Source of the DNA: Chloroflexota bacterium
GTDB taxonomy: Bacteria > Chloroflexota > Limnocylindria > Limnocylindrales > CSP1-4
Length of the DNA: 33,100 bases
Assembly (NCBI GenBank): GCA_047519685.1
Contig: JAPVSP010000427.1
Span: 1 to 33,100, forward strand
Direction of reading: 5' to 3'
The notes beneath the pieces were generated by a model. The model was not told where the DNA came from, searched no databases, and saw nothing but the letters and a program-made list of their open reading frames with translations. Shown piece after piece: positions 1-33,100 of the stretch. The number at the start of each line of letters is the position of its first letter. The first letter of the stretch is position 1. A program made the translations under genes and the position numbers.

Positions 1-459
1 GCGCTGGGCCCGGCACCGGTCGTGCGCCAGGCACCCGACGGCGCGCGGACGACGCTCGGCGTCGGGTCCGTGTTCGTCCCGACGGGCCTCGCGGCCACGG
101 ACGACGACCTGTGGGTCGCCGACTGGGCGACCGGCATCGTGTGGCAGCTCGTACGCGACGGGGCGACGCTCGCGACGCCGGCGTTCGTCGCCGGCGACCT
201 CGTCCAGCCCGAGGGCCTCGCGGTGGACCGCAACGGCTCGTTGCTGGTCGTCGAGGCGGGCGCCGGACGCCTGACGCGGATCGACCCGGCGACTGGCGCG
301 AAGGCGATCGTGGAGTCGGGTCTCGGGCTCGGCACGCCGGCCGCGCCGGGTGCCCCGCCGATGTGGATGTTCAACGGCGTCGCCGTCGGGCCGAAGGGCG
401 ACGTCTATGTCACCGGCGACAGCGCCGGCGTGATCTATCGGTTCTCACCCGTCCCGTAG
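1..459 (+). CDS. C-terminal fragment of a beta-propeller protein (NHL / SMP-30-gluconolactonase-like blades); 5' end lies outside the window
   Basis: Frame 1 is open from nt 1, so the track 'M' at 22 is an internal GTG. Repeated blade-like segments: LWVADWATGIVWQL, PEGLAVDRNGSLLVVEAGAGRLTRIDP, GVAVGPKGDVYVTGDSAGVIYRF. Strong GC3 bias. Stop TAG at 457-459. Confidence 0.6.
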   Translation, partial: ALGPAPVVRQAPDGARTTLGVGSVFVPTGLAATDDDLWVADWATGIVWQLVRDGATLATPAFVAGDLVQPEGLAVDRNGSLLVVEAGAGRLTRIDPATGAKAIVESGLGLGTPAAPGAPPMWMFNGVAVGPKGDVYVTGDSAGVIYRFSPVP

Positions 460-566
460 GGCTCCCTGCCGGGCTCTTGCGGCGGCGCCGCGCTCCTCAG
501 GCGCCGCCGCCGGCCGTCGGGGCCGCGGCCCGCTCCGAGCCCCTGAAGCGACCGCCTCGTCCCGCC

Positions 567-823
567 CGGGCCCGGGCCGTGACCCGTGGCGGACGCTGGC
601 TGCTGCTCCACGGCGCGCTGCTCGAGCGAAGCGCGGACGGCAAGGTCGCGGTCATCATCGAGCCGGCCCCTCGCCGGAGATCGCCCCGCTCGTGGTCCAG
701 GACCATCTGAAGGCGATCTTGGAGAAGATCGGCGTGCGCAGCCGACGGGAGACGGTCGGCCGCATCCTCAGCGAGCACTACCGGCCCTCGCTCGTGGCCG
801 GGGAGCACCTCGCGAGCCACTGA
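567..823 (+). pseudogene. Remnant of a GAF-LuxR-type transcriptional regulator: 5'-truncated, frameshifted and internally deleted
   Basis: Frame 3 reads ...RARAVTRGGRWLLLHGALLERSADGKVAVIIEPA (to ~668). Frame 2 continues PSPEIAPLV|VQDHLKAILEKIGVRSRRETVGRILSEHYRPSLVAGEHLASH* with stop TGA at 821-823. This matches the C-terminal layout of actinobacterial LuxR-family regulators as I recall it (...GrWl.lhg..L......avviEPArP.ElAPl...aYGLT.RE..v......T.eIa..L.iS..TVQDHLKaIFeKvGV.sR.ELv). The whole 'YGLT...S..T' helix-turn-helix stretch is missing between APLV and VQDHL. A 1-nt frame change lies near 668-671. No room exists for the N-terminal sensor domain because the upstream gene ends at 459. Confidence 0.45.
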
Positions 824-1025
824 CGGCGCCGGGCCGGGGACGAATGGCGTCTCCCGGCTCGCCCGTGGACGGTCGCCGAGGGGGCGACCGCGATCGGCGA
901 TCCAGGGGATCCGCCGGCGCCCCCCGTCGTCCGGCCTCACGCGAGGGTCCTCGACGTCACTACCATGGGGCCAGCGCGCGGGAGCCCGCCCGCACGTCGA
1001 AGGGCGATCGAGAAGGGAGTCCCGG

Positions 1026-2033
1026 ATGGCAGCTCGCCTCGGTCTGGGTCTCGTCGGGGCGGGCCGGATGGGCTCGATCCACGCCCGGATCCTCGCCCAC
1101 GGCCTGCCCGAGGCCAGGCTGGTCGGGATCGCCGATGCCGATCTGGCCGCGGCTCGTCGCCTCGCGACCGAGGTCGACGTCGAGCTCGCCGTCGGCAGCG
1201 TCGAGGAGCTCGTGGCGGACCCCGCCGTCGACGCCGTCCTCGTCGCGACGTCCACGAGTCAGCACCTGGCGGTGGTCCGGGCGGCGGTCGAGGCCGGCAA
1301 GGACGTCCTGTGCGAGAAGCCGATCGCGCTCACCCTGGAGGAGACGAGCGCGGCCGTCGAGGCGGCCGAGCGGGCCGGCTGCCGGCTGCAGGTCGGGTTC
1401 ATGCGGCGCTGGGACGACGACTACCGGCGCGCGCGCGAGCGGATCGCGGCCGGCGCCATCGGGCGCCCGCTCCTCTTCAAGTCGCTCCAGCTCGACGCCG
1501 AGCTCCCCCCGCTCGCCTACTGCGACCCACGGGTGAGCGGCGGGATCATGGTCGACATGGGCATCCACGAGTTCGACCTGGCCCGCTGGATGGTCGGCGA
1601 CGAGGTCGCCGAGGTGCACGCCTTCGGGAGCTGGCTCGCCCACCCCGAGCTCGGCCCGCTGGGCGACGTCGACAACGCCGTGGTGAACCTCCGGTTCGCC
1701 GGAGGCGCCATCGGCAGCGTCGAGCTGAGCCGCACGGCCGCGTACGCGGAGGACGTCCGCACGGAAGTGATGGGCGACCGGGGAACGGTCTTCGTCGGGC
1801 TGCTGCCCACCGCGCCGAGCATCCTCGGGTCGGCGGCGGGGCTGGCCCACGACACGGTCCCCTCGTCGATGACCCGGTTCGCGCCGGCCTTCGCCGAGCA
1901 GGTCCGCGGGTTCGCCCGGGCGATCGTCGAGGACCGGCCGGTCGCGGTGGACGGGCGCGACGGCCGAGCCGCGCTGGCGATCGCCCTCGCCGCCGACCGC
2001 TCCCGTCGCGAAGGGCGTCCGATCGCGCTCTGA
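1026..2033 (+). CDS. Gfo/Idh/MocA-family NAD(P)-dependent oxidoreductase (inositol 2-dehydrogenase-like)
   Basis: 335 aa. N-terminal Rossmann motif GLVGAGRMG. Family-typical LCEKPIA (EKP) motif and GFMRRWD. RBS GAAGGGAG lies 6 nt before the ATG. High GC3. Confidence 0.9.
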   Translation: MAARLGLGLVGAGRMGSIHARILAHGLPEARLVGIADADLAAARRLATEVDVELAVGSVEELVADPAVDAVLVATSTSQHLAVVRAAVEAGKDVLCEKPIALTLEETSAAVEAAERAGCRLQVGFMRRWDDDYRRARERIAAGAIGRPLLFKSLQLDAELPPLAYCDPRVSGGIMVDMGIHEFDLARWMVGDEVAEVHAFGSWLAHPELGPLGDVDNAVVNLRFAGGAIGSVELSRTAAYAEDVRTEVMGDRGTVFVGLLPTAPSILGSAAGLAHDTVPSSMTRFAPAFAEQVRGFARAIVEDRPVAVDGRDGRAALAIALAADRSRREGRPIAL

Positions 2034-2065
2034 CCGGGCCCTGCCCTCAGCCGCGCGAGGTCGGG

Positions 2066-2090
2066 GCCGCCGGCCGCGGTCGCCGGCGGC
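2066..2090. terminator. Stem-loop between convergent genes (possible bidirectional terminator)
   Basis: GCCGCCGGC (2066-2074) / loop CGCGGTC / GCCGGCGGC (2082-2090), a perfect 9-bp stem. It lies between the stops at 2033 (+) and 2103 (-). No U-tract. Confidence 0.4.
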
Positions 2091-2102
2091 GGCCGCCGTC
2101 CG

Positions 2103-3026
2103 TCAGAGGCCCAGGCCGCGCAGGTACTCGCGGTTCCGGCGCTGGCTGTCGACGACCATGACGGACGTGTCGGCCGCACCGAGGAAGCGGTCCTGCTCGA
2201 CGACCAGCCAGCCGCGGTAGCCGTGCTCGCGAAGGGCGGCGACGACCTCGGCGATCCCCGAGTCGCCCTCGCCAAGGTCCGTGAAGACGCCGTTCGCCAC
2301 CGCCTCGGCGAACCCGTGCTCGGTCCGGCGGGCCGCCTCGAGGACCGTCCGGCTGCAGTCCTTGAGGTGGACGTGCCGGATCAGCTCGTGATAGGCGTGG
2401 ACCGACGCCGTGGGGTCGGCGCCGCCGAAGCGGAAGTGGCCGGTGTCCAGGCAGAGCCCGAGCAGCGAGGGATCGAGCCGCTCCATGACCCGCTCGATCT
2501 CGTCGGCCGTCTCGACGTACGTCCCGGCGTGCGGGTGGACGACGACCTCGAAGCCGGCCGCGCGACAGATCTCGGCCGCCCGATGGAGGTTCGACATCAG
2601 GACGCCGAGGCGGGCCGCGGGCAGCCACGCCTCCGGGTGCTCGGCGATCCGGCCCGACCAGGCCTGGCGGACCGGCTCGTCGAGGCCGTCGGCCAGGACG
2701 GCCAGCGGGCTCGACCCGTCGGGCGTCGCCTCGCGGAGCAGCGCGAGGCTGCGGCGCAGCCAGGCGCGATCCTCGTCGACGCATTCCGGGTGGCTGAGGC
2801 GTTGCGGCAGGAACGCCCCGACGAACCGCAGGCCGCGCGAGGCCAATCGCTCTCGGGTCGTCGGCCCGTCACCGAGATAGCCGGGCGGGCCGAGCTCGGT
2901 CCCGGCGTACTCGAGCTCGACCATCCAGTCGAGCATCTCGTCGGGATCGGGCGTCCAGGCGCCCGGCGGGAGCACCTCGTCGACCCCGAACGAGCAGGGC
3001 GCGTTCGCGACGGGCAGCGCGTCCAT
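2103..3026 (-). CDS. Xylose-isomerase-like TIM-barrel protein (sugar phosphate isomerase/epimerase family; IolE / MocC-like inosose dehydratase candidate)
   Basis: 307 aa. Motifs VVHPHAGTYVE, LCLDTGH and HVHLKD are typical of the AP_endonuc_2/IolE fold. Strong RBS GGGAGGAGGGG sits directly upstream of the ATG at 3026. Confidence 0.85.
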   Translation of the reverse strand: MDALPVANAPCSFGVDEVLPPGAWTPDPDEMLDWMVELEYAGTELGPPGYLGDGPTTRERLASRGLRFVGAFLPQRLSHPECVDEDRAWLRRSLALLREATPDGSSPLAVLADGLDEPVRQAWSGRIAEHPEAWLPAARLGVLMSNLHRAAEICRAAGFEVVVHPHAGTYVETADEIERVMERLDPSLLGLCLDTGHFRFGGADPTASVHAYHELIRHVHLKDCSRTVLEAARRTEHGFAEAVANGVFTDLGEGDSGIAEVVAALREHGYRGWLVVEQDRFLGAADTSVMVVDSQRRNREYLRGLGL

Positions 3027-3044
3027 CCCCTCCTCCCGGCCTGA

Positions 3045-3073
3045 CCCGCGGGCCGCCTGACGCGGCCGGCGGG
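3045..3073 (-). other. Intercistronic stem-loop abutting the stop codon of the Zn-ADH gene
   Basis: Plus strand reads CCCGCGGGCCGC (3045-3056) / loop CTGAC / GCGGCCGGCGGG (3062-3073), giving 11 of 12 positions paired. It sits between the ADH stop (3074) and the RBS of the next gene. It could be a partial terminator or an mRNA-stability element. Confidence 0.35.
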
Positions 3074-4078
3074 CTACGGCCTGATCACGACCTTGGTCGC
3101 CTCGCCGGACCTGATCCGGGCGATCCCTTCGGCGGTCCGCTCGAGGGGCAGGATCTCGCTCACGATCGGCCGGAGGTCGAGCTGGCCGCTCTCCACGAGG
3201 CGGATCGCCGACGGGAATGTGAAGTTCGAGATGTAGGAGCCGAGGACCGTCAGGCCCTTCCGCGTGATCTCCACCTGAGGGATCGCGGGCCGGGCGTTGT
3301 CGTTCATCCCGAACAGGACGATCCGGCCGGCCATCGCCGCCGCCTCGATGGCCTCCGCCAGCACGCTCCCGACGGCATCGACGACCACCGCTGCCCCATC
3401 CGGCAGCAGCGTCGATCGCCGGGTGGCGAACTCGGCGGGCGTCAGCACGACGTCGGCCCCGATCGCGCGAGCGACCGGCTGGCGATGAGGGCTCGGCTCG
3501 ACGACGACGACCGGGGTCGCGCCGGAGGCCTTCAGGACCGCCACGAAGAGGCAGCCGATCGCTCCCGCGCCGAAGACGACCGCCGATTCGCCCGGGCGCA
3601 GCGCCGCCCGGTTCGTGCCGTTCACGACGCAGGCGAGGGGCTCGACGAGCGCGGCGATCTCGGCCGGGACGTCGTCGGCGATCGGGTAGACGGAGGCGGC
3701 CGGCACGAGCACGTGGCGGGCAAGCCCTCCGTCACGGTAGACCCCGAGTGCGACGATCCGGCTGCAGCTGGCCGGCCGGCCGGCGCGGCAGGACTCGCAG
3801 CTCCCGCACTTCGGGTCCGGGTCGGCGACGACCCGACGGCCCACGGCCAGCCCGGGGACGGCCTCGCCGACGGCTGCGATGCGACCGACGAACTCGTGGC
3901 CGATGATCGTTCCCGGCGTGGCGGGATGGCCGGGCGGGACATCGAGGATGTGGACGTCGCTGCCGCAGATCCCGCACGCCTCGACCTCGATGAGCACCTC
4001 GTCCGGGGCGCCGAGCGTCGGCTCCGGCACCTCCCGGATCGCCAGCCGCCCCTCCCCCTCGAAGACCGCCGCGCGCAT
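3074..4078 (-). CDS. Zinc-binding medium-chain alcohol/polyol dehydrogenase (sorbitol/threonine-dehydrogenase-like)
   Basis: 334 aa starting MRAAVFEG. Catalytic Zn motif CGICGSDVH plus GHEFVG. Structural Zn cluster CGSCESCRAGRPASC. Rossmann motif VVFGAGAIG. RBS GGGAGGTG lies 8 nt upstream. The start ATG (4078-4076) overlaps the upstream TGA (TGATG). The track ORF to 4411 is an N-terminal over-extension. Confidence 0.9.
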   Translation of the reverse strand: MRAAVFEGEGRLAIREVPEPTLGAPDEVLIEVEACGICGSDVHILDVPPGHPATPGTIIGHEFVGRIAAVGEAVPGLAVGRRVVADPDPKCGSCESCRAGRPASCSRIVALGVYRDGGLARHVLVPAASVYPIADDVPAEIAALVEPLACVVNGTNRAALRPGESAVVFGAGAIGCLFVAVLKASGATPVVVVEPSPHRQPVARAIGADVVLTPAEFATRRSTLLPDGAAVVVDAVGSVLAEAIEAAAMAGRIVLFGMNDNARPAIPQVEITRKGLTVLGSYISNFTFPSAIRLVESGQLDLRPIVSEILPLERTAEGIARIRSGEATKVVIRP

Positions 4079-4944
4079 CACGCCTTCACCTCCCTGGGTT
4101 GGCGGTGCGGACGCAGGAGACGGCGGCCGCGGGTCAGGACGAGCGAGCCTAGGCCGAACACCCCGAGCGTCGCGAACAGGATGACCGTGGCGACCGCATT
4201 GACCTCGGGAGTGACCCCGAACTTGATCTGCGTGTAGATGAAGATCGGCAGGGTCAGCTGCGGGCCGATCGTGAAGTAGGTGATGACGAACTCGTCGATC
4301 GACAGCGTCACGCTCAGGAGGGCTCCGGCGACGATCGCCGGGGCGATGAGCGGCAGCACGATGTGCCGCAGGGTCGCGGGGCCGTCGGCCCCGAGGTCGG
4401 CGGCGGCCCACTCCAGCCGTCGATCGAAGCCCTGGAGCCGCGCCGCGACGATGAGCACGACGAACGGGGTCGTGAAGACGAGGTGCCCGGCGATGACCGT
4501 CATCAGGGACAGGTTCACGTCGGCGACCCGGTGGAAGAAGATCAGCAACCCGATCCCGAGCAGGACGCCCGGGATCATGATCGGCATCGTGAACAGCAGT
4601 CGCGCGGTCCCCGGCGCCGGGATGCCACCGCGGACGAGCGGGAAGGCCGCCATCGTCCCGATGATCGTGGCAAGGATGGCCACGGCCAGCGCGACGATCA
4701 CCGAGTTCAGGACGGCCGTCTGGATCGCGCTGTCGGACAGCATCTGCTGATACCAGTGCAGCGTCAGGCCGGTGATGGGAAGGCCGGGCGTCGACGCCTC
4801 CTCGAACGAGAACAGGATGAGGAACGCGATCGGCACGTACAGGAACACGAGGATGACCCCGGCGAGGATCTTGAGGAGCCAGCGCGTCTGCCGGGCGAAT
4901 GGACTGACCGGCATCGTCTCGAGCGGGCTGATCGTCCTAGCCAC
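4078..4944 (-). CDS. ABC transporter permease, PotC/PotI-like (spermidine/putrescine-type family)
   Basis: 288 aa with about 6 hydrophobic helices. EAA-loop region EWAAADLGADGPATLRHIVLPLIAPA. GTG start at 4944 overlaps the upstream stop by 8 nt; an alternative ATG exists at 4914. Confidence 0.85.
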   Translation of the reverse strand: MARTISPLETMPVSPFARQTRWLLKILAGVILVFLYVPIAFLILFSFEEASTPGLPITGLTLHWYQQMLSDSAIQTAVLNSVIVALAVAILATIIGTMAAFPLVRGGIPAPGTARLLFTMPIMIPGVLLGIGLLIFFHRVADVNLSLMTVIAGHLVFTTPFVVLIVAARLQGFDRRLEWAAADLGADGPATLRHIVLPLIAPAIVAGALLSVTLSIDEFVITYFTIGPQLTLPIFIYTQIKFGVTPEVNAVATVILFATLGVFGLGSLVLTRGRRLLRPHRQPREVKA

Positions 4945-5854
4945 GGGCCACCACGTCCTCGACCCGCAGGTACCGCCGGAAGACGATCAGGACCACCGTG
5001 ACGAAGGCCGCGATGACGATCGCCAGCGCCGCACCCTCCGGGATCTGGGCGCCCCTGAAGTAGTTCACCACCAGGTTCGCGATGAGGCTGCCCTGGGCCC
5101 CGCCGACCAGCGTGGGCGTCAGGAACTCGCCGAGGATGGGGATGAACACGAAGATGCAGGCGGTGATGATGCCGGCCCGGATCTGCGGCAGAAGGATGAA
5201 CCGGAACGCCTGGTCCGGTCGCGCCCCCAGGTCCTGTGCGGCGTTGAGCTGCGCGAAGTCGAACTTCTCGAGTGCCGCATACAGCGCGAGGGCGGCGAAT
5301 GGGAAGTACACGTAGACCAGGACGATGAACACGCCGAGGTCGTTGTAGACGAACAGGAGCGATGGCTGCTTGATCAATCCGATCGCCTGGAGGAGCTGAT
5401 TCAGCGCGCCGTGCTCGCCGAGGATCGCCTGCCACGCGTAGACCCGCAGCAGGTAGCTCGTCCAGAACGGCACGATGACGGCCAGCAGGATGACCCGCTG
5501 CCAGCGAGGGTTGACGTAGCGGACCAGGAAATAGGCGAACGGGAGAGCCGTGGCGAGACCGGTCAGGGTCACCGCGCTGGCCATGATCAGCGTCTTGGCG
5601 AACGTCCGCAGGTAGGTCGGGACGGTGAAGAACTTGACGTAGTTGTTCAGGTTCCAGACCTGCTCGATGTCGAAGTTCACGTTCGTCCGCCAGAAGCTGT
5701 AGACGAGCATGAACGCCATCGGGATCAGGAACAGGAAGAGGAGCAGCGCAAGACCCGGCAGGAACGGGGCGGCCCGTCCCAGCCGGTGTCGCGCGGAGCG
5801 CCGGGTATCCGCCAGCGGGGCTGCCTCAGCCCCGCTGGCGAGCACCGGGCCCAT
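4937..5854 (-). CDS. ABC transporter permease, PotB/PotH-like
   Basis: 305 aa from MGPVLASG. Multiple TM helices. EAA loop LNAAQDLGARPDQAFRFILLPQIRAG. The track ORF to 6691 runs through the upstream SBP gene in another frame, so the start is set at the first ATG after the SBP stop (5881). Confidence 0.85.
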   Translation of the reverse strand: MGPVLASGAEAAPLADTRRSARHRLGRAAPFLPGLALLLFLFLIPMAFMLVYSFWRTNVNFDIEQVWNLNNYVKFFTVPTYLRTFAKTLIMASAVTLTGLATALPFAYFLVRYVNPRWQRVILLAVIVPFWTSYLLRVYAWQAILGEHGALNQLLQAIGLIKQPSLLFVYNDLGVFIVLVYVYFPFAALALYAALEKFDFAQLNAAQDLGARPDQAFRFILLPQIRAGIITACIFVFIPILGEFLTPTLVGGAQGSLIANLVVNYFRGAQIPEGAALAIVIAAFVTVVLIVFRRYLRVEDVVARG

Positions 5855-5880
5855 CGGACCGAAGCCGTCCGGACGCTCGG

Positions 5881-7056
5881 CTAGGCGCCGAAGACCTCGT
5901 TGAAGGCATCGATCGCCCCCTGGGTCGAGACACCCGGCCCCTTGAGGGTCATGGTCAGGACCGTCTCGGGCTTGTTGTACAGGAACCGGTCGGCGCGATC
6001 CTGCTGACCCTGGTTGATGAGCAGCTTGTAGGCCTGCTCGTTGAACAAGGGCCGTCCGTTCAGGATGAAGTTGGCGGCGATGTACTCGGCCTGCTCGGCG
6101 ACCTCGAGGAACGGCTTGATCAGCTTCGTGTTCGAGCCGCCCTTGACGATCATCTCGGAGTCCATCCAGCCGATGGTCCCCTCCTTCGGGGTGAAGACCT
6201 TGAGCTCCGGTCCGCCCTGGTCCTTGACCCGCTCCTCCGTCCCGAGGTTGCCGGTGGCGATCCAGGCCTCCTCGTTCTTGAGCGCGGCGATCGTGTCGGT
6301 GTTCTGCTGGGCGAACCTGAGGATGTTCGGCTTCAGCTTGATCGCCAGGTCCTTGGCCTTGGCGATCTCGTCCGTGGTCATGTTGTACGGGTCCTTGACG
6401 CCGGCCAGCTTGCCCATGTAGGCCATGACCTCGACCGGCTGGTTCTCGACGACGACCCGCTTGAGGTACTTCGGGTCGAGCAGGACCTCCCACGAGTCGG
6501 GCGTCGTGGTCACGTACTTCGGGTTGTAGTAGATCTGGACGGGCGACCAGCCGAACGGGTAGCCCAGGTAGCCCTCGGGCTTCTTCCAGATCGCGAAGTC
6601 GCGGGCGATGGAATAGAGCTGCTGCGACACCTTGAGCTCGTTGATGTCCCAGGCCTCGATCAGCCCCGATTCGAAGTACTTGGGGACCCACAGGGCGTCC
6701 CCGGAGATCATGTCGAGCTGCCCGCCGACCTCCTTGAGCTTGGTGTAGCCGTCGGAGTTGTCGGCCAGCTCCGTGATGTTCGTCTTGATGCTGTTGGCGG
6801 AGCCGATCGCGTCGAGCTGAGCCTGGTACCAGTGGTCGCTCCAGGTCATCCAGTTGAACGTGCCGGTCGGTGCGGAAGACGGGCTCGCCGCGACGCTGGC
6901 CGCCGCGCTCCCCGCCGCGCTGGCCGCCGCGCTCGGCGACGGGGTGCTCCCCGTGGAGCAGGCCGCGGCGATCCCGCCGAGCCCGACAGTGGCGCTGACC
7001 GCGCCGGTCGCTTTCAGGAACTGCCGCCGACTGAGCTCCCTAGCCAGAAGATCCAC
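5881..7056 (-). CDS. Extracellular solute-binding lipoprotein, PotD/PotF-like (polyamine/amine-type SBP family), with a Tat-type signal
   Basis: Start set at GTG 7056 because of the strong RBS AGGGAGG 8 nt upstream. N-terminus [33 protein letters not shown] contains a twin-arginine motif plus a lipobox Cys, followed by a Ser/Ala-rich linker. The mature part is typical of the SBP_bac_8/PotD fold (FNWMTWSDHWY..., GYPFGWSP). Overlaps the potA-like stop by 17 nt. Confidence 0.85.
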   Translation of the reverse strand: MDLLARELSRRQFLKATGAVSATVGLGGIAAACSTGSTPSPSAAASAAGSAAASVAASPSSAPTGTFNWMTWSDHWYQAQLDAIGSANSIKTNITELADNSDGYTKLKEVGGQLDMISGDALWVPKYFESGLIEAWDINELKVSQQLYSIARDFAIWKKPEGYLGYPFGWSPVQIYYNPKYVTTTPDSWEVLLDPKYLKRVVVENQPVEVMAYMGKLAGVKDPYNMTTDEIAKAKDLAIKLKPNILRFAQQNTDTIAALKNEEAWIATGNLGTEERVKDQGGPELKVFTPKEGTIGWMDSEMIVKGGSNTKLIKPFLEVAEQAEYIAANFILNGRPLFNEQAYKLLINQGQQDRADRFLYNKPETVLTMTLKGPGVSTQGAIDAFNEVFGA

Positions 7057-8164
7057 CGGGCGTCCCTCCCTTGGTGTCGTCATCTCCGATGAAGGCCGCA
7101 TCCTCGGCCGACCACCATACGCACGCCTCCTGACCCAGCTCTCCCGTCATCTCGACCGACCGGACATTCGTCCCGTGGGGGCGCAGCACCACCATGTCGC
7201 CGCCGGCCGTGGCCACCGTGATGCGGGTGTGATTACCGAGGAATGCGACGTTGGCGATCCGCCCGACGAGCCCCGGCCCTGGCAGCGCCGGGTGGACCGG
7301 CCGGAGCGACAGGGATTCCGGGCGGATCATCAGGGTCGCCGGACCGACCCGACTGCCCGCGGGGGCATCGACCCGGCCGCCGGTGGCGAGCACGAACGTC
7401 GGACGCCCGGCGTCCACCTCGACCCGGCCCGCCAGGAAGTTCGTCTCCCCGACGAAATCCGCCACGAACCGGTTGACCGGCCGGTCGTAGACCTCCCGCG
7501 GCGTCCCGGTCTGGATCACGTTGCCCTCGGACATGATCGCGACCCGGGTCCCCATCGAGAGGGCCTCTTCCTGATCGTGGGTCACGAACACGAAGGTCGT
7601 CCCGACCTGGCGGTGGATCCGCGACAGCTCCACCTGCATCTGCTTGCGGAGCTTGAGGTCCAGTGCCCCAAGGGGCTCGTCGAGGAGCAGGACGGCAGGG
7701 CGCTTGGCCAGCGCCCGGGCGAGGGCCACCCGCTGCTGCTGCCCGCCGGAGAGCTGCGCCGGCAGGCGCTCGGTCAGGCCTCTGAGACCGACCAGCTCGA
7801 GATACTCCGCGACCCGGGTCGCGATCTGGGGACCCGACAGGCGCTCCATCCGCAGGCCGAAGGCGACGTTCTGGGCGACCGTCATGTGCGGGAACAGCGC
7901 GTAGTTCTGGAACACGGTGTTGACGTTGCGCTTGTGCGGCGGCAGGTCGTTGACCCGTCGCCCCTCGATCCGCAGCTCGCCCGAGGTCAGCGGGATGAAC
8001 CCGCCGATGAGATTGAGCGTGGTCGTCTTGCCGCAGCCGGATGGCCCGAGGAGGCAGAAGAACTCGCCCTGGCCGATGTCCAGCGTCACGTCGTCGAGGG
8101 CCGTCGTGTCCGCGTAGCGCTTCGTGGCACGGATGAGCTCGATCGCGGGGCGTCGGTCGGCCAT
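7040..8164 (-). CDS. ABC transporter ATP-binding protein, PotA-like with C-terminal TOBE/regulatory domain
   Basis: 374 aa from [15 protein letters not shown]. Walker [10 protein letters not shown], signature [15 protein letters not shown], Walker [13 protein letters not shown]-loop FVTHDQ. Start set at ATG 8164, just after the LacI stop at 8175. Confidence 0.9.
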
Positions 8165-8174
8165 GTCGCCCACG

Positions 8175-9266
8175 TCAGCGGCTCCCGGCGCCAACGGCGA
8201 CCCGGGCGAGGTCGGCCGGTCTCGCCCGACCATCGTCGCCGATCGTCCGCGTGCTCTCGCCCACGACGAGCTCGACCGGGAGGATCTGGCCGGGCGGGAG
8301 CTCCCCGGTGTGGATCGCCGCGACCAGCGACGCCGCGGCCAGGCGGCCCAGCTCGGCCGACGGGGTCGCCACCGTCGTCAGCCGCGGGTTGGAGATCGCC
8401 GCGAACGGGATCCCATCGAAGCCGACGATGCCCACGTCGCGCGGGACCGACACGCCGTGACGGCGCAACCCGTCGAGAAGGCCGAGGGCCAGCTTGTCGT
8501 CGTAGCAGATGAGCGCCTCGGGCAGGACGCGAACGATCGTCGCGGTCACTGCATCGGGCGCGCACCAGCCCTCGCGCCCGGCCTCGAACCGGCGCATCGG
8601 GTGGCGGATCCCCCGCGCGCGCAGGGCGCGCTCGGCCGCCTCGCGCCGGACGATGTCGGACGGCCGACCACTCCCACCGACATAGCCGATGTCGCGATAG
8701 CCGCGCTGGACGAGGTGATCGACCGCGGCCGCGACCCCGGCCTCGTCGTCGGTCCGGATGACCCCCGCCGGCACCACCCCGCCGCGACGCAGGAGGCTCC
8801 GATGATCGGGCTGGACGACGACCAGTCGATCCGGCCTCGTCCTCGCTCTGGCCTCCCGCGGATCGAGGACCGTCGACACCAGGGCCACGCCGTCGGTCCC
8901 GTGCTCGGTGAAGATCTTGAGCGCTCGTCGCTCGCGGACCGGGTCGTTGAAGCCCGCCACGAAGATGACGCGGTAACCGCGCTCGCCGGCGGCCTGCTCG
9001 AACCCGGCCGCGACCTGGCCGTGGACGGGGTCGCTGAGGTCCGCCAGGAGGAGTCCGAGGGTCCGCGTGCGGCGGACCCGCAGGCTGCGCGCAGCAGCGT
9101 TCGGGATGTAGCCCAGCTCGTCGGCCGCCGCCCGGATCGCGATCCGTGTGGGGGCGCTGATCCGGGGATCGTCGGCCAGAGCGCGCGAGGCCGTCGAACG
9201 GGACACCCCGGCGATGCGGGCGACGTCGTCGAGGGTCACTCGGCGGTGTGGATCGCGCGCGCCCAT
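8175..9266 (-). CDS. LacI/PurR-family transcriptional regulator
   Basis: N-terminal HTH VTLDDVARIAGVSRSTASRALADDPRISAPTRIAIRAAADELGYIPNAAARSLR, then a periplasmic-binding-protein-like sensor domain. I prefer ATG 9266 (RBS GAGGGA 7 nt upstream) over ATG 9281. Confidence 0.9.
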   Translation of the reverse strand: MGARDPHRRVTLDDVARIAGVSRSTASRALADDPRISAPTRIAIRAAADELGYIPNAAARSLRVRRTRTLGLLLADLSDPVHGQVAAGFEQAAGERGYRVIFVAGFNDPVRERRALKIFTEHGTDGVALVSTVLDPREARARTRPDRLVVVQPDHRSLLRRGGVVPAGVIRTDDEAGVAAAVDHLVQRGYRDIGYVGGSGRPSDIVRREAAERALRARGIRHPMRRFEAGREGWCAPDAVTATIVRVLPEALICYDDKLALGLLDGLRRHGVSVPRDVGIVGFDGIPFAAISNPRLTTVATPSAELGRLAAASLVAAIHTGELPPGQILPVELVVGESTRTIGDDGRARPADLARVAVGAGSR

Positions 9267-9290
9267 CGCCCGGTCCCTCATCCGCCGCAG

Positions 9291-10523
9291 CTACGCCAGG
9301 TACCGACTCGCGACCGCCCGGAACCGCTCGGCGCGGACCCGGGCGACGTCCGCTCCGTCGCGCATCCGCAGCCCGAACGGGGCGAGGTTCGGGTCGAGGA
9401 CGCCGATCGCGAAGCTCATCGAGCGCCCGAGCAGCCGGTCCGTGCCGGGCAGCATCCCCACCCGATACTCGGCCACCGAGTCGTCCGTGCACGGGCAGTC
9501 GAACGGGCAGCCCCGGCCGGTGATCGTCCGGCCCGCGAGGACGTGCTCCATGTGGGTGTAGACGTGCCAGCCGCTCGTGGCCAGGGTGATGGAGCCGAGC
9601 TCGGCGGTCACCGCGCTGGCGATCGAAGCATCGGGGAAGATGACCACCAGGTGGGTGGCCAGGTCCCCGGCCGGATCGGGCAGCGTCCGGAACCGGAGAC
9701 CGGGCAGGTCCCCGATCAACCCATGGACGAGGTCCCGGTTGGCCCGGAGGTGATCGCGGATCCGGTCGAGACGGCGCACCTGGGCGAGCAGGACGGCCCC
9801 CTCGAGCTCGGTCATCCGGAAGTTCAGCCCGAGGAACGGGCGCGCCCCGACCTCGATGCCCCGCCGGTTCGGGCTGTGGCCCTGGTCGTGCATCGCGAAG
9901 CAGCGGCGATAGAGCGCCTCGTCGTCGGTTACGAGGAGGCCACCGTCACCGCAGGTGATCGTCTTGAACTCGTTGAAGCTGTAGATGCCGGCGGCGCCGT
10001 GAGCGCCGACCCAGCGGCCGTCATAGGTCGCCCCGAACGCCTGGGCACAGTCCTCGATGAGCGCCAGCCCGTGGCGGTCGGCGATCGCTCGCAGCTCGGC
10101 GATGCGGGCCGGGTTGCCGAGCATGTGGACGGCGACGATGGCCCGCGTCCGCGGGGTGATCCGAGCCTCCACGTCGGCCGGATCGAGACCGAACGTCTCG
10201 TCGACCTCGGCCAGGACCGGCCGCGCGCGAGCGTAGACGACCGACGAGATGGTCGCGACGAACGTGAAACCAGGGACGATGACCTCGTCGCCGGGACCGA
10301 TGCCCAGCCCGACCAGGGCCAGGAACAGACCACTCGTCCCGGAGTTGAGGGCGAGGGCGTGGGAGACGCCGGCGAGCTCGGCAACGGTCTCCTCGAACCG
10401 GCGGACCTTGGCCGGGAAGCTCGAGTCGTCCGGGCCGTAGCGGCTGAGGTGCCCGCTCGCGAGGACCTCGGCGACCTCGGTCAGCTCCTCCGCGCCGACG
10501 AGGTCGAGACCCGGTCCCGGCAT
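9291..10523 (-). CDS. DegT/DnrJ/EryC1/StrS-family PLP-dependent aminotransferase (sugar / inosose aminotransferase type)
   Basis: 410 aa from MPGPGLDLVGAEEL. Family-typical NSGTSGL, VIVPGFTFVAT, IEDCAQAFG and PLP-lysine context SFNEFKTITCGDGG. RBS AGGAGG upstream of ATG 10523. The track ORF to 11015 is an over-extension into the divergent gene. Confidence 0.9.
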   Translation of the reverse strand: MPGPGLDLVGAEELTEVAEVLASGHLSRYGPDDSSFPAKVRRFEETVAELAGVSHALALNSGTSGLFLALVGLGIGPGDEVIVPGFTFVATISSVVYARARPVLAEVDETFGLDPADVEARITPRTRAIVAVHMLGNPARIAELRAIADRHGLALIEDCAQAFGATYDGRWVGAHGAAGIYSFNEFKTITCGDGGLLVTDDEALYRRCFAMHDQGHSPNRRGIEVGARPFLGLNFRMTELEGAVLLAQVRRLDRIRDHLRANRDLVHGLIGDLPGLRFRTLPDPAGDLATHLVVIFPDASIASAVTAELGSITLATSGWHVYTHMEHVLAGRTITGRGCPFDCPCTDDSVAEYRVGMLPGTDRLLGRSMSFAIGVLDPNLAPFGLRMRDGADVARVRAERFRAVASRYLA

Positions 10524-10539
10524 GACCCGCCCGCCCTCC

Positions 10540-10568
10540 TTGTGCAACCGATTGCACGACGGTAGCAT
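10540..10568 (+). promoter_or_regulatory. Candidate sigma-70/SigA-type promoter for the 865-aa protein gene
   Basis: TTGTGC (10540-10545), 17-nt spacer, TAGCAT (10563-10568). The operator palindrome lies inside the spacer. Hexamers matched by eye only. Confidence 0.3.
10542..10557. promoter_or_regulatory. LacI-family-type operator candidate (14/16 palindrome with central CG)
   Basis: GTGCAACCGATTGCAC has perfect 6-bp arms GTGCAA/TTGCAC. Its core TGCAACCGATTGCA fits the generic LacI/CcpA box pattern TGnAAnCGnTnnCA. It is the only such site I found in the window. It lies in the 85-bp divergent region between the aminotransferase-LacI operon and the 865-aa protein gene. Confidence 0.5.
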
Positions 10569-10588
10569 CCGGATTCGCACCGCGTCAA
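10559..10588 (-). promoter_or_regulatory. Candidate promoter for the aminotransferase-LacI-ABC operon
   Basis: On the minus strand: TTGACG (10588-10583), 18-nt spacer, TACCGT (10564-10559). The operator palindrome follows immediately, at about the +1 region. Confidence 0.3.
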
Positions 10589-10608
10589 TACCATTGGAGA
10601 CAGCGGGT

Positions 10609-13206
10609 TTGGTCGTCTCCCGCAGCACGCTCTCGACCCGCCGAGCCTGGCCGGTGGACCTGACGGCGGCCTGGAACGCCTCGGACGCCGACGTGGCCGC
10701 CCGCTTCCATCCGCTGTACCGGACGGCCCTCGGCCGGCTGCCCGAGGGCGACCAGGTCTTCCGGGGTCTGCCGTTCGCGCTCGGCCGGCGGGCGGCGGGC
10801 GCACGCTGGATCCTCGTCGACGAGACGCGCCGCATCGACCTGACTGGGTCGCCGCCGGCCAGCCACGTCGTGGTCGCCCACCTGTGCGACGCCAGGCACG
10901 ACGCCGGTGGCGGTCGGCCCGCCGGCGTGCCGCTCGGCTGGGTCGAGCCGGTCGGCGAGCCGCTCGCCCGGTACGAGCTGGTCACGGCCGATGGGCGTCG
11001 CCGGGCGACCACCATCCGGCGCCGGTTCGAGGTGAACGAGGGGATCCTCGGCTGGGGGTCCGGGGCGTTCCTGGCCGTCGGCCACCGGTTCGACGAGCCC
11101 CTCGACTGGCGCGGCCCGCACGAGCGACAGGTGCCCGGCCGCTACGCCCCTGCCGGTCACGCCGGCCCCCTGACGATCCTGCCTGGTGCATGGGGTCCGG
11201 GCCAGACGGGCGTCGCCGACTTCGTGCCCAGCCCCGCCGACGATGCGCTGCTCTGGCTGCACGCGATCGCCCTCGGCGAGCCGGCGCGCCTGACCGAGCT
11301 CCGCCTTCAGCCGCTCGGTCAGGGCGGGCCCGGGCGAGACATCCTCGTCGCCGGGATCGCGCTGTTCTCCGGGACGGCCGACCCGCTGGTCCTCGAGCCA
11401 CGTCGCCAGATCCTCGTGCGCGGCCTGGCCAGCCCGACGCCTCCCGAGACCGACCTGGGGGTGGTCATCCGGACGGCCATCGCGAGCGACCCCCCGGAGT
11501 CGCCGACGGAGCGGGCCATCGGCTGGGGCGCGAGCCGGCCCGACCGGACCTCAGCCAGGGTCGTGGACGCCGTCGTCGACGTCGCCCTCGCGCCCGATGC
11601 CTGTCTGCGCCTGGCCGACTGGGAGGTGCCGGCGGCGGCGATCGGCCCGGACCCTGTCCGTGGGCCCGGCGGGACGCCGACCGTCGAGGCGCTGCCCGCG
11701 CCCGAGATCCGGGTGGCGGTCACGGTGGTCGACGCGGGGACAGGCCGGCCGATCCCGACGCGGGTCCGGTTCGTCGCGGCCGACGGGCGGTACCTGCCGC
11801 CGGTCGGCCACCGCGACGAGGTCAACCCCGGGCTGTACGAGGACACCGGCGCCGACCTCGTCCTCGGCCGGGAGACCTACGCCTACGTCCCCGGCGCATT
11901 CGAGATCGACCTGCCCCTCGGCTCGGTCGAGGCCGAGGCCGTCCGCGGGTTCGACCATCGTCCCATCCGGACCCGTCTCGAGGTCGACCCCGCGACCCGC
12001 CACCTCGAGCTCGCGCTCGCCCGCCCGATCGACCGACGCCCGGACGGCTGGATGACGGCCGACTCGCACGTCCACTTCCTGGCACCGTCGACCGCCCTTC
12101 TCCAGGCCGCCGCCGAGGACCTCGCGATCGTCCATCTGCTGGCGACCCAGTGGGGTGATCACGCCACGAGCGTGACCGACCTGGCGTGGGGCTCGACCGT
12201 CGATCCGAGCGGCGAGCACCGCGTCGTGGTCGGGACGGAGAACCGCCAGAACCTGCTCGGGCACCTGGGTCTGCTCGGCGCCCGGCGCCCGGTCCTGCCG
12301 ATGGCCAGCGGTGGGCCGCCGGAGGGCAGGATCGGCGGCGCCCTGGTCGAGCTGCTCGCCGACTGGGCCGATCGCTGCCACGAGGCCGAGGGCCTGGTCG
12401 TCGCCGCCCACTTCCCGCTGCCGTACGCGGAGGTGGCCGCCGACATCGTCGCCGGCAAGATCGACGCGGTCGAGATGCAGTGCTTCTCGCCCGGCCTCGA
12501 CCACCCCTCGATCCTCGAGTGGTACCGGTTCCTCGACTGCGGCTACCGGCTGCCCGTCCTCGGGGGGACGGACAAGATGTCGGCCGAGGTCCCGGCGGGG
12601 GCCGTTCGGACGTACGCCCGGCTCCAGCCGGGGGAGCCGGCCTCCTTCGAGGCGTGGGCCGCCGCGGTCCGCGCGGGCCGGACGTTCGCGACATCCGGAC
12701 CCTTCCTCGAGCTGTCCGTCGAGGGCCACGAGCCCGGCGGCGTCATCGCCCTGCCCGCCACGGGCGGGCGGCTCGGGGTCCAGGCCGCTGCCCGCGCGGC
12801 CCAGCCGATGATCACGGCGATCGAGCTGGTGGTGAACGGGCAGGTCGTCGCGGAGGAGGCGTCCGCCCGGGCGACCGATGCGCTCGACGTCTCCACGGCG
12901 ATCGAGGTCCGAGCGGGCAGCTGGATCGCGGCCCGGGCACGGAGCGACCGCCAGATCGAGTCGGCGTTCGCGACGAGCATGGCCGCGCACACCTCGCCGG
13001 TCTACGTCGAGGTCGTCGACCGCCCGCTGTTCGTCGCCGACGAGGCCGGGCCGATCCTGGAGGTAATCGAGGGGGCGCGACGCTGGGTGGCGTCGATGGC
13101 GGCGGTCGAGCGGCCGGCCGACCGTCGGCGGATGGTCGAGTTCCTGGCGGCCAGCGCGGCGACGTTCCGCGCTCGGCTGGATCGTGCGAAGCGGGAGGTG
13201 GACTGA
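10609..13206 (+). CDS. Large multidomain protein: unrecognised N-terminal region (~360 aa), beta-sandwich (carboxypeptidase-regulatory-like) segment, and a C-terminal metal-dependent hydrolase-like domain (PHP / CehA-McbA / amidohydrolase-like)
   Basis: Continuous high-GC3 frame of 894 codons in the track. I place the start at TTG 10609 (RBS GGAGA 8 nt upstream), because ATG 10522 would overlap the divergent gene's start codon. A GTG at 10654 is an alternative. Segment RVAVTVVDAGTGRPIPTRVRFVAADGRY begins at nt ~11701. Metal-site-like pattern: DSHVHF (12061-12078), GHLGLLG, VVAAHFPLPY, GGTDKMS (D at 12571). The N-terminal part has no motif I can name. Confidence 0.8.
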   Translation: MVVSRSTLSTRRAWPVDLTAAWNASDADVAARFHPLYRTALGRLPEGDQVFRGLPFALGRRAAGARWILVDETRRIDLTGSPPASHVVVAHLCDARHDAGGGRPAGVPLGWVEPVGEPLARYELVTADGRRRATTIRRRFEVNEGILGWGSGAFLAVGHRFDEPLDWRGPHERQVPGRYAPAGHAGPLTILPGAWGPGQTGVADFVPSPADDALLWLHAIALGEPARLTELRLQPLGQGGPGRDILVAGIALFSGTADPLVLEPRRQILVRGLASPTPPETDLGVVIRTAIASDPPESPTERAIGWGASRPDRTSARVVDAVVDVALAPDACLRLADWEVPAAAIGPDPVRGPGGTPTVEALPAPEIRVAVTVVDAGTGRPIPTRVRFVAADGRYLPPVGHRDEVNPGLYEDTGADLVLGRETYAYVPGAFEIDLPLGSVEAEAVRGFDHRPIRTRLEVDPATRHLELALARPIDRRPDGWMTADSHVHFLAPSTALLQAAAEDLAIVHLLATQWGDHATSVTDLAWGSTVDPSGEHRVVVGTENRQNLLGHLGLLGARRPVLPMASGGPPEGRIGGALVELLADWADRCHEAEGLVVAAHFPLPYAEVAADIVAGKIDAVEMQCFSPGLDHPSILEWYRFLDCGYRLPVLGGTDKMSAEVPAGAVRTYARLQPGEPASFEAWAAAVRAGRTFATSGPFLELSVEGHEPGGVIALPATGGRLGVQAAARAAQPMITAIELVVNGQVVAEEASARATDALDVSTAIEVRAGSWIAARARSDRQIESAFATSMAAHTSPVYVEVVDRPLFVADEAGPILEVIEGARRWVASMAAVERPADRRRMVEFLAASAATFRARLDRAKREVD

Positions 13207-13207
13207 C

Positions 13208-14080
13208 GTGAAGATCGCGCTCGACCCCTACATGCTCCGGGGTCTCCCGTTCGGGGAGGTCTGCCGGATCGCCGCCGACGTCGGCTACCGCTACATCGAG
13301 CTCTCGCCGCGGACCGACTTCATCCCGTTCTTCGTCCATCCGCGAGCCGATCGGTCGCGGATCGCCCACTTCCGGACGGCGCTCCGCGAGACCGGGATGG
13401 AGCTCTCGTCGATCCTGCCGCTCTATCGCTGGTCGAGCCCCGACGAGGACGAGCGGCTGGCCGCGGTCGGCTACTGGAGGCGGGCCATCCAGCTCGCCGT
13501 CGAGCTCGGCTGCCAGACGATGAACTCGGAGCTCAGCGGACGACCCGATCAGGCGGCCCGCTCCGAGGCCCAGTTCTGGCGGTCGCTCGACGAGCTCCTG
13601 CCGATCTTCGAGCGCGAGGGGATCGTCCTCGACCTCGAGCCCCACCCCGACGACTTCGTCGAGCTCAACGATCCGGCCGTGGACCTCGTCCGGGGCATCG
13701 ATTCGCCGAGCGTTCGCTACGTCTTCTGTGCGCCGCACACGTTCCACCTCGGCGGCGAGGTCGGGGCGATGATCCGCTACGCCGCGCCGGTCCTCGCGCA
13801 CGTCCACCTCGCCGACGTGTTCGATCACCGCGCCTCGTCCGGCCTCCGCTACATCGTCAATCCGCCCGGCTCGACGGCCCGGGTCCACCAGCACCTCGAC
13901 ATCGGTCAGGGCGAGGTCGACTGGGACGCGCTGTTCGCTGCGCTCGCCGAGATCCGCTTCGACGGGATCCTGACGAGCTGCGTCTTCGCCTGGGAGGAGC
14001 GCGCCGTCGATTCGGCGAGGTTCATGCTCGAGGAGATCCAGCGGCGCCTGTCGAAGGCCGCCGCAGCGGGCCAGGTCTAG
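13208..14080 (+). CDS. Xylose-isomerase-like TIM-barrel protein (sugar phosphate isomerase/epimerase family), second copy of the fold in this locus
   Basis: 290 aa from GTG 13208, which is 1 nt after the upstream TGA. RBS GGGAGGTGG overlaps the end of the upstream gene. Motifs YIELSPR, LDLEPHPDDFV, HVHLADV, HLDIGQGEVDW. Confidence 0.85.
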   Translation: MKIALDPYMLRGLPFGEVCRIAADVGYRYIELSPRTDFIPFFVHPRADRSRIAHFRTALRETGMELSSILPLYRWSSPDEDERLAAVGYWRRAIQLAVELGCQTMNSELSGRPDQAARSEAQFWRSLDELLPIFEREGIVLDLEPHPDDFVELNDPAVDLVRGIDSPSVRYVFCAPHTFHLGGEVGAMIRYAAPVLAHVHLADVFDHRASSGLRYIVNPPGSTARVHQHLDIGQGEVDWDALFAALAEIRFDGILTSCVFAWEERAVDSARFMLEEIQRRLSKAAAAGQV

Positions 14081-15036
14081 GCGCCGGCCGGGGACCGCAT
14101 CGCCGAAAGGCGCTCGAGGGTCTGGCCATCGAACGGCGCCGGCCAGTCGAAGATCGCCTCGCTCGCGCCGGCGGCCGCGTAGGCGTCGAGCAGGTCCGCG
14201 ACCGCCGACGCCGTGTCGGCGAACGGCGAGCTCTCGGCCCAGGCATGGGCATCGCCCGCGCCGGCCGTGTGGGGCGTGAGCCGGATGGCCAGCGCCTCGA
14301 CGGCCGCCTCCCGGGTATCGCGGATGCACACGGGTGGCAGCCCCACCGTCCGTCGGATGGACGATGGAGCGCGCCCGACGTCGGAGCAGCGGAGGTCGAG
14401 CGCCGCGTTCCGCCGCGCGTAGGCCTCGGGATCGCCCTCGCCGTTCCAGACGTCGGCGTAGCGGGCGACGATCGGCAGCGTCCGCCGCTCGCCGCTGCCG
14501 CCGATGAGGAGCGGCAGGCGTGCCTGGACGGGCGGCGGGTCGTTGCGTGCCGCCTCCATCGCGACCCAGCGGCCCGCGAGCGTGACCGTCCGGCCATCGA
14601 GCAGTCCGCGGACGACGGTGGCCGTCTCCTCGAGCCGGTCGAGCCGCTCGGCCAGGCGGGGGAACGGGTACCCGAACGCCCGGTGCTCTCGCTCGTGCCA
14701 TCCGGCGCCCAGCCCGAGGACCGCCCGACCGCCGCTCAGGTGGTCGAGCGCGGTCGCCATCTTGACCAGCAGGCCCGGATCCCGGTAGGCGGCGCCGCTG
14801 ACGAGGCAGCCCAGCCGGATCCGCGTCGTCGCCGCCGCCCATCCGGCCAGCGTCATCCACGCCTCGAAGACCGGGCCGTCCTGCCCCGTCACGGGCCCCT
14901 GGCCGGCCCCCGCGATCGGGTAGAAGTGGTCGTTCGCCCACAGGCTGTCGAACCCGGCGGCCTCGATCGCCCGGCCCGCGGCCATCAGATCGGCCCACGC
15001 GACGGCCTGCCCCCAGACCTGGAAGCCGATCAACAT
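14077..15036 (-). CDS. Luciferase-like monooxygenase (LLM) class oxidoreductase, probably F420-dependent
   Basis: 319 aa from MLIGFQVWGQ. LLM hallmarks FDSLWANDHF, LGLGAGWHEREH, LLIGGSGERR. The stop overlaps the stop of the convergent gene (CTAG at 14077-14080). The track ORF to 15435 is an over-extension. Confidence 0.85.
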   Translation of the reverse strand: MLIGFQVWGQAVAWADLMAAGRAIEAAGFDSLWANDHFYPIAGAGQGPVTGQDGPVFEAWMTLAGWAAATTRIRLGCLVSGAAYRDPGLLVKMATALDHLSGGRAVLGLGAGWHEREHRAFGYPFPRLAERLDRLEETATVVRGLLDGRTVTLAGRWVAMEAARNDPPPVQARLPLLIGGSGERRTLPIVARYADVWNGEGDPEAYARRNAALDLRCSDVGRAPSSIRRTVGLPPVCIRDTREAAVEALAIRLTPHTAGAGDAHAWAESSPFADTASAVADLLDAYAAAGASEAIFDWPAPFDGQTLERLSAMRSPAGA

Positions 15037-15379
15037 CTTCGGGTGCTCACCGCTCGTGTGTCGTCCCGACCTCGCCGGTCGTCCGTGAACCCGGCTGAGC
15101 AGCGATCGGCCCGGTCGAGGCCGCATCGGAGCGTCGACTCGCATGCGACAGTAGCGCCCCGCCCCGTCGTCGTCGAGCCCGAGTCGGGCGACCGGCGATC
15201 TGCGCCGCGCGCCCGCATGCCATCCCGCCCGACCCGTCGAGCCGGATGCCCCTGTGCGCCCGGTGCGGCCAGCCGCACGATCGGAGTTCGCGGCACCATC
15301 GAGGCGGATGCCCGGCGCCGCGCGGACCGGGGCCGGAGGCGGCCCGGGGGCTCCTGGGACAGCAGGAAGAAGGGACGAG

Positions 15380-16528
15380 ATGAGCGTGTCGACCGTCGCC
15401 TCTGGGAAGCAGGCGGATCTCGCCGGTCCGGGCATCGGGGACTATGCGGAGCTCGAGAAGGTCCTGCCGACGGACTACCGGTCGATCCTCGACCCACGCC
15501 AGACCCAGGAGGCCATCTACGCGGTCAAGGGCTACATCGAGGAGCATCTCTGCCGCGAGCTCGGTCTCCAGATGGTCCAGGTCCCGCTCATCGTCGACGT
15601 CGAGTCGGGCGTCAACGACATGCTCGACCGCGACGGCTCCCGTACGCCGATCCAGTTCCACATCTCGAACGACTACGACAAGCACCCGATCGACGCCCAG
15701 GTCGTCCAGGCCGCCACGAAGTGGAAGCGCGTCGCGCTCCGGCAGTTCGGGATGGGCGTCGGCGAGGGCATCTGCACCGACATGCGCGCGGTCCGGAAGG
15801 ACTACTTCCTCGATCACGACCACAGCATCTACGTCGACCAGTGGGACTGGGAGCGGGTCATCCGGCCGGAGGACCGCGACCTGCGCTACCTCAAGGATGT
15901 CGTCCGAACGATCTGGCGGGTCCTCCGCGGCGCCGAAGCGGATGTCCAGGCGCGCTTCCCGCAGCTGCGGACGGACCGCTACCCGGACCTGCCCGAGGAG
16001 CTGGCCTTCCTGCACGCCGAGGACATCCTGGCCCGCTATCCGGACCTGCCCCGCAAGCAGCGCGAGACGCGCATCCTCCAGGAGTTCGCGGCGGTCTTCA
16101 TCATCGGGATCGGCTGGACGCTCGCCGACGGCTACCCGCACGAGATGCGGGCCGCCGACTACGACGACTGGATCACCGAGACCCGGTCCGAGGACGGTCG
16201 GCCGATGCACGGCCTCAACGGCGACATCCTCGTCTGGAACCCGGTGACGCGTCGGCGTCACGAGCTCTCATCGATGGGCATCCGGGTGGATGCGGACTCG
16301 CTCCGCAGGCAGCTCGAGATGACGGGCCAGCTCGACTGGCTCCGCCTCCCCTACCACTCCGCGATCGTGAGCGGGGAGGTGCCGCTGAGCATCGGCGGCG
16401 GCATCGGTCAATCGCGGACCCAGATGCTGCTGCTCAAGAAGGCCCACCTGGGTGAGGTCAGCGTGACCGTCTGGCCGCGGATCCTCAAGGACATGTGCGC
16501 CGCGAGGGGCATCCACGTCCTCGAGTAG
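15380..16528 (+). CDS. asnA: Aspartate--ammonia ligase (asparagine synthetase A)
   Basis: 382 aa from MSVSTVAS, with GAAGGGA RBS. Long collinear similarity to E. coli AsnA recalled from memory: SIYVDQWDWERV, RYPDL, IGIG, DYDDW, GLNGDILVWNPV, ELSSMGIRVDADSL, GGGIGQSR. Confidence 0.9.
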   Translation: MSVSTVASGKQADLAGPGIGDYAELEKVLPTDYRSILDPRQTQEAIYAVKGYIEEHLCRELGLQMVQVPLIVDVESGVNDMLDRDGSRTPIQFHISNDYDKHPIDAQVVQAATKWKRVALRQFGMGVGEGICTDMRAVRKDYFLDHDHSIYVDQWDWERVIRPEDRDLRYLKDVVRTIWRVLRGAEADVQARFPQLRTDRYPDLPEELAFLHAEDILARYPDLPRKQRETRILQEFAAVFIIGIGWTLADGYPHEMRAADYDDWITETRSEDGRPMHGLNGDILVWNPVTRRRHELSSMGIRVDADSLRRQLEMTGQLDWLRLPYHSAIVSGEVPLSIGGGIGQSRTQMLLLKKAHLGEVSVTVWPRILKDMCAARGIHVLE

Positions 16529-16547
16529 ACACGAAGGGGTCGATCGC

Positions 16548-16575
16548 CGATCTCTCGGGCGCGACCCGGAGATCG
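16548..16575. terminator. Stem-loop between convergent asnA and the SGNH hydrolase gene (bidirectional terminator candidate)
   Basis: CGATCTC(T)CGGG / loop CGCGA / CCCGGAGATCG, giving 11 bp with one bulged T. It lies between the stops at 16528 and 16616. Confidence 0.45.
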
Positions 16576-16615
16576 AGCGCATGCCGCGGGCACGCCCTGA
16601 GCCGGGCCGGAGTCG

Positions 16616-17383
16616 TCAGGATCCGTCGGCGACGACCTGGAGCGTGCGGGCCAGATCGGGCGGCAGTCCCTCGGTGTCGGAGATCCCGACCGGACTCGCG
16701 TCGAAGATCCGGGCGTAGAGGACGCACGCCGCCAGGTAGGTCCCGGCCCTGCCCGGGTGACTCCCATCCTCCTGCCAGAGCGCCGTCGTCGGATCGTGCC
16801 GGACCACGGTCTGCCATGCCTCACCCGCCCGCGCGACCGCCACGCCGAGCTCGCCGCCGAGCGCCCGGTAGCCCTCGTCGATGGCGGCCTGCATCGCCGG
16901 ATAGTCGAGCTGGTAGTCGGGCCAGCCGTCCCGGTGTGCCCAGGTCTCCAGGAGGATCGGCGTGGCGCCGGCGGCCCGGATGATGCCGACCAGCGACCGG
17001 GCCGCCGGGTACATCTGGCTCTCGCGGGCGGCCTCCAGCGCCGGGATCTGGCTCTGTTCCTGGAGCACCACGAACTGCCATCTCGAACCGCGGATGGTAC
17101 CGACCGATCCGGGCGATGTGGCGTGATCCGCGAGCGATTCGCCACCGTTGGCGACGATGCCGGTCTCGACGTTCTGGCCGCCGGCACGGGCGAGATCCCG
17201 GAAGACGGTCGGAAGGTCGTTGACATAGGTGTAGCTGTTGCCCAGGAACAGCACGCGGACGCACGGGGTGCGGACGAACGGGCTGCAGGCCGCGTCGGCC
17301 AGGCGCGTCAGGCCGAAGGCTCCCAGGCCGATCAGGGCCCCAAGGCACAGCACGAACAGGCGCCAGACGGTGCGGTTCATCAC
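16616..17383 (-). CDS. Secreted SGNH/GDSL-like hydrolase
   Basis: 255 aa. N-terminal signal/anchor MMNRTVWRLFVLCLGALIGLGAFGL. Block I-like VLFLGNSYTY. Block V-like DGSHPGRAGTYLAA. GTG at 17383 is immediately followed by ATG at 17380. No clear RBS. Confidence 0.75.
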   Translation of the reverse strand: MMNRTVWRLFVLCLGALIGLGAFGLTRLADAACSPFVRTPCVRVLFLGNSYTYVNDLPTVFRDLARAGGQNVETGIVANGGESLADHATSPGSVGTIRGSRWQFVVLQEQSQIPALEAARESQMYPAARSLVGIIRAAGATPILLETWAHRDGWPDYQLDYPAMQAAIDEGYRALGGELGVAVARAGEAWQTVVRHDPTTALWQEDGSHPGRAGTYLAACVLYARIFDASPVGISDTEGLPPDLARTLQVVADGS

Positions 17384-17540
17384 TCGAGAAGCGCCGGCGG
17401 CCGCCGTTCACCGTCAGGTGATCCGGCGCAGCCGGACGTGCCAGGCGCGCTGGTCTCCGGCTCGATCACCTGGCCAGCCTGAGGCGCCTCCGGCGGATCC
17501 CGCCATCACCTGAAAGTGCCGGATGGGTAACGGACACGAA

Positions 17541-17566
17541 GAGGCCGGCCCTCGCGGGCCGGCCTC
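17541..17566 (-). terminator. Intrinsic-terminator-like hairpin downstream of the SBP gene, at the end of the minus-strand pyrimidine operon
   Basis: GAGGCCGGCCC (17541-17551) / loop TCGC / GGGCCGGCCTC (17556-17566), a perfect 11-bp GC stem. On the minus strand it is followed by TTCGTGT. It lies 25 nt after the stop at 17591. Confidence 0.65.
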
Positions 17567-17590
17567 CTGTCCGTGGCGCCAGCGGACGGG

Positions 17591-18685
17591 TCAGTTGCCG
17601 CCCTCGTTGAGCGTGACGGTCGCCTTCGTCCAGGAAGCGCCCTTCGTGTCGGTCCCCGACGGGAGCGCGTCGAGCGCCGCCTTCGCCAGGTCGGTCTGGT
17701 ACGCACCGTCGGTCGGCTTGCTCTTCAGGACGCCGTACTTTGTCGCGATGTCCACCGTCTGGTTCCAGGCGGTCTGATCGAGCTGGCCGATGCCGTTCGG
17801 CGACGGCCAGATCAGCCCGTTGATCTCGTTCATCTGCCAGGTCTGGTGGCTCTTGCCGAGCTTCGACCCGTTCTTGATGACGATGTCGACGCAGGCGGCG
17901 GCGTTGTCGCGGCAGTAGATCCAGCCGCGGTAGCTCGCCTTGATGAACTTCGTGGCGATGTCCTTGTTGGTGCCCGTGGACAGCCACTTCGCCGAGGCGA
18001 AGATCATGTCCTGGAGCATCCCGGTGCCGACATCGTTGAGGTTGATGACGTTGAGGTCGGACGGCTGGTACAGATTGCCCGTCGTCGGGTTCTTCGCCTC
18101 GAGGACCTGCGCGTACTCGTTGTAGATCATGGCCTGGGCCGCATCGAGGTCGCCCGACAGCAGCCCGGACATGTCGAAGTTCTGCTTGATGACGCTGACG
18201 TCCTTCGTCGGGTCGAGGCCGACCTTGGCCATCGCCGCGAACACCTCGGGCTCATTGCCGAGCAGCCAGCTGCCGACCTTCTTGCCCTTCCAGTCCTCGG
18301 GCTTGGTGATGTTCTTGCCCTTGAAGGACACCTCCAGCGTGCCGGAGCGCTGGAAGATCTGGGCGATGTCCACGAGGTCCGTGCCGCCCTCGCGGGAGGC
18401 GAGCATCTTGGGGACCCAGGTGGTCCCGATGTCGGCGCCACCCGATGCCACGACGCTCATCGGGTTGATGTCCGGGCCACCGAGGAGGATCTTGACGTCG
18501 AGACCCTCGTCCTTGAAGTAGCCCTGATCCAGCGCGGCGTAGTAGCCCGCGAACTGCGCCTGGGCGACCCACTGGAGCTGGAACTTGACCGTGGTCAGCG
18601 TCCCACTCCCCCCGCTCGAGCTGCAGGCCCCAACCAGCAGCGCGGCGCCGGTGGCCAGCGCGATCGCCGACCGAGGCATCTTCAT
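17591..18685 (-). CDS. ABC transporter substrate-binding lipoprotein, NMT1/THI5/ThiY-like (NitT/TauT family)
   Basis: 364 aa from MKMPRSAIALATGAALLVGAC (lipobox). Very strong RBS GGAGGAGGAGGAG. Mature part FQLQWVAQAQFAGYYAALDQGYFKDEGLDV is typical of the NMT1/SsuA-like fold. The track ORF to 18913 is an over-extension. Confidence 0.85.
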   Translation of the reverse strand: MKMPRSAIALATGAALLVGACSSSGGSGTLTTVKFQLQWVAQAQFAGYYAALDQGYFKDEGLDVKILLGGPDINPMSVVASGGADIGTTWVPKMLASREGGTDLVDIAQIFQRSGTLEVSFKGKNITKPEDWKGKKVGSWLLGNEPEVFAAMAKVGLDPTKDVSVIKQNFDMSGLLSGDLDAAQAMIYNEYAQVLEAKNPTTGNLYQPSDLNVINLNDVGTGMLQDMIFASAKWLSTGTNKDIATKFIKASYRGWIYCRDNAAACVDIVIKNGSKLGKSHQTWQMNEINGLIWPSPNGIGQLDQTAWNQTVDIATKYGVLKSKPTDGAYQTDLAKAALDALPSGTDTKGASWTKATVTLNEGGN

Positions 18686-18804
18686 GAGCGCTCCTCCTCC
18701 TCCTCGTGCCCCAACGGACCGGGATAGCGTCGGATGATAGCGGCCCGGGACGCTGCCCGAAGCCCGCAGCCGCCGTCCGCGGGCGAACCGGCCGCCGTCC
18801 GGGC

Positions 18805-19638
18805 TCAGGCGGAGCGAGCCGAGGCGTGCCAGGGGATGGCGATCCGCTCCGCTCCCAGGACGAGCAGGTACAGGCCGACACCGAGGGCACAGGCCATGAG
18901 GATGCCCGCCCAAGCGTTGGGGTAGCGGAAGAGGCCGGCCTCCTGGGTGATGTAGATCCCGAGGGCCTTGCGCGGACCGCCGAAGTACTCCCCGACGACG
19001 GCACCGATGACCGCCAGGGTGGCCGACACCTTCAGACCGGTGAACAGGAAGGGCAGCGCGTTCGGGATCCGGACCTTCACGAGGATCTCGCCATCGCTCG
19101 CGGCGTACGAGCGCATGAGCTCCAGGGCCGAGGCATCGACGGTCGTCAGCCCACGCACGACGTTGATCATCATCGGGAAGAAGACCATGAGCGCGACGAT
19201 GGTCATCCGGGCGAACGGGCTCTCCGAGCTGAACCAGTTGTCCGTGATCGGCGCGAACGCGATGATCGGGATGGAGTTCGCGGCCGCGGCGATCGGCATG
19301 AGGGACTCACGCGCTGACGCCCAGCGCGAGGTCGCGAACGCGACGCCGATGCCCAGGATCGAGCCGATGATGAGGCCTCCGATGGCCTCGATGCCCGTGA
19401 AGACGACCCCGTCGCCGAGGCTCGGCCACTGGTCGACGAGCGCCGCCACGATGACCGAGGGCCGCGGCAGCAGGAACGTCTGGACCCCCAGGACGGCGAG
19501 CGTCAGCTCCCAGGCGACGATGACCGCGAGGAACACGGCGATCGCCGGGAGCGCATCGAGCGCGCGCGCCCGGGCCCGGAGCGCGAGGTCGATCGGCGAG
19601 TTCCGGCGAGCCGGGCCGGCGACCGTCCGCACGGTCAC
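18805..19638 (-). CDS. ABC transporter permease (NitT/TauT family), second permease gene
   Basis: 277 aa from GTG 19638, which overlaps the ATPase stop as GTGA. TM-rich. EAA region ELMRSYAASDGEILVKVRIPNALPFL. Confidence 0.85.
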   Translation of the reverse strand: MTVRTVAGPARRNSPIDLALRARARALDALPAIAVFLAVIVAWELTLAVLGVQTFLLPRPSVIVAALVDQWPSLGDGVVFTGIEAIGGLIIGSILGIGVAFATSRWASARESLMPIAAAANSIPIIAFAPITDNWFSSESPFARMTIVALMVFFPMMINVVRGLTTVDASALELMRSYAASDGEILVKVRIPNALPFLFTGLKVSATLAVIGAVVGEYFGGPRKALGIYITQEAGLFRYPNAWAGILMACALGVGLYLLVLGAERIAIPWHASARSA

Positions 19639-20528
19639 GAGAGGCCCTCCGCCAGGACCCTGGCGGCCGCGTCTGCCTCCGACCCGTCCGGCTCGTACCG
19701 TCGGAGCGCCTCGCGGACCTCGGTGACGAGCTCGAAGTAGCGCTCGGTCTCTCGCGTCTCGGCCGTTCGTGGCTGGGGCAGGTCGACCTCGACGATCCGC
19801 GAGACGCGACCGGGCCGGGCCGACATGACGACGACGCGCGTCGAGAGGAAGACGGCCTCCGGGATCGAGTGGGTGACGAACACCACGGTCACCTCGGTCT
19901 CGTTCCAGATCCGCATGACCTCGAGGTTCAGGCGCTCGCGGGTCATCTCGTCGAGGGCACCGAACGGCTCGTCCATGAGGATGAGCTTGGGGTCGAACGC
20001 GAGGGCCCGGGCGATGGCGACCCGCTGCTGCATGCCGCCGGACAGCTGCCAGGGGTAGCGCATCCCGAACTCGGGCAGCTCGACGAGCGAGAGCAGCCGC
20101 CGGGCGCGCTCGCGGCGCTCCTCCCTCGAGTAGCCCATGACCTCGAGCGGCAGCTCGACGTTGCGCTCCACCGTCCGCCAGTCCATCAGGACCGGCGCCT
20201 GGAAGACCATCCCGTAGTCGCGATCGCGCCGAGCCTGGGGCGCCGCCTTGCCGTTGACCCGGACCGTCCCGGTCGTCGGCTGGATGAGGTCGCCGATGAG
20301 TCGCAGGAGCGTCGACTTCCCGCACCCGGACGGACCGATGAGCGAGACGAACTCGCCGGCGCGGATGGTCAGGTCGATGCCGTCGATCGCCGTGACGGAC
20401 CCGGCGGCGGCCCCGAACGTCTTGGTCACACCGCCGATCTCGACGACCGGTCGGTTGGCGGCGAGGCCGGCCGGCCGCTCCCCGAGGGCGTTCCGCTGCG
20501 GGTCGGACCCAGGTCGCGTCTCGGTCAT
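19635..20528 (-). CDS. ABC transporter ATP-binding protein (NitT/TauT family)
   Basis: 297 aa from MTETRPG. Walker [10 protein letters not shown], signature [15 protein letters not shown], Walker [14 protein letters not shown]-loop FVTHS. Confidence 0.9.
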
Positions 20529-20550
20529 GATCTCCGTCCTCGGGGGTGGA

Positions 20551-21483
20551 TCAGCCAACGGGCCGGTACCGGCCACGCATGAACAGTCGCTCGGCGAGGG
20601 CGACCAGACCGACGAACACCAGGCCGAGCGCGGCGGCCACGAAGATCGTCGCCCAGAGGTCGTACGGCGCCGAGGTGTAGTACTGGTTGTAGTTGAGGAT
20701 GGAGCCACCGAGCCCGTACGGGATCCCGGAGGGCAGCTCCCCGATGATCGCGCCGATGACGCTCGCCGAGGCCGAGATCCGGAGCGCCGGGAAGAGGTAC
20801 GGCACGGCCGTGGGCAGCCGCAGCTTCCAGAGGATCTCGCGCGGGGTCGCGGCGTACGAGCGCATGAGCTCGAACGCGCGCGGGTCGGCGGCTCGGAGGC
20901 CGCGCAGCATCGCGATCGTCACCGGGAAGAACGTCAGGTAGGTCGTGACGACGGCGACCGATGTCCAGCCCGCTCCGAGGAAGACGACGATGAGCGGGGC
21001 GAGCGCGATGATCGGCACCGTCTGCGAGGCGACGACCCAGGGCACGAACGAGCGCTCGAGCAACCGCGAGTGGACGAAGATCACGCTGAGGACGAGCCCC
21101 AGCATGGCCCCGATGAGGAACCCGACGAAGGCCTCCTGGAAGGTGAAGAGCGCCGCGCCGACGAGATCGGCGGCGAGCGACGTCCCCTGCGCCGTGTGCT
21201 GGAGATAGGCGTTGGCGATATCCCAGACGTGCGGGAGCGACAGGTCGTTGGCGATCCGCAGCGTGAACGGCGGTACGTGCTCGTAGTCGATCCGGAGCCC
21301 AAGCACCGTGCCATGGATCCGCCAGGGATCGCCGGCCAGCCACTTGAGGCCTTCCCAGACGACGAGCAGGGCGGCCACGATGACGACGATCCCGAGGCGG
21401 CGCCGGACGGGGGTCGTGCCGCCGCCCGGAAGCCCCTCGATGGTCGGCCGGGCTCGCCGGAGCGGGCGGCTGGCCGAGACCAC
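20551..21483 (-). CDS. ABC transporter permease (NitT/TauT family), first permease gene
   Basis: 310 aa from GTG 21483, which is 5 nt after the upstream TAG at 21489-21491. TM-rich. EAA region ELMRSYAATPREILWKLRLPTAVPYL is paralogous to the second permease. Confidence 0.8.
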   Translation of the reverse strand: MVSASRPLRRARPTIEGLPGGGTTPVRRRLGIVVIVAALLVVWEGLKWLAGDPWRIHGTVLGLRIDYEHVPPFTLRIANDLSLPHVWDIANAYLQHTAQGTSLAADLVGAALFTFQEAFVGFLIGAMLGLVLSVIFVHSRLLERSFVPWVVASQTVPIIALAPLIVVFLGAGWTSVAVVTTYLTFFPVTIAMLRGLRAADPRAFELMRSYAATPREILWKLRLPTAVPYLFPALRISASASVIGAIIGELPSGIPYGLGGSILNYNQYYTSAPYDLWATIFVAAALGLVFVGLVALAERLFMRGRYRPVG

Positions 21484-21488
21484 GCGCG

Positions 21489-22826
21489 CTAGGCCCCGAT
21501 GGCCCGGTCGACGAGATCGAGCCCGCGATCGATGACCTCGAAGCCCTCGGCCAGCTGCTCCTCGGTGATGCACAGCGGCGGGTTGGTGTGGATCGAGTTG
21601 TTGGCGATCATCGTGTACAGGCCGTTCTCGCGGAGGAACCGGCCGATGGCCTTCATCTCGTCGCTCGTGCCGTTGAACGGGGTCAGCGGGGTGAACGGGT
21701 CGCGGCTTCGGACGAGGTCCAGGATGCCGAACAGGCCCAGGCTCCGGTGCGCACCGACCGAGGGATGCCTCCGGTAGAGCCGCTCGTGGTGCTCTCGCAT
21801 GACCGGCCCGAGCCGCGCGGCATGCTCGATGAGGCCGTCCTCCTCGTAGACGCGGATCGTCGCGAGCGCGGCGGCCAGGCTGACGGGGTGGCTGCTGTAG
21901 GTCAGGCCGCCATAGAACATCATCGACTCGAACTTCTCGGCGATGTGGTGGCGCATCGCCACGGCGCCCAGCGGCAGGTACGAGCTGGTCAGGCCCTTCG
22001 CCATGGTCATGAGGTCCGGGACGACCCCCCAGTTGTCCACGGCGAACCAGCGGCCGGTCCGGCCGAAGCCGGCCATGACCTCGTCGCAGACCATCAGGAT
22101 GCCGTTCCGGTCGCAGATCTCTCGAACGCCCTGCAGGTAGCCGTCGGGCGGGATGAGGATCCCGTTCGTGCCGACGATCGTCTCCAGGAAGACCGCGGCG
22201 ATCGTGTGAGCGCCCTCGTAGCGGATGACGTCCTCGAGTCCCTGCAGCGACTCCGCGACCGGGCGGGGCTCCTTCTCGCCCCAGCGGTGGGTGTCCGGGT
22301 AGCGCACGACGCCGACGAGCCCGGGCTCGTTGGCCCAGCGGCGGGGGTCGCCGGTCAGCGTCATCGCGCCCATCGTCGCCCCGTGGTACGAGCGGTAGCG
22401 GGCGAGGACCTTGTAGCGGCCGGTGTAGTGGCGCGCCAGCTTGATCGCGTTCTCGACCGCCTCGGCCCCGCCGAGCGTGAAGAAGACCTTGTCGAGGTCG
22501 CCCGGCATGATCTCGGCCAGCTTCGCGCCGAGCCGTGCCCGAACCTCGGTCGTGAAGGCCGGCTGGACGAACTCGAGCTTGAGCGCCTGCTCGGTGATCG
22601 CGTCGATGACCCGTCGGTCACCGTGGCCGATGTTCACCGACATCAGCTGCGCGTTGAAATCGAGGATCCGCTTGCCTTCGGGCGTGTACAGGTAGACGCC
22701 CTCGGCGCGATCGATCGCGATCGGGTCGAGCGCGCCCTGGACCGACCACGAGAAGAGCGTGTGGGCGCGGCTGAGCGCGACGATCTCCTCGCTGGTCATC
22801 GCCTCGCTGGCGGTGCTGATACCCAT
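21489..22826 (-). CDS. Class-III (omega-amino acid) PLP aminotransferase; beta-alanine / beta-aminoisobutyrate transaminase candidate
   Basis: About 445 aa. FTLGGAEAVENAIKLAR, CDEVMAGFGRTG, PLP-lysine context LMTMAKGLTSSY. Start ambiguous: ATG 22826 is preferred (purine-rich GAGAGAGGTGGAG upstream); GTG 22835 is possible. Confidence 0.9.
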   Translation of the reverse strand: MGISTASEAMTSEEIVALSRAHTLFSWSVQGALDPIAIDRAEGVYLYTPEGKRILDFNAQLMSVNIGHGDRRVIDAITEQALKLEFVQPAFTTEVRARLGAKLAEIMPGDLDKVFFTLGGAEAVENAIKLARHYTGRYKVLARYRSYHGATMGAMTLTGDPRRWANEPGLVGVVRYPDTHRWGEKEPRPVAESLQGLEDVIRYEGAHTIAAVFLETIVGTNGILIPPDGYLQGVREICDRNGILMVCDEVMAGFGRTGRWFAVDNWGVVPDLMTMAKGLTSSYLPLGAVAMRHHIAEKFESMMFYGGLTYSSHPVSLAAALATIRVYEEDGLIEHAARLGPVMREHHERLYRRHPSVGAHRSLGLFGILDLVRSRDPFTPLTPFNGTSDEMKAIGRFLRENGLYTMIANNSIHTNPPLCITEEQLAEGFEVIDRGLDLVDRAIGA

Positions 22827-23175
22827 CGACTCCACCTCTCTCGGCCGGGCTGGGCGGCATCCGAACGGTGAGCCCGGGGCCGGTCGGAGGCTGGCGCTCA
22901 GGGGCCGGAGCCGGAGCTCGCGGGGCGGCGGGGCCGCCGCGATAGGTCCGCATTACAGCACATCGCGACCCGCCTGACGCGCTCAGTGCCGCTCGGGTCG
23001 TCCGCCAGCGCGACGCCTCTCGCGCGATGCGAGCCGGGGTCCGAGTCGCCTCCCGCGGTGTAGACTCCCTCGATCATGCGACCCGCGTGGCGGACCGGTC
23101 GGGCGCGGCCCCGCTCGCGGGGCCCATGGCCTCGGCTGCCAGCCGCCCGAAGGCTCCTTCCTGGAGGTGACACGA

Positions 23176-24024
23176 ATGCCCCGTATCGTCCGAGGCGCCC
23201 TCCTGCAGGCCACCTGGACCGGCGACAAGGAGTCGATGATCCAGAAGCACGAGGGATACGCTCACGAGGCGGCCAAGCAGGGCGCCCAGGTGATGCTCTT
23301 CCAGGAGCTCTTCTACGGTCCCTACTTCTGCCAGGTCCAGGACGCGTCCTACTACTCGTACACGGAGCACATCCCCGACGGCCCCACGACCAGGCGGATG
23401 CAGGATCTCGCGAAGCAGACCGGGATGGTCCTCGTCGTGCCGATCTACGAGGAGGACGAGCGCGCGTCCGGGATCTACTACAACACCGCGGCGGTCATCG
23501 ACGCCGACGGGTCGTACCTCGGCAAGTACCGCAAGACGCACATCCCGCACGTCAAGGGGTTCTGGGAGAAGTTCTACTTCCGTCCGGGGAACCTCGGGTA
23601 CCCGGTCTTCCAGACCGCGGTCGGCCGCGTCGGCGTCTACATCTGCTACGACCGCCACTTCCCCGAGGGCGCGCGGGCCCTCGGCCTCAACGGCGCCGAG
23701 ATGGTCTTCATCCCGAGCGCGACGAGCCGCGGCCTCTCGGAGTACATCTGGCGGATCGAGCAGGTCAGCCACGCGGTGGCCAACGGCTACTTCGTCGGGA
23801 CGATCAACCGGGTCGGCATCGAGCCGCTCGGCGAGGACGACTTCTACGGACAGAGCTACTTCTGCGATCCTCGCGGGCAGTTCATCGGCGCCGTCGGGAG
23901 CCCCTACGACGAGGAGCTGCTGGTTCGCGACATGGACCTCGATCTCATCTCCGAGGTCCGCCAGACCTGGCAGTTCTTCCGCGACCGGCGGCCAGACGCC
24001 TACGACGACCTCGTCGCCCCGTAG
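23176..24024 (+). CDS. Carbon-nitrogen hydrolase (nitrilase superfamily), beta-ureidopropionase / N-carbamoyl-beta-alanine amidohydrolase type
   Basis: 282 aa from ATG 23176 (RBS GGAGG 8 nt upstream). Catalytic E-K-C triad contexts MLFQELF, GKYRKTHIP, VYICYDRHFPE. Confidence 0.85.
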   Translation: MPRIVRGALLQATWTGDKESMIQKHEGYAHEAAKQGAQVMLFQELFYGPYFCQVQDASYYSYTEHIPDGPTTRRMQDLAKQTGMVLVVPIYEEDERASGIYYNTAAVIDADGSYLGKYRKTHIPHVKGFWEKFYFRPGNLGYPVFQTAVGRVGVYICYDRHFPEGARALGLNGAEMVFIPSATSRGLSEYIWRIEQVSHAVANGYFVGTINRVGIEPLGEDDFYGQSYFCDPRGQFIGAVGSPYDEELLVRDMDLDLISEVRQTWQFFRDRRPDAYDDLVAP

Positions 24025-24102
24025 CCTCCCCCGCGCGGGCCGGCCGCCGGAGGAGGGCGGCCGGCCCATCCGTTGCCCGACCCGATCCACCGGAGCTCGC
24101 GG

Positions 24103-25116
24103 ATGCAGTTCGGATTCACGCTCAAGCCGGACCACTCGATCGAGCGGACGCTGGCCCTGACCCGCCAGGCCGAGGCGGCCGGCTTCGCCTACGGCTGGCT
24201 GTTCGATTCCCATGTCCTGTGGCGCGACCCGTACCCCCTCCTGACGCTGATGGCCCGCGAGACCGAACGGCTGCGGCTGGGGACGTGTGTCACCAACCCC
24301 GCGACACGGGAGCCGACGGTCACGGCCTCGGCGCTCGCGGCGCTCGACGAGCTGAGCGGCGGCCGGATGGATCTCGGGATCGGCCGGGGCGACTCCGCCC
24401 GGCGCGTCCTCGGCAAGCCACCGACGACGATGGCGACCCTCGAGGAGGCCATCCGCGTCATCAAGGATCTCGTCGAGGGCCGGCCGACGCTGTACGAGGG
24501 CACGGAGCTCTCCCTGACCTGGACAGGGCGCTGGCGGCTGCCGGTCTGGGTCGCCGGCTACGGGCCGATGGCGCTGGCGATGACCGGGCGCGTGGCCGAC
24601 GGGCTCATCCTCCAGCTGGCCGACCCGGATCTCATCCGCTGGTTCGTGAGCCAGATGCGCGAGGCGGCCGCCGGAGCCGGGCGCGATCCGGCTGCCATCA
24701 GGGTCCAGGCGGCCGCACCGGCCCACATCGGCTCGCTCGAGCATTGCCGGGATCGCACGCGCTGGTTCCCGGCCCTGGTGTCGAACCACGTCGTGGACCT
24801 GGTGAACAAGTACCCCCGCGAGCAGCTGCCGGAGTCGCTGACCGGCTACATCCGCAGCCGGACGGGCTACGACTACCTCCATCACGCCGAGGTCGGCTCG
24901 GCCAACGCGGCGTTCGTCGGCGACGAGGTGACGGACCGCTTCTGCGTCCTTGGATCGCCCGCGGACCACATCGCCAAGCTGCACGCGCTCGCCGACGCCG
25001 GCGTCGACCAGTTCAACATCTACCTGATGAACGGCGAGGAGGAGGAGCAGCTCGAGGTCTACGGCCGCGAGATCATCCCGTCCTTCCGCGCCGCAGCCGG
25101 AGCCCCGACCGGGTAG
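24103..25116 (+). CDS. Luciferase-like (LLM) oxidoreductase, Mer-like / probably F420-dependent
   Basis: 337 aa from MQFGFTLK (RBS CGGAG 7 nt upstream). LLM hallmarks GFAYGWLFDSHVLW, MDLGIGRGDSARR, PVWVAGYGP, ADGLILQLADP. It lies between the CN-hydrolase and dihydropyrimidinase genes, in the same strand and frame. Confidence 0.85.
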   Translation: MQFGFTLKPDHSIERTLALTRQAEAAGFAYGWLFDSHVLWRDPYPLLTLMARETERLRLGTCVTNPATREPTVTASALAALDELSGGRMDLGIGRGDSARRVLGKPPTTMATLEEAIRVIKDLVEGRPTLYEGTELSLTWTGRWRLPVWVAGYGPMALAMTGRVADGLILQLADPDLIRWFVSQMREAAAGAGRDPAAIRVQAAAPAHIGSLEHCRDRTRWFPALVSNHVVDLVNKYPREQLPESLTGYIRSRTGYDYLHHAEVGSANAAFVGDEVTDRFCVLGSPADHIAKLHALADAGVDQFNIYLMNGEEEEQLEVYGREIIPSFRAAAGAPTG

Positions 25117-25283
25117 AGCCCCTCCAGTTGCCCGGGCCCCGGTGCCCGGGTGCACCGGAGTCGCAGACCGGCGATCGGTGAGGTGCGGTCCGGTGCGGCT
25201 CGTAGCCCGACCGGCCGGCTGGACTCCGGGACCCCCTGGGGGCGCAGACTGAGGGGGATCGAGCCAGTGATCGGAGGGTCCGG

Positions 25284-25529
25284 ATGTCCATGTCCGAGCG
25301 CCTGCACCTGCCAGCGCGCGCCCGCCGCGATCCCTGGTGGGACGTCGAGGGCCGCTCCGTCCGGAACCGGCGGCGCGTCCGCCGCTCGCTGGCCCTGAGC
25401 GTGCTGGCCGCGACGGTCCTCCTCGTCGGGACGGCCACTCGAAGCCCTGATGTGCAGCGGGGCGCCGCCGTGGCCGCCGACCTCGCCGCCGCGGGCCTCT
25501 CCAGCCTCGAGCAACGGGCGACCCGCTGA
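25284..25529 (+). CDS. Hypothetical small protein (81 aa) with one predicted transmembrane/signal-anchor helix
   Basis: RBS GGAGGG 5 nt upstream of the ATG. Almost every codon ends in G/C in this frame. Arg-rich stretch RNRRRVRR is followed by the hydrophobic SLALSVLAATVLLVGTA. No recognisable family. Could also be the 5' remnant of a decayed gene. Confidence 0.4.
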   Translation: MSMSERLHLPARARRDPWWDVEGRSVRNRRRVRRSLALSVLAATVLLVGTATRSPDVQRGAAVAADLAAAGLSSLEQRATR

Positions 25530-25740
25530 GCCCGGTCGCCCGGGGGCTGGCGCCGACCGTGCCCACACCCCCACCGACGACGACCGCGGCGGCGGGGGCG
25601 TCGGCAGGCGCTCGGCCGCGCTCCGCCCTGGGTGGCCTGCACCCACGAGGCGATCCGCGGGGTCCTCCGCTGGCCGCCGCGCGGCGTATCCTCAGCGCCA
25701 GAGTCGCGGAGCGCGAGCGCCGCAGGCATGGAGGAGTCGC

Positions 25741-27138
25741 ATGCGCACGCTCATCACGAACGGCACGATCGTCACCGCCGACGGCTCCTACCGTGCCGAC
25801 GTCCTCGTCGACGGCGAGACGATCGCGGCGATCGGCGCCGACCTGGCCGCGCAGGGCATGACCGCCGACCAGACGATCGACGCGGCCGGCAGGTACGTCA
25901 TCCCCGGGGCGATCGACGCCCACACCCACTTCGAGCTTCCGTTCGGGGGCACGTTCGCGAAGGACACCTTCGAGACCGGCACCCGGGCGGCGGCCTTCGG
26001 CGGGACGACGTCGGTCATCGACTTCGCCGTCCAGTCCAAGGGCAAGACGCTGCGCGAGGGCCTCGACATCTGGATGGCCAAGGCCGAGGGCCACGCGCTC
26101 ATCGACTACGGCTTCCACATGATCATGAGCGACGTGACGGACGATTCGCTCAAGGAGATGGACCGCTTCGTCGCCGAGGGCATCCCCGACTTCAAGCTGT
26201 TCACCGCGTACCCGGGCGTGTTCTTCAGCGACGACGCCTCGATCTTCCGGGCGATGCAGCAGTCGGCCCGGAACGGCGGGCTGATCATGATGCACGCCGA
26301 GAACGGCCCGGCCATCGACGTCGTGGCGGCCGAGTACGTGGCCGAGGGCAAGACCGACCCCTACTGGCACGGCGTCGTCCGTTTCCCGGTCTTCGAGGGC
26401 GAGGCGACCAACCGGGTCATCCGCCTGGCCGAGGCGGCCGGGGCGCCCGTCTACATCGTCCACCTCTCGGCGCGCGACGCGCTGAACGAGGTCCGGGCGG
26501 CGCGCGACCGCGGGACGAAGGCCTTCGCCGAGACCTGCCCGCAGTACCTGTTCCTGTCGCTCGACGACCTGGGCAACGGCTTCGAGGGCTCCAAGTTCGT
26601 CTGCTCGCCGCCGCTGCGGCCGGCCGACCACCAGGTCGACCTGTGGACCGGCCTCATCAAGGACGACCTGCAGCTCGTCTCCACCGACCACTGCCCGTTC
26701 GACTTCCACGGCCAGAAGGAGCTCGGCCGGGGCGACTTCCGGAAGATCCCGAACGGGCTGCCGGCGGTCGAGGACCGGGTCGACCTGATGCACGATGGCG
26801 GCGTGGTCGGGGGGCGGATCACCAAGGAACGCTGGGTCGAGGTCGTCTCGACGGCACCGGCCAGGATGTTCGGGATGTACCCCAGGAAGGGCGCGATCGC
26901 GGTCGGCGCGGACGCGGATATCGTGATCTACGACCCGGACCGGAAGCACACCATCAGCGCCCGAACGCATCATATGGACGTCGACTACTCGTGCTACGAA
27001 GGCCGGGTGGTCCAGGGGGGCTCGGACGTCGTGATGTCGCGAGGGACGGTCATCGTGCGCGACGGCCAGTGGCTCGGGCCGGCCGGCCACGGCAGGTTCG
27101 TGAAGCGGTCCCCGGCCGACTACGTCCGGACGGCCTGA
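25741..27138 (+). CDS. hydA: Dihydropyrimidinase / D-hydantoinase (cyclic amidohydrolase)
   Basis: 465 aa from MRTLITNG (RBS GGAGGAG). Metal ligands in the expected order: IDAHTHFELP (HxH), DFKLFTAY (carboxylated Lys), MHAENG, YIVHLS, VSTDHCPF. The track ORF from 25450 is an over-extension. Confidence 0.9.
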   Translation: MRTLITNGTIVTADGSYRADVLVDGETIAAIGADLAAQGMTADQTIDAAGRYVIPGAIDAHTHFELPFGGTFAKDTFETGTRAAAFGGTTSVIDFAVQSKGKTLREGLDIWMAKAEGHALIDYGFHMIMSDVTDDSLKEMDRFVAEGIPDFKLFTAYPGVFFSDDASIFRAMQQSARNGGLIMMHAENGPAIDVVAAEYVAEGKTDPYWHGVVRFPVFEGEATNRVIRLAEAAGAPVYIVHLSARDALNEVRAARDRGTKAFAETCPQYLFLSLDDLGNGFEGSKFVCSPPLRPADHQVDLWTGLIKDDLQLVSTDHCPFDFHGQKELGRGDFRKIPNGLPAVEDRVDLMHDGGVVGGRITKERWVEVVSTAPARMFGMYPRKGAIAVGADADIVIYDPDRKHTISARTHHMDVDYSCYEGRVVQGGSDVVMSRGTVIVRDGQWLGPAGHGRFVKRSPADYVRTA

Positions 27139-27303
27139 CCGGGCGGCGCCGAGCTCCGGCGGGGACGGTCCCAGCCCGGGCCACGGCGCCTCGAGTGTGG
27201 GCCGGGCCCTTCGGGAGCGTGGCCAACGTACGGATCGTCGCCGGGCTCGCGCCCCGGGCTACGATCGGACGAGTCGTCCCGAGCCGCCGGAGGTAGCGCG
27301 AGC

Positions 27304-27627
27304 ATGTACGTGACCCTCGTCCATATCCACGTCCGGCCGGAGCACCTGGAGCCGTTCGTCGACGCCACGCGGGCCAATCACGAGGCGTCGATCCGCGAGC
27401 TCGGCAGCGTCCGCTTCGACGTCCTCCGCTCGGTCGAGGATCCGACGCGCTTCATCCTCTACGAAGCGTACGTCGACGAGGCGGCCGCCCGCGCCCACAA
27501 GGAGACGCTGCACTACCTCGCCTGGCGCGACGCGGTGGCGGACTGGCTGGTGGAGCCTCGACACGGCGAGCGCTACGACGGGCTCTTCCCCGACATCCCG
27601 GATCCGCACCCGCCGGCCGGGCGGTGA
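27304..27627 (+). CDS. ABM-domain protein (antibiotic-biosynthesis-monooxygenase / YgiN-LsrG-like ferredoxin fold)
   Basis: 107 aa. MYVTLVHIHVRPEHLEPFVDATRANHEASIRELGSVRFDVLRSVEDPTRFILYEAYVDEAAARAHKETLHY fits the ABM dimeric alpha/beta-barrel pattern. RBS GGAGG is upstream. Confidence 0.75.
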   Translation: MYVTLVHIHVRPEHLEPFVDATRANHEASIRELGSVRFDVLRSVEDPTRFILYEAYVDEAAARAHKETLHYLAWRDAVADWLVEPRHGERYDGLFPDIPDPHPPAGR

Positions 27628-28853
27628 ATCCGGCCCCGAGCGCCGGGGTCGCGGCCCTCCCGGCGTTCACGGTCGCCCGGCTGCCGCGGATCGAGTTCGG
27701 GCCCGGCCGGTTCTCGGTCGTCCCCGAGGCGGTCGCGCGCCACGGCCAGCACGTCCTGCTCGTGACCGGCGGACGGTCGTTCCGGGCGAGCGGCCGCTGG
27801 GAGGGGCTCGTCGCGGCGCTCGACGGGATGGGCATCGCCCACGAGGAGCTGCGGGTCGAGGGCGAGCCGTCGCCCGATTCCGTGGACGAGGCCGTCGCTC
27901 GCTTCCGAGGCGGGCGGATCGACGTCGTCCTGGGGATCGGCGGCGGCAGCGCGCTCGACACGGCGAAGGCCGTCGCCGGCCTGCTCGCGACCGGGACGTC
28001 GGCCCGGGACCACCTGGAGGGCGTTGGTCCGGGGCTCCCCTACCCGGGCCCGGCGACGCCGTTCATCGCCGTCCCGACCACCGCCGGCACCGGCAGCGAG
28101 GCGACGAAGAACGCCGTCCTGAGCGTCCGCCGCGAAGGCGGCTTCAAGCGCTCGTTCCGCGACGAGCGGCTCGTGGCGCGTGAGGCCATGATCGACCCGG
28201 ACCTGCTGGTCGGCTGCCCGCCAGCGCTCATCGCCGCCGACGGGCTGGATGCCCTGACCCAGCTGCTCGAGTCGTACGTCTCGCTGGGGGCCGGCCCGTT
28301 CACCGACGCGCTCGCGCTGAGCGGGCTCGAGGCCGCCCGGGACGGCCTGCTCGAATGGCATCGGGCGGCCGTCGAGGGCGCCGACGCGCCCGACGGGCGC
28401 GTCCGGATGGCGTACGCCGCGCTGCTCTCGGGGATCTGCCTCGCTCAGGCCGGGCTGGGCGCGGTCCACGGGTTCGCCGCGGCCCTGGGGGCCTACTTCC
28501 CCATCCCCCACGGTGCCGCGTGCGGCGCGACCCTCGTCGCGGCGGTCGAGGCGAACCTCGCCGCCCTCGAGGCGCGCGAGCCGGCGAGCCCGGCGCTCGA
28601 ACGGTATGCGCGGCTCGGCCGGCTGCTCGGCCGGCTCCCGGAGGGGACGCCCGGTCCGGAGGCCCGGCGCACGCTGGTGGAGCGGCTCGGAGCCTGGACC
28701 GGAGCGCTGCGCATCCCTGGCCTCGCGGCCCACGGCGTCGGGAGCCGGGACGTCGAGCGGCTCGTCGGGGCGAGCCGCGGAAGCAGCATGCGGACGAACC
28801 CGATCGCACTCCGCGACGACGAGCTGGCCGCGATCCTGGAGCGGAGTCTCTGA
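27624..28853 (+). CDS. Iron-containing (group III) alcohol dehydrogenase; candidate malonic/methylmalonic semialdehyde reductase
   Basis: 409 aa. The GTG start overlaps the ABM stop (GTGA). Fe-ADH motifs GIGGGSALDTAKA, PTTAGTGSE, and His-rich metal-site region AVHGFAAALGAYFPIPHGAACG. Confidence 0.85.
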   Translation: MNPAPSAGVAALPAFTVARLPRIEFGPGRFSVVPEAVARHGQHVLLVTGGRSFRASGRWEGLVAALDGMGIAHEELRVEGEPSPDSVDEAVARFRGGRIDVVLGIGGGSALDTAKAVAGLLATGTSARDHLEGVGPGLPYPGPATPFIAVPTTAGTGSEATKNAVLSVRREGGFKRSFRDERLVAREAMIDPDLLVGCPPALIAADGLDALTQLLESYVSLGAGPFTDALALSGLEAARDGLLEWHRAAVEGADAPDGRVRMAYAALLSGICLAQAGLGAVHGFAAALGAYFPIPHGAACGATLVAAVEANLAALEAREPASPALERYARLGRLLGRLPEGTPGPEARRTLVERLGAWTGALRIPGLAAHGVGSRDVERLVGASRGSSMRTNPIALRDDELAAILERSL

Positions 28854-28892
28854 GGGCGGTCCCGGCGCCGGGCGACCGCGCCCCCGGCCCGG

Positions 28893-30431
<1,539 letters not shown>

Positions 30432-30529
30432 CGTCGGGGACCTCTGCGACTGCTCCTCCCCGCTCGGGGGACGCTGTTGAGGCTGACACGATACCCTGTC
30501 GGGCCGCGTCACGGCCCCAGAAGGCATGG

Positions 30530-30562
30530 GAAGGCCCGCCCGGCGGGGCCGGGCGGGCCTTC
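30530..30562 (-). terminator. Strong hairpin downstream of the protease gene (terminator candidate)
   Basis: GAAGGCCCGCCCGGC (30530-30544) / loop GGG / GCCGGGCGGGCCTTC (30548-30562), a perfect 15-bp stem. It lies 22 nt after the stop at 30584. Only a weak U-tract follows. Confidence 0.6.
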
Positions 30563-30583
30563 GAGGCTCGGGTGAGCCGAGCG

Positions 30584-33100
30584 CTATGGATCGACGCGGA
30601 CGATCGTCGGGTTGGGCATCCCGGCCACGCCGCCGTAGGCGACGGAGCCGAGGTACCTGGTGCCGGCGGCCAGGCCGCTGAACGACAGGGTGATGTCGCC
30701 GGTCGCGCCCAGGACGGCGGTCGTCGGCGCGGTGACCGTCATGTTCCCGGCGTCGGCCGACCCGAGCGCCCAGGTGAAGAGCGTGAACGTCGTCGGGTTC
30801 GCGGTGGCGAAGCCGTGGACCCACACGGTGTAGGTGGCGGCGACCGGGTTGAGGAGATCGACCTCCTCCGCCGCCGTTCCGCCGGTGCTCGAGCCGACCC
30901 GCGTCGCGCCCCGGTAGACGTAGAGGTCGAGGTCGCTCGGCGCCGAGACGGCGCTGTCGAACAGGGAGAACCGGGCGTAGGTCGTCCCGGCCGGGACGGC
31001 GACGTCGAACTTCTCGGCGAACGGGCTCTCGACGGGGGCGAACGTGCCGGACGGATCCGTCGTGACGGATCCGGTGAAGGTCGTGGCCGGGAGGAGGCCG
31101 CGGGCCGTCGCGGTGAATGGGCCGCTGTACCCGAAGGTCACCGGGTAGGCGATCGGCCCGCCCGTCCCGGAGACCTGCGCCGGCGCCGCGAGGGCGACCG
31201 GCCGGACGACCGCGGGGATCCGCACGCTGTGGGTCCCGTCGCTCCACGTGATCTGGCCGCCGGTGTAGGCGTTGAGCGGCGCGGTCGACTCGGTGATCGT
31301 GATCTGGATCGTCTGCTTGGCTCCGGGCGCGAGAGTGAACGAGGAGGGGCTGAAGGCCACGCCGAACCCGGCGAGGCCGGTGAAGGAGGCGCTGTATGTC
31401 ACTGTCGCGTTGCCGACGTTCCTGACCGTGCGGGTGACGGTCCGCGAGCCCGCGAGCGCGCCGATGGCGAGCGAGGGGCTGTTGTAGTCGGACGGGCTCA
31501 GGACGGGGATCCCGGCACCCGCGCAGAACGAGGTCGGGAGCTGGGTCCCGCACAGGAAGCCCAGCCATTCGTTCCAGCCTGAGTCGAAGACGAGGCCCGG
31601 ATCGGCCGCGCTGTTCGGCCGCACGTGGCCGGCTCCCTGCCGGAAGATGACCGTCGGGTTCGTGTTCGGCCCGTCGAGGACATCGTAGGCGCTGGTCATG
31701 AGCGCCGACTTGATGGCCATCGGCGACCAGGTCGGGTGGAGGTCCTTGAGCAGCGCCGCGAGGCCCGCGACGTGCGGTGCCGACATCGACGTGCCGCTGT
31801 AGAGGTTGAAGTCCCGGCCGGCGTTGCCAGGAGGCGCCACCGCCGCGAGGATGTCCTGGCCGGGCGCGATGAGGTCCGGCTTCAGCAGGTCGGCCGTGGC
31901 CTGGTTCGGGCCACGCGACGAGAAGCTGGCCGTGAACGGGGCCGGCGCGTCGTAGACGATCGTCGCCTGGTTGATCGTCGCGGTCGCGCCCGCCGTCGCC
32001 GCGTAGGCGTGGATCGCCACATAGTCGGTGTCGGCCAGGTGCACGGTCGGGACGAAGTGGAAGTCTGCGTTGAGCGAGCCCGCGACCACGTTGACGAGGA
32101 CCATCCCGACCCCGCCGGCCTCCTGGACCGCCAGGCTCTTGTTCACCCGTGCCGTGGTACCGCGATCGCAGAGGACGATCTTGCCGGCGACCTTGGCCGG
32201 GTCGAGGACGGCCACGCCGCCGTTGTCGATCGCCGCGTAGCACAGGGCGACCTTGGTCGGGTCGGCCCCCGCCACGGCCGCCGCCGAGGCCTCGATGAAC
32301 GGCGCGGGCCCGACCTTCGTCGCGACCGACGCACCGGTGTACGTGGCGTCGTTGCCGAGGGTCACCGACCCGGAGCCGCTGCGGTTGTGGGTCCCGGCCG
32401 CGACGGTGGTCACCCACGGGACTGGATGGGCGACGGTTCCCGTCGCCGGTCCGCTGTTGCCGGCCGACTCCGATACGAAGATGCCGGCGTTGGCCGCGTA
32501 GAGGAACGAGATCTCCACGGGGTCGCGCAGGTTCGTCAGCGTGCCGCTGATCGAGTAGTTGATGACGTCGACGCCGTCGGAGACGGCCTGGTCGATGGCG
32601 GCGACGAGGTCGCTCGTGAAGCCGCTTGCGGTCGACGCGTCCTGCGTCGAGTAGAGCGCCTTGTACATCGCGATCCGCGCGCGAGGCGCCATCCCGTTGA
32701 TCGGGCCGAATACAGCCGCGGGCCCGGTGGTCGGGACGCCGTGGTTGCCGGCGGCCGTCGACGACGTGTGCGTCCCGTGGCCGTTGTAGTCGCGGACCGA
32801 GGCGAACTCCCATGGCCGCTCGGCGTTGAGGCCGGCGTCGCCGCCCCACGCAGCGTCGAACCACCGGGCGCCGATGAGCTTCTGGTTGCACATCGAGGCG
32901 ACGAACGCCTCGCCGGGGGTGCACTTCCCGTGCCAGCCGGGGATCTGCTGGAAGGCGAGCTTCGCGGTCGGCGCGGAGCTCGGGTTCCCGTTCGCGTCCA
33001 CCCGATCGGTGAAGCTGAGCGACTCCGGCCAGATGCCGGAGTCGATGTCGCCGACGATGATCCCCTCGCCAGCGCTCGTGACGCCGCCGAGCTGATCCCA
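30584..33100 (-). CDS. Subtilisin-like serine protease (S8A subtilase with PA-domain insert and C-terminal beta-sandwich/PPC-like domains); 5' end outside the window
   Basis: The frame stays open to nt 33100, so the track 'M' at 33001 is an internal GTG. Catalytic Asp IIVGDIDSGIWPES is encoded at 33010-33051. Also His NGHGTHTSSTAAG, oxyanion Asn SAGNSGP and Ser GTSMSAPHVAG. PA-like insert KIVLCDRGTTARVNK. The C-terminal region resembles a pre-peptidase C-terminal domain (DLDLYVY...TYTVWVHGF). Confidence 0.9.
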   Translation of the reverse strand, partial: WDQLGGVTSAGEGIIVGDIDSGIWPESLSFTDRVDANGNPSSAPTAKLAFQQIPGWHGKCTPGEAFVASMCNQKLIGARWFDAAWGGDAGLNAERPWEFASVRDYNGHGTHTSSTAAGNHGVPTTGPAAVFGPINGMAPRARIAMYKALYSTQDASTASGFTSDLVAAIDQAVSDGVDVINYSISGTLTNLRDPVEISFLYAANAGIFVSESAGNSGPATGTVAHPVPWVTTVAAGTHNRSGSGSVTLGNDATYTGASVATKVGPAPFIEASAAAVAGADPTKVALCYAAIDNGGVAVLDPAKVAGKIVLCDRGTTARVNKSLAVQEAGGVGMVLVNVVAGSLNADFHFVPTVHLADTDYVAIHAYAATAGATATINQATIVYDAPAPFTASFSSRGPNQATADLLKPDLIAPGQDILAAVAPPGNAGRDFNLYSGTSMSAPHVAGLAALLKDLHPTWSPMAIKSALMTSAYDVLDGPNTNPTVIFRQGAGHVRPNSAADPGLVFDSGWNEWLGFLCGTQLPTSFCAGAGIPVLSPSDYNSPSLAIGALAGSRTVTRTVRNVGNATVTYSASFTGLAGFGVAFSPSSFTLAPGAKQTIQITITESTAPLNAYTGGQITWSDGTHSVRIPAVVRPVALAAPAQVSGTGGPIAYPVTFGYSGPFTATARGLLPATTFTGSVTTDPSGTFAPVESPFAEKFDVAVPAGTTYARFSLFDSAVSAPSDLDLYVYRGATRVGSSTGGTAAEEVDLLNPVAATYTVWVHGFATANPTTFTLFTWALGSADAGNMTVTAPTTAVLGATGDITLSFSGLAAGTRYLGSVAYGGVAGMPNPTIVRVDP

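What the first reader, a model, noticed from the sequence alone, without database searches (positions are those of the whole stretch)
1026..14080. LacI-associated catabolic locus combining moc/iol-like enzymes, an inosose-type aminotransferase and a polyamine-type ABC importer
The minus-strand operon (10523 to 2103) encodes, in order: a DegT/StrS-family aminotransferase, a LacI regulator, PotA-, PotD-, PotB- and PotC-like transporter parts, a Zn polyol dehydrogenase, and an IolE/MocC-like TIM barrel. A Gfo/Idh/MocA oxidoreductase converges on the operon. A second TIM-barrel isomerase plus an 865-aa hydrolase-like protein diverge from it.

Several family links point toward amino-cyclitols. Gfo/Idh/MocA and the IolE-like MocC take their names from inositol and rhizopine (inosamine) catabolism. 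DegT/StsC-type enzymes interconvert scyllo-inosose and scyllo-inosamine. PotD-type SBPs recognise protonated amines rather than neutral sugars.

The combination suggests uptake and deamination of an amino-cyclitol, amino-polyol or amino-sugar-like compound, followed by dehydrogenation and dehydration. The canonical iolB/C/D/J genes are absent, so this is not a standard inositol pathway. I do not recognise it as a described one.
Basis: partly seen in the sequence, partly recalled or inferred. Interest (0 to 1): 0.65.

Follow-up and report, generated by a model that had tools for sequence, protein, structure and literature searches.

The report
Likely amino-cyclitol catabolic gene cluster
This is a repressor-controlled gene set in an uncultured soil bacterium (Chloroflexota, Limnocylindria) that most likely imports an amine-bearing inositol-type compound, removes the amino group and passes the ring to ordinary inositol breakdown; the exact substrate and the job of one large, structurally unknown enzyme remain open.

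Summary
All eleven genes are at the stated coordinates with the stated family assignments, and the palindrome at 10543-10556 is a real LacI-type operator.

The window comes from a high-GC Limnocylindria (Chloroflexota) genome. Across about 60 related loci, four parts stay together:
- the 865-aa metallohydrolase (G10)
- its TIM-barrel partner (G11)
- the DegT aminotransferase (G9)
- the LacI repressor (G8)

The same operator lies upstream of both G9 and G10. The transporter varies: Pot-type ABC here, EamA elsewhere.

In sister genomes the same operons carry bona fide IolD and IolB, plus an IolC-like kinase just under its cut-off and an IolJ-like aldolase.

G9 is closest to KdnA, which acts on a free sugar, not to the inosose enzymes StsC/BtrS. 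The binding protein has a PotD fold. By alignment it keeps three acidic amine-binding positions, and several other PotD contact residues, three of them aromatic, are changed.

An amino-cyclitol, or an amine-bearing inositol conjugate, is the only substrate class that explains both G9 and the iol genes. This is inference only. G10 has no Pfam or PDB relative, and its reaction is unknown.

I found no published description. Rating: new variant of a known kind, moderate interest.

The parts
1026..2033 (+). G1: IolG-like Gfo/Idh/MocA inositol-type dehydrogenase, convergent on the operon
   Evidence: PF01408, PF22725 and PF02894 hit. TIGR04380 (IolG) scores 333.6 bits against a 355 cut-off. Best PDB match is 3ezy from Thermotoga at 224 bits, followed by inositol dehydrogenases. 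Homologues at 54-60% identity lie in related loci.
2103..3026 (-). G2: distant IolE-like TIM barrel, the probable inosose-type dehydratase and last gene of the operon
   Evidence: PF01261 hits. TIGR04379 (IolE) scores 153.6 against 290. PDB IolE entries 9zmu and 3cny score 88 and 85 bits. Homologues at 54-70% identity occupy the same position in L007, L014, L017, L048 and L050.
3074..4078 (-). G3: Zn-dependent polyol/cyclitol dehydrogenase (MDR family)
   Evidence: ADH_N and ADH_zinc_N hit. The best NCBIfam match is IolM at 214.8 against 450, so it is not an equivalog. PDB matches are generic Zn-ADH and threonine dehydrogenase entries. Its start overlaps the G4 stop by 1 nt. It is present in 11 of 31 long loci.
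4078..4944 (-). G4: PotC-like ABC permease
   Evidence: BPD_transp_1 hits. The PotC model scores 193.7 against 326.
4937..5854 (-). G5: PotB-like ABC permease
   Evidence: BPD_transp_1 hits. The PotB model scores 169.2 against 348.
5881..7101 (-). G6: substrate-binding lipoprotein with a PotD/PotF fold and a remodelled pocket. The alternative start at 7056 gives 391 aa.
   Evidence: SBP_bac_6 plus a TAT signal hit, and the sequence has an AAAC lipobox. The PotD model scores only 44 against 582. The AF2 model has pLDDT 79, and the Foldseek best hits are PotD/PotF at TM 0.87 and about 20% identity. The contact-residue comparison with E. coli PotD is.
7040..8233 (-). G7: PotA-like ABC ATPase with a TOBE_2 domain. 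The alternative start is at 8164.
   Evidence: ABC_tran and TOBE_2 hit. The PotA model scores 371 against 482, and TIGR01187 scores 350.9 against 355.6.
8175..9281 (-). G8: LacI-family repressor of the regulon
   Evidence: The LacI HTH and Peripla_BP_3 domains hit. Homologues at 47-66% identity are present in 20 of 31 long loci, including those with a different transporter.
9291..10523 (-). G9: KdnA-like DegT-family PLP aminotransferase, first gene of the operon
   Evidence: PF01041 scores 282 bits. The best PDB match is 5k8b (KdnA) at 256.5 bits over residues 4-373, with the Lys motif FKTITCGDGG conserved. Homologues at 62-90% identity occur across Limnocylindria MAGs.
10543..10556 (.). LacI-type palindromic operator TGCAACCGATTGCA in the 85-bp divergent intergenic region. 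It lies 20 bp upstream of G9 and 53 bp upstream of G10.
   Evidence: It is the only match in the window. It keeps the same position relative to G9 and/or G10 in about 35 related loci. Loci where inserted genes separate the two operons have two copies.
10609..13206 (+). G10: 865-aa cytoplasmic multidomain metallohydrolase of the CehA/McbA family, reaction unknown
   Evidence: Pfam finds nothing even at E = 5. NF038032 scores 148 against 80 over residues 480-801. PDB sequence and profile searches find nothing. The AF2 model has pLDDT 78 and several domains, and Foldseek matched only beta-sandwich domains. Invariant D485, H487, H489, E544, H552, H601, D655 and H794 are consistent with a metal site, which is my reading. 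No signal peptide is evident by eye.
13184..14080 (+). G11: xylose-isomerase-like TIM barrel, always paired with G10. Isomerase, epimerase or dehydratase; specificity unknown.
   Evidence: PF01261 scores 171.5 bits. There is no NCBIfam equivalog; the L-Ru5P 3-epimerase and IolO models give only 26-32 bits. It is the most conserved partner, at 73-81% identity in most loci.
14077..15075 (-). G12: F420-dependent LLM oxidoreductase, a possible accessory member
   Evidence: TIGR03560 scores 241 against 231.4. In L058 and L009 it lies next to G1, on the same strand as G10-G11-G1. It is present in 9 of 31 long loci. Membership is uncertain.

Best explanation
The locus is a LacI-repressed catabolic regulon of a Limnocylindria bacterium. 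It takes up an amine-bearing cyclitol and converts it into an intermediate of the classical inositol pathway. Candidate substrates are an inosamine-type compound, a (di)aminocyclitol, or an inositol conjugate that carries a free amine.

Proposed steps. Only the gene content, co-conservation and shared operator are shown; every reaction is inferred.
1. The lipoprotein G6 binds the compound and the PotA/B/C-like ABC system imports it. By alignment G6 keeps three acidic PotD amine-binding positions. Several other PotD contact residues, three of them aromatic, are changed, mostly to polar side chains.
2. The cytoplasmic metallohydrolase G10, with its TIM-barrel partner G11, pre-processes the compound. 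G10 might hydrolyse an acyl, carbamoyl, amidino or phospho substituent. G11 might then isomerise or dehydrate the product.
3. The KdnA-like aminotransferase G9 exchanges C-NH2 for C=O and gives an inosose.
4. The Zn-ADH G3 and the IolG-like G1 adjust oxidation state and stereochemistry. For a diamine, G3 would reduce the first keto group so that G9 can act a second time. This mirrors 2-deoxystreptamine or streptamine biosynthesis run backwards.
5. The IolE-like G2 dehydrates the inosose.
6. IolD, IolB, IolC and an IolJ-type aldolase finish the job. These are encoded in the same operon in sister genomes and presumably elsewhere in this genome.
7. G8 binds the operator at 10543-10556, which lies between the divergent G9 and G10 operons, and is released by the substrate or an intermediate.
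For: - Gene identities and operon structure are confirmed.
- G10, G11, G9 and G8 recur together across Limnocylindria MAGs while the transporter changes: Pot-type ABC in L007, L014, L017, L050 and L058, EamA in L068 and L069.
- Bona fide iol genes sit in the same operons. IolD scores 873-881 bits against a 715 cut-off and IolB scores 238-266 against 205. An IolC-like kinase scores 268 against 300, and a DeoC/LacD aldolase is also present. IolD lies within 10 kb of the G9 homologue in 18 of 31 long loci.
- The same operator precedes both G9 and G10 in about 35 loci. In L063 one copy lies between G10 and IolD.
- The best solved relative of G9, KdnA, acts on a free sugar and not on an NDP-sugar.
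- G6 aligned to PotD retains W34, E36 (as D74), E171 (E209), W255 and D257 (D299). The changes are S83 to D120, Y37 to H75, D168 to Q206, W229 to N270, Y293 to R335 and Y85 to L122. All of these are invariant or nearly so in the family.
- A full-length G10 relative in Mesorhizobium AR10 lies beside a Pot-type ABC system, a DAO-type FAD oxidoreductase and a glutamine-synthetase-family gene, which is an amine-catabolism setting.
- DegT-family enzymes do interconvert scyllo-inosose and scyllo-inosamine; MosB is an example (PMC6668481).
Against: - No substrate has been tested, so every reaction is inferred from family membership and context.
- G9 is nearer to KdnA, which makes a terminal CH2-NH2 on a sugar acid, than to StsC/BtrS.
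- G2 and G3 score far below the IolE and IolM cut-offs.
- The window itself has no IolD, IolB, IolC or IolJ.
- The PotD-like fold also binds opines and sugar phosphates. The invariant R335 could indicate an anionic group.
- The residue mapping rests on a profile alignment at about 20% identity, not on a superposition.
- G9 homologues at 70-77% identity also occur without the cluster: with DUF4432 and a Peripla_BP_4 protein in L002/L003, and in unrelated settings in L018.
- A simple inosamine would need only G9, so the role of the G10/G11 pair is unexplained.
- No abundant environmental aminocyclitol is an obvious candidate substrate.
Confidence: 0.5

Rival explanations
1. The substrate is an amino sugar, amino-polyol or amino sugar acid with a terminal amine. 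G9 works as KdnA does in reverse, turning CH2-NH2 into CHO. G3 then reduces or oxidises the aldehyde. The TIM barrels isomerise the resulting sugar. The link to inositol genes in relatives would be incidental clustering of carbohydrate operons.
For: KdnA is by far the best solved relative of G9, at 256 bits against 189 or less for the others. G3 resembles generic polyol and threonine dehydrogenases. R335 in the G6 pocket could bind a carboxylate. L017 carries an SMP30/lactonase-like gene, a 2-hydroxyacid dehydrogenase and an SDR between G10 and G9; this family reading is from the translated ORFs by eye, and NCBIfam found nothing for the first of them.
Against: It does not explain why IolD, IolB and the IolC-like kinase lie inside the same operons and behind the same operator in many genomes. 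It also does not explain the IolG-like and IolE-like genes in the window.
Confidence: 0.15
2. The substrate is a non-amine inositol derivative, such as an inositol stereoisomer, inositol phosphate, glycerophosphoinositol or methyl-inositol. G10 acts as a PHP-type phosphoesterase and the PotD-like protein binds a phospho-sugar, as AfuA does. G9 has a side role, such as salvage or detoxification of an inosose.
For: The iol genes dominate the sister operons. AfuA-type sugar-phosphate binders share the G6 fold. R335 is invariant in G6. The invariant His/Asp/Glu set in G10 would suit a phosphoesterase-type metal centre, which is my reading. A P450 that could act as a demethylase lies next to the GFO gene in L069.
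Against: G9 is the most conserved and best-positioned gene of the regulon. It is the first gene after the operator here and lies between IolD and the IolC-like gene in L068 and L069. That position is hard to reconcile with a side role. G6 keeps the acidic PotD positions D74, E209 and D299 and adds D120, which suits a cation and not a phosphate.
Confidence: 0.15
3. The locus is a biosynthetic cluster that makes an aminocyclitol as a signal, compatible solute or antibiotic precursor. It would use IolG-type oxidation followed by DegT amination, as in rhizopine (IolG plus MosB) or streptidine synthesis.
For: IolG plus a DegT enzyme is sufficient to make scyllo-inosamine (PMC6668481). The plasmid-borne homologues of G9 lie in biosynthetic settings.
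Against: The locus has an ABC importer with a binding protein, a LacI repressor and operator, and catabolic IolD, IolB and IolC-like genes in the same operons. It has no glycosyltransferase, kinase or amidinotransferase tailoring genes and no exporter in the window.
Confidence: 0.05
4. An ordinary spermidine/putrescine importer happens to lie beside unrelated sugar enzymes.
For: Automated names call the binding protein 'spermidine/putrescine-binding protein'. The PotA, PotB and PotC models are the best NCBIfam hits.
Against: The PotD model scores 44 bits against a 582 cut-off. Roughly half of the twelve PotD contact positions compared are replaced. The gene order G9-G8-G7-G6-G5-G4-G3-G2 is conserved, with overlapping genes and a shared operator, in many species.
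Confidence: 0.03

Closest known systems
Classical (Bacillus subtilis-type) myo-inositol catabolism: IolG, IolE, IolD, IolB, IolC, IolJ, IolA
   Same: The window has an IolG-like dehydrogenase (334 bits against 355) and a distant IolE-like TIM barrel. Orthologous operons in sister genomes carry bona fide IolD and IolB, plus an IolC-like kinase and an aldolase.
   Different: The window has no IolD, IolB, IolC or IolJ. The locus adds a DegT aminotransferase, a Zn-ADH, an 865-aa metallohydrolase, a second TIM barrel and a PotD-type importer, and the regulator is LacI-type. IolR as the canonical regulator is my own knowledge. Several sister operons lack a canonical IolE and carry a split transketolase.
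Rhizopine (scyllo-inosamine / 3-O-methyl-scyllo-inosamine) loci mocCABRDEF and mosB of Sinorhizobium meliloti L5-30
   Same: This is the only described bacterial system for using an inosamine as a carbon and nitrogen source. MocA is Gfo/Idh/MocA-type and MocC is IolE-like (own knowledge). MosB is a DegT-type scyllo-inosose:glutamate aminotransferase (PMC6668481).
   Different: From my own knowledge, and not tested here: moc uses a sugar-type binding protein (MocB), a MocR-type regulator and an oxygenase (MocDEF), and has no catabolic aminotransferase. The present locus has a PotD-type binding protein, a LacI regulator, no oxygenase, and the G10/G11 pair. The organism is a Chloroflexota, not a rhizobium. 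MosB could not be compared directly.
Aminotransferase plus Zn-dehydrogenase pair of 2-deoxystreptamine/streptamine biosynthesis (BtrS/NeoB-type aminotransferase with NeoA-type dehydrogenase; own knowledge)
   Same: Both have a DegT-family aminotransferase and an MDR Zn-dehydrogenase encoded together. Run in reverse, the pair would strip two amines from a diaminocyclitol and yield an inosose.
   Different: G9 scores lower against 2-deoxy-inosose aminotransferases (174 and 137 bits) than against KdnA (256 bits). G3 could not be compared with NeoA. The setting is catabolic (importer, repressor, iol genes), and there is no cyclase or glycosyltransferase.
KdnA, the 8-amino-3,8-dideoxy-D-manno-octulosonate transaminase of Shewanella oneidensis (PDB 5k8b)
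   Same: It is the best solved relative of G9. The alignment covers residues 4-373, the PLP-lysine motif is conserved, and KdnA acts on a free sugar and not on a nucleotide sugar.
   Different: KdnA is biosynthetic, serving the LPS core, and is paired with an Fe-ADH-type oxidase (KdnB); both points are my own knowledge. G9 lies in a catabolic operon with a Zn-ADH and inositol-pathway genes.
PotABCD / PotFGHI polyamine ABC importers
   Same: The subunit set is the same (ATPase with TOBE domain, two permeases, one binding protein). G6 has the PotD/PotF fold at TM 0.87. The acidic positions equivalent to E36, E171 and D257 and the tryptophans W34 and W255 are retained.
   Different: All four subunits score below the equivalog cut-offs, and PotD scores 44 against 582. 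Y37, S83, Y85, D168, W229 and Y293 are replaced by H, D, L, Q, N and R. The genes are embedded in a sugar/cyclitol operon under a LacI repressor.
CehA/McbA carbaryl hydrolases
   Same: G10 passes the NCBIfam domain model NF038032 at 148 bits against 80.
   Different: Identity to the real McbA and CehA genes is only about 26%, over residues 420-802. G10 shows no signal peptide by eye and has an extra N-terminal region of about 360 aa. Its setting is amine and cyclitol catabolism, not pesticide degradation.
Thermotoga maritima oxidative inositol pathway (IolG, IolM, IolN, IolO)
   Same: The best PDB hit for G1 is 3ezy, which I recall as the Thermotoga IolG (TM0414). The best NCBIfam hit for G3 is IolM. 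G2 and G11 give faint IolO hits.
   Different: IolM scores 215 against 450 and IolO scores 22-26 against 300. No IolN (creatininase-family, NF041098) homologue was found among the window proteins scanned.

Membership tests
Classical iol (myo-inositol) catabolic operon | IolG, inositol 2-dehydrogenase | tested here: inconclusive
   G1 scores 333.6 bits on TIGR04380 against a 355 cut-off. Its top PDB hits are inositol dehydrogenases.
Classical iol (myo-inositol) catabolic operon | IolE, myo-inosose-2 dehydratase | tested here: not met
   G2 scores 153.6 bits on TIGR04379 against a 290 cut-off. It is a distant relative only.
Classical iol (myo-inositol) catabolic operon | IolD, IolB, IolC and IolJ encoded in the locus | tested here: not met
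   They were not found among the genes called and scanned in the 33.1-kb window. In orthologous loci L063 and L069, IolD (873-881 against 715) and IolB (238-266 against 205) are present, with an IolC-like kinase (268 against 300) in L069.
Rhizopine moc catabolic locus | MocA-type Gfo/Idh/MocA dehydrogenase and MocC-type IolE-like protein | tested here: inconclusive
   The families are present as G1 and G2. No MocA or MocC sequence was available for a direct comparison.
Rhizopine moc catabolic locus | MocB sugar-type binding protein, MocR regulator and MocDEF oxygenase | tested here: not met
   The binding protein is PotD-type (SBP_bac_6) and the regulator is LacI-family. No oxygenase or ferredoxin gene lies in the locus. 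The moc composition is taken from PMC6668481 and my own knowledge.
PotABCD spermidine/putrescine importer | The binding protein is an equivalog of PotD or PotF | tested here: not met
   The PotD model scores 44 bits against 582 and the PotF model 37 against 636.
PotABCD spermidine/putrescine importer | Conserved polyamine-contact residues (PotD W34, T35, E36, Y37, S83, Y85, D168, E171, W229, W255, D257, Y293) | tested here: not met
   W34, E36 (as D), E171, W255 and D257 are kept and T35 becomes S. Y37, S83, Y85, D168, W229 and Y293 become H, D, L, Q, N and R. This comes from a profile alignment at about 20% identity.
PotABCD spermidine/putrescine importer | PotA/PotB/PotC-type ATPase and permeases | tested here: inconclusive
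   These are the best hits, but all fall below their cut-offs: PotA 371 against 482, TIGR01187 350.9 against 355.6, PotB 169 against 348, PotC 194 against 326.
DegT/DnrJ/EryC1/StrS aminotransferases, inosose-specific clade (StsC/BtrS/MosB) | DegT fold with the PLP lysine | tested here: met
   PF01041 scores 282 bits. The lysine motif aligns with that of KdnA.
DegT/DnrJ/EryC1/StrS aminotransferases, inosose-specific clade (StsC/BtrS/MosB) | Closest characterised relatives are inosose aminotransferases | tested here: not met
   KdnA scores 256 bits and perosamine synthetase 189. The 2-deoxy-inosose aminotransferases score 174 and 137, and the scyllo-inositol aminotransferase 7b0d scores 143. MosB was not available and no tree was built.
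CehA/McbA family metallohydrolases | Passes the NF038032 domain model | tested here: met
   148 bits against an 80 cut-off, over residues 480-801.
CehA/McbA family metallohydrolases | Carbamate-ester (carbaryl) hydrolase activity | not testable with these tools
   Identity to the McbA and CehA genes is only about 26%, so the activity cannot be transferred.
Thermotoga-type oxidative inositol pathway | IolM, IolN and IolO equivalogs | tested here: not met
   IolM scores 215 against 450 and IolO scores 22-26 against 300. No protein of the locus hits IolN (NF041098).
LacI/GalR repressor-operator unit | LacI-family protein plus a palindromic operator with a central CG next to the regulated genes | tested here: met
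   G8 has the LacI HTH and Peripla_BP_3 domains. The operator TGCAACCGATTGCA is unique in the window and keeps its position in about 35 loci. Binding itself was not tested.

The most novel reading that the evidence does not exclude
G10, G11, G9 and G8 form a previously undescribed feeder module. It channels amine-bearing cyclitols into inositol catabolism in an abundant, uncultured soil class. Candidate substrates are inosamines, aminoglycoside-derived streptamine, streptidine or 2-deoxystreptamine, and amine-bearing inositol conjugates such as glucosaminyl-inositol. On this reading G10 founds a new, structurally uncharacterised family of large cytoplasmic metallohydrolases that act on amine conjugates. 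The family has about 520 clusters at 50% identity with E <= 1e-30. The PotD scaffold would have been re-tooled for a hydroxylated amine.
Probability: 0.3. Interest if true: 0.7.

Novelty: new variant of a known kind. Interest (0 to 1): 0.5.

Why it matters
If the reading is right, this would be the first genetically defined route for aminocyclitol use outside the rhizobial rhizopine system. It would sit in Limnocylindria, a widespread soil and freshwater lineage with almost no cultured members.

It would give a testable function to three things:
- a large protein family with no Pfam domain and no solved relative
- a PotD-like binding protein with a re-tooled pocket
- a KdnA-like aminotransferase working in catabolism

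It could also bear on the turnover in soil of aminoglycoside-type compounds or of inositol-amine conjugates.

If the substrate turns out to be an ordinary amino sugar or an inositol derivative, the locus is one more uncharacterised carbohydrate operon.

Tried and rejected
- PDB sequence and profile searches with G10 found nothing. Pfam at E = 5 found nothing. Foldseek with the full-length AF2 model matched only generic beta-sandwich domains at TM 0.1. The fold of the catalytic domain could not be assigned beyond the NCBIfam domain hit.
- A tblastn search of G9 against annotated plasmids gave homologues of 47% identity or less. The two regions inspected (H2, H9) are polysaccharide or natural-product biosynthetic settings. 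This says nothing useful about catabolism.
- G9 relatives outside Chloroflexota were uninformative. L051 (Syntrophomonadaceae, 50% identity) lies with a GH63-like hydrolase, an MFS_2 transporter, a creatininase-family protein and a DhnA-type aldolase. The creatininase hits IolN only weakly, at 41 bits against 245. L018 (sponge symbiont, 71% identity) lies among unrelated genes.
- The idea of a Thermotoga-type pathway (IolG-IolM-IolN-IolO) was considered and rejected, because there is no IolN homologue and the IolM and IolO scores are far below cut-off.
- I considered that a split transketolase replaces IolC/IolJ. This was weakened when transketolase was found together with IolC-like and DeoC-type genes in L029, L035, L046 and L054.
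- Consensus sigma-70 promoter and intrinsic terminator scans found nothing in 900-15600. The inverted-repeat tool also missed the operator.
- Literature searches found no description of this gene combination. The topics covered were inosamine catabolism, aminoglycoside or 2-deoxystreptamine degradation, transketolase in inositol catabolism, Limnocylindria with inositol, and IolM/N/O. The Thermotoga pathway paper could not be retrieved.

Full report
**1. What is in the window**

Pfam and NCBIfam confirm each assignment.

| Gene | Coordinates | Assignment | Key score |
|---|---|---|---|
| G1 | 1026-2033 (+) | Gfo/Idh/MocA dehydrogenase | IolG model 333.6 vs cut-off 355 |
| G2 | 2103-3026 (-) | AP_endonuc_2 TIM barrel | IolE model 153.6 vs 290 |
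| G3 | 3074-4078 (-) | Zn-ADH | best hit IolM, 214.8 vs 450 |
| G4 | 4078-4944 (-) | PotC-like permease | 193.7 vs 326 |
| G5 | 4937-5854 (-) | PotB-like permease | 169.2 vs 348 |
| G6 | 5881-7101 (-) | SBP_bac_6 binding protein, TAT signal, lipobox | PotD model 44 vs 582 |
| G7 | 7040-8233 (-) | PotA-like ATPase | 371 vs 482 |
| G8 | 8175-9281 (-) | LacI regulator | LacI HTH + Peripla_BP_3 |
| G9 | 9291-10523 (-) | DegT aminotransferase | PF01041, 282 bits |
| G10 | 10609-13206 (+) | 865 aa, no Pfam hit | CehA/McbA domain 148 vs 80, residues 480-801 |
| G11 | 13184-14080 (+) | AP_endonuc_2 TIM barrel | 171 bits |
| G12 | 14077-15075 (-) | F420-dependent LLM oxidoreductase | 241 vs 231 |

Short overlaps and gaps between G9 and G2 fit a single transcript. 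The rest of the window holds an unrelated second catabolic locus, AsnA and an S8 protease. It holds no IolB, IolC, IolD or IolJ.

**2. Regulator and operator**

The 85-bp region between the divergent G9 and G10 starts contains GTGCAACCGATTGCAC. Its core, TGCAAnCGnTTGCA, is the only such site in the window; 0.24 are expected with up to two mismatches.

In related loci the same motif, allowing one mismatch, lies 27-58 bp upstream of G9 homologues and 52-95 bp upstream of G10 homologues, in about 35 loci. Where other genes separate the two operons (L009, L017, L058/L063) there are two copies, one per operon. This is strong comparative evidence that one LacI-type regulator controls both operons. 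Binding itself was not tested.

**3. Origin and conservation**

G9 homologues of 62-90% identity are all from Chloroflexota or Candidatus Limnocylindrales/Limnocylindria metagenome-assembled genomes. A tblastn matrix of the window's proteins against 58 G9-centred loci, each from a different GTDB species representative, shows the following.

- Gene order G10(-G11) <> G9-G8-G7-G6-G5-G4-G3-G2 is conserved in L007, L014, L017 and L050, with variants in L015, L021, L048 and L058.
- Among 31 loci of at least 17 kb:
 - 20 keep the LacI homologue and 18 keep G10
 - 15 keep G11 and 15 keep PotA
 - 11 keep G6 and 11 keep G3

Some G9 homologues at 70-77% identity lie in other settings. L002/L003 have DUF4432 and a Peripla_BP_4 binding protein, and L018 has unrelated neighbours. 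The aminotransferase family is therefore broader than the locus.

**4. The decisive context: inositol genes**

- In L063 (G9 at 80% identity) the operon reads IolD, split transketolase, IolB, G9, G8, Pot-type ABC, G3. IolD scores 872.6 against 715 and IolB scores 238.5 against 205. A second IolD (774 bits), an HpcH/GarL-type aldolase, a 2-hydroxyacid dehydrogenase and an aldehyde dehydrogenase lie alongside.
- Look-ups centred on G10 (L068, L069) show G10-G11 diverging from a second arrangement: IolD (881 bits), G9 homologue (65-67% identity), IolC-like kinase (268 against 300), IolB (266 against 205), DeoC/LacD aldolase, EamA permease, a third TIM barrel, the LacI homologue (61% identity) and a split transketolase.
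- IolD lies within 10 kb of the G9 homologue in 18 of 31 long loci.

The invariant kernel is thus G10, G11, G9 and G8. The transporter is interchangeable, and the module is wired into the classical inositol pathway. The lower pathway genes simply lie outside this window.

**5. The individual proteins**

*G9.* Its best solved relative is KdnA (5k8b), at 256.5 bits over residues 4-373 with the PLP-lysine motif conserved. KdnA is ahead of perosamine synthetases (189), 2-deoxy-inosose aminotransferases (174 and 137), a scyllo-inositol aminotransferase (143) and NtdA (109). KdnA acts on a free sugar, which fits a non-nucleotide substrate. G9 is not a member of the StsC/BtrS clade by this measure. 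MosB could not be compared.

*G6.* The AF2 model (pLDDT 79) matches PotD and PotF best, at TM 0.87 and about 20% identity. The same fold includes MotA (mannopine and DFG) and AfuA (sugar phosphates). A family-profile alignment to E. coli PotD gives this mapping:

| PotD residue | G6 residue |
|---|---|
| W34 | W72 |
| T35 | S73 |
| E36 | D74 |
| Y37 | H75 |
| S83 | D120 |
| Y85 | L122 |
| D168 | Q206 |
| E171 | E209 |
| W229 | N270 |
| W255 | W297 |
| D257 | D299 |
| Y293 | R335 |

All of these positions are invariant or nearly so in the G6 family. Three acidic clamps and two tryptophans are kept. Several other contacts, three of them aromatic, are changed, mostly to polar side chains. This suits a hydroxylated amine better than an aliphatic polyamine. 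It remains an alignment-based inference.

*G10.* It has no Pfam hit even at E = 5, and no PDB relative by sequence or profile. The AF2 model (pLDDT 78) shows an N-terminal beta-rich region, an Ig-like domain, a barrel that carries the invariant D485, H487, H489, E544, H552, H601, D655 and H794, a beta-sandwich, and C-terminal helices. The domain labels are my reading of the secondary-structure output. Foldseek was uninformative.

The family is sizeable: 518 clusters at 50% identity with E <= 1e-30. Many members are full length, and there are shorter forms that cover only residues from about 369 to 850. True carbaryl hydrolases are only about 26% identical.

Full-length relatives at 33% identity exist in two cultured rhizobia:
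- In Mesorhizobium AR10 the gene lies beside a Pot-type ABC system, a DAO-type oxidoreductase and a glutamine-synthetase-family gene, which is an amine-catabolism setting.
- In Bradyrhizobium sp. 4 it lies beside an MFS transporter and a divergent LacI gene.

Many Limnocylindria loci carry a second G10 paralogue directly divergent from the Pot genes. G10 therefore probably acts on the imported compound. Its chemistry is unknown.

*G11.* It is the most conserved partner, at 73-81% identity in most loci, and it has no equivalog.

*G1, G2 and G3.* G1 groups with inositol dehydrogenases. G2 is a distant IolE relative. G3 is a generic MDR polyol dehydrogenase.

**6. Most likely mechanism**

An amine-bearing cyclitol, or an inositol conjugate with a free amine, is the only substrate class that explains both the conserved, operator-proximal aminotransferase and the embedded iol genes. 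The proposed sequence is:

1. Import by G6 and the PotA/B/C-like system.
2. Pre-processing by G10 and G11.
3. Transamination by G9 to an inosose.
4. Redox and stereochemical adjustment by G3 and G1. For a diaminocyclitol, G3 would allow a second round of transamination. This is the reverse of 2-deoxystreptamine or streptamine biosynthesis (own knowledge).
5. Dehydration by G2.
6. Completion by IolD, IolB, IolC and an aldolase encoded elsewhere in the genome.

What is shown: gene content, synteny, co-conservation and the shared operator. What is inferred: every reaction and the substrate. I put 0.5 on this reading.

The rivals are:
- an amino sugar, amino-polyol or amino sugar acid with a terminal amine (0.15), which does not explain the iol genes
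- a non-amine inositol derivative, with G10 as a phosphoesterase (0.15), which does not explain G9 or the acidic pocket
- biosynthesis of an aminocyclitol (0.05), which conflicts with the importer, the repressor and the catabolic iol genes
- a chance polyamine importer (0.03), which the synteny and the PotD score contradict

**7. Comparison with known systems and novelty**

The nearest described systems are the classical iol operon and the rhizobial rhizopine moc/mos loci (PMC6668481). The present locus differs from both in five respects: the transporter type, the regulator, the catabolic use of a KdnA-like DegT enzyme, the Zn-ADH, and the G10/G11 pair. It also fails the membership tests for the Thermotoga IolG/M/N/O route, for PotABCD proper, and for the StsC/BtrS aminotransferase clade.

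Eight full-text literature searches found no description of this combination. I rate it a new variant of a known kind, with interest 0.5. It is well conserved in an uncultured but widespread class and contains a truly uncharacterised enzyme family. It is still a predicted catabolic cluster with an unknown substrate.

Noticed in passing
L063:7202-9069; also L008, L009, L016, L029, L030, L035, L046, L053, L054, L069: A split transketolase (N-terminal part of about 296 aa, C-terminal part of about 326 aa) is a regular member of these inositol-type operons. In L063 it lies between IolD and IolB; in L069 it follows the LacI gene. It co-occurs with the IolC-like kinase and the DeoC-type aldolase in several loci, so it is probably an addition and not a replacement. 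Its role in an inositol-type pathway is unexplained, and no paper was found.
   Followed up: partly
window 16616-28853: A second, unrelated catabolic locus. It holds an NMT1/THI5-like binding protein (17591-18913, -), an ABC ATPase (19635-20708, -), a class III aminotransferase (21489-22835, -), a CN hydrolase (23167-24024, +), an LLM oxidoreductase (24073-25116, +), an amidohydrolase (25450-27138, +), an ABM monooxygenase (27139-27627, +) and an Fe-ADH (27624-28853, +). It looks like a route for a nitrogen heterocycle or a pyrimidine/beta-amino-acid type compound.
   Followed up: no
window 15374-16528 (+): An AsnA-type aspartate-ammonia ligase (PF03590, 272 bits) lies just beyond the locus.
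   Followed up: no
L036, L041, L044 (about 9000-15300): A paralogous DegT gene (66-68% identity to G9) has its own copy of the operator. It is followed by three or four tandem Gfo/Idh/MocA genes and preceded by a TIM barrel 32-34% identical to G2. This cluster lies a few kb from the Pot-type operon in the same genomes and may be a second module for other (amino)cyclitol stereoisomers.
   Followed up: partly
L002 and L003, 8863-12377 (L012, L013, L024 and L025 carry the same 77% DegT without the cluster genes): DegT homologues at 77% identity to G9 sit in a different setting, between a DUF4432 protein and a Peripla_BP_4 sugar-type binding protein. No G10, G11 or Pot genes are present. The aminotransferase family has therefore been recruited to more than one uptake system.
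   Followed up: partly
L037, L042, L045, L055, L056, L057: There are two paralogues of the 865-aa metallohydrolase per locus. One is paired with G11 next to IolD and DegT. The other is directly divergent from the PotA and binding-protein genes. Each is preceded by a variant of the operator (TGCAATCGGTTGCG or TACAAACGGTTGCA).
   Followed up: partly
L068:15178-15729 and L069:13561-14736: A cytochrome P450 gene lies next to the IolG-like dehydrogenase, just downstream of G11. It could O-demethylate methyl-inositols or methyl-inosamines, by analogy with MocDEF. This was not examined.
   Followed up: no
L017:3456-6260: In the CSP1-4 genome three genes are inserted between G10 and G9, flanked by two operator copies. 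From the translated ORFs read by eye, they look like an SMP30/gluconolactonase-like protein, a D-2-hydroxyacid dehydrogenase and an SDR. Only the first was scanned, and NCBIfam found nothing. This hints at a sugar-acid side branch.
   Followed up: no
window 1-459 (+) and 30584-33100 (-): The window edges carry the 3' end of an NHL-repeat beta-propeller protein and a large S8 subtilase with PA and fn3_6 domains. Neither is related to the locus.
   Followed up: no

What the first reader, a model, noticed from the sequence alone, without database searches (positions are those of the whole stretch)
10609..13206. 865-aa protein with a ~360-aa N-terminal region of no recognisable family, fused to a metal-hydrolase-like domain
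The coding signal (GC3) is uniform across the ORF. Only the C-terminal ~380 aa show a metal-dependent hydrolase-like ligand pattern: DSHVHF ... GHLG ... AAHFPLPY ... GGTDKMS. That domain is preceded by a beta-sandwich (RVAVTVVDAGTGRPIPTRVRFVAADGRY).

The first ~360 residues contain no motif I can assign (for example FRGLPFALGRR, LWLHAIALGEP, ILVAGIALFSG). No signal peptide or TM segment is evident, so the protein is probably cytoplasmic.

The gene is translationally coupled to a TIM-barrel isomerase, with GTG 1 nt after its stop. It is driven from the same operator-containing region as the LacI operon, so it probably catalyses the committed (de-acylation, de-phosphorylation or ring-hydrolysis) step of the unknown pathway.
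Basis: partly seen in the sequence, partly recalled or inferred. Interest (0 to 1): 0.7.

Follow-up and report, generated by a model that had tools for sequence, protein, structure and literature searches.

The report
Cyclitol-cluster metallohydrolase with unassigned N-terminal module
This is a real, intact 865-residue cytoplasmic enzyme that joins a metal-dependent hydrolase domain of the carbaryl-hydrolase (CehA/McbA) kind to a conserved ~365-residue beta-rich front end matching no described family, and in soil Chloroflexota it sits inside gene clusters for breaking down inositol-like and amino-cyclitol compounds, so it points to an uncharacterised first step of that breakdown.

Summary
ORF 10609-13206 (TTG start, 865 aa) is a genuine gene, and more than 470 full-length relatives of about 865 aa exist. 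Residues 480-801 match the NCBIfam CehA/McbA metallohydrolase domain, with all putative metal ligands invariant. Residues 1-365 match nothing in Pfam, NCBIfam or PDB sequences.

An AlphaFold model (pTM 0.78) shows a jelly-roll-like beta-sandwich interrupted by an invariant but unmodelled 60-residue loop. It has no significant structural neighbour in the PDB.

A profile search of 1.84 billion proteins found only 414 clusters carrying the module. Every informative one is fused to the same hydrolase. The apparent stand-alone copies are frameshifted genes. The characterised enzymes CehA and McbA lack the module.

In 51 long loci, almost all from Chloroflexota (Limnocylindria-like) MAGs, the gene lies with a PotD-like ABC importer, a LacI regulator, a DegT aminotransferase, IolD/B/C/J, IolG/IolE-like genes and an F420-type oxidoreductase. 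Three paralogue types occur.

My best reading is a cytoplasmic hydrolase that unmasks an imported amino-cyclitol or amino-sugar conjugate, with the N-terminal module helping to recognise the substrate. The substrate itself is unknown. I class it as a new variant of a known enzyme family, of moderate interest.

The parts
10609..13206 (+). Whole gene: 865-aa CehA/McbA-family metallohydrolase with a family-specific N-terminal module (TTG start, TGA stop at 13204-13206)
   Evidence: Translation; GC3 profile; identical NCBI product and more than 470 full-length homologues
10609..11703 (+). N-terminal module, aa 1-365. A beta-sandwich of about 13 strands (aa 10-295) is followed by a small 4-stranded unit (aa 318-362). 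No known family matches.
   Evidence: AF2 models; no Pfam, NCBIfam or PDB hit; Foldseek best E 2.7e-3; only 414 clusters carry it among 1.84e9 proteins
11023..11253 (+). Invariant Gly/Pro/Trp/His-rich insertion, aa 139-215 (E141, W149-G150, F154, H159, W167-x-G169-P170, G183, P192, D204, P207). pLDDT is below 50 in both models.
   Evidence: Conservation; pLDDT
11704..12033 (+). Middle beta-sandwich, aa 366-475 (RVRFVAADGRY motif). Shared with CehA/McbA.
   Evidence: AF2 secondary structure; alignment with McbA/CehA from about aa 420
12034..12708 (+). PHP-like catalytic domain, aa 476-700. Invariant residues: D485, H487, H489, E544, H552, H601, E622, D655.
   Evidence: NF038032 at 148 bits; invariants; McbA's essential H467 and H504 align to H552 and H601 (PMC8292978)
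12709..13203 (+). C-terminal beta-sandwich (aa 701-805, containing invariant H794) and a helical hairpin (aa 806-865)
   Evidence: AF2; conservation
10543..10556 (.). LacI-family-type imperfect palindrome TGCAACCGATTGCA, in the 85-nt divergent intergenic region
   Evidence: Unique in the window; the same motif lies 55-85 nt upstream of the orthologue in L003, L047, L051, L032 and L038
10596..10599 (+). GGAG ribosome-binding site, 9 nt upstream of the TTG start
   Evidence: Sequence
13208..14080 (+). Translationally coupled xylose-isomerase-like TIM-barrel gene (AP_endonuc_2), with only weak epimerase/isomerase similarity
   Evidence: Pfam 3e-50; NCBIfam weak hits only; junction sequence; the coupling is conserved in type-A relatives
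9291..10523 (-). Divergent DegT/DnrJ/EryC1 aminotransferase. Closest solved relative is KdnA (5k8b).
   Evidence: Pfam 8e-84; PDB 3.6e-75; present in 40 of 51 related loci
8175..9281 (-). LacI-family regulator
   Evidence: Pfam; present in 41 of 51 loci
4078..8233 (-). ABC importer: TOBE-type ATPase (7043-8233), PotD-like TAT-signal substrate-binding protein (5884-7101) and two permeases (4940-5884, 4081-4986)
   Evidence: Pfam; NCBIfam weak PotD/PotF hits; present in 31-35 of 51 loci
2103..4081 (-). Zn-dependent alcohol dehydrogenase (3077-4081) and IolE-like TIM barrel (2106-3026), at the end of the minus-strand gene row
   Evidence: Pfam; TIGR04379 at 154 bits, below the 290 cut-off
711..2033 (+). 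IolG-like GFO/IDH/MocA dehydrogenase
   Evidence: TIGR04380 at 332 bits, against a cut-off of 355
14077..15435 (-). Convergent F420-type luciferase-like (LLM) oxidoreductase. The true start is probably near 15054-15100.
   Evidence: TIGR03560 at 240 bits, above cut-off; present in 26-28 of 51 loci; homologue alignment ends at 15054

Best explanation
The gene encodes a cytoplasmic, metal-dependent hydrolase of the CehA/McbA (PHP-like) family. It works at the entry of a LacI-controlled catabolic pathway for an imported amine-bearing cyclitol or sugar-like compound.

Proposed sequence of events (inferred):
1. A PotD-like ABC system imports the compound.
2. The hydrolase removes a masking substituent. 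I think an acyl, carbamoyl or ester-type group is most likely, by analogy with the only characterised family members. A phosphate group is the main alternative.
3. The DegT aminotransferase converts the freed amine to a ketone.
4. IolG/IolE-like enzymes, the coupled TIM-barrel enzyme and, in relatives, IolD/B/C/J open and degrade the ring.

The N-terminal 365 residues are not a spacer. They form a compact jelly-roll-like beta module that is part of one rigid multi-domain body. Together with its invariant 60-residue loop, the module most likely shapes or caps the substrate pocket of the catalytic domain and contributes to specificity.

Shown: the gene is real, the domain layout, intact catalytic residues, restriction of the module to this architecture, and the conserved neighbourhood.

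Inferred: the chemistry, the substrate class and the role of the module.
For: Catalytic domain: NF038032 scores 148 bits against a cut-off of 80. D485/H487/H489/E544/H552/H601/E622/D655/H794 are invariant in 61 sequences and are kept in distant relatives. McbA's essential His467 and His504 align to H552 and H601 (PMC8292978).

The N-terminal module is functional:
- Mean conservation is 0.65-0.79, close to that of the catalytic domain.
- It has been kept with the hydrolase across Chloroflexota, Bradyrhizobium and Mesorhizobium (A1 profile E 2e-17 and 5e-12).
- In every informative hit of the exhaustive search it is fused to the hydrolase.
- Apparent stand-alone copies are frameshifted genes.
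- The full-length model has pTM 0.80, which suggests a fixed domain arrangement.

Specificity role: the N-terminus diverges faster than the catalytic half (21-43% vs 38-54% identity). Positions specific to paralogue type fall in N-terminal residues 1-210 (8 positions) and the catalytic domain (9 positions), with only 1 in the remaining 430 residues. CehA and McbA carry unrelated N-terminal regions.

Pathway: all 51 long-flank loci place the gene with subsets of LacI (41), DegT (40), ABC importer (35), IolB (35), IolD (34), LLM oxidoreductase (26-28), IolJ (24) and IolC (21). IolD and IolB pass their equivalog cut-offs. DegT is closest to KdnA, which acts on a free sugar, and next to the inosose aminotransferases. 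The operator motif is conserved upstream.

Cytoplasmic location: no signal peptide or TM segment.
Against: No substrate or activity is known for any member with this architecture.

The PHP superfamily is mostly made of phosphoesterases, so acyl or carbamoyl chemistry is only an analogy with two xenobiotic-degrading enzymes that are about 26% identical.

The invariant loop is unmodelled in both predictions.

The type-specific-position argument rests on three clades and is confounded by phylogeny.

The window itself lacks IolD/B/C/J within its 33 kb.

Distant family members sit in different (uronate/GH88-type or amino-acid-type) catabolic islands. The cyclitol link therefore holds for this clade, not for the whole family.
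Confidence: 0.5

Rival explanations
1. The enzyme is a phosphoesterase, the canonical PHP-fold chemistry. It removes phosphate from a phosphorylated cyclitol or amino-sugar, for example an inosamine or inositol phosphate, inside the cell. The several paralogues per cluster would act on different positions.
For: Reviews describe the catalytic domain of McbA as polymerase/histidinol-phosphatase-like (PMC8292978). The invariant HxH, Glu, His, His, Asp, His set fits a multi-metal centre. Two or three paralogues occur in one cluster. The coupled TIM barrel has weak similarity to sugar-phosphate epimerases.
Against: Pfam PHP models do not hit the protein at E <= 1. The only characterised family members hydrolyse carbamate esters. 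The importer's binding protein is PotD/PotF-like, a type that binds cationic amines, not anions. No kinase other than IolC is conserved in the cluster.
Confidence: 0.22
2. The N-terminal module is purely structural. It serves as an oligomerisation or stabilising scaffold and makes no contact with substrate. Specificity lies entirely in the catalytic domain.
For: The fold is a generic beta-sandwich with no recognisable binding site. Few N-terminal residues are universal across the broad family (G53, P55, G116, R137, P170, P259, D282, G284), and most of those are Gly or Pro.
Against: Within the clade there are many invariant polar and aromatic residues (H86, H91, D94, R137-R139, E141, W149, H159, W167, D204, D212, H218). 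A conserved but unmodelled loop is typical of segments that order on a ligand or partner. Type-specific positions co-occur in the N-terminal and catalytic domains.
Confidence: 0.2
3. The N-terminal module is a second, independent catalytic or metal-binding domain, making the protein bifunctional. For example, it could perform two successive steps on the same substrate.
For: The clade has invariant His, Asp and Arg residues (H86, H91, D94, R137-139, H159, D204, D212, H218). The semi-conserved 'hhhhxHxxD' and 'RRxFEI' motifs are visible in distant members.
Against: Most of these residues are not conserved across the broad family. The fold resembles binding modules, not known catalytic folds. The module never occurs alone or with another partner.
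Confidence: 0.07
4. The long ORF is an artefact: a mis-called start, a fusion of two genes, or a pseudogene.
For: High-GC DNA yields many long spurious ORFs. Some distant relatives are frameshifted.
Against: GC3 is uniform with the correct GC1 > GC2 pattern. More than 470 homologues have the same length and cover the full length. A ribosome-binding site precedes the start and the homologues' N-termini coincide with it. A confident single-chain model was obtained.
Confidence: 0.01

Closest known systems
CehA and McbA carbaryl/carbofuran hydrolases (NCBIfam NF038032, CehA/McbA family metallohydrolase)
   Same: They share the beta-sandwich, PHP-like catalytic domain and C-terminal beta domain, aligned over target residues ~420-860. 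The HxH motif is conserved, and McbA's essential His467 and His504 correspond to H552 and H601.
   Different: Identity is only about 26%. CehA and McbA are 769-794 aa, exported (Tat/Sec-type signals), plasmid- or transposon-borne xenobiotic degraders. Their N-terminal regions are unrelated to this module (no A1 profile hit at E <= 100; HH probability < 1%). The target is cytoplasmic and sits in a chromosomal-type catabolic cluster.
PHP (polymerase and histidinol phosphatase) superfamily phosphoesterases
   Same: They work in a similar way: His/Asp/Glu ligands for a multi-metal hydrolytic centre on a distorted TIM barrel (established knowledge; PMC8292978 calls the McbA domain PHP-like).
   Different: No Pfam PHP model matches at E <= 1. 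No PDB sequence matches even the family profile. The final DxH motif is replaced by D655-K, with a distal H794. Phosphoesterase activity has not been shown for this family.
Bacillus-type myo-inositol catabolic (iol) operon and rhizobial rhizopine (moc) catabolism
   Same: The neighbourhood holds IolG-, IolE-, IolD-, IolB-, IolC- and IolJ-type genes plus GFO/IDH/MocA dehydrogenases under a repressor, with an ABC importer.
   Different: To my knowledge, known iol and moc clusters contain no CehA/McbA-type hydrolase. They also lack the combination of a DegT aminotransferase, a PotD-like binding protein and an F420-type LLM oxidoreductase. The literature searches found no description of such a cluster.
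Jelly-roll / carbohydrate-binding-module-like beta-sandwiches (Cry toxin domains, GH87 accessory domain, CBM51, PNGase F)
   Same: These are the best, though sub-threshold, Foldseek neighbours of the N-terminal model. They share an all-beta sandwich topology.
   Different: No hit reaches E < 1e-3. TM-scores are 0.13-0.28 when normalised to the query and at most 0.44 when normalised to the target, so homology is not established. The 60-residue invariant insertion has no counterpart.

Membership tests
CehA/McbA family metallohydrolase (NF038032) | Score above NCBIfam's curated cut-off over the full domain model | tested here: met
   148 bits against a cut-off of 80; model positions 1-315 of 315 on residues 480-801
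CehA/McbA family metallohydrolase (NF038032) | Retention of the His residues shown by mutagenesis to be needed in McbA, and of the HxH motif | tested here: met
   McbA H467 aligns to H552, H504 to H601 and H396/H398 to H487/H489. All are invariant in 61 family members (PMC8292978). The alignment to CehA in the central region was poor, so its numbered His residues could not be mapped.
CehA/McbA family metallohydrolase (NF038032) | Carbamate-ester hydrolase activity | not testable with these tools
   Needs an enzyme assay
CehA/McbA carbaryl hydrolases in the narrow sense (orthologues of the characterised enzymes) | Same full-length architecture, including the N-terminal region and an export signal | tested here: not met
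   No A1 profile hit in McbA or CehA at E <= 100. HH probability 0.1-0.5%. The target has no signal peptide.
PHP domain (Pfam PF02811 and relatives) | Significant match to a Pfam PHP model | tested here: not met
   No Pfam family at E <= 1 for the whole protein
PHP domain (Pfam PF02811 and relatives) | PHP fold with a His/Asp/Glu multi-metal site | tested here: inconclusive
   Alternating beta/alpha elements at residues 481-700 and invariant ligand-type residues fit the fold.
Known carbohydrate-binding / jelly-roll modules (for residues 1-365) | Significant sequence or structure match (Pfam hit, or Foldseek E < 1e-3 with TM > 0.5) | tested here: not met
   Pfam gave nothing. Foldseek's best hit was E 2.7e-3 with TM <= 0.28.
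myo-inositol (iol) catabolic gene cluster | Adjacency to IolD and IolB equivalogs scoring above cut-off | tested here: met
   This was met in relatives, not in the window. L001 IolD scores 873 bits (cut-off 715) and IolB 238 (cut-off 205). IolD is present in 34 and IolB in 35 of 51 loci. The window holds only IolG-like (332 vs 355) and IolE-like (154 vs 290) genes, both below cut-off, and has no IolD/B/C/J.

The most novel reading that the evidence does not exclude
The cluster is a dedicated catabolic system for aminocyclitol natural products in abundant, uncultured soil Chloroflexota. Candidate substrates are inosamines, streptamine-type diamino-cyclitols, or aminoglycoside or pseudo-oligosaccharide antibiotics and their fragments.

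In this reading a polyamine-type binding protein captures the polycationic compound. The two or three paralogous hydrolases, each with the new N-terminal recognition module, cleave its carbamoyl, acyl or glycosyl-type substituents. One or two DegT aminotransferases remove the amino groups. The Iol enzymes then burn the ring.

The N-terminal module would then be a new ligand-recognition domain for cyclitol-containing compounds.
Probability: 0.12. Interest if true: 0.75.

Novelty: new variant of a known kind. Interest (0 to 1): 0.45.

Why it matters
The CehA/McbA hydrolases are known only as recently recruited pesticide-degrading enzymes, and their natural roles are obscure. This finding shows a sizeable native branch of the family. 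That branch has its own conserved, undescribed ~365-residue module and is built into an inositol/aminotransferase catabolic cluster in Limnocylindria-like Chloroflexota, a widespread soil lineage known here only from metagenome-assembled genomes.

If the substrate were identified, it would give three things. It would give a natural function for the family. It would define a new protein domain, which has no Pfam entry. It would also possibly give the first described route for breaking down amino-cyclitol compounds beyond rhizopine. That bears on carbon and nitrogen turnover, and possibly on the fate of antibiotics in soil.

It is not a new kind of system. It is an unexplored variant of a metal hydrolase inside a recognisable sugar/cyclitol regulon.

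Tried and rejected
1. Sequence assignment of residues 1-365 failed everywhere: Pfam on the whole protein at E <= 1 and on 26 members at E <= 10, NCBIfam, PDB phmmer and profile hmmsearch.

2. Foldseek against PDB with the N-terminal model gave only sub-threshold jelly-roll/CBM hits. With the full-length model it gave only generic Ig-like multi-domain hits, with no PHP structures in the top 50, so it was uninformative.

3. The idea that CehA and McbA share the N-terminal module was rejected.

4. The idea that the module exists as a stand-alone protein was raised by 315-515-aa hits on long contigs. It was rejected because those loci align colinearly to an intact homologue with frame switches. 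The ~420-aa hits of the exhaustive search are contig-end fragments or frameshifted calls.

5. The upstream in-frame ATG at 10522 was rejected as the start. It would overlap the divergent DegT start and the operator, and the homologues' N-termini align with the 10609 start.

6. The sigma-70 promoter, terminator and inverted-repeat scans of the intergenic region found nothing. The palindrome is too short and imperfect for the repeat finder.

7. Literature searches for a described aminocyclitol catabolic cluster containing this enzyme found none.

8. Residue-distance analysis between the N-terminal module and the metal site was not possible, because model coordinates are not exposed.

9. Looking up the source organism by cluster membership returned no names.
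Full report
THE GENE

The ORF at 10609-13206 (+) translates without interruption into 865 residues. The DNA is about 73% G+C, so long spurious ORFs occur in all frames. This frame, however, has third-position GC of 0.84-0.98 along its whole length, with GC1 > GC2 as expected for a + strand gene.

The start is TTG at 10609, 9 nt after GGAG. The upstream in-frame ATG at 10522 would overlap the divergent neighbour's start and the operator. An identical 865-aa product is already on record (P0001). The word-indexed search returned 476 relatives. The best 120 are 848-1048 aa and cover 96-100% of the query at 59-73% identity. The gene is therefore real and intact.

DOMAIN LAYOUT

NCBIfam places residues 480-801 in NF038032, the 'CehA/McbA family metallohydrolase' domain (148 bits against a cut-off of 80). 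Pfam has no hit anywhere in the protein at E <= 1, and no PDB sequence matches the protein or its family profile.

The full-length AlphaFold model (61-sequence alignment A2; mean pLDDT 83.1, pTM 0.80) shows these parts:
- a beta-rich N-terminal region (residues 10-362);
- an all-beta sandwich (366-472);
- an alternating beta/alpha catalytic domain (481-700);
- a second beta-sandwich (701-802);
- a C-terminal helical hairpin (810-864).

D485, H487, H489, E544, H552, H601, E622, D655 and H794 are invariant in 61 sequences and are kept in distant relatives. [quoted passage not shown] In a profile alignment, His467 and His504 fall on H552 and H601 of the target, and McbA's HxH falls on H487/H489. 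The catalytic machinery is therefore intact.

THE N-TERMINAL REGION

Residues 1-365 match nothing:
- Pfam, with the whole protein and with each of 26 family members scanned alone, gave only single hits at E > 0.1.
- NCBIfam gave nothing.
- PDB gave nothing by phmmer or by profile.

The region is nevertheless nearly as conserved as the catalytic half (mean column conservation 0.65-0.79). It has many invariant polar and aromatic residues: H86, H91, D94, R137-R139, E141, W149, H159, W167, P170, D204, D212 and H218.

A separate model of residues 1-372 (pLDDT 75.9, pTM 0.78) gives a roughly 13-stranded sandwich plus a small 4-stranded unit. The stretch from about 148 to 208 contains the densest run of invariant residues but has pLDDT < 50 in both models. 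That behaviour is typical of a segment that orders only with a ligand, a metal or a partner subunit. This last point is my inference.

Foldseek against PDB found no hit at E < 1e-3. The best hits (Cry4Ba, the GH87 accessory domain, CBMs, PNGase F, Eph ligand-binding domain) are jelly-roll/CBM-type sandwiches with TM <= 0.28 when normalised to the query. The fold class is plausible, but homology is not established.

HOW WIDESPREAD THE MODULE IS

A profile of the module (A1) was scored against all 1.84 billion cluster representatives. It found only 414 proteins at E <= 1e-3. The full-length ones are 787-1017 aa. Shorter ones that I inspected are contig-end fragments that run into the same beta-sandwich, or frameshifted calls.

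A scan of GTDB species-representative genomes found 103 loci. The 80 best are almost all MAGs labelled Chloroflexia, Chloroflexota or Candidatus Limnocylindrales. Single exceptions are labelled Gaiellaceae, Verrucomicrobiia, Patescibacteria and Anaerolineaceae.

Outside this clade, an 879-aa Bradyrhizobium and an 896-aa Mesorhizobium plasmid protein have a homologous N-terminus (A1 profile E 2e-17 and 5e-12).

A search seeded with the Bradyrhizobium N-terminus returned several 315-515-aa 'hypothetical proteins' on very long contigs. This at first suggested a stand-alone form. In all three loci examined, the short ORF is followed by an overlapping same-strand ORF. The intact homologue aligns colinearly across them with frame switches: one in L088, one in L090 and at least four in L089. 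These are frameshifted copies, either pseudogenes or long-read assembly errors, in distant relatives.

The characterised enzymes McbA (769 aa) and CehA (794 aa) align only from about residue 420 onward at about 26% identity. They have export signals. Their N-terminal regions are unrelated to this module (no profile hit at E <= 100; HH probability < 1%).

The module therefore defines a distinct sub-family and is never seen apart from the hydrolase.

NEIGHBOURHOOD IN THE WINDOW

On the minus strand, diverging from the target, lie:
- a DegT/DnrJ/EryC1 aminotransferase (9294-10523);
- a LacI regulator (8178-9281);
- an ABC ATPase with a TOBE domain (7043-8233);
- a TAT-signal PotD/PotF-like binding protein (5884-7101);
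- two permeases (4940-5884, 4081-4986);
- a Zn-dependent alcohol dehydrogenase (3077-4081);
- an IolE-like TIM barrel (2106-3026).

An IolG-like dehydrogenase (711-2030) lies beyond on the plus strand.

Downstream of the target, a xylose-isomerase-like TIM-barrel gene starts at GTG 13208, one base after the TGA, with GGGAGG 10 nt upstream. An F420-type LLM oxidoreductase converges on it.

The 85-nt divergent gap holds the LacI-type palindrome TGCAACCGATTGCA (10543-10556), which is unique in the window. The degenerate motif TGCAANCGNTTGCA lies 55-85 nt upstream of the orthologue in L003, L047, L051, L032 and L038, and at a fixed position in another cluster type. No sigma-70 consensus promoter was detected, which says little for this lineage.

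NEIGHBOURHOOD IN RELATIVES

In all 51 loci with long flanks, the gene is embedded in the same gene set:

| Gene | Loci (of 51) |
|---|---|
| LacI | 41 |
| DegT | 40 |
| ABC ATPase and binding protein | 35 each |
| IolB | 35 |
| IolD | 34 |
| LLM oxidoreductase | 26-28 |
| IolJ-type aldolase | 24 |
| IolC-type kinase | 21 |

Several GFO/IDH/MocA dehydrogenases and a split transketolase also recur. IolD and IolB of L001 pass NCBIfam's equivalog cut-offs (873 vs 715 bits; 238 vs 205 bits).

Three recurring arrangements exist:
- Type A: divergent from IolD or DegT, and coupled to the TIM barrel. The window belongs to this type.
- Type B: divergent from the ABC operon.
- Type C: divergent from LacI, followed by IolD, a GFO dehydrogenase and a second DegT.

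These arrangements correspond to three sequence clades (64-67% identity within, 49-54% between). Two copies often lie 12-15 kb apart on one contig.

The window's DegT is closest to KdnA (5k8b, E 3.6e-75), an aminotransferase that acts on a free rather than nucleotide-linked sugar. Perosamine synthases and 2-deoxy-scyllo-inosose aminotransferases come next.

The window itself has no IolD/B/C/J within its 33 kb.

Distant family members sit in other catabolic islands:
- P0205 lies with KduI, a short-chain (SDR) dehydrogenase, PfkB, an Eda-type aldolase, GH88 and an LLM oxidoreductase.
- The Bradyrhizobium gene lies with an MFS transporter, LacI, a CoA-transferase, GH88 and a DHDPS-family gene.
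- The Mesorhizobium gene lies among ABC transporters, a serine hydrolase and amine/amino-acid catabolic genes.

The broad family is thus a cytoplasmic hydrolase of sugar-, cyclitol- or amine-conjugate catabolism. The cyclitol/aminotransferase link is specific to this clade.

MECHANISM

Shown here:
- an intact metal-hydrolase active-site signature;
- an obligatorily fused, conserved N-terminal beta module;
- cytoplasmic location (no TM segment or signal peptide);
- a position at the head of an operon next to the regulator's operator;
- a conserved partnership with an amine-type importer, an aminotransferase and ring-opening Iol enzymes.

Inferred: the enzyme removes a substituent from an imported amine-bearing cyclitol or sugar-like compound, so that transamination and the Iol route can proceed.

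I favour acyl, carbamoyl or ester chemistry, because the only characterised family members are carbamate esterases and the importer looks cation-specific. Phosphate-ester hydrolysis, the usual PHP chemistry, is the main rival. Ring hydrolysis is unlikely, because relatives encode IolD.

For the N-terminal module I favour a role in substrate recognition or as an active-site cap, for four reasons:
- It diverges faster than the catalytic half (21-43% vs 38-54% identity to distant members).
- CehA and McbA carry different N-terminal regions.
- The full-length model's pTM of 0.80 implies a fixed packing of the domains.
- Positions conserved within but different between the three paralogue types fall in residues 1-210 (8 positions) and in the catalytic domain (9 positions), against 1 in the other 430 residues.

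The last argument is weak, because it rests on only three clades.

COMPARISON AND NOVELTY

The protein is a member of the NCBIfam CehA/McbA metallohydrolase family by the domain criterion. It is not an orthologue of the carbaryl hydrolases: the architecture, cellular location and N-terminal region all differ. The module has no Pfam or NCBIfam model and no solved or significantly similar structure.

Literature searches found no description of this sub-family or of an iol/DegT cluster containing it. I therefore class it as a new variant of a known kind. It is moderately interesting for enzyme and domain discovery and for the biology of uncultured soil Chloroflexota, but it is not a new type of system.

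The most novel reading not excluded is a dedicated aminocyclitol or aminoglycoside catabolic system whose recognition domain is this module (probability about 0.12).

Noticed in passing
window 21492-27624: A second, unrelated catabolic-looking gene row: a class-III aminotransferase (21492-22952, minus strand), a carbon-nitrogen hydrolase (22978-24021), an LLM oxidoreductase (24025-25113), a 579-aa amidohydrolase (25399-27135) and an ABM monooxygenase (27139-27624). An NMT1/THI5-like binding protein (17594-18913, minus strand) and an ABC ATPase (19638-20918, minus strand) lie nearby. This suggests degradation of another nitrogen-containing compound.
   Followed up: partly
window 15254-16525: An AsnA-type aspartate-ammonia ligase whose Pfam domain begins only at residue 85, so either it has an N-terminal extension or the start is mis-called. 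It has no counterpart in any of the 51 related loci.
   Followed up: no
window 27297-28892: A very G+C-rich stretch with long overlapping ORFs on both strands (519 aa on +, 440 aa on -) and unusual codon-position GC (GC1 0.93 on the minus-strand ORF). The minus-strand ORF has no Pfam hit, and the coding strand is unresolved.
   Followed up: no
window 30587-33100 (minus strand, runs off the window end): A large subtilase (Peptidase_S8 with an inserted PA domain and fn3-like domains), truncated by the contig end.
   Followed up: no
L088 6001-8638; L089 6001-8590; L090 5686-8242: Distant homologues in a Bradyrhizobium genome and in two long metagenomic contigs are split by frameshifts: one, at least four, and one frame switches respectively. 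Their N-terminal parts are annotated as separate 'hypothetical proteins'. They are either pseudogenes or long-read assembly errors.
   Followed up: yes
Related loci, e.g. L004/L022, L021/L045, L034/L036, L010/L031, L052/L073: Many Limnocylindria-like MAGs carry two or three paralogues of the target 12-15 kb apart in one super-cluster. The three context types (A, B, C) are separate sequence clades. Type-C loci have two DegT genes flanking the cluster.
   Followed up: partly
L001 6098-7965 and many type-A/B loci: A split transketolase (separate N- and C-terminal subunit genes) is conserved between IolB and IolD in many of these clusters. To my knowledge it is not part of the classical iol pathway, which hints at a variant lower pathway.
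   Followed up: no
window 14080-15435 (minus strand): The 452-aa ORF for the LLM oxidoreductase is probably over-extended. The homologue alignment and the Pfam/NCBIfam domains begin around residue 135, which implies a true start near 15054-15100.
   Followed up: partly

Follow-up and report, generated by a model that had tools for sequence, protein, structure and literature searches.

The window analysed here, a 33,100-nt stretch of DNA from a Chloroflexota bacterium of the class Limnocylindria, has a GC-content of 72% and carries a gene for a 337-aa protein of the LLM class of oxidoreductases flanked by genes of pyrimidine catabolism (Table 1). The reading frame opens with the ATG at 24103, ends with the last stop base at 25116, has a GC3 of 0.93 and is preceded by GGAG 8 nt 5' of the start; start, stop, length, strand and ribosome-binding site are as described in the initial annotation of this DNA. 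A CN-hydrolase gene on the same strand ends 78 nt upstream. Downstream, 624 nt separate the LLM gene from the dihydropyrimidinase gene, a junction that is not tight; a small ORF within it (25284–25529) has no Pfam match and no counterpart in 80 related loci and was not taken to be part of the system. Scans for promoters, terminators, Rfam families and tRNAs around the focal region found nothing.

Table 1. Genes of the cluster in the window. Coordinates within the ABC transporter operon are those of the longest ORFs and not of refined starts.
Feature	Position	Strand	Basis
ABC transporter operon, putative pyrimidine uptake	17591–21573	-	PF00528, PF00005, PF09084
NMT1/THI5-type binding protein	17591–18913	-	ABC operon member
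ABC second permease	about 18805–19640	-	ABC operon member
ABC ATPase	19635–20708	-	ABC operon member
ABC permease	20551–21573 (longest ORF)	-	ABC operon member
Class-III (omega) aminotransferase, putative PydD-like, step 4	21489–22835	-	PF00202, E=4e-86
CN-hydrolase N-carbamoyl-amine amidohydrolase, putative beta-ureidopropionase (PydC, step 3)	23176–24024	+	PF00795, E=1e-62
Focal LLM gene, 337 aa, candidate step-1 F420H2:uracil/thymine reductase	24103–25116	+	TIGR03842, F420 class
Dihydropyrimidinase/D-hydantoinase (PydB, step 2)	25741–27138	+	TIGR02033, 567 bits (cutoff 393)
ABM-domain (LsrG-like) protein, accessory	27304–27627	+	PF03992; NF007791 89 bits, below cutoff
Iron-containing alcohol dehydrogenase (Fe-ADH), accessory	27624–28853	+	PF00465, PF25137; no NCBIfam equivalog reached
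CoA-acylating methylmalonate/malonate-semialdehyde dehydrogenase (MMSDH, step 5)	28893–30431	-	TIGR01722, 722 bits (cutoff 448)

The placement of the LLM gene between a putative beta-ureidopropionase and a dihydropyrimidinase, on which the initial annotation was built, is borne out by the PF00795 and TIGR02033 matches of the two neighbors. In the PDB the hydrolase is related to N-carbamoylputrescine amidohydrolase (1e-60) and to beta-ureidopropionases (1e-50). The aminotransferase gene is divergent from the hydrolase–LLM operon; its product matches PRK06062 in NCBIfam (520 bits), has a taurine:2-oxoglutarate aminotransferase as nearest PDB entry (1.8e-100) and is probably a beta-alanine/beta-aminoisobutyrate aminotransferase. 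The MMSDH gene starts with the ATG at 30431. An ORF on the opposite strand (29004–30575, 523 aa, no Pfam match) was considered as a conserved gene of its own and rejected as an antisense shadow of MMSDH, since its tblastn matches lie on the strand opposite predicted Aldedh genes and MMSDH itself is encoded on the minus strand. The ABM gene overlaps the Fe-ADH gene by 4 nt; each of the two was found in only one of the 80 related loci, and the Fe-ADH is possibly a malonic-semialdehyde reductase (PydE-like). The aminotransferase, the ABC transporter and MMSDH did not figure in the initial account of the cluster.

With a PydB, a PydC-type hydrolase, an aminotransferase, MMSDH and a transporter all present, the cluster provides every step of the reductive pyrimidine pathway except the first. 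The sole Pfam domain of the LLM protein is PF00296 (Bac_luciferase; E=1e-62, 212.5 bits, cutoff 27.9), aligned over residues 6–303 and profile positions 6–314 of 314, which places it in the luciferase-like superfamily. Profile classification, suggested as a check in the initial annotation, assigns it to NCBIfam TIGR03842 (436.7 bits, cutoff 295.45), the match covering profile positions 1–329 of 329. This model (F420_CPS_4043, 'LLM class F420-dependent oxidoreductase') has the status 'hypoth_equivalog' and names no function; NCBI labels orthologues in Actinomycetota, Leisingera and Paracoccus in the same way. At E<=1e-20 the protein has at least 7,999 relatives, and another LLM of the F420 class (TIGR03560) is encoded in the window.

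In phmmer searches the best PDB matches are all F420 enzymes (Mer 1f07, 7e-38; fHMAD, 4e-16; Fgd, 2e-13; Adf, 1e-9), with luciferase behind them at 9e-8. An AF2 model (pLDDT 91.7) folds as an 8-stranded alpha/beta barrel, and in a Foldseek search with this model ranks 1–29 are occupied exclusively by F420-dependent LLMs, the first FMN-dependent LLM appearing at rank 30. By sequence and by structure alike the protein lies nearer to proven F420 enzymes than to FMN LLMs, as expected of the F420-dependent luciferase-like hydride transferases (LLHT). On the strength of profiles and modeled fold we conclude that it is an F420-class LLM, which is predicted to bind F420 and to transfer hydride directly; the original suggestion of a probable F420 oxidoreductase is upheld by its family, its PDB and Foldseek neighbors and the cof co-operons described below.

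Mer, the methylene-tetrahydromethanopterin reductase that depends on F420, is the closest solved homologue (PDB 1f07, 1z69 and 8qpl; E=7e-38, ~29% identity, TM-score 0.79–0.84). The two have in common the fold and the VTNP and GxGxGD motifs, and probably the F420 site. The focal protein is nevertheless not a Mer, because it scores 145.4 and 156.4 bits against the Mer equivalogs TIGR03555 and NF002619, whose cutoffs are 348.7 and 276. Unlike Mer, it belongs to a context of pyrimidine catabolism in aerobic heterotrophs, and Mer differs at ~20 polar or aromatic positions that are conserved in, and specific to, the focal family, among them S36, W40, R95, R101, W140, Y153, R220-W221-F222, N228-H229 and Y256-D257-Y258-H261.

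The canonical enzyme, PydA, combines a DHODH-like FMN barrel and 4Fe-4S ferredoxin domains, in some forms together with an FAD/NAD(P)H module. The focal protein has neither DHODH-like FMN nor 4Fe-4S ferredoxin domains, and its 337 residues contain no Cys-cluster motifs. Pfam scans of all large ORFs in the window revealed no protein resembling PydA, PreT or PreA, and a six-frame tblastn of the window with E. coli PreA and PreT gave no hits. The same probes gave no hits in ~175 related neighborhoods (1.5 Mb plus 0.74 Mb, ~2.2 Mb), the stretches to which the absence of PydA applies. The PreA probe is sensitive: it picked up PreA of Deinococcus, Bacillus and Burkholderia (39–45% identity) as well as DHODH (28%). 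Both parts of the initial proposal, that the window lacks PydA/PreT-PreA and that the LLM takes the place of step 1, are supported in these comparisons: steps 2–5 and a transporter are present and PydA/PreTA is absent from the neighborhoods.

The association of the LLM with pyrimidine genes was followed in depth and in breadth. For depth, a search of genome contigs with the focal protein returned Limnocylindria only (80 related genomes or loci); breadth came from a 50%-representative search, cluster look-ups, encoding contigs, PLSDB and a search of metagenomes for which the Leisingera protein was the query. Of 70 Limnocylindria loci, 67 have the CN-hydrolase upstream of the LLM, and the dihydropyrimidinase lies downstream in 43 of the 44 whose flank spans at least 8 kb. 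An aminotransferase was found in 39 of 46 loci (at least 9 kb upstream) and MMSDH, which also occurs in actinobacterial clusters, in 29 of 44. On the basis of the hydrolase and dihydropyrimidinase counts, the placement of the LLM between pyrimidine genes is not due to chance.

The association extends well beyond this class. Gene order in Ilumatobacteraceae is CN_hydrolase-DHPase-Aldedh-LLM-ABC; an Actinomycetota MAG has DHPase and ABC genes followed by an M20 hydrolase gene that overlaps the LLM start; Streptomyces rimosus and Streptomyces sp. BHT-5-2 have DHPase-LLM with an 18-nt gap; and soil metagenome members at 42–43% identity have DHPase-LLM-CN_hydrolase. An NMT1-type ABC system adjoins the LLM in Ilumatobacteraceae, the Actinomycetota MAG, Cohaesibacter and metagenome loci. 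The type of ureidopropionase (CN-hydrolase or M20) and the order of genes differ by lineage; the LLM is constant. The co-occurrence of LLM orthologues with hydA and a carbamoyl hydrolase, which the initial annotation had proposed to examine, is thus strongly positive in Chloroflexota, Actinomycetota and Proteobacteria.

The marine Proteobacteria provide a link to the cofactor. An operon cofG-cofH-cofD-cofC-cofE-npdG, in which npdG encodes NADPH:F420 reductase (Fno/NpdG), ends with the LLM orthologue in Leisingera, Paracoccus, Cohaesibacter and Marinobacterium as well as in at least 10 metagenome loci. This operon adjoins pyrimidine genes and a RutR-like regulator; in one metagenome locus a single strand reads RutR-like TetR-cofGHDCE-npdG-LLM-M20-CN_hydrolase-NCS1-DHPase. 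The regulator matches PF08362 with 147–170 bits, and RutR is its top NCBIfam match by 50 orders of magnitude. In E. coli, RutR is a repressor that senses uracil and thymine. The presence of F420 biosynthesis genes in the hosts, also raised at the outset, is therefore established for the proteobacterial orthologues by full cof operons and in part for the window's own lineage, where 2 of 80 Limnocylindria loci have cofD/C/E no more than 10 kb away and the second LLM points in the same direction.

Since the first enzyme is missing from the cluster and three phyla show this arrangement, the focal LLM may be read as an F420H2-dependent uracil/thymine reductase that takes the place of PydA, a reading to which we assign a probability of roughly 0.65. 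We infer the dihydropyrimidine dehydrogenase function from the gene context in three phyla together with the absence of PydA from the neighborhoods; substrate, direction of reaction and catalytic residues are predictions. The cofactor F420, an obligate hydride carrier, has an E0' of -340 mV (PMC8498797). The single-domain TIM-barrel LLM would bind reduced F420 and pass the C5 hydride of F420H2 straight to the C6 position of the uracil or thymine ring, while an acid of the protein would protonate the pyrimidine C5 to give 5,6-dihydrouracil or dihydrothymine. It would thus need no FMN, FAD or iron-sulfur cluster to do the work of PydA/PreTA. The dihydropyrimidine would then pass through dihydropyrimidinase and the carbamoyl-amidohydrolase to beta-alanine or beta-aminoisobutyrate, and through the omega-aminotransferase and the CoA-acylating semialdehyde dehydrogenase to acetyl- or propionyl-CoA. 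The NMT1-type ABC system would import the base, and F420H2 would be regenerated by cellular F420 reductases, in the proteobacterial versions by the Fno/NpdG of the same operon with NADPH.

There is a precedent for such chemistry. Genetic work on mureidomycins assigns reduction of the uracil C5=C6 bond to a putative F420/FMN oxidoreductase (PMC10714638). This protein, NpsU/SSGG-03002 from the napsamycin and mureidomycin pathways, differs from the focal LLM in that it belongs to secondary metabolism and has a uridyl-peptide antibiotic as its substrate, and its role is known from genetics and not from in vitro reconstitution. Full-text literature searches yielded no description of an LLM-type or F420-dependent uracil reductase activity; together with the 'hypoth_equivalog' status of TIGR03842 this agrees with the remark, made when the gene was first noticed, that no characterized enzyme of this kind was known to the annotator.

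Known enzymes of step 1, namely PydA/DPD, PreT-PreA and the clostridial PydAc, draw electrons from NADPH, NADH and ferredoxin, respectively (PMC7332683). All catalyze the reaction proposed for the focal LLM and all stand, in Pyd clusters, in the same position beside hydA and ureidopropionase; the canonical Deinococcus cluster, for example, reads preT-like-preA...hydA-ABC, and variants of these clusters have been reviewed (PMC7332683). However, PydA and the focal LLM are related neither in sequence nor in fold, the latter being a single luciferase-like barrel for which F420H2 is predicted as diffusible hydride donor. If the reading is correct, an iron-sulfur-free, single-subunit, F420-linked enzyme joins the three known donor variants as a kind of uracil/thymine reductase not described before, a function is found for a family that numbers thousands of members in metagenomes from soil, freshwater and the sea, and a missing step is filled in the metabolic reconstructions of the abundant Limnocylindria. 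It may also offer an oxygen-tolerant biocatalyst for the reduction of uracil, thymine and fluoropyrimidines.

The same reading would bring a first explanation of F420 use in these bacteria. A 2021 review counts among the open questions why Proteobacteria and Chloroflexi make F420, and points out that none of their F420 enzymes has been studied (PMC8498797). We consider the odds evenly balanced that TIGR03842 is a fourth, unrelated dihydropyrimidine dehydrogenase, that the cof+Fno operon of many marine Alpha- and Gammaproteobacteria, with its RutR-like pyrimidine-sensing repressor, mainly serves this LLM, and that the presence of F420 is thereby explained in Proteobacteria and partly in Chloroflexota. 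The operon, the pyrimidine genes and the RutR-like regulator make the question testable in cultured strains, with Leisingera, Cohaesibacter, Marinobacterium and Streptomyces rimosus on offer.

Although these data favor uracil and thymine, the LLM could instead reduce another N-heterocycle, such as a modified pyrimidine or a precursor of a hydantoin or imide, in a 'hydantoin-type' utilization cluster. D-hydantoinases/dihydropyrimidinases and carbamoylases are promiscuous enzymes, and some members of TIGR03842 keep other company: one divergent member lies beside hydantoinase A/B, a Bmp transporter and an amidase, another has an adenine-deaminase-like protein, CofE and a FecCD-type ABC system as neighbors, and a further member of the family stands in a sugar-like context. 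Of the metagenome loci with long flanks, 7 of 23 have no pyrimidine gene within reach, and given these contexts the family may not be isofunctional. A putative F420 LLM of the 'luciferase family' has moreover been proposed as 2,8-dioxopurine reductase in uricolytic clusters of Chloroflexota, where it stands in for the PydA-like YgfK/UacX of other bacteria (PMC12507026). That proposal is a bioinformatic suggestion and concerns a purine pathway marked by SsnA, XdhD, YgeW and YgeX (PMC12507026). This reductive uric acid pathway likewise brings together an enzyme of the hydantoinase family, an M20 peptidase and, in Chloroflexota, an F420 LLM; we rejected it here because Pfam scans find all four markers absent from the window and because the aminotransferase and MMSDH are present. 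These two enzymes correspond to the exact fates of beta-alanine and beta-aminoisobutyrate, while related clusters carry NCS1 nucleobase permeases, the RutR-like regulator and producers of uracil (cytidine/dCMP deaminase, nucleoside hydrolase), which together make an alternative ring substrate unlikely.

It is also improbable that the LLM performs a different redox step of the pathway, for instance as an F420-dependent reductase of malonic or methylmalonic semialdehyde (a 3-hydroxypropionate dehydrogenase), with PydA/PreTA encoded elsewhere in the genome. Characterized F420 LLMs act for the most part on alcohols, carbonyls and imines, the split-barrel FDORs being the better-documented family for reduction of C=C bonds, and the alcohol/carbonyl enzymes Adf, Fgd and fHMAD are among the PDB matches of the focal protein. 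However, the same clusters already contain MMSDH or Aldedh for the semialdehyde step, and here the Fe-ADH as well, and the tightest linkage of the LLM is to the two ring-opening hydrolases and not to the aminotransferase. Further, canonical clusters have preT-preA beside hydA, a position at which PydA is lacking throughout the ~175 neighborhoods.

A role as a RutA-like FMN monooxygenase, attacking the ring oxidatively and without F420, is very improbable. RutA is a luciferase-like protein that acts on uracil and thymine, and, like the focal family in Proteobacteria, it is associated with a RutR-type regulator. It differs in being an FMN/O2-dependent, ring-cleaving monooxygenase of the LLM subfamily TIGR03612. 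F420-class models dominate the NCBIfam matches of the focal protein, and TIGR03612 (cutoff 498 bits) is not among the best 25 of 31, which puts its score below about 27 bits; FMN enzymes enter the Foldseek list only from rank 30 on. The focal family is cof-linked, its orthologues sharing an operon with Fno and the full complement of F420 biosynthesis genes, and its clusters are without a flavin reductase or any other rut gene. Oxidative cleavage would also leave the dihydropyrimidinase without a substrate, whereas its presence after the LLM indicates a reductive route.

Finally, the 624-nt gap to the dihydropyrimidinase and the variable insertions that flank the LLM gene in related Limnocylindria might suggest an unrelated passenger among the pyrimidine genes of this lineage, but this is highly unlikely, as the linkage is kept in Chloroflexota, Actinomycetota and Proteobacteria despite reshuffled gene order and the exchange of one ureidopropionase type for another.

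The candidate gene of the initial annotation is real: the open reading frame, with a GC3 of 0.93 in a source window of 72% GC and a GGAG ribosome-binding site 8 nt upstream, encodes a 337-residue luciferase-like protein (LLM) matching PF00296 over its full length (212 bits, Pfam search). In the genome collection, all of the window's nearest relatives are MAGs of Candidatus Limnocylindria (Chloroflexota). Family and fold are those of the F420 class, as had been thought probable. The protein scores 436.7 bits against TIGR03842 ("LLM class F420-dependent oxidoreductase"), above the curated cutoff of 295.45; this NCBIfam model is a hypoth_equivalog, that is, one without assigned function, and was still so in the June 2026 release. 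The nearest solved protein is Mer (1f07, E=7e-38); identity as Mer is rejected (145 and 156 bits versus cutoffs of 349 and 276). The AlphaFold model (pLDDT 91.7, pTM 0.90) superposes on Mer with a TM-score of 0.79–0.84, and F420-dependent LLMs (Mer, Fgd, fHMAD, Adf) occupy all of Foldseek ranks 1–29, FMN-dependent relatives starting only at rank 30.

Confidence in the model drops only over residues ~225–275, which coincide with a family-specific segment bearing conserved R253, Y256-D257-Y258 and H261; this segment may form a mobile lid above the active site. Conservation at ≥90% among 13 non-redundant pyrimidine-linked orthologues extends to about 20 polar or aromatic positions specific to the family. 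H37 and D97, both conserved, are candidate catalytic residues; in alignments they fall in the region of the His/Glu(Asp) pair of Fgd/Adf-type enzymes.

The neighbors originally assigned to the LLM, a CN-hydrolase upstream and a dihydropyrimidinase (DHPase, PydB) downstream on the same strand, are likewise borne out. The DHPase is bona fide, and the nearest solved relatives of the CN-hydrolase are N-carbamoylputrescine amidohydrolase and beta-ureidopropionases. Given these hydrolases, the transporter, the aminotransferase and methylmalonate-semialdehyde dehydrogenase (MMSDH), the cluster covers import and, within the extended reductive route for pyrimidines, steps 2, 3, 4 and 5; clusters extended by PydD, PydE and MSDH are already known (PMC7332683). 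Step 1 is the sole function missing, and the LLM is the sole conserved enzyme without an assignment.

Features of the window and of related loci (L-numbers, neighborhood loci of LLM relatives)
Feature	Position	Strand	Remarks
DegT-type aminotransferase ORF	9291-11015	-	
894-aa ORF	10522-13206	+	GC3 0.93, coding-like
Xylose-isomerase-like TIM barrel	13184-14080		
Second F420-class LLM	14077-15435	-	TIGR03560, 239.9 bits (cutoff 231.4)
AsnA-type aspartate-ammonia ligase	15254-16528		
ABC transporter, NMT1/THI5-type binding protein	17591-21573	-	divergent, upstream; coordinates of longest ORFs
Class-III aminotransferase	21489-22835	-	divergent, upstream of CN-hydrolase/LLM
CN-hydrolase	23176-24024	+	78 nt upstream of LLM
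LLM	24103-25116	+	ATG to end of stop
LLM-DHPase spacer	25117-25740		624 nt
Small ORF	25284-25529	+	81 aa, Arg/Ala-rich, one hydrophobic stretch
Dihydropyrimidinase	25741-27138	+	TIGR02033, 567 bits; 624 nt downstream of LLM
LsrG-like ABM protein and Fe-alcohol dehydrogenase	27304-28853	+	4-nt overlap; behind DHPase
MMSDH, CoA-acylating	28893-30431	-	TIGR01722, 722 bits
523-aa ORF	29004-30575	+	antisense shadow of MMSDH
RutR-like TetR regulators	L090:13229-13861; L181:3444-4076		flank cofGHDCE-npdG-LLM (Leisingera, Marinobacterium)
DUF1330 protein	L092:17612-17905; L091:6083-6373		edge of cof-LLM cluster
DAO-family FAD oxidoreductase	L094:11003-12136		Streptomyces rimosus
Adenine-deaminase-like to LLM unit	L112:3377-11002		example of L110-L113

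The canonical step-1 enzyme, PydA/PreT-PreA, is absent from the neighborhoods searched. Within the window, where its absence had been noted from the start, Pfam finds no DHODH-like, ferredoxin or PreT-like domain in any large ORF, and a six-frame tblastn search with the E. coli proteins PreA and PreT returns nothing; these two probes are likewise without matches across 1.5 Mb and a further 0.74 Mb of LLM neighborhoods. The PreA probe is sensitive, since it recovers PreA at 39–45% identity (Deinococcus, Bacillus, Burkholderia, Sinorhizobium) and ordinary DHODH at 28%. By contrast with the LLM neighborhoods, the canonical cluster of Deinococcus keeps preT-preA beside hydA.

If the LLM belongs to the pathway, then its orthologues should co-occur with hydA and the CN-hydrolase, a check proposed with the initial annotation. 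They do. Among 80 species-level Limnocylindria genomes, with counts restricted to loci with enough flank, a hydrolase lies upstream of the LLM in 67/70 loci (at least 1 kb upstream; directly adjacent in 41) and DHPase downstream in 43/44 (at least 8 kb downstream), with an aminotransferase in 39/46 and MMSDH in 29/44. The linkage extends, in other gene orders, to Actinomycetota: Ilumatobacteraceae (LLM at 46% identity) have CN_hydrolase-DHPase-Aldedh-LLM-ABC(NMT1) with an aminotransferase close by, and Streptomyces rimosus and Streptomyces sp. BHT-5-2 (48–50%) have CN_hydrolase, aminotransferase and a DHPase-LLM pair separated by 18 nt. In a second actinomycetotal MAG (49%), with aminotransferase, Aldedh, DHPase and NMT1-ABC, the end of an M20 peptidase-type hydrolase overlaps the LLM start; here the ureidopropionase type has been swapped while the LLM is retained. 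Soil metagenome relatives (42–43%) show DHPase-LLM-CN_hydrolase, or CN_hydrolase-DHPase-CN_hydrolase facing LLM-CN_hydrolase-SDR-M20. Relatives at 39% and 50% adjoin uracil-generating enzymes, namely cytidine/dCMP deaminase (with an M20 hydrolase) and inosine-uridine nucleoside hydrolase. When metagenomes were scanned with the proteobacterial LLM as seed, 23 loci had 4 kb or more of flank on each side; 14 of these contain DHPase and 16 some pyrimidine-pathway gene. Such conservation across phyla contradicts the notion that the LLM is a chance passenger among pyrimidine genes.

In Proteobacteria the link to F420 is direct. Plasmids of Leisingera caerulea and Paracoccus alcaliphilus carry cofG-cofH-cofD-cofC-cofE-npdG followed by the TIGR03842 LLM (NCBI annotation), npdG encoding the NADPH-dependent F420 reductase Fno. 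The Leisingera operon is divergent from pntAB-aminotransferase-M20 hydrolase-hydA-NCS1 nucleobase permease; cof-Fno-LLM operons are flanked by DHPase, NMT1-ABC and M20 hydrolase in Cohaesibacter, by DHPase, NCS1 and M20 in Marinobacterium arenosum, and recur in about ten marine metagenome loci. In metagenome locus L109, TetR-cofGHDCE-npdG-LLM-M20-CN_hydrolase-NCS1-DHPase lie on a single strand throughout. The cof-npdG-LLM unit is embedded in pyrimidine catabolism, and the operonic association of the LLM with PydB, PydC-type hydrolases, downstream enzymes, nucleobase transporters, cof and Fno is conserved. Apart from the LLM, no F420-dependent enzyme is encoded with the genes for F420 biosynthesis and reduction in these Proteobacteria. 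Two Limnocylindria genomes carry cofD/C/E no more than 10 kb from the cluster, and the second F420-class LLM in the window fits an F420-using organism.

The TetR regulators beside the cof-LLM operon match PF08362 (YcdC/RutR C-terminal domain; 147 and 170 bits). RutR, the E. coli repressor responsive to uracil and thymine, is clearly their top NCBIfam match (194 and 215 bits); these scores fall below the equivalog cutoff, and we therefore term them RutR-like. Their position predicts pyrimidine induction of F420 synthesis in Leisingera and Marinobacterium.

We propose that the LLM is an F420H2-dependent uracil/thymine reductase replacing PydA. Hydride would pass from F420H2, an obligate hydride donor (E0' −340 mV; PMC8498797), to the C6 atom of uracil or thymine, with an enzyme acid protonating C5. 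That the reaction runs reductively is consistent with the neighboring Fno (NADPH to F420H2) and PntAB. A genetic precedent exists in mureidomycin biosynthesis, where genetics support uracil C5=C6 reduction by a putative F420/FMN enzyme (PMC10714638), and a genomics-only study of 2025 suggested an F420 LLM as the substitute for a PydA-like reductase in uric-acid clusters of Chloroflexota (PMC12507026).

A different heterocyclic substrate may apply in parts of the family. Loci L086 and L087 (P0294 context; 45% identity) place the LLM among hydantoinase A/B (oxoprolinase-type), a Bmp-type nucleoside ABC transporter and amidase, with DUF1989, another LLM, isochorismatase and cyclase, apparently a cluster for degrading another N-heterocycle; other divergent members sit among sugar-type genes. 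Metagenome and MAG contigs L110–L113, a proteobacterial-type sub-lineage with ~70% identity to the Leisingera protein, carry, in this order, an adenine-deaminase-like amidohydrolase, another LLM, CofE (F420 ligase), a FecCD/Peripla_BP_2-type ABC system and the LLM, with no pyrimidine genes within 10 kb; this unit might serve F420 or FO scavenging with a different substrate. TIGR03842 may therefore be non-isofunctional. That the LLM performs another redox step, such as semialdehyde reduction, is disfavored: MMSDH/Aldedh already fills that step in clusters with the LLM, which itself tracks the ring-opening hydrolases. A RutA-like monooxygenase is contradicted by subfamily, fold ranking and cof linkage alike.

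Uracil/thymine reduction by the LLM would be a known reaction of a known pathway performed by enzymes of an unrelated family with an unrelated cofactor. The initial annotation knew of no characterised LLM-type uracil/thymine reductase; consistent with this, a full-text literature search, in which subscription journals were thinly covered, returned neither an account of an F420-dependent dihydropyrimidine dehydrogenase nor a function for TIGR03842. According to a 2021 review, no F420 enzyme of Proteobacteria or Chloroflexi had been studied, and why they make F420 was open (PMC8498797).

Several minor features deserve mention. The translationally coupled ABM/Fe-alcohol dehydrogenase pair recurs in only 1/80 related loci (L076) and is accordingly a lineage-specific add-on, which may represent a malonic-semialdehyde reductase branch. 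Since hydrolase, LLM and DHPase are contiguous in several related genomes, the LLM-DHPase spacer is a local insertion; its small ORF matches nothing in Pfam and has a counterpart in none of the 80 related genomes. The 523-aa ORF opposite MMSDH, without Pfam match, is not a gene; such a shadow is a typical high-GC trap, appearing as a "conserved unknown" in neighborhood counts. The DAO-family oxidoreductase of S. rimosus directly follows the DHPase-LLM pair, and the DUF1330 protein lies beside the NCS1 permease in Leisingera and is divergent from cofG in P. alcaliphilus. The TIGR03560 LLM adjoins the AsnA-type ligase and the TIM barrel. The 894-aa ORF matches no Pfam family at E≤0.01, and its 5' end overlaps the DegT-type ORF, so the start of one is overcalled. 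Positions 1-9300 hold an unrelated sugar/inositol-type cluster: GFO/IDH/MocA oxidoreductase, xylose-isomerase-like barrels, Zn-ADH, a LacI regulator and an ABC sugar transporter, with a binding protein bearing a TAT signal.
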